Shown here: positions 1-32,000 of the stretch, one piece after another | How positions within the stretch are numbered: position 1 is the stretch's first letter | Layout: every line of letters starts with the position of its first letter | From: Alphaproteobacteria bacterium | Lineage (GTDB): Bacteria; Pseudomonadota; Alphaproteobacteria; Rs-D84 | DNA length: 32,000 nt | Assembly (NCBI GenBank): GCA_009784235.1 | Contig: WRCC01000002.1 | Location: 16,373 to 48,372, forward strand | Direction: 5' to 3' | Made by a program: the position numbers and the translations under genes | Notes under the pieces: generated by a model | Told to the model about the DNA's origin: nothing | What the model saw: the letters and a program-made list of their open reading frames with translations, nothing else | The model's database searches: none

Positions 1-653
1 TCACGTGACGCCGCAATTCGTGCGCCACACGCATTAATTGTTTTTCCGGCGACTGCAGAATAATGACATGAATGAATTGCACGAACCAATCGCGGATTTA
101 CAATCGATTTGCATTCATCGGAAATGGCGCCGCGCCGCGTGAAATTAGAAAGCAATCCATCAACCGGTTTTGTCTTATGACCATTTGTTCCAAATATTGC
201 ACAGCCAAGCGTAACCTGGGCCACATTGCCCGACTGCTTTTTCAAAAATTCGCGCGGGCTTGGCATCAAGAATTCATCGATATCAAAAAATGCCAACCAT
301 TTTGTATCATTTTTATGCATGGCAACCGCATCGCGATATGCTTGTAACTGCATACGCGAACCAGGCCACAGTTTATATTCAACACGACCAGATTTTATGT
401 ACGGCGCCAAAACCACCTTAATATCATCCGTCGATTCATTATCGTACAGATAAAATTTATCAATGCCAATCGCGATATGATAATCCAACCATTCTTTGAT
501 ATACGGCGCTTCGTTTTTCATTATCGCAACGACGGATAAAAAATTCGGATATTCGCGCGCTGCGTCGCGACGGCGAATCAACGCCGCCCGCACCGGCCCC
601 AGCATCAGATTATCGCGAATTGAATTAAATAAAATTTTTAGTTTTGTGCCCAT
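1..653 (-). CDS. Glycosyltransferase, GT92/DUF23-like (3' end cut by window edge)
   Basis: Absent from the ORF track because it runs off the window. My translation of the minus strand from ATG 653 stays open to position 1 (an alternative ATG at 671 lies inside the upstream repeat). Sequence: MGTKLKILFNSIRDN...FLSVVAIMKNEAPYIKEWLDYHIAIGIDKFYLYDNESTDD...WLAFFDIDEFLMPS... This matches the N-terminal pattern of bacterial GT92/GT2-like enzymes (KNE.PY..EW..YH..G...F.YDN.S.D and D.DEF). Confidence 0.6.
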   Translation of the reverse strand, partial: MGTKLKILFNSIRDNLMLGPVRAALIRRRDAAREYPNFLSVVAIMKNEAPYIKEWLDYHIAIGIDKFYLYDNESTDDIKVVLAPYIKSGRVEYKLWPGSRMQLQAYRDAVAMHKNDTKWLAFFDIDEFLMPSPREFLKKQSGNVAQVTLGCAIFGTNGHKTKPVDGLLSNFTRRGAISDECKSIVNPRLVRAIHSCHYSAVAGKTINACGARIAASR

Positions 654-666
654 AATGAATACAGTT

Positions 667-752
667 GTCATCGCGAGCGTACGCGAAGCAATCCAGTCAA
701 TAAACTATCAATTTGACTGGATTGCTTCGGAACTTACGTTCCTCGCAATGAT
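667..752. repeat. Palindromic repeat, family B (GTCATYGCGA...AAGCAATCCAGT arms), copy B1
   Basis: Left arm 667-698 is gtcatcgcgagcgtacgcgaagcaatccagtc. Right arm 715-752 is gactggattgcttcggaacttacgttcctcgcaatgat. The inner 15 bp and outer ~10 bp are complementary, with a 16-nt loop. It fills the gap between the recA stop (760) and the glycosyltransferase start (653). A second copy lies at 27983-28104. Confidence 0.75.
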
Positions 753-759
753 AACCCCT

Positions 760-1827
760 TTATTCAGCTTCACCGTCGTCTTCCACTGATGGACCTGTGG
801 TCATTTCTTCGGCGATACCAGATGATTTTGACATGATTTTATCCAGCAATTCTGATTCAGCAACCGGATTGTCTTTCAGCCATTGGCGCGCGTTTGCTTC
901 GCCTTGGCCAATCCTTTCCGAATTATAAGAATAGAACGAACCGGCTTTGTCGATAAATCCGAATTTCACGCCCATGTCCAGAATTTCCGATGTGCGCGAT
1001 ATTCCTTCGCCGTACATGATTTTGAAATCAACAGTGCGGAATGGCGGCGCAACTTTGTTTTTAACGACTTTGACACGCGTTTCGTTTCCAACAATATTTT
1101 CTTTATCTTTAATCGCACCGGTGCGTCGGATATCAAGGCGGACGGACGCATAGAACTTCAACGCATTACCACCAGATGTTGTTTCCGGATTACCGAACAT
1201 CACACCGATTTTCATACGGATTTGATTGATGAATATCAGCAATGTATTCGAACGCGAAACAGAACCGGCCAATTTTTTTAATGATTGTGACATCAAGCGC
1301 GCAGTGGTTCCGACGTGCGTATCGCCCATATTGCCTTCCAGTTCATTCTTTGTCACCAACGCCGCGACCGAATCAACAACGACAACATCAACCGCGCCAG
1401 ATTTGACCAATGTATCAACGATTTCAAGTGCTTGTTCGCCGGATTCTGGTTGGGAAATAATCAGGTCTTTGACATTAACGCCCAATTTCGCCGCATAATG
1501 CGGGTCCAGCGCATTTTCAACGTCCATAAATGCGCAAGTGCCGCCTTTTTTCTGCGCTTCGGCAATTGCATGCAGCGCCAATGTCGTTTTACCGGACGAT
1601 TCTGGTCCGTAAATTTCAATGATGCGACCCTTTGGATATCCGCCGATGCCAAGGGCAATATCCAGCCCCAGCGACCCGGATGACACCGCATCAATATTCT
1701 GCTGCGCGCCATCGCCCATGGTCATAATTGCATCTTTGCCAAATTCTTTTCTGATTTGCGCCAAAGCCGATTCCAGCGCCGCGTTCGTCTTTGGTGCTGT
1801 GGCCATTTTTTCTTCTTTTTTTGCCAT
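760..1827 (-). CDS. recA: Recombinase RecA
   Basis: 355 aa. Walker [10 protein letters not shown], plus the canonical blocks [35 protein letters not shown] and [39 protein letters not shown] aaaaggag lies 8 nt before the ATG. Confidence 0.98.
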
Positions 1828-1854
1828 AAATTTTCTCCTTTTTTAGATGCCCAA

Positions 1855-1883
1855 AGCATAGGAGAAAACGCAGGCTGCGTCAA
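1855..1883 (-). promoter_or_regulatory. Putative sigma70 promoter of recA
   Basis: Minus strand reads TTGACG (1883-1878), a 17-nt spacer, then TATGCT (1860-1855), about 28 nt upstream of the recA ATG. I did not see an alpha-type LexA box (GTTC-N7-GTTC). Confidence 0.4.
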
Positions 1884-1892
1884 GGGAACTTA

Positions 1893-3071
1893 TTATTTTT
1901 TCATAACCAGAAATGCCGTTGCAATCGCCGCCAACCCGGCGACAATCCACACAACCGACGTGGCGCCGAATGCAAAAATTACGACCGCCGCAACCAATGG
2001 TATGATAATGCGCGAAACGGATGATGCCGTACGGAATATACCCCAATATCTTTGGCGTTCGTCCTTTTTTGCGGTATCGAAAAATGCCAAATCACGCAAT
2101 GGCTCGATAAACGCGCCTGAAATCTGCCACAATACGAATATAGCCAATAATGTCCATCCGGTCGCAAAAGACGCCCAGAACGACAATGCAGCGAACGATA
2201 GAAATCCAGCAGCCAACCATGTTCGCTTGCCATATTTTTTGGCAAGCATACCCATAGGCTGGGACAACACAATATACGGAATTATGCCGAGTGTTAAAAT
2301 TATACCAAGTGTTTCTTTGGAAAATCCGTTTTCAATCACCATAATCGGAACGTAAATAGAACGCAGTGCCACCAAAGCATAGCTGCCGAACAATATGCCA
2401 TACGCACGAACGAACGAACGCCGGGCAAAGAATTTTTTTACATTACGCCATATTGATTTTGCGGTTTGCCGTGCGCGAAGCGCCGCGGCTTTCTTGTCTT
2501 CTTGTATGATTTTCATATTGGAAAATACAAATAATCCGACCAAGTATAAAGCAGCCGATATAAAGAACGGCGCGCGTATGCCATATATATCTGCAACGGA
2601 CAATGCCAAAATCGGCGCACATAACGCACCGATATTTATCCAGAACCAGTATCGTGCATTCAGCTTTTCCATGCCTGTACCGCCTGAAAAATCCGCCATA
2701 AACAACGGCAACAACAATCCAATCATAATCTGAAAAATACCACCGGTTAAATCAAGCGCGATAAATGTTGCCGGCGCAACGGAAAACGCCATCATCGCAT
2801 ATATTATGCCGGCACACAGCATGCTGGCGTAAAACAATTTTGCTTTGGATATACGCTTGAAAATTTCAGATGCAAACAGGCCGACCGCCATAGCAAACAC
2901 ATAATATGCCGAAATATACATACCAACGACTGCGGAATTTTGAAATATGTCGAGCAGTACCAGCGAATAAACCGCAGTTATTATACTGCCCGCAAATCCA
3001 GAAAAAAGACCCAGGTTCGCAAATGAAAACCCAGTGGTATTTTTTTTAATGGAAAGATATTTGTCTGGCAT
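1893..3071 (-). CDS. MFS transporter (12 predicted TM segments)
   Basis: The track ORF is 1893-3194. Starting at ATG 3071 (MPDKYLSIKKNTTGFSF...) gives a 6+6 hydrophobic-segment layout with a basic central loop (KIIQEDKKAAALRARQTAKSIWRNVKKFFARR). The upstream in-frame extension would add a 13th hydrophobic segment, so I reject it. Confidence 0.8.
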   Translation of the reverse strand: MPDKYLSIKKNTTGFSFANLGLFSGFAGSIITAVYSLVLLDIFQNSAVVGMYISAYYVFAMAVGLFASEIFKRISKAKLFYASMLCAGIIYAMMAFSVAPATFIALDLTGGIFQIMIGLLLPLFMADFSGGTGMEKLNARYWFWINIGALCAPILALSVADIYGIRAPFFISAALYLVGLFVFSNMKIIQEDKKAAALRARQTAKSIWRNVKKFFARRSFVRAYGILFGSYALVALRSIYVPIMVIENGFSKETLGIILTLGIIPYIVLSQPMGMLAKKYGKRTWLAAGFLSFAALSFWASFATGWTLLAIFVLWQISGAFIEPLRDLAFFDTAKKDERQRYWGIFRTASSVSRIIIPLVAAVVIFAFGATSVVWIVAGLAAIATAFLVMKK

Positions 3072-3161
3072 AGCGCGGACTCTCGCCACAATAATATCAT
3101 AAAAATTGACTTTCACAAAATAAGCTGTTATAAAAACAAGGTTGCCAAAAAAAGCAATAGT

Positions 3162-3340
3162 CATTATGGTCGGGCCAACAACCTGATAACACACAAAAGC
3201 CAGTCTTGCTTGTTTGCGGCGGGACTGGCTTGACCAATACGACTCTCTCTAAATGGTCGGGATAACCGGGCTATATAACAGTGCGCTGCATGAAAGCCTG
3301 GTGGTCAAGTGTGTTTGACTTTGTTGGATCCCGACCACCC
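3162..3340 (-). promoter_or_regulatory. Candidate structured leader/small RNA upstream of the MFS gene (strand uncertain)
   Basis: A long-range stem pairs 3253-3263 (atggtcgggat) with 3328-3338 (atcccgaccac). It encloses hairpins gtcaa/ttgac (3304-3319) and accgggc/gcctggt (3265-3302). On the minus strand it is followed by hairpin GCCAGTC-N17-GACTGGC (3229-3199) and then UUUUGUGUGUU. A third copy of ATGGTCGGG sits at 3166-3174. I recognised no known riboswitch or SRP consensus. Confidence 0.25.
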
Positions 3341-3386
3341 TTATTTTACATGTTTTATTAGTATATTTTTACGAGAAGCATTTCCT

Positions 3387-3421
3387 ATTTATGATTTCGA
3401 ATTTATGTTTTATGATTCCGG
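3387..3421. repeat. Heptamer-array module, ATTTATG family, copy C4
   Basis: atttatg atttcga atttatg ttttatg attccgg. It matches the mnmE copy at 5513-5544 at 28/32 positions. It ends 2 nt before the SD (aaggag, 3424-3429) of the CDGSH gene. Confidence 0.7.
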
Positions 3422-3435
3422 CAAAGGAGTCTTTA

Positions 3436-4137
3436 ATGTCCGAACAAAAATTACCATATATAAAAATCACAGAAAATGGGCCATATTTACTGTACGGCGC
3501 GACGAAAATTTCTGAAAAAATCATACTGACCGATGAAAATGGTATATCAGTAAAATACGGCGATGGAAAAACATTTGAAATAAAATCCGACCCGGTATGC
3601 CTGTGCCGATGCGGACATTCGAAAAATGCACCCTTTTGTGACGGCAGTCACGCAGACGCAATGTTTATCGGAACGGAAACGGCCGTCTTCACGCCAATAA
3701 TGAAACAACCGTCCGCCGAAGCAATTCGTGGCCCAACGCAAACATTATTGGACAACCAACAATATTGCGCTTTCGCACGCTTCTGTGACCGTGGCGGGCG
3801 AGTATGGAATTTGGTAATGGAAGGCGGCAAAGCAGCAGATAAATTATCCGCCGAAGAAGCCAACCTATGTCCCGCCGGGCGATTGATGATGTTTACAAAC
3901 GATGGTAAATTACTGGAAGAAAACACAGAACCACAAGTTCACACAATCGAAGATGGCGGATTGCATATCAGTGGACCATTATGGATTCGTGGCGGTATCC
4001 GCGTCGAATCCGCAGACGGCCGTTCGTACGAAGTTCGCCAGAAACAAACGTTGTGCCGATGCGGCGCATCCGCGAACAAACCGTTCTGCAACGGCGCACA
4101 CGCATCAATGCGATTCAAGGCAAAAACAGCGAAATAA
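3436..4137 (+). CDS. CDGSH-type iron-sulfur domain protein (two CDGSH motifs)
   Basis: Start chosen at ATG 3436, 6 nt after SD aaggag. The track start at 3391 lies inside repeat C4. Motifs: CRCGHSKNAPFCDGSH and CRCGASANKPFCNGAH. Confidence 0.9.
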   Translation: MSEQKLPYIKITENGPYLLYGATKISEKIILTDENGISVKYGDGKTFEIKSDPVCLCRCGHSKNAPFCDGSHADAMFIGTETAVFTPIMKQPSAEAIRGPTQTLLDNQQYCAFARFCDRGGRVWNLVMEGGKAADKLSAEEANLCPAGRLMMFTNDGKLLEENTEPQVHTIEDGGLHISGPLWIRGGIRVESADGRSYEVRQKQTLCRCGASANKPFCNGAHASMRFKAKTAK

Positions 4138-4291
4138 AAAGACACCATATTGTCCGAAGAATATGAAAAGAAATCAATTATATTGGGTTAGATACTGCGT
4201 ATTGCGAAGTTTTTGACGACAGAGTGTATACAAAATACATGACCGAATCAAAAACGAGCAAACGCAAAGTAGATGACTCGATAGAATTGAT

Positions 4292-5641
4292 TTATTTCCC
4301 AAGGCACAGTTGGCCAAATGTTGCATCCATAATTTCATCCGCGCCGATAACGCCCAGAATCCGCCCGATGGCATCCGCCGCGCGATTTACATGTTCGGCG
4401 AAAATATCTGGATTTAGGATTTCTGATTTATGATTTATGATTTTTAATTCATTCGCCGCTTCTTCCAACAATTCTTTCGCGCGCGCATTAACAACCACAT
4501 CCGATTCCGCACCGTCCAGCATTTCATGAACGCGTTGTTTTATCGCGTACAACAATTCCGGAATCCCTTCACTCGTCAGCGCGGAAACGCGTAGGGGCGC
4601 GTATTCGCGCCCTGGGGCGCAAGTATGCGCCCCTACATTCAAATCGCATTTATTATAAACGATGATTTCTCTATCCGCACCTGGGTAAACCACCCCGTCC
4701 GCGCCTCGCGGCGCGTCCACCCCTCCAAAGGAGGGAAATACACGCAAAACCAAATCTGCATTTTCGATTTCGGCGTTTGTTTTTTCGATTCCTATTTTTT
4801 CAATTTCATCCGTTGCATCACGCAATCCAGCCGTATCAGACAATCGCACCAAATATCCATCGATATCTATTTCAGCGGACACAACATCGCGCGTTGTACC
4901 CGGAATATCGGAAACTATCGCACGGGATTCGCCGACAAGACGATTAAACAATGATGATTTGCCCGCGTTAACCGGTCCGACCAATGCGATGTTAAATCCG
5001 CTGCGCACGGCGCGTGCGGCCGCGCTGCGCGCCAATACATTCGATATTTCATCATGCAATTTTTGCGTCCGCGCCACCAAAGTCTCACCGATATTCGCAG
5101 GGAGCTCATCGCTTGGATAATCCAGCATCGCCGCAGAATACGCCGCGATTTCAATCATCTGTAACCGCCAATTTTCATACACCACTGAATCCGCGCCGGC
5201 AGCAGAGCGCAATGCTGCACGCCTTTGCGCATCCGTACGCGAATCCAGTAAAGCGCACAGGCCATCAACTTCGACCAAATCCATTTTACCGTTATCAAAT
5301 GCACGCCGCGTAAATTCGCCGGGTTCGGCCATACGCGCGCCATGGCTGCGTAAGCAATCAAATAATTTTTGAATAACCGCATTCGAACCATGAACATGAA
5401 ATTCGACAACGTCTTCACCAGTAAAAGAATTCGGCGCGGCAAAATAAATCGCAATGGCGCGGTCAATTATATTGCTGTCGGCATCAATTAAGTCGGCAAG
5501 GTACGCGTGGCGATTTATGATTTCTGATTTATGATTTATGATTTGTTTGAATAATTTTTGCAAATACGTGCCAGATACGCGCACCACCGCAACGCCTGCA
5601 CGTCCATGTCCCGACGATAATGCAAAAATTGTATCGGTCAT
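4292..5641 (-). CDS. mnmE: tRNA modification GTPase MnmE (TrmE)
   Basis: Start at ATG 5641 (MTDTIFALSSGHGRAGVAVVRVSG). G1 GPVNAGKSSLFN, G2 GTTRD, G3 DTAG, G4 NKCD, G5 SAL, and the C-terminal CLGK motif. Carries three in-frame repeat insertions, listed as separate repeat features. Confidence 0.95.
   Translation of the reverse strand: MTDTIFALSSGHGRAGVAVVRVSGTYLQKLFKQIINHKSEIINRHAYLADLIDADSNIIDRAIAIYFAAPNSFTGEDVVEFHVHGSNAVIQKLFDCLRSHGARMAEPGEFTRRAFDNGKMDLVEVDGLCALLDSRTDAQRRAALRSAAGADSVVYENWRLQMIEIAAYSAAMLDYPSDELPANIGETLVARTQKLHDEISNVLARSAAARAVRSGFNIALVGPVNAGKSSLFNRLVGESRAIVSDIPGTTRDVVSAEIDIDGYLVRLSDTAGLRDATDEIEKIGIEKTNAEIENADLVLRVFPSFGGVDAPRGADGVVYPGADREIIVYNKCDLNVGAHTCAPGREYAPLRVSALTSEGIPELLYAIKQRVHEMLDGAESDVVVNARAKELLEEAANELKIINHKSEILNPDIFAEHVNRAADAIGRILGVIGADEIMDATFGQLCLGK
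4412..4446. repeat. Heptamer-array module, ATTTATG family, copy C1 (inside mnmE)
   Basis: atttagg atttctg atttatg atttatg attttta. The stretch 4411-4443 matches 5512-5544 at 32/33 positions. On the minus strand it encodes KIINHKSEILN. Confidence 0.9.
4591..4638. repeat. 48-nt GC-rich double-hairpin element, family A, copy A1 (inside mnmE)
   Basis: gtaggggcgcgtattcgcgccctggggcgcaagtatgcgcccctacat is identical to 5984-6031. It contains hairpins gggcgcg-tatt-cgcgccc and ggggcgca-agta-tgcgcccc, and its termini GTAGGGGCGC/GCGCCCCTAC are complementary. It encodes VGAHTCAPGREYAPL between G4 (NKCD) and G5 (SAL). Confidence 0.95.
5513..5547. repeat. Heptamer-array module, ATTTATG family, copy C2 (inside mnmE)
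   Basis: atttatg atttctg atttatg atttatg atttgtt. It encodes QIINHKSEIIN near the MnmE N-terminus. Confidence 0.9.
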
Positions 5642-5643
5642 TT

Positions 5644-5847
5644 TTACCTGTTCATACATTCTATGCATTTTGGCAGATGTTGTTGTAATATGGATTGTTC
5701 CCACAATTGTCTTTTCTGTTTCTGCATATCCTTAGAGACCGCACAATTCTGACAAGCCGTGGACAAATAGTACCCCCGCTTGCAGCCACAGCATTTGCAG
5801 TCATTTTCTACAACACGAATGGAATAAAGACCACATAGTTTTTTCAT
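5644..5847 (-). CDS. Small Cys-rich protein (67 aa), putative zinc-ribbon-like, unknown function
   Basis: MKKLCGLYSIRVVENDCKCCGCKRGYYLSTACQNCAVSKDMQKQKRQLWEQSILQQHLPKCIECMNR. Its ATG (5847-5845) overlaps the ruvA stop as ATGA, and its TAA ends 2 nt before the mnmE ATG. Cys pattern is C-x-CC-x-C ... CxxC ... CxxC. It fills the otherwise uncalled 200-nt gap between ruvA and mnmE. Confidence 0.4.
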   Translation of the reverse strand: MKKLCGLYSIRVVENDCKCCGCKRGYYLSTACQNCAVSKDMQKQKRQLWEQSILQQHLPKCIECMNR

Positions 5848-6413
5848 TTTGCAATCTCCTTTAATGCTAAACGCACCAATGCACCGGTATCGACATCCGG
5901 ATTTTCGCGGACCAATTTTTGCGCCAGTTCGGCGCAGTCCGCCCGGCGATAACCCAATGTTTCCAGCGCGGACAACAGGTCTTGTAGGGGCGCGTATTCG
6001 CGCCCTGGGGCGCAAGTATGCGCCCCTACATCAACCTTACCCTTTAATTCCACGATAATTTTTTCGGCGACCTTTTTGCCAACGCCCGGTGCGGATGAAA
6101 TCGTTTTTGCGTCCCCCGTCATAATTGCAGACATCAAAACATCTGGTTTCAGTGTCGATAAAATCGCCATCGCGACTTTTGGTCCAACGCCGGATACTGT
6201 GGTCAATTGATTAAATAAATCTTGCTGTGCCAGCGATGCAAATCCGAACAAACGAATTGAATCTTCACGGACAATGGTTTCAACCCAAAACGCCACAGTT
6301 TCGCCAATTTTCGAATATTCCGGCGTAAAAACTTTATACCCCACCCCATTAACCATCAGAATAATATATCCATCGCCGATATGGTCGATAATCCCTTGCA
6401 ATTTTCCAATCAT
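5844..6413 (-). CDS. ruvA: Holliday junction branch migration complex subunit RuvA
   Basis: Start at ATG 6413 (MIGKLQGII...GYIILMVNGVGYKV). HhH region LTTVSGVGPKVAMAILS ... ISSAPGVGKKVAEKIIVELK, and a C-terminal domain III (LSALETLGYRRADCAELAQKL). Family A repeat sits in the domain II-III linker. Confidence 0.95.
   Translation of the reverse strand: MIGKLQGIIDHIGDGYIILMVNGVGYKVFTPEYSKIGETVAFWVETIVREDSIRLFGFASLAQQDLFNQLTTVSGVGPKVAMAILSTLKPDVLMSAIMTGDAKTISSAPGVGKKVAEKIIVELKGKVDVGAHTCAPGREYAPLQDLLSALETLGYRRADCAELAQKLVRENPDVDTGALVRLALKEIAK
5984..6031. repeat. 48-nt GC-rich double-hairpin element, family A, copy A2 (inside ruvA)
   Basis: Identical 48 nt to 4591-4638, in the same orientation and the same reading frame (VGAHTCAPGREYAPL). 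Confidence 0.95.
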
Positions 6414-6462
6414 TGTGTATCCTTTTGGCGAATTATAAAGCAATTTATCAAAAAGGCAAGTT

Positions 6463-7179
6463 ATGGCAGGTCACAGTAAATGGCACAATATTATGCATCG
6501 CAAAGGCGCCCAAGACGCCGCGCGGTCAAGCATGTTCACAAAACTGGCGCGCGAAATCACAATGGCAGCCAAACTGGGCGACCCCAGTCCGGACAACAAT
6601 CCACGACTGCGATTGGCCATTCTTAACGCGCGAAAAAATTCCATGCCGAACGATAATATTAAACGCGCGATGGACAAGGCAGCGGACAAAAACACCGAAA
6701 GCTATACATCCGTTCGATACGAAGGATACGGCCCCGGCAACACACCAATTATTGTCGAAGCATTAACGGACAACCCGCGCCGCACCGTTCCGGATGTTCG
6801 CGCGATATTCGCGAAAAACGGCGGCAATATGGGTGAAGAAAACAGCGTATCATTTATGTTCACACGCCAAGGTCAGATTTTTTATTCAATCAAAGCCGCA
6901 TTGTCTGCTGATGATATGATGATGACAATAATGGATGCAGGCGCGGACGATTTGGAAACATCACCGGACGGATACATTGTAATAACAAAACCGGACGATT
7001 TTGCACATGTGCAAAAATCATTATCGGATAAGCTGGGCGAACCGGAACGCGCAGAATTATCATGGGCACCAAATATGCCGATTGATTTGGATGATGAAAC
7101 ATATACAAAACTAGAAAAATTAATCGACGCACTGGACGCGCATGACGATGTTCAAAAAGTATTTACCGCTGCGGCATAA
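6463..7179 (+). CDS. yebC: YebC/PmpR family DNA-binding regulatory protein
   Basis: MAGHSKWHNIMHRKGAQDAARSSMFTKLAREI...NPRLRLAILNARKNSMPNDNIKRAMDKA...YEGYGPG. The family signature runs the full length. Confidence 0.95.
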   Translation: MAGHSKWHNIMHRKGAQDAARSSMFTKLAREITMAAKLGDPSPDNNPRLRLAILNARKNSMPNDNIKRAMDKAADKNTESYTSVRYEGYGPGNTPIIVEALTDNPRRTVPDVRAIFAKNGGNMGEENSVSFMFTRQGQIFYSIKAALSADDMMMTIMDAGADDLETSPDGYIVITKPDDFAHVQKSLSDKLGEPERAELSWAPNMPIDLDDETYTKLEKLIDALDAHDDVQKVFTAAA

Positions 7180-7183
7180 ACAT

Positions 7184-7216
7184 TAAAAAAACCGCGCCGA
7201 ATGGTGCGGTTTTTAT
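7184..7216. terminator. Bidirectional rho-independent terminator
   Basis: aaaaaaACCGCGCCgaatGGTGCGGTttttattttt, lying between convergent yebC and the three-gene operon. Confidence 0.6.
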
Positions 7217-7599
7217 TTTTGCTTTTTGTCTCTTTCTCTCCAAAATTTTTCATAAGCAGTTGGTGTCCTGCTAACATCTGCACTTAACTGTCTGTCATGC
7301 TGCAAGAATCTCTTAACTTCTGATATCAAAGGCTCAGGGTTTAGCAGCGGACATCTTTCCGGGGTGTAACCAATATCGCTCAGTCGTCGCAGAACATTTT
7401 TATATGAAAGCAACAAAAGCTGGTCTTCTTCGGACAGATTGTTCAAATCTTTATGCATAAAATAAAAGCGTCCCTGTGCAAATTCCTGCGCCAGCTCTTC
7501 ATTATCATAATCCTTTACTGTACGTACCGGGACATCATCTTCGACAATAACATCGTCAGTAAAGATATCTTTGGCAAGTGTTGCTTTTACATTATCCAT
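7213..7599 (-). CDS. Hypothetical protein, member 3 of a tandem paralog trio (KDLNNLS..D / EVKRFL motifs)
   Basis: 128 aa. It shares the motif FMHKDLNNLSEED, followed 35 residues later by EVKRFL, with the two upstream ORFs at identical spacing. I recognised no known domain. Confidence 0.75.
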   Translation of the reverse strand: MDNVKATLAKDIFTDDVIVEDDVPVRTVKDYDNEELAQEFAQGRFYFMHKDLNNLSEEDQLLLLSYKNVLRRLSDIGYTPERCPLLNPEPLISEVKRFLQHDRQLSADVSRTPTAYEKFWRERDKKQK

Positions 7600-7626
7600 A
7601 ATTATCTCGTTTGTTTTTATTCACGT

Positions 7627-14870: not shown

Positions 14871-16496
14871 TTATCTGATGACCATTTCCACACCATCGAT
14901 AAACGTACGGTCCACTGGACCTGGTTGATTCGGTGCGAATTCTGGGTCAACAAATGGGTCGGAATCATCTTCGGGCAACATTATACGTGGGCCCGATTCT
15001 GGTGTTGGTATCGGCGTCTGACGCACACGGCCTGTGCGCATATCACGGATTTTGTATTGCGATGCGCGTTCCGACGATATGCGTATATAATCGCCCGGAT
15101 TTATTACATAATCTATTTCGATTTCGTTCGGACGGCGTGTCATCGGTGGGTTTGTTATATATATCGGACTGATGAAATGATTTTGTGCACGTGTGATTTC
15201 GCGCGGGCTCCCCGATGCGTCCAGGCGCATAATCTGAATCGCGCGTTCGTTCGTACCATTCTGATTAAACCGAATTGCACCGTCCAATCCCATAAATCCA
15301 TTCGGATTGGTTAAATGCGCACCACCATTCAGCACAGATATCGCCAGCATCGCCGCATCATAAGCCATCGAATTCATACGATTCGGCGCACGATTGTTTA
15401 TGCTTTCATATACATTGGAAAATTCCGGTGATATCGGCGGCAAAGCCGCATATTCAGAACCATTCAGCGTTAAATCAGAAAACAATTCCGCCGAATCCCA
15501 CATTGCGGTGCCGTAAAAGCGTACTTGTCCGGACGGCACATCAAAATAGCGCAGAAAAGATGCAATCGCCTTGGAATCCATAGCATTACCCAAGAACAAT
15601 ACAGAATCAAATGGCAACGAACCAACAGTATCCGATTTATTCAACCGTTCCAATTGCGCATTTATGGACGCACGTTCAGACGGTGTCGGATTGCCATTTA
15701 CCAATATATCCGATAATACTTCCTTGGCGCGTTTTGCGGCCGCTGTGCGCGTTGCGTACGCCGATGCGGTTTCGGCGACAGACTTCATCGACCCCATGTC
15801 GCCTTCTTTGAAATAATACAATCCGGATGTTCCGATGCCATAGCTGCGCAATCCGTCCAGCGCGCTGTTGGCCATCATGTGTCCGGCCTTGGTATCTGGT
15901 GCCAAAATCAAGACTGACAGTCCACCATTCATGCGTATTCTGCTGATGATTGCTTCGGCGCTTTGATTCGGGAACAATGCGACTGAAAACGCATTATCGC
16001 CCAGCACCGCCGCATCAGATGTAAATGTCAACGCCGGTGTCCGGTCAGATTTAAGACGGCGCAATAATTCCACGTCTTCGGCAAACACCGGGCCAATTAT
16101 AAAATCTGGCGCGGTCAGTATAATATTTTGTATCGCAGTCGCGCGTTCGTTATGGTTGCCTGATATATCATGGAATGTCAGCGATATGTTCTGCGGTTGC
16201 TTTTGAATAAATGCAATTTCAATTGAACTTTGCATTCCACGACCCAGCGCCGCATTTGCGCCATTCAACGGCAACAATGCCGCAACGCGCCGAACATCAC
16301 CGATATAGAAAAATTCATGTTCATATTCGGATGCAACCGACATATTGAAATCTTGGGTAATATCGGTCGGCATTTGCGTCGCAACGACCGGCACATTTTG
16401 CGGCGATAAAAATTCGCGTGCGCGCTGGCCACTGCCGCCATTACAGGCCGCTAAAAACACGCATATAGACATCAATAAAAAAATTCTTATAAACAT
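14871..16496 (-). CDS. LpoA-like lipoprotein (type-1 periplasmic-binding-fold, penicillin-binding-protein activator family)
   Basis: Start at ATG 16496 (MFIRIFLLMSICVFLAAC lipobox); the track start is a TTG. PBP1-like body: VAALLPLNG...ALGRGMQ...DFIIGPVF. It is divergent from rsmI, matching the known lpoA/rsmI arrangement in E. coli. A ~110-aa C-terminal extension is of unknown nature. Confidence 0.65.
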   Translation of the reverse strand: MFIRIFLLMSICVFLAACNGGSGQRAREFLSPQNVPVVATQMPTDITQDFNMSVASEYEHEFFYIGDVRRVAALLPLNGANAALGRGMQSSIEIAFIQKQPQNISLTFHDISGNHNERATAIQNIILTAPDFIIGPVFAEDVELLRRLKSDRTPALTFTSDAAVLGDNAFSVALFPNQSAEAIISRIRMNGGLSVLILAPDTKAGHMMANSALDGLRSYGIGTSGLYYFKEGDMGSMKSVAETASAYATRTAAAKRAKEVLSDILVNGNPTPSERASINAQLERLNKSDTVGSLPFDSVLFLGNAMDSKAIASFLRYFDVPSGQVRFYGTAMWDSAELFSDLTLNGSEYAALPPISPEFSNVYESINNRAPNRMNSMAYDAAMLAISVLNGGAHLTNPNGFMGLDGAIRFNQNGTNERAIQIMRLDASGSPREITRAQNHFISPIYITNPPMTRRPNEIEIDYVINPGDYIRISSERASQYKIRDMRTGRVRQTPIPTPESGPRIMLPEDDSDPFVDPEFAPNQPGPVDRTFIDGVEMVIR

Positions 16497-16542
16497 TGAA
16501 ATCCCATCCAAGCCACGCTATTATAAAAGCAAAGGATTCAGA

Positions 16543-17388
16543 ATGCAACCAGGACTTTATATTATTGGCACACCAATTGGAAATCTGTCTGATATGTCGC
16601 CGCGGGCAATTGAAACTTTGCAAAACGTGGATTTGATTGTATGCGAAGACACGCGTGTTTCTGGGAAATTGGCCACTCATTTCGATATCAAAACACGCCG
16701 CATTGCAATGCACGAACATAACGAACGCGATATGGCGGGCGTGGTCGCCGACATGATTGCCGGCCGACTGGATGCAAATGGTGCGCAAGTACTCGAAGGC
16801 ACGATGCCCGGCCTTGCAGTCGCATTGATATCCGATTCTGGCATGCCGACGATTTCTGACCCTGGATTTCGATTGGTGCGTGAATGCCGCGTGCAAAAAT
16901 TGTCTGTATTTGTTGTGCCGGGCCCGACTGCATTCGCATCTGCATTGGTGTTATCCGGGTTTCCAACCGACCGATTTACATTTTGCGGATTTTTCAAAGA
17001 TGAAAAACATCTGGCAAGCGATAACAAAATCCGCCATACGATAATCTATTACGAATCACCAAATCGAATAATGGATACAATTGGGACATGTGCCCGTATA
17101 TGCCCAGAACGCCGAATTGCAATCGTGCGTGAAATTACAAAAATCCACGAAGAAACCATAATCGGTTATCCATCGGAATTATTAAATATCACACCGCCAC
17201 GCGGTGAAATTGTATTAATTATCGAACCCGCGCCTGATACCAAGATGTCTGACAATGAAATAAATGAAATTGTGCGCGATATTGTCGCTGGCGCAAACAG
17301 CACCAAAGACAAAGCCGCTGAAATCGCGGCACGCACCGGAATTTCAAAATCCGAAGCATATGAAAAGGTGATTAAAAATGGCAATTAA
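16543..17388 (+). CDS. rsmI: 16S rRNA (cytidine1402-2'-O)-methyltransferase RsmI
   Basis: Start at ATG 16543 (MQPGLYIIGTPIGNLSDMSPRAIETLQNVDLIVCEDTR...ALISDSGMPTISDPGFRLV...IYYESPNR...REITKIHEE). Confidence 0.95.
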   Translation: MQPGLYIIGTPIGNLSDMSPRAIETLQNVDLIVCEDTRVSGKLATHFDIKTRRIAMHEHNERDMAGVVADMIAGRLDANGAQVLEGTMPGLAVALISDSGMPTISDPGFRLVRECRVQKLSVFVVPGPTAFASALVLSGFPTDRFTFCGFFKDEKHLASDNKIRHTIIYYESPNRIMDTIGTCARICPERRIAIVREITKIHEETIIGYPSELLNITPPRGEIVLIIEPAPDTKMSDNEINEIVRDIVAGANSTKDKAAEIAARTGISKSEAYEKVIKNGN

Positions 17389-17947
17389 CTTTCTGGGCTC
17401 TTTCGAAACAGTTGAATCCTTGCCGAAACGGCGCGCGCCAGAATTCGCATTTATCGGGCGCAGTAATGTCGGCAAATCATCGCTGCTGAACGCACTTGTC
17501 GGACAACGTGTTGCCCGCACATCAAACACGCCCGGCCGCACGCAAAGCATTAATTTATTTGACTGGGATGGTATTATACTGGCCGATTTACCGGGATACG
17601 GTTATGCCAAGGCATCCAAGACCGATATTGTCCGCTGGGCAGACCGTCTTGAAAAATATTTGTGTTCGCGCGACCAATTGGAACGATTGTTTATCCTGGT
17701 CGATTCGCGGCACGGACTGAAAGATTCTGATATTGATATGATGGATTTTTGTGATGCGAATGCATTGCCTTATCAAATCGTTTTAACTAAATTTGATAAA
17801 TCAAAAAAATCTGATATCGAAAAAATTCGGGCCGACATTGAATGCGAAATTGCCAAACGCGGCGCCGCATGTCCCGCAATTATCATAACATCCGCCGAAA
17901 AGAAAACCGGAATTCCAGAATTAAAAAAAGAAATATGCGCGCCATAA
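17378..17947 (+). CDS. engB: Ribosome biogenesis GTP-binding protein EngB/YihA
   Basis: FIGRSNVGKSSLLNAL...TSNTPGRTQ...DLPGYGYA...LTKFDK. Overlaps rsmI by 11 nt. Confidence 0.95.
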   Translation: MAINFLGSFETVESLPKRRAPEFAFIGRSNVGKSSLLNALVGQRVARTSNTPGRTQSINLFDWDGIILADLPGYGYAKASKTDIVRWADRLEKYLCSRDQLERLFILVDSRHGLKDSDIDMMDFCDANALPYQIVLTKFDKSKKSDIEKIRADIECEIAKRGAACPAIIITSAEKKTGIPELKKEICAP

Positions 17948-20451
17948 ATAATATTTTTTGCGCATCAAATCCGGCGCGTCTGCCGGATGCTTTGTGGGAA
18001 TTTTTATCCGGCCGCGATTTTTCAAACGATATTATATTTTTGCCGTCCCGGCGCGCTGTTCGCACAGTCGAACGCATGATTGTTGAAAAATCCGGCGCAA
18101 TATTATTGCCAAAATTGATAGCACTTGGCGAAGGTGCGGACGAAGATGATATCGATGCGCCGACCGATACTGTTTCCAATTTTGAACGAACACTCGTTCT
18201 GGCAAAAATGTTATCCGCATCGATGAATTCATCTGTGTCGGCCGCACTGCCCGTTGCGCGCGATTTGATTCGGATGACTGATTATTTGGAAAACGAAGGA
18301 ATTGATGCCGCCGACATAAATTGGTCCGATTTGGTTGGCGAAAAATATGCTGTGCATTTTCGGGACAAAGCACGATTCCTTGATTTGGCGGCCCGCGCCC
18401 TGCCCCTTGTATTCGCTGGGCGCGAGACATCGTCACAGCGCCGTAACAAAGATATACGCGGATGGATTGGCCATCTGAAAAATAAAACGTCCGGAAAAAT
18501 TATCGTATGCGGTTCAACCGGTTCTGTACCGGCGACAGCCGATTTGATGGCATACGTCGCTGGGCTTGATAGCGGATGCATTATTTTACCCGGGAAAATA
18601 ACATCTGCCAACCACCGACTACCAATCACCGACCCATATTATTCCGAAGCACAATTTCTACAACGAATAAACGCAGAACCAGATGACATTAAAATTATCA
18701 ACACCGGCGAAAATACAATAGATTTTTTAAACCACGCATTTTCCAATACATCTTCAAACTTCGAACTTCAAACTTTAAACTTCACAAGAATTGACTGCAC
18801 CCGCGAATCCGAAGAAGCCGAAGTTGTCGCAGAAATTACCGCGGATGCAATCGCTGAAAACAAGACTGTTTTAATCGTAACGCCAGATGCCGCCGCAAAC
18901 CAGCGTATTCGCGAATCATTCGCGCGCCGGAATATCACAGCCGATTTTTCCGGCGGAATATCTGGCGCCACATCACCGCTTGGGCGAATGATTTTACGAA
19001 TATTGGATGCCAGCGATGAAATTTATTCCGCATATAAAAAAACTAATCTTTACGGTGCGGTTATAAATATATTTGAAAAATCACACAGCGCAAAAATCAG
19101 TTTGTTTGATAACGAAGAACTGGTCACAATATTCGATACAATCCGCGAATTATCGGATATATTGCAAAACAATGATTTGGAATTGACCGCCGCGGATTTG
19201 CGAACGATTGTCGCGGACATGCTGTCATCCGCGCAAATTCGCCCGCCCATGATTGATAATGCGCGCATCTCTGTATTGGGCACGATTGAATCAAGGTTGC
19301 AGACCGCCGATATTGTGATACTGACCGGCCTGAACGAAGGCATGTTCCCAGCAATGGGCTATGAAAATCCATGGCTGCCGCGGCGAATATGCGATGAAAT
19401 CGGTCTGCCGCCACCGGAACGCAAGGTATCACTGATGGCGCTTGATTTTATAACATTATCATGCGCACGAACGGTCTATTGGACACGCAGCAAATCATCC
19501 GACGGCACAGTTACAACAGAATCACGCTTTTTGTCGCGTGTTGCAGTTGCATGTAGGGGCGCATGCAATCCGGGGTCCCCGCACGAACGAAGTTCGAGTG
19601 GGGTGGGTGCGTCCAGCACACCCCTACAAAACGCACGCGAACGCGATAATATTCCATTAAATCCGCTGGGTTATCGCGCACCAACGCCGCCGGCCAGCCG
19701 CGGCGATGTATGGGTTACTGAACTGGAATTATTAATCCATAATCCGTATGCTTTTTATGCGAAAAACATTTTGGGATTGCGTCCAAAAGACGACCCATGG
19801 AAACAAATCGGCGCCAAAGAATTCGGGATATTGGTTCATGATGTAATAGAGTCCATAGTCAACAGTCAACAGTCAACAGTAAATGATATCGTTGCGAAAC
19901 TGGATGCAAAGGCGCGGGAAATTTTGGAGCCCGGTTCAGTACTATTTCATTTTTGGCATAATCGATTTGTCGAAATGGCACCGGAAATTAAAAAATTAAT
20001 TGACCGCACGACCGGTAATTCGCGCACCGAAATCGCGGGTTCTGTTAATATCGCAGGACGCAATGTCCGTGCACGCGCAGATATGATTTTGTCCGATAAC
20101 ACAGGCGATTATGTCATAGATTTCAAAACCGGTGCAACGCCGTCAAAAGCGCAACTGGACGCGGGCAATATGCCGCAATTACCGCTGGAAGCATATATGC
20201 TGCAACGCGGCGGATTTGCCACCGCGCCGCAAACATCGAATATAGTTATCCAATTTTTACAATTAAAAAACCGTGATGTTCGAACGATTGAATATAGTGG
20301 CACGGACGCACAAAAAATGATTGATGCAGCGGTACAAAAAACATCCGAATTATTTGGTCGGTATAGCACTGATTTCGAGCCGTACGAATACCGCGAAACA
20401 TCGGATGGAAAATACAAAGCATACGACGATTTGGCAAGAATTGATGATTAA
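17935..20451 (+). CDS. addB: Double-strand break repair protein AddB (alphaproteobacterial type, PD-(D/E)XK nuclease C-terminus)
   Basis: Start at ATG 17935 (MRAINNIFCASNP...), overlapping the end of engB. The C-terminal block GDYVIDFKTGATPSKAQLDAGNMPQLPLEAYML is typical of alpha AddB. Contains three in-frame repeat insertions. No addA lies adjacent. Confidence 0.8.
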   Translation: MRAINNIFCASNPARLPDALWEFLSGRDFSNDIIFLPSRRAVRTVERMIVEKSGAILLPKLIALGEGADEDDIDAPTDTVSNFERTLVLAKMLSASMNSSVSAALPVARDLIRMTDYLENEGIDAADINWSDLVGEKYAVHFRDKARFLDLAARALPLVFAGRETSSQRRNKDIRGWIGHLKNKTSGKIIVCGSTGSVPATADLMAYVAGLDSGCIILPGKITSANHRLPITDPYYSEAQFLQRINAEPDDIKIINTGENTIDFLNHAFSNTSSNFELQTLNFTRIDCTRESEEAEVVAEITADAIAENKTVLIVTPDAAANQRIRESFARRNITADFSGGISGATSPLGRMILRILDASDEIYSAYKKTNLYGAVINIFEKSHSAKISLFDNEELVTIFDTIRELSDILQNNDLELTAADLRTIVADMLSSAQIRPPMIDNARISVLGTIESRLQTADIVILTGLNEGMFPAMGYENPWLPRRICDEIGLPPPERKVSLMALDFITLSCARTVYWTRSKSSDGTVTTESRFLSRVAVACRGACNPGSPHERSSSGVGASSTPLQNARERDNIPLNPLGYRAPTPPASRGDVWVTELELLIHNPYAFYAKNILGLRPKDDPWKQIGAKEFGILVHDVIESIVNSQQSTVNDIVAKLDAKAREILEPGSVLFHFWHNRFVEMAPEIKKLIDRTTGNSRTEIAGSVNIAGRNVRARADMILSDNTGDYVIDFKTGATPSKAQLDAGNMPQLPLEAYMLQRGGFATAPQTSNIVIQFLQLKNRDVRTIEYSGTDAQKMIDAAVQKTSELFGRYSTDFEPYEYRETSDGKYKAYDDLARIDD
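18752..18786. repeat. Heptamer-array module, CTTCAAA family, copy D1 (inside addB)
   Basis: cttcaaa cttcgaa cttcaaa ctttaaa cttcaca encodes SSNFELQTLNFT. It matches the reverse complement of the left arm of 25835-25869 at about 28/32 positions. Confidence 0.85.
19553..19627. repeat. 75-nt GC-rich palindromic element, family A-like, copy A3 (inside addB)
   Basis: gtaggggcgcatgcaatccggggtccccgcacgaacgaagttcgagtggggtgggtgcgtccagcacacccctac. It has the same GTAGGGGCGCAT...CCCCTAC termini as family A. An internal 12-bp hairpin ccccgcacgaac-gaa-gttcgagtgggg has one mismatch. 75 nt equals 25 codons (RGACNPGSPHERSSSGVGASSTPL). Confidence 0.8.
19850..19884. repeat. Heptamer-array module, AGTCAAC family, copy E1 (inside addB)
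   Basis: agtccat agtcaac agtcaac agtcaac agtaaat encodes SIVNSQQSTVN. Confidence 0.75.
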
Positions 20452-20478
20452 AAAATCCGCCGTTCGGCGGATTTTTAT
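20451..20478. terminator. Bidirectional rho-independent terminator
   Basis: aaaAATCCGCCgttcGGCGGATTtttat, directly after the addB stop. Confidence 0.7.
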
Positions 20479-21011
20479 TCTGAAAATATTCTTTCAACTT
20501 CTGCAACGAACTGTATTGCCGGTTCGCCCAGACGGTTGGCTTTGTCCAGTATTCTGCGAAATTCGCGCGCAAATTCGCCCTGTTCGGTGGCCAGGTTTCT
20601 ATAAATCTGCATCTGCATTTGATTAAAATTTCTGTCAGTATTACGTTGGTTAATTTCCCCGTGTAATGCGTTCGCAATTTCCAATTGACGCGTGGCCGCT
20701 GCGCGGAATTTGTCCGCATTTTCCGGACAACCCCAATTTACCAAGTCAACATAAACCTGGGCATTATCCAAAAATCTTTCGGGGCTGTAAGTCGGAATAT
20801 CGGATTCGTTTTCAATCCTTTCCATTAATTTTGATTCAACGACTTCACACACGCGTTCTTGGGCATTTTCATTTGTCGGTGCCACCGGCGCCTTTGCGGG
20901 AATATGCGCAAGCGACAACCCAATAAATACACCAACGCCAAAAATCACAGCAATAATTATATATAATATTATTTTGGATGTGTGTGCTTCGTGCGTTGTA
21001 TTTTTTGGCAT
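20475..21011 (-). CDS. Hypothetical membrane-anchored protein
   Basis: Start at ATG 21011, preceded by the strong SD aaaggagagag (MPKNTTHEAHTSKIILYIIIAVIFGVGVFIGLSL...). One N-terminal TM segment, with the remainder predicted helical. I recognised no domain. Confidence 0.7.
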   Translation of the reverse strand: MPKNTTHEAHTSKIILYIIIAVIFGVGVFIGLSLAHIPAKAPVAPTNENAQERVCEVVESKLMERIENESDIPTYSPERFLDNAQVYVDLVNWGCPENADKFRAAATRQLEIANALHGEINQRNTDRNFNQMQMQIYRNLATEQGEFAREFRRILDKANRLGEPAIQFVAEVERIFSE

Positions 21012-21036
21012 TTTCTCTCTCCTTTGATTTTTCATT

Positions 21037-21774
21037 TTAACAAATTTTATCTGACTTCTTCAATGGGGCGACAATCCCATTTTCAATCGTAATAACGCGG
21101 TCTGCGCGGTCGGCCAGGCGCATATCATGGGTAACAAACATCATTGCCAAACCGTTTTCGCGCACAGTGGCCAGCAATAAATCAAACACTGCACCGGCAT
21201 GTTTTGGGTCGAGACTTCCGGTCGGTTCATCCGCCAGGATTATATCCGGATTATTCGCCAACGCGCGCGCAACGGCTGTGCGTTGTTGCTCGCCCCCCGA
21301 CATCTGTGTTGGCCGATGTTCCGCGCGATGCAAAACATTCACCATCTTTAATAATTTTTTTGCGCGCACATGCGCAACTTCCCCGTCCGCGCCGGCAGCC
21401 ATAATTGGCAAAGCGACATTTTCAACGGCCGAAAAATCTTCCAGCAAATTATGCCGCTGGTAAACAAAGCCCAATTTATCACGACGAATGCGCGTGCGTT
21501 CATCGTCATTCATTTTATGCACTGGCTGGCCTGATATAGCAATATGTCCCGATGTCGGACGTTCCAGCAATCCAACACATTGCAGCAAGGTCGATTTGCC
21601 ACAACCCGACGGTCCCACCATCGCAACAATTTCACCGCGATGCAAATCAAATCCGCCGCCGCGCAGAATTTGCAAAGGCTGTCCGCCTTCGATAAAAGTC
21701 TTGCCAATATCACGAACAGACATAACGACTTCACGATGTTTTGGTTTTGATAAAGAATTTAATATTTTACTCAT
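21037..21774 (-). CDS. lolD: Lipoprotein-releasing ABC transporter ATP-binding protein LolD
   Basis: Walker A GPSGCGKST, signature MSGGEQQR, Walker B ILADEPTGSLD. ATG 21774 overlaps the permease stop by 8 nt. Confidence 0.9.
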   Translation of the reverse strand: MSKILNSLSKPKHREVVMSVRDIGKTFIEGGQPLQILRGGGFDLHRGEIVAMVGPSGCGKSTLLQCVGLLERPTSGHIAISGQPVHKMNDDERTRIRRDKLGFVYQRHNLLEDFSAVENVALPIMAAGADGEVAHVRAKKLLKMVNVLHRAEHRPTQMSGGEQQRTAVARALANNPDIILADEPTGSLDPKHAGAVFDLLLATVRENGLAMMFVTHDMRLADRADRVITIENGIVAPLKKSDKIC

Positions 21775-23023
21775 AACGCAACACCTCAACAGGGTCTAGC
21801 TTCGCGGCGCGCCACGCCGGATATAATGTGGCCAAGAATGCCAATATTATCGCGGTCAATGCAATGCCGATAACGGACGTGATTTCCAATTTAGACGGCA
21901 ATTCAGACAGATAATACATTTCCGGCGGAAACAGGTTGCGGCCGGTCATCCATTGGATACCTTGGCGAATTTGTTCAATATATGTCGCAACAATCACACC
22001 CAACACGGTTCCAAGTATCGCCCCAATAACACCAATCGATGTTCCGGATAATATAAATATTTTCATCATCGAACGCCGGGACACACCGAATGTGCGCAGC
22101 ACAGCGATATCACGTGATTTATCTTTGACCATCATAACCAAGCTGGAAATTATGTTAAACGCCGCAACGATAATAATTAACATCAGTATCAAGAACATAA
22201 CATTGCGTTCGACTTGCAATGCGCCGACAAATCCAGAATTCAAATCGCGCCAATCGCGTACAACAAACCCACCGGGCAGCAAGTCGCGCAGCGCATCACG
22301 CACGGCCGATGTTGTTTTCGCGTCTTTCAAGAATATATCGATATGCGATACGCCGTCCGGCGTACCCAAGTACCGTTGCGCCGTTTCCAAATCCATAAAT
22401 ATATATCCGGAATCGTATTCGTACATGCCCATCATAAATGTGGACTTCACAGGATAAGACATTATCCGCGGCATTGTGCCGAACGGCGTCGGCGTACCTT
22501 GGTTCGCAGATATCAGCGACACTTCATCATTCATGGTCAGTTTCAGGTTGCGCGCCAACGCCATACCCATAACCAATTGCCCGCCGCGAATTTCAGATAA
22601 CGAAGTTCCGTAAATTTTCGTACCAATGCCCGTAATCTTTGCCAAATCATCCATGCGGATTCCGCGCACAATCGCGCCGGAATTATTGCCTTCGCGCGAT
22701 ACCATAACCTGGCCTTCCAACACCGGAACCACGCCAGTCATGCTGGCCGATACGACTTTGTTTTGTTTGATTTTATCGATTAAGAAATCATAGTCCGTAA
22801 TAACGCCGCCGCCATGATATACGACAACGTGCCCGTTCATGCCGATAATACGCGACAGCAAAGCATCATGAAACCCGGCCATCACAGACATTACGACAAT
22901 AAGCGTCGCCACGCCCAGCATGATGCCAATCAGCGACACCCACGATATGACGGATACGAATCCTTCTTTGCGCTTTGCACGCAAATACCGAAATGCGATT
23001 TTTGATTCAAGTTTTGTGAACAT
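21767..23023 (-). CDS. Lipoprotein-releasing system permease, LolC/LolE family
   Basis: 418 aa. Opens with MFTKLESKIAFRYLRAKRKEGFVSVISWVSLIGIMLGVATLIVVMSVMAGF and ends with an FtsX-like domain (...AILAFLATLYPAWRAAKLDPVEVLRYE). Confidence 0.9.
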   Translation of the reverse strand: MFTKLESKIAFRYLRAKRKEGFVSVISWVSLIGIMLGVATLIVVMSVMAGFHDALLSRIIGMNGHVVVYHGGGVITDYDFLIDKIKQNKVVSASMTGVVPVLEGQVMVSREGNNSGAIVRGIRMDDLAKITGIGTKIYGTSLSEIRGGQLVMGMALARNLKLTMNDEVSLISANQGTPTPFGTMPRIMSYPVKSTFMMGMYEYDSGYIFMDLETAQRYLGTPDGVSHIDIFLKDAKTTSAVRDALRDLLPGGFVVRDWRDLNSGFVGALQVERNVMFLILMLIIIVAAFNIISSLVMMVKDKSRDIAVLRTFGVSRRSMMKIFILSGTSIGVIGAILGTVLGVIVATYIEQIRQGIQWMTGRNLFPPEMYYLSELPSKLEITSVIGIALTAIILAFLATLYPAWRAAKLDPVEVLRYE

Positions 23024-23032
23024 GGTTTTCTC

Positions 23033-23569
23033 TTACTTTGGCACCGGCAGACCCAGCTTGTTCAGCGGAATATACCCGAAATAATAATCACACCGAACAG
23101 AATTTATATAATCCAAAACATCCTTGTACCTTGGGTCCCTGAACCAATCGAACAACAGGTACATATATTCAACATCTATATTCAGCGGCGCAAGCAATTT
23201 TTTATATTGTTTTTTCTTAAAATCACAGGTTTGCAACTTTTCATCAACACTGCCAGGGGTTTGTTGAAATTTTGCCTCTACTATATACAAAACATTATTC
23301 GCAATTACATATATTGAATCATCCGGTAAAAGTTTTTTGGATAAAATAGTCTTCCAATCAATCCCGCGCAATGCAAGGAACCTGTACAAATCATGTTTTT
23401 TGAAAATATATGCGACTGATTTTTTATTATAAAAAACTTCCAAGAATTTATTTTTATCATGCGCCAGTGAATAGTTTTTTTGACGCGACAAAAAATCGGC
23501 CAAGTCGGTTTTTCCTTCGAAAACCAGGCCTGTTTTTGTATTCGCGCCGCCGATTCCGTCTTTTTTCAT
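23033..23569 (-). CDS. Putative type II restriction endonuclease (small PD-(D/E)XK nuclease)
   Basis: 178 aa from ATG 23569, or 182 aa from ATG 23581, which overlaps the MTase end. PD...(D/E)XK-like motif LPDDSIYVIANNVLYIVEAKFQ. It lies immediately downstream of a Dam-family MTase and looks AT-rich by eye. Specificity cannot be read from the sequence. Confidence 0.55.
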   Translation of the reverse strand: MKKDGIGGANTKTGLVFEGKTDLADFLSRQKNYSLAHDKNKFLEVFYNKKSVAYIFKKHDLYRFLALRGIDWKTILSKKLLPDDSIYVIANNVLYIVEAKFQQTPGSVDEKLQTCDFKKKQYKKLLAPLNIDVEYMYLLFDWFRDPRYKDVLDYINSVRCDYYFGYIPLNKLGLPVPK

Positions 23570-23570
23570 C

Positions 23571-24509
23571 TCAGCTCTCATAATTGGTTATTATCAGCTC
23601 GCGCACTTCTCCGCGTTTGGATGCATCGCTGTTTACTGCGCGCCGCGCCGACACTCTGTGTATATTATATCCAGAATACAGATTGTCAAAAAATAAATCA
23701 TTCGTATCATGATTTGTCGGATCGGAATTGGACAACATTTGCATTGCACCTGCAAAATCCGCCTTTGCAAATACATCGGACAGTCTTGCCTGATCGGCAT
23801 CGTTAAATCCGCTTTTCGAGTATGATTTGAAAGATGCTGTCGCGCTTATCGGGCGATATGGCGGGTCATAATAAATAAAAGCGTCTTTGCCCGCAAACTG
23901 CAAAGATTCAGAGAAATCAGCACATTTTATAATGGCATTTTGCAAAGCGGAACTGGCGGCATGCAAATTATCCGCATCGCAAATTGTCGGATTGTCATAT
24001 CGCCCCATGGGGACATTGAACATTCCGTGTGAATTAACGCGATACAGGCCGTTATAACAAGTCTTGTTAAGAAAAACTGTCAAAGCCGCCCGGCCGATAA
24101 AATCACGCGAATATTTATTGGTATCAACGCCTTTGTCGTACTGATTATATTTATCGCGCAGGAAATAAAACAATCGCTCTCTGTCCAGAGAATTATAAAC
24201 TTTCTGCAATATCTCCAGCTCGGAAATTAAACTATCAACATCATTTTTAATAACATTGTAAAGAATTACCAGTTCAGGATTTATATCGAACAGAAAATTC
24301 TCAAACACATTAAACTTGTTTGATATATCAAAGAATACCGCGCCGCCGCCAATAAAAGGCTCTATATATCTTTTTATCCCGCTTGCTTTTAGCTTAATTG
24401 GGTATAAATCCGAAATCGTTGGTAACAACTGCCCCTTGCCACCGACCCATTTAAGAGGTGGGCGCGCAAAATCCTTGTCATCGAAAAATTTCAACGCGCT
24501 GGTTTTCAT
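23571..24509 (-). CDS. Site-specific DNA-methyltransferase (adenine-specific), Dam/D12 class (alpha group)
   Basis: PPLKWVGGKGQLL, the AdoMet motif EPFIGGGAVFF, NKTCYNGLYRVN, and catalytic DPPY (IYYDPPYRP). Confidence 0.92.
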   Translation of the reverse strand: MKTSALKFFDDKDFARPPLKWVGGKGQLLPTISDLYPIKLKASGIKRYIEPFIGGGAVFFDISNKFNVFENFLFDINPELVILYNVIKNDVDSLISELEILQKVYNSLDRERLFYFLRDKYNQYDKGVDTNKYSRDFIGRAALTVFLNKTCYNGLYRVNSHGMFNVPMGRYDNPTICDADNLHAASSALQNAIIKCADFSESLQFAGKDAFIYYDPPYRPISATASFKSYSKSGFNDADQARLSDVFAKADFAGAMQMLSNSDPTNHDTNDLFFDNLYSGYNIHRVSARRAVNSDASKRGEVRELIITNYES

Positions 24510-25820
24510 TTATTCTTCCAAGTAATCTCTCAATGACTGGCCGGATAGTGCGTGGCCGCGGGCCGGCGTCTGGTTGCGGACGATTTGCGTTATGCGCGGA
24601 GACATAAATACCACCAGCTCTGCAAACGGCGATATCAGCGTTTCCGGTGTTTGCACGAATGCATGCGTAGGAATTCCAATAATCACATAATTATCACCGA
24701 TGGTCGACGGGATTGTATAAGATGCGATTTCGCCCTGATTCGTGCGCAGCGCAACCGTCGCGTCCAATTTTTTCATGCCTGCGTAATCGCCGAATTTCGC
24801 GGTCGCACCGATTATCAGGTTTGTTTCCAATCGTTCTTCGCGTGAACATTGCCCGATATCAAACCGCGATTGCCATCCGTTTGGTATTGAAAATGTACCC
24901 TGCGAAATCAAGACCACATTCGATTGTTGCGCCAAGAATGCCTGCAATGTTTTTGTATTTATTTCCGGACCAACAACCAGCGCGCGCCCAACAACCCCCG
25001 GTATCGACATACGGATATTCTGTTGCCCCAGCGCAGGCAACATATTCATCCAGATAATTGGATTGTCGCTGCGCGGATATACGCGATATACATCAATGTC
25101 CCATGCGATAATATATTTCTGTGCGCCCAAATCGGCAATAATGCGACGCACGTCACGTTCAGTCTGGAAATTGCCCGCAAATTCCATTGTTTTATCTTGC
25201 CAGTTAACCAGCAAGTTGCGAATTTCCGCACCGCGCATCGCATCAATCAAAGCCATAATAACAGATTCGTCGCGCGGCATTTTGACCAGCCATCGTGTCC
25301 GCCGCATTATGCGCAATTCGCGCGCATCATCATCGTATGAATAATAAGCGCGCCCCATCCGCGCAATCAGCGCGACCGCATCAGACAATTCGCCGGATTT
25401 TATATCGCCGGAAATTTTATCGATTATCGGCTCTTCCTCAATCACAACAATTTTCGTACCGGACAATAATTTTTCCAAAACTTCTTTGACGGTCTGATTT
25501 TGGAATGAAAAATTTTCAACCGCAAACCCTGGCAATTCATCGCCAGTACCCAGATTTATCATTTCAATGACTTCTTCGGGCAAATTAGACTTCACGCGCT
25601 GATTATCCCAGTCAACCGTACAGCGTTTCGGCAAATCCAGCGCAAACCGGCGTGCAGTATCGGTTGTCAACGCTGCCTTGCGCGGGAAAATCGGCACAGA
25701 CCGTTCATCGATAACCAGGTTATCAATAACGGTGACTAATTCAAAGTCAGGCACATTGTTGCGTGGCTGGCACGCCGCAACAATCAAACAACAAATAACC
25801 AACATATATATTCGTCTCAT
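24510..25820 (-). CDS. Outer-membrane lipoprotein with a secretin-like C-terminal region (function unknown)
   Basis: Lipobox LIVAAC. The C-terminus (...NVVLISQGTFSIPNG...DATVALRTNQGEIASYTIPSTIGDNYVIIGIPTHAF...AELVVFMSPRIT) recalls the end of secretin domains (...ELLIFITPRI). No pilus or secretion genes lie nearby. The stop abuts the MTase ATG (TAAATG). Confidence 0.75.
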   Translation of the reverse strand: MRRIYMLVICCLIVAACQPRNNVPDFELVTVIDNLVIDERSVPIFPRKAALTTDTARRFALDLPKRCTVDWDNQRVKSNLPEEVIEMINLGTGDELPGFAVENFSFQNQTVKEVLEKLLSGTKIVVIEEEPIIDKISGDIKSGELSDAVALIARMGRAYYSYDDDARELRIMRRTRWLVKMPRDESVIMALIDAMRGAEIRNLLVNWQDKTMEFAGNFQTERDVRRIIADLGAQKYIIAWDIDVYRVYPRSDNPIIWMNMLPALGQQNIRMSIPGVVGRALVVGPEINTKTLQAFLAQQSNVVLISQGTFSIPNGWQSRFDIGQCSREERLETNLIIGATAKFGDYAGMKKLDATVALRTNQGEIASYTIPSTIGDNYVIIGIPTHAFVQTPETLISPFAELVVFMSPRITQIVRNQTPARGHALSGQSLRDYLEE

Positions 25821-25834
25821 CCACTCGACCTTTT

Positions 25835-25909
25835 AAGTTTGAAGTAGGAAGTTTGAAGTTTGAAGAAATTATCTCTTCCGGCTTCAACCTTCAAACTTTC
25901 TCCTTTGAC
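25835..25909. repeat. Head-to-head dimer of the CTTCAAA/AAGTTTG heptamer module (copy D2)
   Basis: Left block 25835-25869 is aagtttg aagtagg aagtttg aagtttg aagaaat. The centre is tatct. Right block 25875-25909 is cttccgg cttcaac cttcaaa ctttctc ctttgac. Confidence 0.85.
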
Positions 25910-26220
25910 TAAATATTCATTACTTTTTCAAATTCTTCCAGTGTCATTTCGTGCACAGGCTTTTTGCTGGGCGTAACCCAATCTGATATTTCAGCAAATT
26001 CCGCGCGGTATTTTTCGATTTGCCCGCGCGTTTTTTCATCCGCACTGGTTCCAATTTTACCACCCATCGCGACCAACATTTCAAGTGTGTCCGCCGCAAA
26101 GAACCGCCCGGCATAATTTTCGATTGGCACACCACCCTTTTGGGTTGCAATCGCAGACATGACCGTTTTCATGTATTCATAAAACCCGGCCAAGTTATTG
26201 AACTTTTCTATATTAGTCAT
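25909..26220 (-). CDS. Hypothetical protein (103 aa)
   Basis: Start at ATG 26220 after SD aagggaa (MTNIEKFNNLAGFYEYMKTV...). I recognised no domain. Confidence 0.6.
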   Translation of the reverse strand: MTNIEKFNNLAGFYEYMKTVMSAIATQKGGVPIENYAGRFFAADTLEMLVAMGGKIGTSADEKTRGQIEKYRAEFAEISDWVTPSKKPVHEMTLEEFEKVMNI

Positions 26221-26254
26221 TTCCCTTGTCCCTCTTTCTGCATTATAAAAACTA

Positions 26255-26283
26255 TTGCCTGGGTAAAGCAATTAAATTATAAT
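26255..26283 (+). promoter_or_regulatory. Putative sigma70 promoter giving a near-leaderless mRNA for the 26293 lipoprotein gene
   Basis: TTGCCT (26255-60), a 17-nt spacer, then TATAAT (26278-83). The ATG follows only 9 nt later, and I saw no SD. Confidence 0.4.
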
Positions 26284-26292
26284 GCAATCACT

Positions 26293-26679
26293 ATGAGAAA
26301 ATTAGTGCTGCTGGCAGCATGTTCTTTGTTGTTTTCCGCGTGTTCTTCATCGAACCGCGGGTCGATTGATAACGCAACCATATTAAACTGGGAAAATGAA
26401 ATGGTCACAATGGAACAATTCGTCCGCGACCATAAATATTGCCTGGGTATAACGCGACCGCCGCACGCGCCGCGTTCACGCATTTCCAAGATGTTAATGC
26501 CGAACCAGGCCGCCCAAATGCCCAATTGGGAAGGTTTATGGGTAACATTCCAATCGAACGAACACCGCGATACGGGCCAGCGGATATTAATGTCCGTTCC
26601 ACCAAATACCGCGACTAAATCAGTAAATTCTTACCGCCAGTGCATGTTCCGCCGCGGATACCTGTTGCGCGCGAATTAA
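26293..26679 (+). CDS. Hypothetical lipoprotein (128 aa)
   Basis: MRKLVLLAACSLLFSAC lipobox. The track ORF start at 26020 lies antisense to the neighbouring gene, so I reject it. Confidence 0.7.
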   Translation: MRKLVLLAACSLLFSACSSSNRGSIDNATILNWENEMVTMEQFVRDHKYCLGITRPPHAPRSRISKMLMPNQAAQMPNWEGLWVTFQSNEHRDTGQRILMSVPPNTATKSVNSYRQCMFRRGYLLRAN

Positions 26680-27245
26680 CGTGATTTTTTCATAAACTGA
26701 TTCTCGTCCGCCCAGCGGTCACCGAATTTATCATAAATTGCACGCTTGCGTATGCCGATAAATTCATATCCACATTTCGCAGCAACTTTCTCACTTGCCC
26801 AATTTCGGTCGTTTTTATCGAAAAAATGGCACGATAATATTATTTCGCGGGCGCCCATTGTCCATAATTCAGATTCCAGCGCAGACACCGCGCGTGATGC
26901 GATGCCGCACCCGGCCACATCTTTATCCACAAAATATCCCAAATTGCCAATCCGACCAGTTTTATAATTAATGTCACGAGCGTATACTTCGCCAACGTAT
27001 TTATTATCAACAAATATATCATAAAAATCATCGGTCATGGCATGAATCCCAGCCAAGCGCGCGATAATTAGGCGTAAACAGTCATCTGGTGATTTGCAAT
27101 CGCGCAACGAAAACCGCCAAGGATAGAAAAAATCATTCCGCTGCAAAACATCAAACATCGCCGCACTATGTGTGCGCGACGCCACCGGCCGACGCAGTTC
27201 CAGCCCATCACCAATGATTATTTCCTTGAATGGTTTCTTTCGCAT
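26676..27245 (-). CDS. GNAT family N-acetyltransferase (RimJ/RimL-like)
   Basis: Start at ATG 27245 (alternative 27272). The track start at 27350 overlaps the tRNA-Tyr 3' end (27341-27350) and spans its terminator. Acetyl-CoA-binding-like region LGYFVDKDVAGCGIASRAVSALE. Confidence 0.75.
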   Translation of the reverse strand: MRKKPFKEIIIGDGLELRRPVASRTHSAAMFDVLQRNDFFYPWRFSLRDCKSPDDCLRLIIARLAGIHAMTDDFYDIFVDNKYVGEVYARDINYKTGRIGNLGYFVDKDVAGCGIASRAVSALESELWTMGAREIILSCHFFDKNDRNWASEKVAAKCGYEFIGIRKRAIYDKFGDRWADENQFMKKSR

Positions 27246-27304
27246 ATATGGAACATAAAGCGAACCCCGCATAAATTGAATTAAATAAATATAACGAATT
27301 ATAT

Positions 27305-27333
27305 GAAAAAATAAAACCGCCACAACGGCGGTT
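27305..27333 (-). terminator. Rho-independent terminator of the tRNA operon
   Basis: Minus strand reads AACCGCCgttgtGGCGGTTttatttttt, starting 8 nt after the tRNA-Tyr CCA end. Confidence 0.65.
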
Positions 27334-27340
27334 AAATTTC

Positions 27341-27426
27341 TGGTGGGCATGGATAGATTCGAACCATCTCAGTCTAAGACAACAGATTTACAGTCTGCCC
27401 CGGCTCTCCGACTCCGGCGCATGCCC
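27341..27426 (-). tRNA. tRNA-Tyr (GUA)
   Basis: 86 nt: GGGCATG..GCAGA-CTGTAAA-TCTGT, a long variable arm, T-arm GATGG-TTCGAAT-CTATC, acceptor CATGCCC, and an encoded ACCA. Confidence 0.93.
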
Positions 27427-27437
27427 AAAGCAAATCT

Positions 27438-27512
27438 TGGTGCGGGCAGAGGGAATCGAACCCTCATCTCAAGCTTGGAAGGCTCGCATACTAGCCTTTG
27501 TACTATGCCCGC
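27438..27512 (-). tRNA. tRNA-Gly (UCC)
   Basis: 75 nt: GCGGGCA-TA-GTAC..GTAT-G-CGAGC-CTTCCAA-GCTTG-AGAT-GAGGG-TTCGATT-CCCTC-TGCCCGC-ACCA. Confidence 0.93.
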
Positions 27513-27529
27513 AGTGATTTTGCCGGTGC

Positions 27530-27557
27530 ATTATAACTATTTTTACCAAGAATGCAA
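27530..27557 (-). promoter_or_regulatory. Putative sigma70 promoter of the tRNA-Gly/tRNA-Tyr operon
   Basis: Minus strand reads TTGCAT (27557-52), a 16-nt spacer, then TATAAT (27535-30), 17 nt before the tRNA-Gly 5' end. Confidence 0.55.
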
Positions 27558-27567
27558 GTTTTATAGA

Positions 27568-27595
27568 TTGAAAAACCACTTCCATTTTTTATAAT
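27568..27595 (+). promoter_or_regulatory. Putative sigma70 promoter of the 27630 gene
   Basis: TTGAAA (27568-73), a 16-nt spacer, then TATAAT (27590-95). SD aaagga lies 6 nt before ATG 27630. Confidence 0.5.
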
Positions 27596-27629
27596 ATGCT
27601 CTTATCATGTAATTAACAAAGGATTGTAC

Positions 27630-27971
27630 ATGACCAAGATTTTCCGATTTTTGTTTGTCCCTGTTTTATTGTTCGCGTTAATGTCCGGCGCATCTGCCGA
27701 TTGGTGCCAGAAACTGGGCGGCGGGATGGAGCCTTGCGGCGGTAAACCAAACGACACATGGGTCGAATGTCACAGCGACTGGATGGGTGGTTCTATGGGC
27801 TGGTGCCTGCCGTCTAACAGTTCATCCGGAAAAAAGAAAAGCAACAACTCTATGACAACAACGCTGGTCGCGGTTGGTGTCGGCGTAGTATTCGTCGGCG
27901 CGATGTGGTATATTTTCCGCACACCTAAATCAGACCATAATCCCGGTCAAGTTAAATTGGTATCGTTTTGA
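27630..27971 (+). CDS. Hypothetical secreted/membrane protein (signal peptide, 4-Cys domain, C-terminal TM)
   Basis: MTKIFRFLFVPVLLFALMSGASA-DWCQKLGGGMEPCGG...CHSDWMGGSMGWC... followed by the TM segment TTTLVAVGVGVVFVGAMWYIF. Confidence 0.65.
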   Translation: MTKIFRFLFVPVLLFALMSGASADWCQKLGGGMEPCGGKPNDTWVECHSDWMGGSMGWCLPSNSSSGKKKSNNSMTTTLVAVGVGVVFVGAMWYIFRTPKSDHNPGQVKLVSF

Positions 27972-27982
27972 GAAACAAAATT

Positions 27983-28104
27983 GTCATTGCGAACACAGTG
28001 AAGCAATCCAGTTAATAAATTATTTTTATAAAATTGTAGGGGCGCATATTTGCGCCCCTTTATCAATCAACTGGATTGCTTTGTCGCTTACGCTCCTCGC
28101 TGTC
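27983..28104. repeat. Palindromic repeat family B, copy B2, with a family A-type hairpin nested in its loop
   Basis: Arms are gtcattgcgaacacagtgaagcaatccagtt (27983-28012) and aactggattgctttgtcgcttacgctcctcgctgtc (28069-28104). The loop contains gtaGGGGCGCAtattTGCGCCCCt (28036-28059). It fills the gap between two convergent genes. Confidence 0.8.
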
Positions 28105-28512
28105 TTAATTCGCACATCTGTTGCAAGAATTACGAACAACCTGGCGTTCAGATGTATTTCCAACATGCTGGTACACTGTTACCGGCTGATAAACCGCATA
28201 ATGATTAATTACTTCGCTGTGCGTATGAACGCGAACGGGTGCTGCGGCACGTTGTGCGCATGGCGCGGCAACGCGGGCTTGACCACAATTTGCACGCTGG
28301 CATCCACATGAACGTGCGGATTGCATAGATGTTACATGATAAACCGGCTGTTGTTGGATATTTTGAACACGTGCGGTTTCTTGCGTTGTCGTGCGAACGG
28401 TACGATAATAGCCAACAGATTGCCCGCCGTCGTGCGGGAAACCGCTGTCCGATGCCATTGCTGAACCCGCTGCAAACATTGCAATCATTGGTAAAATTAA
28501 CAATTTTTTCAT
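28105..28512 (-). CDS. Hypothetical secreted protein (135 aa)
   Basis: Signal peptide MKKLLILPMIAMFAAGSAMA and SD aaaaggag. Gln/Val/Cys-rich, with repeated VY(H/Q) motifs. I recognised no domain. Confidence 0.65.
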   Translation of the reverse strand: MKKLLILPMIAMFAAGSAMASDSGFPHDGGQSVGYYRTVRTTTQETARVQNIQQQPVYHVTSMQSARSCGCQRANCGQARVAAPCAQRAAAPVRVHTHSEVINHYAVYQPVTVYQHVGNTSERQVVRNSCNRCAN

Positions 28513-28536
28513 ATTAACTCCTTTTGGATTAAACCA

Positions 28537-28564
28537 AATATAGCACTTAATGTATAATTGTCAA
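28537..28564 (-). promoter_or_regulatory. Putative sigma70 promoter of the 28512 gene
   Basis: Minus strand reads TTGACA (28564-59), a 16-nt spacer, then TATATT (28542-37). Confidence 0.5.
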
Positions 28565-28640
28565 GTTTAATTTAAAGAATCAAATATGGCACTTTTACAG
28601 CCTTTAACATTGACCATGGACTTTTTGCCATGACAATTAA

Positions 28641-28665
28641 AAACACCCCTTTCGGGGTGTTTTTA
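28641..28665. terminator. Bidirectional rho-independent terminator (after the ligase gene)
   Basis: aaaaACACCCCtttcGGGGTGTtttt. Confidence 0.7.
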
Positions 28666-30243
28666 ATTATGCTGTAACGGATATGTGCCGGATTCCAGCC
28701 TTTCCCGCACAACATGATGTTTCACTTTTTGCGTGGATGTCAAAGGCAAGTCTTCCATAGTCATCGCAAAATGGGTCACCCATTTATACGACGCGACTTT
28801 TTTATTTTTCTCTGCGATTGCCTTGGCCAATTTATCCATCGTCATGCCTTGCTCAACTTGGAAAACGCCGTATGATACGGTTTTCCCACGAACCACATGT
28901 TCGAACACAGCAACATTCTTAACGCCTTTGATTTCCAGGAACATTGCTTCCAATTCATCTGGATACACGTTTTTCCCGGAATCCAAAACAATGATTTGTT
29001 TTTTACGACCATGAAAATGCAGTTCACCGTTTTTATCCATCGACACCAAATCACCCGTATTAAAAAACCCGCGCTCATCAAATACTTCGGAATTCGCCGC
29101 CGGATTGGATAAATATCCGCCGAACACTTGATGCCCGCGCAGCCACAAAACGCCGATGCCGGCATCGTTCTTTTCGCGGATTTCGCATTCGTTATTCGTA
29201 ATCGGTCCACCGAAAGCGTACGGCACGCGGCCTTTGCGCGGTTTCGATATGCAGATTGGCCCAACTGTTTCGGTCAAACCATATCCCTGGATAAATGTCA
29301 GCCCCAAACGTTCATAAAACTTTTCCACTTCTGGTTTCGTTGCGGCACCGCCGGCGATAAGCAGACGTGCACGGCCACCGAATACAGCCAGGACTTGTTC
29401 TTGAATTTTTTCGACCAAGAATCCCAGTCCGATTTTTTTCAGTGTATTTCCGTATTTCAGAACAATACGTGCCAACCACCATTTCTTTTTGGCCTTTATT
29501 CCGTCAATAATTTTATTGCGGAAAACTTCCCAAACGCGTGGCACGGCCGGAATAATATGCGGACGATATTTTTTAAAGTCGGCCAGAATTTCCGCCGGAT
29601 TAACCGTTGCTTGCAAAACAATATTTCCGCGGAATTCAATGGTTGCCAATATTTCAATCGCAAATCCATAAACGTGGTACATCGGCAAAAATCCATACAG
29701 AGTATCGCCACGATGTATCCATTCTGACATATCTTGCAAAGACGCTGCACATTCAACCAAGTTATAATGGGTCAATGGCACAATTTTCGGGTTTCCAGTC
29801 GAACCAGATGTGAACGACAATGTCGCAATATCCAGCGATTCAACCGCCGCCGGTTTCAATTTCGCCGGTGCGGCTTTGTCTTTGGATTCGATATCAAAGA
29901 ATTCGAAACTTTTCGTTTTATAGAAAAACTTCTTTTCCGCCGCAACGACTTTACAATCGGTTAATTTGGCCATATTGTCGTATTCAAACGGCGTCAAATT
30001 AGTATCCAGCAACAGACATTGTCCACCCAAATACCAAACTGCAAACGCGGTCAATGGGAATTCAGGAATATTGTGCGCCAAGATTCCAACGACGGAACCT
30101 TTGCCAACGCCCATCGCAGCCAGCGTGCCGGCGCGTTTTTTGACGCTTTCATTAAACTGTGTGTATGTGACATTTTCACGCGTCAGAAACACATGGTCCG
30201 GGGCGTCATTAACGGCCCGTTCCAAAAATTTATACATGTTCAT
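28663..30243 (-). CDS. AMP-dependent synthetase/ligase (long-chain fatty acid-CoA ligase-like)
   Basis: AMP-binding signature LSFTSGSTGNPK, plus GYGLTET, TGDL and the GRKKQIIVLDSGKNVYPDELE blocks. Confidence 0.88.
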   Translation of the reverse strand: MNMYKFLERAVNDAPDHVFLTRENVTYTQFNESVKKRAGTLAAMGVGKGSVVGILAHNIPEFPLTAFAVWYLGGQCLLLDTNLTPFEYDNMAKLTDCKVVAAEKKFFYKTKSFEFFDIESKDKAAPAKLKPAAVESLDIATLSFTSGSTGNPKIVPLTHYNLVECAASLQDMSEWIHRGDTLYGFLPMYHVYGFAIEILATIEFRGNIVLQATVNPAEILADFKKYRPHIIPAVPRVWEVFRNKIIDGIKAKKKWWLARIVLKYGNTLKKIGLGFLVEKIQEQVLAVFGGRARLLIAGGAATKPEVEKFYERLGLTFIQGYGLTETVGPICISKPRKGRVPYAFGGPITNNECEIREKNDAGIGVLWLRGHQVFGGYLSNPAANSEVFDERGFFNTGDLVSMDKNGELHFHGRKKQIIVLDSGKNVYPDELEAMFLEIKGVKNVAVFEHVVRGKTVSYGVFQVEQGMTMDKLAKAIAEKNKKVASYKWVTHFAMTMEDLPLTSTQKVKHHVVRERLESGTYPLQHN

Positions 30244-30410
30244 TGTATATAAACCTTATTTTTATAATTGTTTTTATATTGGACTGGCGGTATTATATAT
30301 TGAAAAATAATAAAAGCAAAATGAAAAATTGATGCGCTGCGGGAATTCTGCCCAGGACACAGTTTTTTAATTTTACTTTGTATTTATTTGATAATTATAT
30401 GGTGATTACT

Positions 30411-31208
30411 ATGATGATACTTTCAATTAATATTAATTCTATTCGTGCACACATGGAAAGCTTTCTGACCATTGCTGAATCTGGCGAATACGACACGATT
30501 ATCGTCCAGGAATTAAAAGTCGAAGACAATGGTTTCCCGCACATGATGTTCGAGCATCTGGGATACAATATCAAAGTGTTCGGCCAGAAATCCTGGAACG
30601 GCGTCGCGGTGTTTTCCAAATATTCCATCGAAGATGTCACGCGCAATATGCCGCATTTCGCCGACCCATCTGCACGCATGATTGAATGCGTGATTGACGG
30701 CAAATGGCGATTAATTAATGTTTATATGCCAAACGGCGAAAGCGTCGATAGTCCAAAGTTCCCGTACAAGATAGACTGGATGAATCATTTCAGCGACCAT
30801 ATTCATAAATTATTGAATTCCGAAGAACCGGTAATAATCGGTGGTGATTTCAATGTCGCAATCGAAGACCGCGATGTCTGGAATCCGAAACAGTATGAAG
30901 GAAGCTCTATCTCTGCACCGGCCGCACGCAAAATTATGCAAGAATGGCTGGATGGCCCCGGCGCGCCGGAGTATAGCGGAGGCGGATGGCTGGATTGTTA
31001 CCGGAAATATAATCCGGACGAAGAAAATCCGTGGACTTGGATTGGATATCGCGGCGGGTCGATACACAAAAACCACGGTCTACGATTGGATTATTTTATT
31101 ACGAACCATGCTGCATCAAAGCATGTGAAAAATTGCTATATCGATATGCGTCCGCGGGAACACCATAAACCAACGGACCATTGCGGACTTGTACTTGAAA
31201 TCGCATAA
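30411..31208 (+). CDS. xth: Exodeoxyribonuclease III
   Basis: Start at ATG 30411, so that MMILSININSIRA aligns with E. coli MKFVSFNINGLRA. Also IIVQELKV, NGVAVFSK, NVYMPNG, IGGDFNV, GLRLDY and PTDHCGLVLE. Confidence 0.92.
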   Translation: MMILSININSIRAHMESFLTIAESGEYDTIIVQELKVEDNGFPHMMFEHLGYNIKVFGQKSWNGVAVFSKYSIEDVTRNMPHFADPSARMIECVIDGKWRLINVYMPNGESVDSPKFPYKIDWMNHFSDHIHKLLNSEEPVIIGGDFNVAIEDRDVWNPKQYEGSSISAPAARKIMQEWLDGPGAPEYSGGGWLDCYRKYNPDEENPWTWIGYRGGSIHKNHGLRLDYFITNHAASKHVKNCYIDMRPREHHKPTDHCGLVLEIA

Positions 31209-31235
31209 CGATTTCAAGGAAGATAACAGATAGTA

Positions 31236-31263
31236 TATATGCTATCTAGTATCTAATATCTCT
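31236..31263. repeat. Short heptamer array (TATCTNN) overlapping the 3' end of tsaE
   Basis: tatatgc tatctag tatctaa tatctct. On the minus strand it encodes the last residues and the stop of TsaE (..RDIRY*). Confidence 0.35.
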
Positions 31264-31695
31264 TTCATCGCCCGAACCCGTTATATAAACATGCACCGTG
31301 TCATCGGGCAAAATGTGCGCTGCAATTTCCGGCCATTCGATTAATGTAATATCATTCACGACCGCATGCGGCAATCCGATTTCTTCCAATTCCGACGCAT
31401 CGGTTATGCGATATAAATCAAAGTGTGAAATATTGGTGTCATCCCGGAAATTTTGCGACGCAAAATTATCCGGGACCTGGTCGCGCTTGGCCGTATACGT
31501 CTGCACCAACGTAAACGTCGGGCTGGGCACAACGGTATCACTGCATAATTCATTTATAATCGCGCGGGCGATTTCGGTCTTGCCCATGCCCAAATCACCG
31601 TGCAGCGCGACGGTCACCGGCACACGCAAAGTCCGCGCAAATCCGCGCGCCCATTCATGCATTTCATCAATATTGTTTATTTTTATCGTATTCAT
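31246..31695 (-). CDS. tsaE: tRNA t6A37 biosynthesis ATPase TsaE (YjeE)
   Basis: LHGDLGMGKTEIARAI, VPSPTFTLV, HFDLYR and LIEWPE motifs. Confidence 0.9.
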   Translation of the reverse strand: MNTIKINNIDEMHEWARGFARTLRVPVTVALHGDLGMGKTEIARAIINELCSDTVVPSPTFTLVQTYTAKRDQVPDNFASQNFRDDTNISHFDLYRITDASELEEIGLPHAVVNDITLIEWPEIAAHILPDDTVHVYITGSGDERDIRY

Positions 31696-31697
31696 TT

Positions 31698-32000
31698 TTA
31701 TCCCAATAACAACAAATCATCTTCCAGTTTTCGGATTGCATCGCGCGCTGCGCCGGCCTGTTCGAATTCCAGGTTTTCTGCGTGTTTTTTCATGCTGCGC
31801 GTTAATTTTGCGATTTCTTTACGTATATCATCCGCAGTCATCAAGCCATTATCATTATAAACAAATTGCTTTTTCGCATCTGTTTTCTTTTCACGCAATT
31901 GCACTTCGGCAAATACGGCTTTGCTTGTTGTTTTTGGCGTGATTCCATATTTTTCATTATGCGCCATTTGTTTCGCACGGCGGCGTGCTGTTTCGTCCAG
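31698..32000 (-). CDS. uvrB: Excinuclease ABC subunit UvrB, C-terminal part (5' end outside window)
   Basis: The frame stays open to the window edge: ...LDETARRRAKQMAHNEKYGITPKT... It ends with the UVR domain (MKKHAENLEFEQAGAARDAIRKLE). Confidence 0.88.
   Translation of the reverse strand: MDETARRRAKQMAHNEKYGITPKTTSKAVFAEVQLREKKTDAKKQFVYNDNGLMTADDIRKEIAKLTRSMKKHAENLEFEQAGAARDAIRKLEDDLLLLG

Follow-up and report, generated by a model that had tools for sequence, protein, structure and literature searches.

Period-7 arrays in the window

The window, a 32,000-nt stretch of a contig from a termite-gut alphaproteobacterial MAG, carries tandem heptamer arrays within mnmE and addB, in the gap between mltA and dciA, and at two further intergenic positions (Table 1). 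Period 7 was the only enriched tandem period. Two independent lag scans of the window detected 6-7 arrays at this period, zero at periods 3-6, 8-11, and 13, and a single weak match at period 12, and the period-14 matches were the period-7 arrays seen again. No period-7 array appeared in 50 shuffles of the window under the same scans. The arrays located by Tandem Repeats Finder (TRF) agreed in position with those listed in the first-pass annotation of this DNA, confirming that part of it. Zero arrays were present in the 19 kb of contig that flank the window. Contigs of seven other assemblies carry the window DNA, arrays included, at 100% identity or with a single mismatch outside the arrays; therefore, the arrays are not an assembly artefact. 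With the sequence the same across the eight assemblies, no gain or loss between close strains was caught.

Table 1. Heptamer modules and one rejected candidate in the window (coordinates are window positions)
Position	Strand	TRF period-7 array	Feature	Context
3387-3421	+	3387-3417	ATTTATG-family module, degenerate	divergent intergenic, 15 nt upstream of zf-CDGSH gene start (3436)
4411-4446	-	4411-4443	AAATCAT-family module in mnmE (4292-5641, minus)	five AAATC cores; near C-terminus
5512-5547	-	5512-5544	AAATCAT-family module in mnmE	aa 34-44, translated IINHKSEIINR
10367-10439	.	10367-10395, 10408-10439	inverted pair of AAATCAT modules	whole gap from mltA stop (10439) to dciA start (10368), both minus strand
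18752-18786	+	18752-18784	CTTCAAA-family module in addB (17935-20451)	translated SSNFELQTLNF
19850-19884	+	19857-19880	AGTCAAC (= CAACAGT) module in addB	translated IVNSQQSTVN
25831-25909	.	25831-25865	CTTCAAA-family inverted pair, degenerate	between 120-aa ORF (25909-26271, minus) and 436-aa ORF (24510-25820, minus)
31243-31261	.		TATCTNN, rejected as module	2.7 units, TRF score 31

The module upstream of the zf-CDGSH gene comprised 4.4 copies at 66% match (TRF). Its unit gives a -10-like TATGAT, a consensus match only, and it showed no structure as a single strand (z = -0.36). An ATTTATG module occupies the equivalent place (3600-3635) in the related locus L007, and none is present there in L005 or L006. 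Between mltA and dciA, the inverted dimer reported earlier proved to be a clear inverted pair with a predicted RNA hairpin of -30.9 kcal/mol (z = -8.5); its last unit supplies the dciA ATG, where no Shine-Dalgarno sequence is found. This hairpin was also considered as a terminator and was not terminator-like. Regarding the second dimer, first placed at 25835-25909, a pair is indeed present, but it is degenerate, with a left arm of 5 units at 82% match, a right arm of approximately 3 poor units, and a weak fold (z = -1.7). Modules fill gene junctions; copies persist where two genes of the same direction leave a short gap, lengthening it and often supplying a stop codon or, as at dciA, the start codon. 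The TATCTNN stretch, initially flagged as a possible array at 31236-31263, fell below both lag-scan thresholds and was not counted because period-7 repeats that short (2-3 units) showed no excess over periods 5-10 once the arrays had been masked.

Modules inside genes

The module near the C-terminus of mnmE is translated as (K)IINHKSEILNP and lies in a variable segment of MnmE that is as long as in orthologues lacking the array. Of the 33 positions compared between the two mnmE copies, 1-2 differ. In the copy at 5512-5547, a G in unit 3 (CAG for CAT) removes an in-frame TAA, and the encoded peptide is as long as its non-repeat counterpart in L005, IISNKDQIKPR. This patch is identical to that of L007 at 43 of 45 nt, whereas the two mnmE genes are 64.6% identical overall; among its same-residue codons, 13 of 14 are identical, versus 46% gene-wide. 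In addB, the segment holding the CTTCAAA-family module lacks one residue relative to the orthologues of L010, L015, and L016, and the CAACAGT module corresponds to a length change of 0 to +2 aa against orthologues.

Across MnmE, AddB, and DciA, the modules sit in indel-prone segments, usually with a small net length change. Eleven of the 13 coding copies are within approximately 2 aa of array-free orthologues, and the changes are far below the size of the modules themselves (11-13 aa). The coding copies thus mostly replace native sequence, contrary to the 'insertion' into genes that had been proposed. Modules survive in these segments of conserved proteins with native codons mostly overwritten, the array translated, and in-frame stops edited out. 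The process is not strictly length-preserving, since intergenic copies add DNA and the remaining two coding copies lengthen the protein by 5 and 8 aa.

Module architecture

Each module consists of four full heptamers and a partial fifth, which in the ATTTATG/AAATCAT family yields five AAATC cores in 32-35 nt and bears out the original description of ~35-nt modules made of five 7-nt units. Five cores are present in 3 of the 5 AAATCNN copies of the window. Array length ranged from 28 to 45 nt, with a median of 37 nt (n = 42 alphaproteobacterial arrays). The unit is a conserved core, AAATC, followed by two variable positions: positions 1, 2, and 4 are invariant in two phage sets (L085 and L114) and 89-97% conserved in the alphaproteobacterial and L093 sets, and positions 6-7 vary in 28-46% of units, except for position 6 in L093 (9%). 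The module is a discrete unit with a family-specific phase, not an open-ended microsatellite. One unit recurs at several loci within a genome, and the favoured units differ between genomes. In their quantised size, fixed phase, conserved core, and recurring unit, the modules behave like elements, not slippage products. Together with the shared length and the same architecture in relatives, these features uphold the earlier proposal of one module class across different unit sequences.

Occupied and empty sites in relatives

Besides the window, the array-rich loci were L006, L007, L008, L016, L205, and L208. Almost no arrays were found in L005 (a termite-gut MAG and the closest relative sampled), in the non-termite gut relatives L009-L015, at 68 distant alphaproteobacterial loci, or in most of 80 MltA-anchored relatives. 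Related termite-gut MAGs showed the same architecture with other unit sequences, as single arrays of 28-45 nt or inverted pairs. The mltA-dciA junction carries inverted pairs of other units in L006, L205, and L208 (four genomes with the window) and is array-free in L009, L010, and approximately 70 further relatives; the modules add ~70 nt there, versus at most 19 nt at empty sites. The arms of the junction hairpin co-vary (CAT/ATG in the window and CGT/ACG in L006). Different units also occupy the mnmE loop before the G4 motif in L006, L007, L008, and L016, and an internal dciA site in L205 and L208. Overall, orthologous sites are empty in most relatives or hold a different unit. Since empty sites exist and copies are not fixed at every site, the repeat class postulated in the first-pass annotation withstands this comparison.

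In the mnmE gene of L006, the conserved NKCD motif lies between the arms of a perfect 32-bp inverted pair (-69 kcal/mol, z = -9.4). Such a pair is beyond what coding selection can maintain, which implies templated copying between its arms.

Phage contigs

The five-core AAATCNN module was also found in unrelated phage contigs, with five AAATC cores in 10 of 11 modules in L085 and 13 of 18 in L114. The modules of L085 are AT-rich in a 63% G+C phage and end 0-6 nt before start codons that have no Shine-Dalgarno sequence. Some phage contigs have arrays at almost every gene junction, and one pair of phage contigs is identical but for a single 35-nt (five-unit) indel within an array. No protein was common to the array-rich phage and bacterial loci.

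Origin and spread of the modules

The first-pass annotation named three candidate mechanisms and did not choose among them. Our preferred reading, which we put forward tentatively, is that these are lineage-specific dispersed 'five-heptad' modules of the same kind as the STRR, GGGAATC, and TAACTGA arrays, spread by templated copying combined with unit-register slippage. New copies would arise by templated copying of an existing module, through short-patch gene conversion or template switching with a tract of ~30-35 nt, and would land in sequence that is free to vary. An inverted partner would be copied from the nearby complementary strand, and slippage by multiples of 7 nt would then homogenise or resize the arrays where the reading frame allows. 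In favour of this reading are the restriction of arrays to certain genomes, the quantised size and fixed phase, the sites held by different units in different genomes, the small length changes of coding copies, the perfect inverted pair in L006 mnmE, the co-varying junction arms, the mnmE patch shared with L007, and the 35-nt phage indel. Against it stand the failure to find an enzyme or template source in the 51 kb of contig, the DNA added at intergenic sites, the array-free 19 kb of flanks, and the absence of any gain or loss between the close strains compared. Inverted pairs could form mRNA hairpins of 25-32 bp that bury start codons or bracket cistrons, and these probably alter translation coupling or mRNA processing; we see such effects as incidental or as a secondary use and do not think that they explain why the modules exist.

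A further possibility, which we judge rather unlikely, is that a multimerising nucleic-acid-binding protein binds the arrays, which selection would then retain at gene starts as cis-regulatory elements. The binder could resemble the ribbon-helix-helix protein omega of pSM19035 or an RNA single-strand binder covering ~7 nt per subunit (cold-shock/S1-type OB fold). The sites of omega are 7-bp heptads (WATCACW) that adjoin one another in direct or inverted orientation, and several contiguous heptads are needed for function (PMC9499535, PMC2441792). The two systems share contiguous 7-bp units, both orientations, a conserved core, and free flanking positions, and AATCATA, a rotation of the module unit, agrees with WATCACW at 6 of 7 positions. 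The plasmid pSM19035 has three arrays, which lie at promoters and have a known cognate protein, whereas here there are many arrays, unrelated units, and in-gene copies, with no cognate found. A core of five bases with two free positions, present exactly five times in very different genomes (45% G+C in the alphaproteobacterium and 39-63% in the phages), looks like purifying selection for a putative binding function; neutral copying by itself does not explain it, which counts against templated copying. The position of the L085 modules before start codons, the DNA-level conservation of the mnmE patch, and the co-varying hairpin arms point the same way, as does the report that deleting heptamer repeats in Nostoc changed reporter regulation, for which a binding partner was proposed (bioRxiv 10.1101/2022.06.06.494920). 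However, at least three unrelated units occur in one small genome and a dozen more in relatives, so each would need its own binder. Both orientations adjoin start codons, which argues against a single RNA-level reader; two copies each in mnmE and addB follow no obvious regulatory logic; and neither L005 nor the non-termite L009-L015 shares the arrays. The co-occurring enzyme or DNA-binding protein that the first-pass annotation had suggested looking for had no candidate within 51 kb of the contig, among whose genes there was no match to a transposase, RAYT, reverse transcriptase, or ribbon-helix-helix protein.

Ordinary long simple sequence repeats (SSRs), each arising at its own locus through replication slippage by a polymerase that prefers 7-nt units, with neither inter-locus copying nor function, appear improbable. 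Among the long SSRs of repeat-rich prokaryotes, heptanucleotide repeats are the most common class, and slippage with a 7-nt polymerase footprint was proposed for them (Mrazek 2007, as summarised in PMC4679880 and PMC4692102). The multiple-of-7-nt indel between the phage contigs and the fact that degeneracy is greatest in the terminal units would fit such slippage. Against it, 2-3-unit repeats are not in excess, the 42 alphaproteobacterial arrays all stay within 45 nt, separate loci share unit, phase, and core number, and AT-rich AAATCNN arrays occur in a 63% G+C phage. Inverted pairs are frequent, including the perfect one within a gene, 7-nt slippage would frameshift mnmE and addB, and copy-number polymorphism was not seen across the eight assemblies. 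The size, phase, inverted-pair, and reading-frame features thus already strain independent slippage.

It is very unlikely that the modules are non-autonomous mobile elements of the REP/REPIN or MITE type, excised or copied and then inserted by a dedicated enzyme whose gene lies in another part of the genome or in phages. Defined ends and fixed size, singlet and inverted-doublet forms, several families, a lineage-specific burst, presence on phage contigs, and a gain of about one element length at intergenic sites would all suit such an element. However, neither target-site duplications, for which a check had been suggested, nor terminal inverted repeats are visible on the module flanks, single modules are not palindromic, and coding copies do not add their own length. 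In-frame insertion is impossible for 32 nt, and RAYT, IS200/IS605, and other transposases are absent from the 51 kb of contig.

We give almost no credence to DNA-uptake-type signals, which, like DUS and USS, would spread when biased uptake is followed by homologous replacement. Those signals offer a parallel in their length-neutral copies at weakly constrained coding positions and their inverted pairs between genes, matching the mostly length-neutral coding copies in variable segments, the intergenic inverted pairs, and the unit 'dialects' of related genomes (AAATCAT, AAATCGT, and AAATCAG), but one genome holds several unrelated units, some phage contigs have arrays at almost every junction, no 33-nt tandem uptake signal is known, and density is uneven, with none in the 19 kb of flanks.

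Comparison with known repeat systems

Rickettsia palindromic elements (RPE) lie in-frame in conserved alphaproteobacterial protein genes, where they are tolerated in permissive regions. They are palindromic insertions of ~100-150 bp that add 30-50 residues, whereas the modules here are 33 nt, non-palindromic, and mostly cause no lengthening. A GC-rich palindrome that also lies in mnmE, at 4591-4636, is a closer RPE analogue.

As in the STRR of heterocystous cyanobacteria, several heptamer families coexist per genome. STRR3 reportedly has the unit CAACAGT (Mazel et al. 1990), which is also the unit of the addB module at 19850-19884. We know of no description of cyanobacterial STRR as length-neutral in-frame replacements in housekeeping genes. 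Nostoc heptamers occur near start codons: 21 genes have TTCAAAA x3-4 no more than 100 nt from their start, and GACYAAT x8 overlaps the start codon of recO. Cyanobacterial arrays vary widely in copy number, unlike the modules here, and belong to a different phylum.

REP/BIME/REPIN sequences are short, abundant intergenic repeats that occur as singlets and inverted doublets and form hairpins between co-transcribed genes (PMC3116915). The intergenic modules resemble them in being short and in occurring in both forms. However, REP itself is an imperfect palindrome moved by RAYT, whereas each arm here is a direct tandem repeat without self-complementarity, and RAYT was not seen in the 51 kb of contig.

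TAACTGA repeats, 2-6 tandem heptamers at 169 loci, are known from marine Beggiatoaceae, some cyanobacteria, and Bacteroidetes (MacGregor 2015, PMC4679880). Most precede a start codon by no more than a few nt, and a Shine-Dalgarno sequence is often missing there; some copies overlap stop codons or lie in ORFs, and their patchy phylogenetic distribution suggests horizontal spread (PMC4679880). The mltA-dciA array of L205 (AACTGAG/AACTGAA) is one base from TAACTGA. Unlike the modules here, the Beggiatoaceae arrays have a single unit and only one inverted pair, and their intragenic copies mostly fall in hypothetical ORFs or at the ends of proteins rather than in the interior of essential enzymes.

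In Xanthomonas campestris and X. axonopodis, GGGAATC heptamers occupy ~185 loci, mostly with four units, and in ~70 cases per genome two arrays lie close together and inverted (Rehm et al. 2015, PMC4692102). Intergenic arrays make up 89-93% and usually separate genes of like orientation, whereas 7-11% overlap ORFs; the unit combines conserved with free positions (GGGANTN), and period 7 alone is over-represented (PMC4692102). The modules here share the dispersed tandem heptamers, inverted pairs, conserved and free unit positions, and sole enrichment of period 7. Xanthomonas, a gammaproteobacterial plant pathogen, has one G-rich, quadruplex-capable unit in 2 to 26 copies, whereas this uncultured gut alphaproteobacterium has several AT-rich units per genome in ~4-5 copies, with ~40% of modules inside conserved housekeeping genes and translated.

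The earlier interpretation is therefore supported in part: a single module class stands, whereas insertion into genes does not, nor does novelty, since dispersed heptamer arrays had already been described in Xanthomonas (PMC4692102) and Beggiatoaceae (PMC4679880). The modules are a repeat type already known from Xanthomonas, cyanobacteria, and sulfur bacteria, differing in unit sequences and setting.

Heptamer modules in the window

Head-to-tail arrays of 7-nt units recur across the window, and TRF reported them as period-7 arrays of 3.4–5 copies at positions that agree with those where the first-pass annotation had read 35-nt modules of five heptamers. Each module is a stretch of about 32–35 nt made of four 7-nt units and a partial fifth, and AAATCAT units read ATTTATG on the other strand. 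Of the tandem periods, only 7 was enriched across the 32 kb: lag scans recovered 6–7 arrays at this period, none at periods 3–6, 8–11, and 13, and one weak match at period 12, the period-14 matches being the period-7 arrays again, and no period-7 array appeared in 50 shuffles of the window. A TATCTNN array proposed as possible near 31250 comprised only 2.7 units and was not accepted.

The arrays are not an assembly artefact, as seven other assemblies were 100% identical through them or carried a single mismatch outside them; no difference in array copy number was seen among the eight assemblies of the window strain. Two contigs from independent assemblies of the same strain (L002 and L003) stop at 10369, and because these independent assemblies break exactly at an inverted pair, the modules fragment short-read assemblies. 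The window is part of a 498-kb contig that belongs to an uncultured alphaproteobacterium; 51 kb of the contig was examined, and the 19 kb flanking the window contained no arrays. Proteins of this contig recur in contigs of JGI samples (Ga0123354 and Ga0131853) whose names fall within one series with termite-gut MAG records. Local spread, suggested by the order of families along the window, was not significant by an uncomputed estimate, and no claim is made for it.

Positions and contexts of heptamer modules and other features in the window and in related contigs
Feature	Contig	Positions	Strand	Context
Sigma-70-like consensus match	Window	3368-3395		Upstream of zf-CDGSH gene; TTTACG, 16-nt spacer, TATGAT
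AAATCAT-family module	Window	3387-3421 (TRF 3387-3417)		15 nt upstream of zf-CDGSH gene
AAATCAT modules, mnmE sites 2 and 1	Window	4411-4446 and 5512-5547 (TRF 4411-4443 and 5512-5544)	Minus	Inside mnmE (4292-5641); translations IINHKSEILNP and IINHKSEIINR
GC-rich near-perfect palindrome	Window	4591-4636	Minus	In frame inside mnmE; 22-nt arms, 2-nt loop, 86% complementary
AAATCAT inverted pair	Window	10367-10439 (TRF 10367-10395 and 10408-10439)		Whole 70-nt gap from mltA stop to dciA start
592-aa ORF	Window	12364-14142	Minus	FtsA-like N-terminal part and complete ribulose-phosphate 3-epimerase
CTTCAAA and AGTCAAC modules	Window	TRF 18752-18784 and 19857-19880		Inside addB; translations SSNFELQTLNF and IVNSQQSTVN
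D12-class (Dam-like) adenine methyltransferase and small PD-(D/E)XK protein	Window	23033-24509	Minus	Adjoining ORFs, overlapping by 11 nt
Inverted pair	Window	25831-25909 (TRF 25831-25865)		Between two further co-directional genes
Two adjacent tRNA genes	Window	27344-27512	Minus	Sole Rfam matches in the window
AAACGCG inverted pair	L006	10976-11095		Inside mnmE, flanking the NKCD (G4) motif
Inverted pair	L205	1350-1482		mltA leader and signal-peptide region
Eleven AT-rich 32-nt AAATCNN modules	L085	3000-12500		Phage contig
AAATCAT/AAATCAG array with indel	L093 and L099	6496-6582 and 12296-12347		Phage locus

An in-frame AAATCAT unit yields TAA once per 21 nt; the would-be stop unit carries CAG instead of CAT in both mnmE copies and CCG in the mnmE orthologue of the termite-gut MAG L007. 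At the mltA–dciA junction, the ATG of dciA is supplied by the last unit of the inverted pair, and a Shine-Dalgarno sequence is absent. This AU-rich pair was also considered as an intrinsic terminator; it has no U tail and was not flagged as one. In the sigma-70-like match upstream of the zf-CDGSH gene, the −10 element is an ATTTATG unit, and an array in this orientation offers a −10-like TATGAT every 7 bp.

Other features of the window were recorded alongside. The GC-rich palindrome in mnmE has counterparts at the same variable sites, with other GC-rich in-frame insertions in relatives, for example in three MnmE homologues (P0004, P0011, and P0013) and at site 1 in the gut MAGs L006 and L008; the palindrome and these insertions are a second, RPE-like in-frame repeat class in the lineage. 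A product identical to the FtsA-like/epimerase ORF is called in three other assemblies, and the D12-class methyltransferase and its PD-(D/E)XK neighbour may be a restriction-modification pair.

Distribution among relatives

The MnmE scan of genome collections covered 12 related gut MAGs (50–69% identity; termite, rabbit, and rumen) and 68 other Alphaproteobacteria. Period-7 arrays were confined to the window lineage and four MAGs (L006, L007, L008, and L016), all from termite guts, and were almost absent from the remaining gut MAG loci (L005 and L009–L015) and from the other alphaproteobacterial loci (~1.2 Mb), and none of the loci scanned was enriched for another period. The array-rich genomes each had their own unit sets, namely AAATGGC, AAACGCG, and AAATCGT in L006, AAATCAT, AACTAAT, AAAAGTG, and AAACCTT in L007, AATCAGT, AAATCAG, ACTGGGC, and AACTCCT in L008, and AATGAGC in L016, and all of their arrays measured 28–45 nt, many occurring as inverted pairs. 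The MltA metagenome scan added 80 loci (668 kb in total), where arrays were concentrated in two termite contigs, L205 (7 in 3 kb) and L208 (2 in 1.5 kb), with a few sporadic arrays elsewhere. Among the MnmE homologue peptides, lag-7 periodicity was seen in 9 cases, versus 0–2 at other lags from 3 to 11. One homologue (P0002, 676 aa, 71% identity) additionally carries DUF559 (PF04480) and PF18741 endonuclease-type domains.

Overall, the window and its relatives contain head-to-tail 7-nt units with period 7 specifically over-represented, a property of dispersed heptanucleotide repeats. The modules are a real, lineage-specific repeat class, and a variant of a known, unexplained kind.

Modules in phage contigs

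Searching viral contigs with the AAATCAT module returned 39 loci, most of which were single long microsatellites in AT-rich genomes. Three unrelated viral contigs were dense in five-core AAATCNN modules, with no enrichment of other periods. The first, L085 (IMG/VR UViG_3300020118_000364; 63% G+C), encodes DnaB, ParB, and terminase, and most of its modules end 0–6 nt before start codons that are without a Shine-Dalgarno sequence; the 32-mer AAATCATAAATCCTAAATCATAAATCATAAAT is identical in L085 and in the right arm of the window's mltA–dciA pair (10408–10439). The second, represented by L111–L114, is a late structural operon with portal, major head, and adaptor proteins, where inverted pairs between genes fold with z = −10.8. 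In the third, L093 and L099, which come from different samples, differ by a single 35-nt (five-unit) indel, and their proteins are identical save for one ORF spanning the indel array. Viral scans with the CTTCAAA and AGTCAAC units gave isolated arrays only, some of them long microsatellites. All-against-all BLASTP of ORFs revealed no protein shared among the array-rich phage and bacterial loci, the only matches being L093 with L099 and L111/L112 with L114, and no close cultured relative was found that would point to the host of these phages.

Architecture of the modules

Module size was quantised, the 42 alphaproteobacterial arrays spanning 28–45 nt with a median of 37, and once the arrays were masked, period-7 repeats of 2–3 units were no commoner than repeats of periods 5–10. 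A five-core form of the AAATCNN module, with AAATC at its start and AAAT(C/T) at its end, was found in 3 of 5 copies in the window, 10 of 11 in L085, and 13 of 18 in L114. Unit positions 1, 2, and 4 were invariant in two phage sets, and in the alphaproteobacterial and L093 sets their conservation was 89–97%; positions 6–7 varied in 28–46% of units, except for position 6 in L093 (9%). Units recurred within genomes, with AAATCAT at four loci and AAACTTC at two in the window, and AAATGGC, AATGAGC, and AAATCAG at two loci each in L006, L016, and L008, respectively.

Approximately 55–60% of the arrays lay in the ~10% of DNA that is non-coding, most of them adjoining a stop or start codon. At least eight inverted pairs occurred among the arrays of the window, L006, L007, L008, L016, L205, and L208, with fold z-scores of −6 to −10.8 (window, L006, and L114) and −4.7 to −9.4 (L006 mnmE, L205, and L208). 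The arms themselves are direct repeats and not palindromes, and the single module within 3380–3440 had a fold no better than that of shuffles (z = −0.36).

The same sites were occupied by different units. The mltA–dciA junction carries inverted pairs of AAATCAT in the window, AAATCGT in L006, AACTGAG in L205, and AATCAGT in L208, and its arms co-vary between the window and L006. Empty orthologous sites, which had been proposed as a sign of a repeat class, were seen at this junction, where L009, L010, and ~70 other relatives have no array. In mnmE, the segment preceding the G4 motif is occupied in L006, L007, L008, and L016 by arrays built from four different units; within dciA, one site has AAACGCG units in L205 and AAGAGGT units in L208.

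Coding and intergenic copies

Coding modules mostly substitute for native sequence instead of adding to it. Eleven of the 13 coding arrays were within ~2 aa of array-free orthologues: site 1 of the window mnmE has the length of the non-repeat IISNKDQIKPR of L005, site 2 and both addB sites differ from their orthologues by −1 to +2 aa, and the shortest MnmE, that of L007 (426 aa), contains three arrays. The remaining two, both in dciA, add 5 and 8 aa, less than their own size of 12–13 aa. The mltA–dciA gap measures 70 nt when occupied versus ≤19 nt when empty; occupied intergenic gaps are longer than empty ones, and the process is therefore not strictly length-preserving. Strict length neutrality was dropped after this comparison and the dciA alignment.

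Several copies bear signs of templated copying or constraint, among them the co-varying arms at the mltA–dciA junction and the array with the 35-nt indel between L093 and L099. The mnmE genes of the window and L007 are 64.6% identical in DNA, and the site-1 module with the next 12 nt matches at 43 of 45 positions, more than any other 45-nt stretch of the gene; within it, 13 of 14 codons for the same residue are identical, versus 46% gene-wide. In the mnmE of L006, the two AAACGCG arrays are perfect reverse complements on either side of the conserved G4 motif, with a predicted 32-bp stem (−69 kcal/mol, z = −9.4). In L205, the mltA leader contains one arm, and the codons of the MltA lipoprotein signal peptide (ISLLSALCSVF) form the other; the start codon is thus enclosed by the predicted hairpin.

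Possible origin of the modules

Any explanation has to account for the quantised size with five cores, the fixed phase, and the conserved core with two free positions; for many unit families sharing one architecture and re-using the same permissive sites; for copies in essential genes that are translated and hardly change the length, and a perfect 32-bp inverted pair in a coding region; and for an identical module design in unrelated phages. Such features speak against plain slippage and make a templated-copy or a specific-binder model testable.

We tentatively favour templated copying. A tract of ~30–35 nt would be copied by short-patch conversion or template switching, an inverted partner would be made by copying the nearby complementary strand, and unit-register slippage would follow where the reading frame permits, with copies surviving solely in unconstrained sequence. 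As a consequence, the hairpins probably affect translation coupling or mRNA processing. It seems rather doubtful that, in certain bacterial lineages and their phages, an as yet undescribed process writes 32–35-nt five-heptad modules or their reverse complements from a template over unconstrained sequence, even in essential genes and with length mostly kept; the template would, for example, be a short single-stranded DNA or RNA, or the agent a specialised template-switching polymerase. If so, the cyanobacterial STRR and the Xanthomonas GGGAATC and Beggiatoaceae TAACTGA arrays would be footprints of one mechanism.

A specific protein that reads the arrays fits in part: it accounts for the conserved core, but not for the presence of many unrelated units in one genome, the occurrence of both orientations, and the copies within genes. 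No ribbon-helix-helix match turned up among the genes on the 51 kb of contig or on the phage loci searched. A classical insertion element does not fit the non-palindromic arms, the small length change in genes, and the absence of target-site duplications, which had been suggested as a test and were, like terminal inverted repeats, not visible on the flanks of 40+ AAATCNN modules. Searches of the window ORFs (Pfam/NCBIfam) and of 51 kb of the contig (Pfam) gave no match to a transposase, RAYT, reverse transcriptase, or ribbon-helix-helix protein, the Pfam search for RAYT (Y1 transposase) covering 51 kb of the 498-kb contig, and Rfam detected no family in the window or three array-rich phage loci save the two tRNAs. 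Plain slippage does not fit the quantised size, fixed phase, shared families, inverted pairs, and coding copies. For practical work the arrays matter in two ways: they interrupt metagenome assemblies, and they change the proteins encoded by marker genes such as mnmE.

Comparison with known repeats

To our knowledge, dispersed heptamer arrays have a 35-year record in cyanobacteria, Xanthomonas, and giant sulfur bacteria, with no mechanism or function found. As cited in PMC4679880 and PMC4692102, Mrazek et al. (2007) described heptanucleotide repeats as the commonest long SSRs in repeat-rich prokaryotes and proposed slippage tied to the polymerase footprint. Xanthomonas genomes each carry ~185 GGGAATC arrays with a modal size of four units, ~70 cases per genome being inverted pairs; 89–93% are intergenic and 7–11% overlap ORFs, and only some unit positions are conserved (Rehm et al. 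2015, PMC4692102). One Beggiatoaceae genome has 169 TAACTGA arrays of 2–6 units, of which most lie a short way before a start codon and some are in ORFs (MacGregor 2015, PMC4679880). In Nostoc, heptamer arrays lie near or overlap start codons, array deletion had modest effects on a reporter, and an unidentified binder was proposed (bioRxiv 10.1101/2022.06.06.494920). The first-pass annotation knew of no description of the module architecture in a proteobacterial housekeeping context; since the Xanthomonas and Beggiatoaceae arrays were already described, it is not new for this phylum. In the literature, we found no description of many unit families with one quantised design, of so large a proportion of copies that lie in essential genes, are translated, and hardly change the length, of single sites that hold different units in different genomes, of perfect inverted pairs within coding DNA, or of the same module design in phages.

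The modules differ from MITEs, as neither terminal inverted repeats nor target-site duplications were visible on the module flanks, and from Rickettsia palindromic elements, as there is no in-frame gain of tens of residues. Unlike DUS/USS, with one signal per species, the modules have three or more unrelated units in 32 kb. Inverted doublets with hairpins are shared with REP/REPIN, but the palindromic unit of REP is not matched. Like omega-type operator/parS arrays, the modules are runs of adjoining 7-bp heptads, direct or inverted, in which core positions 1–5 are conserved and positions 6–7 free. The closest likeness in layout is to STRR and the Xanthomonas GGGAATC and Beggiatoaceae TAACTGA arrays, all of which are tandem heptamers with unit families at separate loci and intergenic positions near gene ends; like the Xanthomonas arrays, the modules are short (mode of ~4 units there and 28–45 nt here) and often form inverted pairs, whereas their intragenic share is ~40%, compared with 7–11% in Xanthomonas.

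Follow-up and report, generated by a model that had tools for sequence, protein, structure and literature searches.

Heptamer enrichment in bacterial genomes has been known for decades without a mechanism, and nearly all accounts of it concern intergenic DNA. STRRs in the strict sense are found in heterocystous cyanobacteria, where the units are CCCCAGT, TTGGTCA and CAACAGT. REP/REPIN sequences, by comparison, are GTAG-headed, GC-rich imperfect palindromes that form inverted doublets, occur in many copies and are associated with a RAYT transposase. Two further heptamer families have been described: G-quadruplex-forming GGGNATC units in Xanthomonas and Nostoc, which lie within ~50 nt of starts and stops (PMC4692102), and direct repeats of TAACTGA in Beggiatoaceae, Cyanobacteria and Bacteroidetes, which lie mostly just upstream of start codons (PMC4679880). 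Within genes, Rickettsia palindromic elements (RPEs) and intragenic MITE/REP elements are in-frame repeats in unrelated alphaproteobacterial housekeeping genes, located at structurally permissive sites (PMC10969869, PMC1779305). In Haemophilus influenzae, 7-bp repeats control HMW1A, a phase-variable contingency locus (PMC8262952).

Two heptamer arrays within mnmE

The window, the whole 32,000-nt stretch of DNA analysed here, contains mnmE at 4292..5641 on the minus strand (449 aa, MTDTIFALSS...CLGK), as judged from the ORF list, Pfam and PDB matches. The product combines TrmE_N, MnmE_helical and MMR_HSR1 domains (Pfam), matches MnmE entries in the PDB at 2e-77 and aligns over its full length to 1xzp, 9hip and 3geh. 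GPVNAGKS, DTAG, NKCD, SAL and CLGK can be read directly in the protein sequence, which thus has what characterises an MnmE/TrmE GTPase: TrmE_N, the helical domain, a G domain with G1-G5 and a C-terminal C(I/L)GK. The MnmE relatives indicate an alphaproteobacterial host, and its clade has MAGs labelled Rickettsiales or Alphaproteobacteria as relatives.

Within mnmE lie two arrays of (ATTTATG)4.7, 33 nt each and both on the minus strand. The N-site array (5512..5544), which reads (AAATCAT)4.7 with one AAATCAG unit, encodes IINHKSEIIN (residues 34-43); the C-site array (4411..4443), identical to it at 32 of 33 positions, encodes IINHKSEILN (residues 401-410). TRF assigns both a period of 7 with 4.7 copies, at 88-92% matches. 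They share the 26-mer GATTTCTGATTTATGATTTATGATTT, whose only two occurrences are at 4418-4443 and 5519-5544, and the array pattern with up to 3 mismatches has 8 matches in the window and none in dinucleotide shuffles. The arrays are 1101 nt, or 367 codons, apart and therefore share a reading frame, the predicted peptides with their flanks being Q-IINHKSEIIN-R and K-IINHKSEILN-P. An earlier note on this DNA had reported the near-identity of the two stretches, their common orientation and frame on the mnmE coding strand, and the duplicated IINHKSEI(I/L)N peptide that would be encoded within the intact ORF, and all of this was confirmed.

Without variant units, an (AAATCAT)n tract runs into a stop in all frames on both strands. 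In the mnmE frame one TAA per 21 nt has to be removed, and both arrays contain the variant unit (ATTTCTG) that turns TAA into GAA. Since the unit is not a triplet, gain or loss of 7 nt would frameshift the gene, as had been pointed out before. The earlier expectation of loops at the two sites agrees with the AlphaFold model, which predicts a helix end and a loop at each: helix at 28-35, coil at 36-45 and strand at 46-52 for the N site (the end of helix alpha1 and the alpha1-beta3 loop), and helix at 386-404, coil at 405-410 and helix at 411-429 for the C site (the last helix turn and the inter-helix loop before the C-terminal helices).

The view that the remainder of MnmE is canonical did not survive, since two further segments, at residues ~335-350 and ~302-321, are repeat-derived. 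The first is encoded by a 48-nt GC-rich palindrome, NVGAHTCAPGREYAPLRV, in frame in mnmE (4591..4638, minus strand). Its twin, identical at 48/48 positions, lies in frame in ruvA, in the linker between domains II and III (5984..6031, minus strand). This palindrome is a candidate REP/REPIN-like element: it is built as a GTAG...CTAC doublet, is present in 32 kb as two identical copies and one half copy, and folds strongly (-36.2 kcal/mol, z -6.0). The second segment, FPSFGGVDAPRGADGVVYPG (4680..4745, minus strand), is a GC-rich hairpin containing CCCTCC-N3-GGAGGGG. AlphaFold pLDDT falls below 50 in both, at residues 336-346 and 312-321, respectively.

The mnmE DNA arrays are also present in a second independent assembly (L003), and an identical MnmE protein is encoded on two further JGI contigs (P0121). 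Among the four assemblies compared, the protein is identical and mnmE has no unit-number or frameshift variants. This agreement rejects an assembly artefact, which the earlier note had raised as an alternative. It also seems to separate the arrays from phase-variable SSR loci, which they resemble in having a non-triplet repeat whose change by one unit would switch expression, as well as in the intergenic AAATCAT polymorphism seen elsewhere (below). The mnmE arrays, however, have 4.7 units, lie in a housekeeping gene, lack length variants in these four assemblies and are deeply conserved instead of hypervariable.

Replacement of native sequence and turnover of units

The earlier note had interpreted the two segments as tolerated insertions, had proposed an ortholog alignment as a check and had named equivalent residues in repeat-free relatives as the finding that would refute it. 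Such residues are indeed present at both sites in array-free orthologs (P0005, L004, L005, the gut clades of a 120-homolog alignment, T. maritima 1xzp and E. coli 9hip); the mnmE arrays are therefore not net insertions. The N site has no gap and the same length as in these orthologs, and the C site exceeds the nearest relatives by only 2 aa. In the PDB alignments T. maritima pairs with both arrays without a gap, E. coli with a difference of 1-2 residues; the same length neutrality is seen in the 120-homolog alignment. In the sampled loci of L084, L087 and L005, which have no arrays, the mnmE array sites are occupied by diverged unique sequence of the same length. For the N site, the gap-free alignment to array-free orthologs and solved MnmE structures rules out the insertion model. 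In array-free relatives the native N-site loop reads I-N-K-(K)-S-E-(I/F)-x-N/P-R, so part of the N-site peptide similarity is ancestral. The C site has no such IINxKSEIxNR-like native motif, and there native sequence and array share ~47% ungapped identity by hand count, a value uninformative on homologous conversion.

The N-site array is not peculiar to this mnmE: arrays lie at the same codons in relatives at 64-70% identity, and L001, L085, L086 and L210 each have one there. The units are AAATCAT in the query and L001, a perfect AAATCAG x4.7 in L085, TCATCCA in L086 and AAGGCAT in L210; in L084 the array has decayed. In the mnmE tree the N-site array comes out as the ancestral state of the clade. 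Between the query and L001, whose genes are 64% identical in DNA, the N-site arrays agree at 11/11 residues and 10/11 codons, while elsewhere in mnmE only 44% of conserved-residue codons are identical.

The C-site array is absent in the nearest relatives, and L086 and P0035 have different arrays there. It arose in the query lineage, most likely copied from the family to which the N-site array belongs; the two arrays have identical boundaries and the same stop-removing G. As an argument for direct copying, the common G variant is weakened by the need to remove a TAA once per 21 nt in any case. Some arrays appear to extend native sequence: in L086 the C-site unit, GATTACC, carries on from GAT-TAC, conserved native sequence within the xYDIF motif, and the L210 array terminates in native ATC-ATC-GAC. 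Units also recur within a gene (ATCATCC twice in L086 mnmE, AAATCAG twice in P0035 mnmE). The mnmE arrays of P0035 are net insertions, and at its C site an AAATCAG array is nested in a full (GGAGACA)5...(TGTCTCC)4 hairpin.

A period-7 repeat population

The mnmE arrays belong to a larger population. At period 7 the window contains 7 arrays, compared with no more than one at each of the other periods between 3 and 12, and shuffles have none. Array-bearing clade loci contain 29 arrays in 111 kb (~261 per Mb), with ~130 kb of loci sampled in the clade. In 78 unrelated mnmE loci (the remaining matches listed in the MnmE-alignment scan of genome contigs, mostly distant genomes, with L004 and L005 used as relatives) there are 8 arrays in 1.34 Mb (~6 per Mb), which makes the enrichment in the clade ~40-fold. 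The unit families of the window are AAATCAT, found at 5 places, AAACTTC and AACAGTC; more than 15 units occur across the relatives. Arrays measure ~25-35 nt (4-5 units), with a clade maximum of ~35 nt. Between genes they form inverted pairs that make hairpins, and within genes they are single arms.

An intergenic hairpin, (ATTTATG)4 - loop - (CATAAAT)4 (10364..10442, minus strand; -30.9 kcal/mol, z -8.5), lies exactly between the MltA stop and the DciA start. At the orthologous spot L085 and L086 have heptamer hairpins with other units, and both arms have changed together in three genomes. A degenerate ATTTATG array (3387..3417, plus strand) immediately precedes the RBS and start of a CDGSH iron-sulfur protein gene, and L001 has a perfect ATTTATG array at the same place. 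An intergenic inverted pair of the CTTCAAA family (25831..25900, no strand assigned) was found by repeat search, TRF and folding. On the plus strand, addB has two in-frame arrays, (CTTCAAA)4.7 at 18752..18784 (SNFELQTLNF) and (AGTCAAC)3.4 at 19857..19880 (VNSQQSTVN). The first is of modal length, array-free orthologs being equally long, and L086 has a different-unit array in the same alignment columns; the second is ~3 aa above modal length. At both addB sites the units differ between the query and L086 with zero gaps.

In other organisms, one intergenic AAATCAT locus has 4, 6, 6 or 7 units among contigs that are 98-99% identical, and one intergenic array has exactly 4 units in five contigs that are 86-99% identical. 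A 61-nt coding array (L135) has the G variant at every third unit, a 21-nt super-period. AAATCAT arrays are widespread across metagenomes of GC content 0.21 to 0.63; the search pattern admitted only G or T at the variant position, so the frequency of GAA among these matches is biased and was not used as evidence.

Head-to-tail 7-nt units, dispersed enrichment specific to period 7 and several unit families per genome at many loci are features shared with cyanobacterial STRRs. The arrays are not STRRs in the strict sense, since the host is alphaproteobacterial and the mnmE unit is AAATCAT; the addB unit AGTCAAC is presumably the same as the STRR unit CAACAGT. Unlike STRRs, the arrays described here belong to an uncultured alphaproteobacterial clade, often lie in frame in conserved housekeeping genes, are capped at ~35 nt and combine positional conservation with concerted unit turnover. 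They share with GGGNATC repeats the heptamer, a preference for about four units, a genome-wide distribution and positions within ~50 nt of starts and stops, but they are A/T-rich or mixed, unable to form G4 and frequent in ORFs. The TAACTGA repeats are likewise heptamers with a stop in every forward frame, in sets of 2-6 copies placed mostly a short way ahead of start codons, and are patchy across phyla, as AAATCAT is in the metagenome scan; in that family, however, a single dominant unit is almost never found in ORFs, whereas here many units occur and in-frame copies are repaired by a point variant. Neither the STRR unit sequences nor in-frame heptamers in Rickettsiales yielded anything specific in a literature search.

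Origin and maintenance of the arrays

We favour, with a probability of about 60%, the reading that the two mnmE stretches belong, as in-frame copies, to a population of STRR-like heptamer repeats that spans the lineage, persists through slippage or template switching and has selection as its filter. New arrays would arise by replication slippage or by short template switching, which would also keep their units uniform, and some arrays would probably also be copied from locus to locus. Arrays would be long-lived at fixed positions while their unit sequence drifts in concert. Within ORFs, the survivors would be those that keep the frame and segment length, lose the AAATCAT stop by TAA->GAA and suit the local structure; the II-NHKSE-II read in this frame would have the same hydrophobic / polar loop / hydrophobic layout as the native alpha1-beta3 connection. 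The number of mnmE units would be frozen because a change by one unit would frameshift the gene. We infer that neither array adds function to MnmE.

Several observations argue for this reading: period-7 specificity with many different units, length neutrality, positional conservation with concerted change, slippage behaviour elsewhere, the local native seeds in L086 and L210, the helix-end and loop positions and the existence of array-free relatives. Others argue against it. The N-site DNA of the query and L001 is conserved more strongly than a neutral array should be; coding arrays are length-neutral, though simple slippage alters length; the recurrence of a unit at several loci per genome is not predicted by in-situ evolution alone; array lengths in the clade end at ~35 nt; and the query genome has no unit-number variation among the four assemblies compared.

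That same recurrence, in which a unit family returns at several loci of one genome and, among the relatives, at three different sites within mnmE, could also point to miniature elements that are mobile or copied, hairpin half-copies like RPEs that inserted in frame into loops and were later trimmed. This is possible but unlikely. The net insertions of P0035, which include a full hairpin with a nested array, the wide metagenomic distribution of AAATCAT, the in-frame GC-rich palindromes in the same genes and the likeness of the C-site and N-site copies in boundaries and G variant are consistent with it, and the mnmE and addB arrays, two in each gene, are in frame, as is the 48-nt palindrome of mnmE and ruvA, which an RPE-like picture suits well. 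RPEs, however, are palindromes of ~100-150 bp that add residues, whereas the mnmE arrays are 33-nt direct repeats that form no palindrome as single arms and have no inverted partner nearby. We saw no terminal repeats, target duplications or transposase. The N site shows no net length gain even against distant outgroups, units differ almost everywhere and some clearly derive from local native sequence; to account for different units at conserved positions, repeated insertion at identical codons with exact length compensation would be needed.

We think it rather improbable that the arrays are functional cis-elements kept within ORFs, whether as protein- or RNA-binding sites, mRNA-structure or antisense elements, or phase-variation switches of mnmE. 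N-site DNA conservation above protein-level expectation would fit this, as would the conserved placement of arrays ahead of the CDGSH gene and in the MltA-DciA interval, with co-varying hairpin arms, the intergenic array fixed at 4 units, and the 84-91% complementarity of the mnmE arrays to the intergenic hairpin arms. The TAACTGA and GGGNATC families near start and stop codons have likewise been proposed as regulators (PMC4679880, PMC4692102). One and the same site, however, has different units in different genomes, which leaves no single binding sequence in common; related genomes (L084, L087, L005) lack arrays altogether in the sampled loci; both mnmE arrays have one orientation, which makes mutual pairing impossible; and no frameshifted or unit-number variants of mnmE occur in the four assemblies. 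An Rfam scan of the window matched only two tRNAs and no known RNA family at the arrays, which rejects such a family as their identity. To our knowledge, the unit has no convincing match to the consensus sites of Fur, IHF, CtrA or the alphaproteobacterial LexA.

Slightly less probable again is an undescribed process in this clade that writes or rewrites tracts of ~33 nt as heptamers at fixed positions, intergenic and coding, without changing their length. The arrays would then have a function at the DNA or RNA level, for example as a binding or pairing element, and would dictate segments of MnmE, AddB and RuvA. If this were true, segments of housekeeping proteins would be set by nucleic-acid-level selection and not by the protein. 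Chance resemblance, codon-usage convergence on the native IINxKSEIxNR motif, or an artefact can be dismissed: the array-free N-site loop is already similar, and part of the likeness is ancestral, but shuffles give zero matches, period 7 is enriched ~40-fold, the C site has no comparable native motif and four assemblies agree.

In this lineage the arrays lie in frame in conserved genes, and orthologs provide an exact ruler for their position, length and age. By this ruler, the arrays occupy their sites without a change in length, persist at the same codons over deep divergence and change their units and hairpin arms in concert. These three properties constrain any mechanism, and the presence of array-bearing genomes beside array-free sister genomes, those of P0019 and P0005, makes the question testable. 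Loops of conserved proteins in such genomes can follow the dynamics of DNA repeats, and repeat-derived peptides should not be taken as functional insertions.

Two heptamer arrays within mnmE

The mnmE gene (5641-4292, minus strand; 449 aa with TrmE_N, MnmE_helical and MMR_HSR1 domains) encodes a protein that aligns over its full length with solved MnmE structures. It contains two 33-nt arrays, each of 4.7 units of ATTTATG (AAATCAT on the coding minus strand). The N-site array (5512-5544, minus) encodes IINHKSEIIN at residues 34-43 and the C-site array (4411-4443, minus) encodes IINHKSEILN at residues 401-410. A single mismatch separates the arrays, and the 26-mer GATTTCTGATTTATGATTTATGATTT occurs exactly twice in the window. 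After shuffling, nothing matched the array pattern, even at a tolerance of three mismatches. Lying 1101 nt apart, the arrays share a reading frame, as an earlier note had described. As 7 and 3 share no common factor, any frame of a pure (AAATCAT)n tract contains TAA at 21-nt intervals, and any frame of the complementary strand contains TGA at that spacing. Both mnmE copies carry the same stop repair, one AAATCAG unit (TCA-GAA). An assembly artefact, raised in that note as an alternative, is ruled out: both DNA arrays are present in a second independent assembly of the locus (L003), and two JGI contigs encode a protein identical to MnmE of the window (P0121).

The arrays had been interpreted as insertions, a reading that fails because repeat-free relatives have equivalent residues at both sites. 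The Thermotoga maritima (T. maritima) MnmE structure aligns without gaps across both arrays, and Escherichia coli (E. coli) MnmE is 1-2 residues off at the arrays. Among 120 homologs, the N-site segment of array-free lineages equals ours in length (FINKKIFTPRHAYF, IINKSEFKNR, IISNKDQIKPR and IINSDKKIIPR are examples), and their C-site segment has 10-12 residues versus 12. In the mnmE frame the array reads II-NHKSE-II, matching the native arrangement, in which two hydrophobic pairs flank five polar residues. These alignments indicate that the mnmE arrays are not insertions. The AlphaFold model (mean pLDDT 73.5) places the N array on the final two residues of helix 28-35 and coil 36-45, followed by strand 46-52, and the C array on the final turn of helix 386-404 and coil 405-410, followed by helix 411-429.

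GC-rich segments and neighboring features

The rest of MnmE, previously described as canonical, is not so: it contains two GC-rich segments, both with pLDDT <50 in the AlphaFold model. One is a 48-nt, REP/REPIN-like palindrome (GTAG...CTAC; GTAGGGGCGCG...CGCCCCTAC) that lies in frame at 4591-4638 (minus) and folds at -36.2 kcal/mol (z = -6.0). A twin lies in frame in ruvA (5984-6031, minus) and is identical at 48/48 positions, which gives MnmE and RuvA the shared sequence VGAHTCAPGREYAPL. A half copy is found at 28034-28058. In RuvA the segment lies in the domain II-III linker, which is just 1 aa longer than in relatives. The RuvA linker of the relative locus L087 (GA-ACAGGTGTAPMQ) resembles a decayed palindrome copy. 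The second mnmE segment (about 4680-4745, minus) encodes FPSFGGVDAPRGADGVVYPG and includes a mini-hairpin, CCCTCC-N3-GGAGGGG, that is also found in mnmE of relatives.

Between ruvA and mnmE is a small Cys-rich ORF (CKCCGCK...C..C; 5644-5847, minus), which has no Pfam match and is called as a 67-aa gene at L002 9795-9998; in relatives this gap holds a NUDIX gene, a different small ORF or nothing. Two neighboring tRNA genes (27344-27512, minus) account for all Rfam matches in the window. Among the matches listed in the genome-contig search, those closest to our alphaproteobacterial-type mnmE are L004 (57%) and L005 (53%), labeled Bacteroides fragilis and Muribaculaceae MAGs, so that these bins may be mislabeled or contaminated.

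Period-7 arrays across the lineage

In the window, seven arrays have period 7, against one or none for any other period between 3 and 12; shuffled versions have none. Clade loci (111 kb) hold 29 period-7 arrays, with varied units and lengths of 17 to 35 nt, and at most two at each other period; 78 unrelated control mnmE loci (1.34 Mb) hold eight period-7 arrays. Intergenic arrays are inverted pairs and intragenic arrays single arms. A hairpin, (ATTTATG)4-loop-(CATAAAT)4 (10364-10442, minus; -30.9 kcal/mol, z = -8.5), fills the interval from the MltA stop to the DciA start, a CTTCAAA-family inverted pair lies at 25831-25900, and addB (17842-20451, plus) carries two in-frame arrays, (CTTCAAA)4.7 and (AGTCAAC)3.4. 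An ATTTATG array lies directly 5' of a CDGSH iron-sulfur protein gene both here (3387-3417) and in L001 (3606-3630), a relative whose MnmE is merely 66% identical. In the genome encoding the homolog P0004, ruvA contains an in-frame inverted heptamer pair, GGCACTG/CAGTGCC (L089 7900-7971), and RuvA has 244 aa versus about 190 aa in other relatives.

Arrays occupy the same N-site codons in several relatives: AAATCAT in L001, with one synonymous difference from our array; a perfect AAATCAG x4.7 in L085, encoding IRNQKSEIRN; TCATCCA in L086, encoding SSIIHYPSSII; and AAGGCAT in L210. L084 has a decayed array there in a locus otherwise without arrays. On a tree made from MnmE minus the array region, this distribution places the N-site array as ancestral to the clade, with GC-rich inserts having replaced it in the two closest relatives and one array-free relative having lost it. 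Our N-site array matches that of L001 at 10/11 codons; outside it, the two genes share 64% DNA identity and identical codons at 44% of conserved residues. In a 676-aa MnmE homolog (P0002), a whole DUF559/Vsr-like endonuclease domain (PF04480, PF18741) is inserted at the α1-β3 loop, the location of our N array.

The C-site array was found in none of the close relatives, and the C-site loop holds other arrays in L086 and P0035. The L086 unit, GATTACC, extends the native GAT-TAC of the xYDIF motif. P0035 (L210 493-1992; 499 aa) has three heptamer arrays in mnmE, and its C site holds a complete in-frame (GGAGACA)5...(TGTCTCC)4 hairpin with (AAATCAG)4.6 nested in the loop. Both addB arrays coincide with L086 arrays of unrelated unit with zero alignment gaps; at site 1, AddB orthologs lacking arrays are of modal length, and at site 2 they fall ~3 aa short of ours. 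Three genomes have the MltA-DciA hairpin, each with its own unit (CATAAAT, CATAAGG or CACTAnn), and its two arms have altered together.

Slippage as a proposed mechanism, and its alternatives

A metagenome scan for AAATCAT arrays returned at least 120 contigs of GC content 0.21 to 0.63. Most of the matches listed are pure arrays of 25-36 nt in non-coding DNA, frequently paired, and the few within long ORFs use the IINHKSE frame. Differences in unit number speak for slippage: one intergenic locus has 4, 6, 6 or 7 units among 98-99% identical contigs, and another has 4 or 5. In a 61-nt coding array, a stop-removing G in every third unit likewise speaks for slippage and implies growth by 21-nt steps. 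In the metagenome contigs L094/L115/L139/L160 and L134/L169, AAATCAT arrays directly abut start codons (AAATCAT-c-ATG, AAATCAT-a-ATG) and range from 4 to 7 units at 98-99% contig identity, a pattern that looks like classic contingency-type variation. Phase variation of mnmE itself is arithmetically possible, and no mnmE variants supporting it were present among four assemblies compared.

On our reading, the arrays are STRR-like repeats that would be maintained by slippage and intrastrand template switching, processes expected to change units and both hairpin arms in concert. Within ORFs, selection would admit only arrays that preserve frame and length, contain no stop and suit the local structure, and the C-site array is most likely a younger copy of the same repeat family. 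This model does not explain well the strict length neutrality, the near-identity of our array and that of L001, the reappearance of a given unit at multiple loci within a genome, or array lengths ending near 35 nt. These four points keep two alternatives alive, namely that the arrays are copied mini-elements or that they are selected as nucleic-acid elements.

The known heptamer repeats that have been characterized in detail, GGGNATC (PMC4692102) and TAACTGA (PMC4679880), are mostly intergenic, and the arrays described here resemble them in period, size and dispersal. Rickettsia palindromic elements, in-frame repeats in housekeeping genes that are palindromic and add about 150 bp (PMC10969869), are similar in their in-frame tolerance. 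Unlike both groups, our arrays are length-neutral, positionally ancient and concertedly evolving within conserved ORFs. The observation of the earlier note is confirmed and its interpretation partly supported; the mnmE case is a single instance of something wider that extends across the lineage, and that wider phenomenon is of greater interest.

Follow-up and report, generated by a model that had tools for sequence, protein, structure and literature searches.

The systems closest to the element analyzed here are the GTAG-REPs, the REPIN-RAYT systems and the RPEs of Rickettsia. GTAG-REPs are palindromes of 20-40 bp with a 5-13 bp stem, a 2-20 nt loop and a terminal GTAG, which occur in tens of copies or more per genome, mostly between genes, and which frequently form head-to-head or tail-to-tail dimers (PMC3733652). 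Tight GTAG-REP dimers inside genes, often genes of repair and tRNA modification, were reported in 2013 (PMC3733652). REPIN-RAYT systems are characterized by an inverted REP pair forming a long hairpin and by a REP-flanked cognate RAYT in the same genome (PMC3116915, PMC3337134). For TnpA-REP it was described that GTAG is essential, that stem mismatches lower cleavage and that loops are less important; in vivo mobility of REPs by this enzyme was not demonstrated in that study (PMC8266576). Among the RPEs, RPE-4 and RPE-6 are CGTC-tagged REPs (PMC3733652).

In our study a window of 32 kb from a termite-gut alphaproteobacterium was analyzed, which is the sole part of the source genome that was read. 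It carries two copies of a 48-nt element on the minus strand of two essential genes, one in mnmE (4591..4638) and one in ruvA (5984..6031). In agreement with an earlier note on this DNA, the copies are identical at 48/48 nt (0 expected by chance in shuffles), share strand and reading frame and both encode VGAHTCAPGREYAPL. Each consists of two units of about 22 nt, GTAG-tagged and of the form GTAGGGGCGC-loop-GCGCCC, which are arranged head-to-head. The mnmE units lie at 4591-4612 (loop GTATTC, + orientation) and 4615-4636 (loop ATACTT, - orientation) with the GTAG termini outermost, and the coding strand reads AAT GTA GGG ... CCC CTA C, giving N-VGAHTCAPGREYAPL. In ruvA the units span 5984-6005 and 6008-6029; here the doublet and its flanks make up a palindrome-ended TGTAG...CTACA (5983-6030), and the product is D-VGAHTCAPGREYAPL-Q. 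The unit dimensions of 22-24 nt, with a GC stem of 7-8 bp and a loop of 4-6 nt, are those of a REP.

A single unit folds with -12.1 kcal/mol (z = -6.3). The earlier note had proposed a fold into two hairpins or one long hairpin, and the computed energies allow both: as ssDNA the 48-mer reaches -22.5 kcal/mol (z = -6.8) with two hairpins and -20.4 kcal/mol as one long hairpin when the outer arms are forced to pair. For the RNA, the lowest energy (-36 to -39 kcal/mol) belongs to the long hairpin. The two inverted REPs can thus make one long hairpin, as in a REPIN. A further unit, GTAGGGGCGCATATTTGCGCCC(C), was found between genes at 28036..28057 on the plus strand; it sits within the spacer between the two arms (AGCAATCCAGT, at 28002-28012 and 28070-28080) of a larger palindromic repeat, so that the window holds five units at three sites. 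All five start with GTAG, as do all 106 matches of a pattern that itself demanded GTAG, and stem-variant subfamilies likewise retain GTAGGGGC. An Rfam scan at gathering thresholds returned two tRNAs only, and the 48-mer matched no Rfam family. Judged from sequence, the unit anatomy, the family structure and the dimer form of the 48-mer are typical of REPs.

The unit pattern was found at 87 loci in reference genomes. A single alphaproteobacterial MAG of about 0.9 Mb, EPI_MAG_00286, accounts for 34 of them, and five other alphaproteobacterial, Rickettsiales or unclassified proteobacterial MAGs for 18; the others lie in gammaproteobacteria (26) and in Bacteroidales and others (9). Together with the third unit in the window, the dozens of copies in related genomes bear out the prediction that further copies would exist. 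Genic or intergenic status was set for many loci by an open-frame heuristic and not by annotation, and most single units of EPI_MAG_00286 lie outside long open frames. Moreover, we identified 35 distinct doublets of the head-to-head type, their units 1-12 nt apart, all confined to metagenome contig series that include termite-gut datasets, and stem subfamilies with compensatory changes coexist in the family. The family appears to populate small genomes of a termite-gut alphaproteobacterial clade.

In this clade tight doublets lie in frame in at least 12 protein families, which supports the earlier description of a small repeated GC-rich palindrome in frame in unrelated proteins as well as the proposed analogy to Rickettsia RPEs. 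Besides MnmE and RuvA, the hosts comprise TrmB, QueA, MutS, MnmG (two copies), Obg, FBP aldolase, an AddB-like nuclease, terminase, GatA, an M23 peptidase and MerR. At 13 independent genic sites the first half was in the GTA-GGG frame 12 times (binomial p about 0.002) and in the common orientation 11 times (binomial p about 0.011); in hosts that carry it the other way round or in another frame, the element encodes different peptides. A tripled element-peptide profile of 48 aa yielded 1470 word-sharing candidates, none with E <= 10 among 5.8 billion sequences. The doublet is present in two prophage-like terminase genes. Scanning phage contigs with the unit and doublet patterns gave no matches, and a phage vector is therefore not supported despite these two hosts.

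The mnmE gene (4292..5641, minus strand) encodes 449 aa identical to NCBI MCL2538224.1 with the Pfam domains TrmE_N, MMR_HSR1 and MnmE_helical, and the doublet corresponds to residues ~336-351. The ruvA gene (5844..6413, minus strand) encodes 189 aa identical to MCL2538225.1 with RuvA_N, HHH_5 and RuvA_C, and here the doublet covers residues 129-143. Alignment to 1xzp and 9hip places the MnmE copy in the G4-G5 loop between NKCD and SAL, and in RuvA, where HHH_5 stops at residue 124 and RuvA_C begins at 142, the doublet is the linker of domains II and III; both placements agree with those given before. AlphaFold models the MnmE segment as a coil of reduced confidence and the RuvA linker with a pLDDT below 50. 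In contrast to the clean insertion of 16 codons adding 15 residues that the earlier note had described, alignment with the closest orthologs gave a net change of only +3 aa at each site, and both proteins are of normal length there. Without the element, the MnmE loop and the RuvA linker would fall below the length seen in every one of the 45-60 nearest orthologs. Therefore, native sequence was replaced and not merely added to, with about 13 native codons lost per site, and the doublet takes the place of a native loop or linker of similar length. The window copies have no clean empty-site counterpart and no target-site duplication. Nine genic copies likewise showed no direct repeat of flanking bases at their junctions, as would be found for a MITE with its terminal inverted repeats and target-site duplication; their left flank is usually (A/G)AT and their right flank CAA. 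Other repeat families occupy the same MnmE and RuvA loops in relatives.

Comparison of orthologous sites points to different ages of the two copies. At the ruvA site the doublet has persisted while at least five lineages diverged, and the mnmE copy is restricted to its lineage; by this comparison the ruvA copy is to be regarded as old and the mnmE copy as young. Close orthologs without the element are the ruvA of locus L020 and the mnmE of L091 and L020, and decaying copies were seen in L093 and L129. The mnmE loop of L091 (VGPENTGKDNGFSL) was considered as a decayed copy and rejected, as its DNA similarity was unconvincing. Copies at orthologous sites of different species are 46-48/48 identical, while their host genes are only about 65-66% identical. 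Overall, 182/189 nt (96%) of the element are identical, compared with 1668/2523 elsewhere in the host genes, and 56/58 synonymous third positions are conserved compared with 273/539 elsewhere (p = 1.3e-13). In four gene pairs, in which the synonymous positions of the host genes are saturated, variation is confined to the loops, with GTAG and stems invariant, and at the ruvA site the GTAG doublet is kept even where the stems differ by compensatory changes. The preservation of the doublet across species thus seems unusually good at the DNA level. The perfect identity of the two copies had been taken to imply recent spread or gene conversion. However, near-identity is also found at orthologous sites of different species, the ruvA site has long been occupied and only the mnmE copy is lineage-specific, so that perfect identity cannot date the event.

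We investigated the window and 128 loci for a Y1 transposase by tblastn, phmmer and the HUH...Y motif in six-frame ORFs, with an approximate E. coli RayT sequence that served as a probe only. Neither the window nor about 930 kb of REP loci contained one, apart from L087, which belongs to a Bacteroidales MAG and hence to another phylum. Its ORF matched the REP-associated tyrosine transposase family NF047646 of NCBIfam with E = 3.9e-14 and 52.8 bits, below the curated cutoff of 80; two units flank this gene and a third lies inside it.

Taken together, the 48-mer is probably a head-to-head heterodimer of ~22-nt GTAG-type REP units and thereby a minimal REPIN/BIME-like doublet. Copies would be made or renewed on single-stranded DNA by a trans-acting HUH/Y1 enzyme of the RAYT type, or through conversion of one copy by another. 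Selection would then retain the tolerable copies: those divisible by three in length, read in a stop-free, non-basic frame (VGAH-CAPGRE-APL-Q) and placed in surface loops or flexible linkers of proteins that tolerate changes in length. In ruvA the doublet may have become the linker itself long ago and may have been kept or overwritten since, and the mnmE copy may be a later arrival in this lineage, 1.4 kb away and plausibly derived from the family master sequence. We infer both the agent, transposase or conversion, and the route by which the native loops were lost; simple transposition fails to account for the roughly 13 native codons missing at each site.

It is possible that the copies are instead relics of an extinct mobile element in a clade without a dedicated transposase, homogenised by RecA-type conversion of 48-bp copies or by hairpin template switching. 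The absence of a RAYT from the ~930 kb around REP sites of these genomes and the distance of only 1.4 kb between the identical copies are consistent with this, and the replacement of native codons resembles conversion or templated repair more than cut-and-paste. Gene conversion has also long been proposed for REP homogeneity (Higgins 1988, as cited in PMC3733652). Nevertheless, a species-specific consensus would be expected, whereas the same master sequence (loops ATACTT and GAATAC) is found in at least five contig sets or MAGs, and conversion does not place copies where none existed before, as in the mnmE loop. One master sequence across several species could equally mean function. A more far-reaching proposal, which we regard as rather doubtful, is that the tight doublet represents a coding-adapted REPIN lineage that is actively maintained in essential genes, either through repeated overwriting of resident copies by a Y1 enzyme or a conversion process, which could also exchange a native loop in a single step, or through an acquired function at the DNA or RNA level. 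If true, this would be selfish DNA evolving slower than its essential host genes.

It is unlikely that the doublet is not selfish DNA at all and represents a functional cis-element under DNA- or RNA-level selection, for which an mRNA hairpin pacing translation between domains or a site of host-protein binding or cleavage would be candidates. The invariant GTAG and stems amid saturated synonymous sites, the compensatory stem changes at the ruvA site, the strong RNA hairpin and the position of the RuvA copy exactly between domains all argue for such a role. However, the same sequence recurs between genes and in roughly twelve unrelated proteins, at positions for which no shared functional logic is seen, copies in L093 and L129 are decaying, close orthologs of both genes manage without the doublet and Rfam holds no match. 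Selection of VGAHTCAPGREYAPL as a protein-level module in both proteins, for example as a metal or redox motif, is highly improbable and close to refuted: the peptide is shared unchanged by two proteins and includes His and Cys, but the conservation of 56/58 synonymous third positions is beyond the reach of protein-level selection, the segment is a predicted disordered coil and other orientations or frames give different peptides. An assembly or binning artefact by chimeric join or collapsed repeat, as the earlier note had considered, deserves hardly any credence and was rejected, since, although the data come from metagenome assemblies and short contigs of this locus break off near repeats, three assemblies made independently of each other contain the same RuvA, two long contigs (498,326 and 312,735 nt) contain the same MnmE, the reading frames continue correctly on either side of both copies and the element is also present in orthologous genes of other species.

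The reading of the 48-mer as a REP doublet bears on the mobility of REPs, their mode of spread and their possible use to the host. The clade offers a natural experiment, as essential genes of several species carry the same 48-nt doublet at orthologous codons; therefore, the flanking codons with their neutral divergence provide a direct yardstick for its conservation, and a single gene offers occupied, decayed and empty sites for comparison. In reduced genomes repeat DNA can rewrite core proteins (RuvA, MnmE, MutS, TrmB, QueA, MnmG) at their flexible loops and linkers, which also calls for practical caution in the annotation and assembly of such MAGs. Selfish DNA within genes is already known, and here it is the unusually good preservation across species at the DNA level that stands out.

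The GC clusters or double-hairpin elements of fungal mitochondria are likewise short GC-rich double hairpins that have spread in genomes richer in AT and in some cases lie in frame in protein genes. These belong to another genetic system, and neither a GTAG tag nor a tie to Y1 transposases is known for them. RPE-1 of Rickettsia measures about 100-150 bp. Judged without alignment to RPE consensus sequences, the 48-mer has no evident sequence relationship to the RPEs, and by its tag alone, GTAG and not CGTC, it differs from RPE-4 and RPE-6. Nevertheless, it resembles RPE-1 to RPE-8 as an in-frame palindrome in many housekeeping genes of a small-genome, host-associated alphaproteobacterium, and likewise in its surface-exposed segments that are tolerated by the proteins, as far as the Rickettsia work is related in PMC3733652 (Ogata et al. 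2000, 2002).

Unlike known GTAG-REPs, the clade yielded no RAYT in the window and the ~930 kb of loci, the tight doublet is mostly located within genes and not between them, copies at orthologous sites are near-identical across species, and in mnmE and ruvA native residues were replaced rather than supplemented. Literature on concerted evolution of intragenic REPs gave nothing specific, and neither this stem family nor the peptide was found in the text and supplements of PMC3733652 (families GTAG-1 to GTAG-24). As in IS200/IS605-family and TnpA-REP substrates (PMC8266576, PMC3479197), GTAG and a perfect stem are fixed and the loops are free, which fits the requirements published for TnpA-REP (PMC8266576); by analogy, a Y1-type enzyme may act on the 48-mer. 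In one genome (L087) the unit flanks a RAYT-like gene. With BIMEs, REPINs and the intragenic tight dimers of Opitutus terrae (PMC3733652, PMC3116915) the 48-mer shares the terminal GTAG, the GC stem of 7-8 bp and the short loop, with GTAG-REP dimers the head-to-head arrangement, the spacer of 1-2 bp, complementary stem changes and nesting in larger palindromes, and with the Opitutus dimers copies in repair and tRNA-modification genes that encode loop or linker residues (PMC3733652). Since intragenic GTAG-REP dimers have been known since 2013, the 48-mer is no unclassified novelty, and its features fit the described GTAG-REP superfamily, a placement at superfamily level by comparison with the text and supplements of PMC3733652.

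The 48-nt element that the earlier note described in two genes of the window is a real feature. Its copies at 4591-4638 and 5984-6031 are identical at 48/48 positions, a match for which the chance expectation is none, and share strand and frame as had been stated, the peptide VGAHTCAPGREYAPL being read from both. Pfam and PDB alignments identified the host genes as mnmE (4292-5641, minus strand) and ruvA (5844-6413, minus strand). They also bore out the proposed sites, which lie between the G4 (NKCD) and G5 (SAL) motifs of MnmE (PDB alignment) and in the linker between HHH_5 and RuvA_C of RuvA (Pfam and PDB alignments). The dataset consists of metagenome assemblies throughout; a chimeric locus, raised earlier as a possible artefact, was ruled out by an identical element-bearing RuvA in three independent assemblies and an identical MnmE on contigs of 498,326 and 312,735 nt. 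Two ~22-nt units of the form GTAGGGGCGC-(6 nt)-GCGCCC make up the 48-mer in inverted arrangement, with the GTAG ends facing outward and a spacer of 2 nt between the units. One loop reads GTATTC and the other ATACTT, which makes the element a heterodimer. Both folds suggested in the earlier note were found: single-stranded DNA forms two adjacent hairpins (-22.5 kcal/mol, z = -6.8), the single long hairpin being 2 kcal/mol less favourable, and as RNA the long hairpin is favoured (-36 to -39 kcal/mol).

The claim that the element adds 15 residues to both proteins did not hold, as the net change against the closest orthologs is only +3 aa in mnmE and +3 aa in ruvA. The positions of the element are filled there by unrelated residues of similar length, and neither site is a clean insertion. 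In MnmE the element residues align without gaps to the E. coli protein (9hip), and in RuvA small offsetting gaps against the T. thermophilus linker (1ixr) leave a net +1 residue. Without the 16 element codons the RuvA segment would comprise 21 residues versus a minimum of 34 in 60 orthologs, and the MnmE segment 14 versus a minimum of 21 in 45 orthologs; therefore, native sequence was lost in both genes, either in a single step or through insertion and later deletion. A conserved native leucine is replaced by the terminal CTA codon of the element in mnmE and ruvA alike. True net insertions were found in MutS (+18 residues versus 1ewr) and QueA (+11 residues versus 1yy3). AlphaFold models based on ortholog alignments kept both folds with the element present. 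The MnmE model reached a pLDDT of 85, with the element as coil (10-residue block means of 73 and 64), and the RuvA model 76, with residues 128-139 below 50 and the helix of domain III beginning at residue 142. Many RuvA linkers of the clade (orthologs P0003-P0060) read GDWGL, GHWALG or FDF-G-D and resemble short tandem or heptamer repeats in translation; the linker seems to take up repeat-derived sequence in general while keeping a roughly constant length.

Other repeats occur in and around the same genes. A heptamer-type family (GATTTAT/ATCATAA-like) is located at 4411-4457 and 5498-5544, both in mnmE, as well as at 3372-3418 and 10364-10445. Its mnmE copies encode IINHKSEI(I/L)N in frame at two sites, a peptide shared with an AddB-like protein of locus L038 and the MnmE homolog P0148. 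The ortholog loci L091 and L020 lack the C-terminal copy. The N-terminal segment has the length of the native ortholog IINKKSEIKNRY and so may be no insertion. At 4693-4740 (MnmE residues ~303-321) a CCCTCC-N3-GGAGGG hairpin and a GC-rich palindrome encode FPSFGGVDAPRGADGVV, ~10 residues more than in L091 and L020 and predicted to be disordered (pLDDT below 50). This segment is common to the closest MnmE relatives (P0122, P0124, P0131, P0133), in which the G4-G5 loop hosts the same hairpin family (HPSxGGE). Single REP units in L035, L045 and L047 have a similar CCCCTCC hairpin behind them. P0122 (676 aa) also carries a ~190-aa insertion in its N-terminal loop, and its precomputed Pfam matches beyond the usual MnmE set are PF04480 and PF18741. 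Between ruvA and mnmE lies a conserved 67-aa cysteine-rich ORF (5644-5847, minus strand) that overlaps the ruvA stop and has CxxC-type motifs and no recorded Pfam match; L091 (68 aa) and L129 (62 aa) have small ORFs at this position. Elsewhere in the window we found a CTTCAAACTTCGAACTTCAAACTT-like short repeat as an inverted pair 7 kb apart (18751-18784 and 25831-25866), two tRNA genes (27344-27512) and an AAAAA-stem-loop-TTTTT hairpin family (10021-10049, 12057-12085, 12340-12368, 20451-20479 and 28639-28667) that looks like ordinary bidirectional intrinsic terminators.

Beyond the two copies known from the earlier note, further copies were found. A single REP unit (28036-28057) is intergenic and sits inside the spacer of a larger palindromic repeat, GTCATTGCGA...AGCAATCCAGT / ACTGGATTGCT...CTCGC, whose two copies lie within 660-760 and 27975-28105. 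The copy at 687-726 lacks the unit. The spacers measure 18 nt and 57 nt, the longer one consisting of the unit and AT-rich flanks; the copies represent either an empty and a filled site or two versions of one composite repeat. EPI_MAG_00286 shows the same combination of unit and ACTGGATTGC. Scanning one genome per species with a pattern spanning three loop variants yielded 87 unit loci: 34 in EPI_MAG_00286, an alphaproteobacterial MAG of ~0.9 Mb; 18 together in Nt197P3bin78, Nt197P3bin44, Cu122P5bin52, Gx481_bin12 and Gx485_bin105, five MAGs of alphaproteobacterial, Rickettsiales or unclassified proteobacterial affiliation; 26 in gammaproteobacteria (Rheinheimera, Arsukibacterium and two MAGs); and nine in Bacteroidales, Porphyromonadaceae and Lachnospiraceae bins. 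The codes Nt197 and Cu122 denote guts of the higher termites Neocapritermes taracua and Cubitermes ugandensis (PMC7024585). The window comes from none of these genomes, but its DNA is 70-79% identical to the alphaproteobacterial ones. The doublet form was found at only 34 loci in the JGI metagenome scan, limited to a few contig series that include these termite-gut datasets, and neither pattern occurred in the phage contigs scanned.

In-frame doublets or units were present in TrmB, QueA and a terminase, each in two species, in MnmG with two copies within one gene, and in MutS, Obg, class II FBP aldolase, an AddB-like nuclease, a radical-SAM-like protein, GatA, an M23 peptidase and a MerR regulator. 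Doublets with a 45-46-nt core lie mostly within long ORFs and those with 51-56-nt cores mostly in short frames, genic status being heuristic for many loci. The first half of the element is read in the GTA-GGG frame at 12 of 13 independent genic sites, and 11 of 13 have a common orientation. Of the other frames, G-TAG runs into a stop and the third yields an arginine-rich peptide. Such a bias is what a selective filter acting on random insertions would be expected to leave.

The earlier note took the perfect identity of the two copies as a sign of recent spread or conversion. Judged by their distribution, identity is no measure of age here. At least five lineages carry an element at the ruvA site: besides the window, L091 has an intact doublet with an 8-nt spacer, L093 a decayed one that matches at 33/45 nt, L128 a doublet built from different units (compensatory stems GGGGCGTAT and GGGGCGAAT) with the right junction unchanged, and L129 a partly decayed one. 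Most other ruvA orthologs, including that of L020, a locus syntenic with the window, have unrelated linkers of similar length. The mnmE copy, in contrast, is confined to the species of the window among 120 homologs, the loop of other relatives containing a different hairpin family (HPSxGGE). Therefore, the identical copies differ greatly in age.

Between four orthologous pairs (RuvA, QueA, TrmB, terminase) the element is identical at 182/189 nt, whereas the rest of the genes match at 1668/2523. The few differences are located in the loops, while stems and GTAG are invariant. TnpA-REP needs GTAG and a perfect stem in vitro (PMC8266576), and by analogy the conservation would fit maintenance by an enzyme with this requirement. 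It also fits repeated overwriting from a master copy, or a function of the hairpin itself. Selection at the protein level cannot account for this pattern or for the third positions at identical amino acids, which agree in 56/58 cases inside the element versus 273/539 outside (p = 1.3e-13). A candidate enzyme was found in L087, a Bacteroidales MAG locus, where an ORF matches the NCBIfam REP-associated tyrosine transposase (RAYT) model (E = 3.9e-14, although the 52.8 bits fall short of the cutoff of 80) and, weakly, E. coli TnpA-REP (4er8). This ORF is bracketed on both sides by the unit described here and contains a third, inverted and in frame. The internal unit of the gene (1692-2415) reads RAQICAPT between the HUH and WQRNYYEH motifs, and the stop codon is the TAG of the downstream unit. 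A search of the window and of ~930 kb of fetched DNA revealed no other RAYT-type gene. With L087 as the only case, the RAYT link is thus established for the unit and not for the termite-gut clade.

The earlier note likened the element to Rickettsia RPEs. The feature had been spotted correctly and its behaviour read roughly as it is, but footprint and age were misjudged. Nor is it an RPE, as it carries the wrong tag (GTAG); RPE-4 and RPE-6 are classed as CGTC REPs (PMC3733652). A MITE was rejected because of the missing TSD. Di Nocera et al. defined the GTAG and CGTC REP superfamilies in 2013 and described head-to-head REP dimers with 1-2 bp spacers in Opitutus terrae and units nested within larger palindromes (PMC3733652). 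Intragenic REPs and dimers were reported as well, often in repair, replication and tRNA-modification genes and probably in linkers or loops (PMC3733652). Three features look unreported in the literature consulted: the 48-nt form lies almost only within genes, orthologous codons of different species carry it in nearly identical form, and in MnmE and RuvA it has replaced a loop. In its structure the element meets the definition of a GTAG REP dimer, an already known class.
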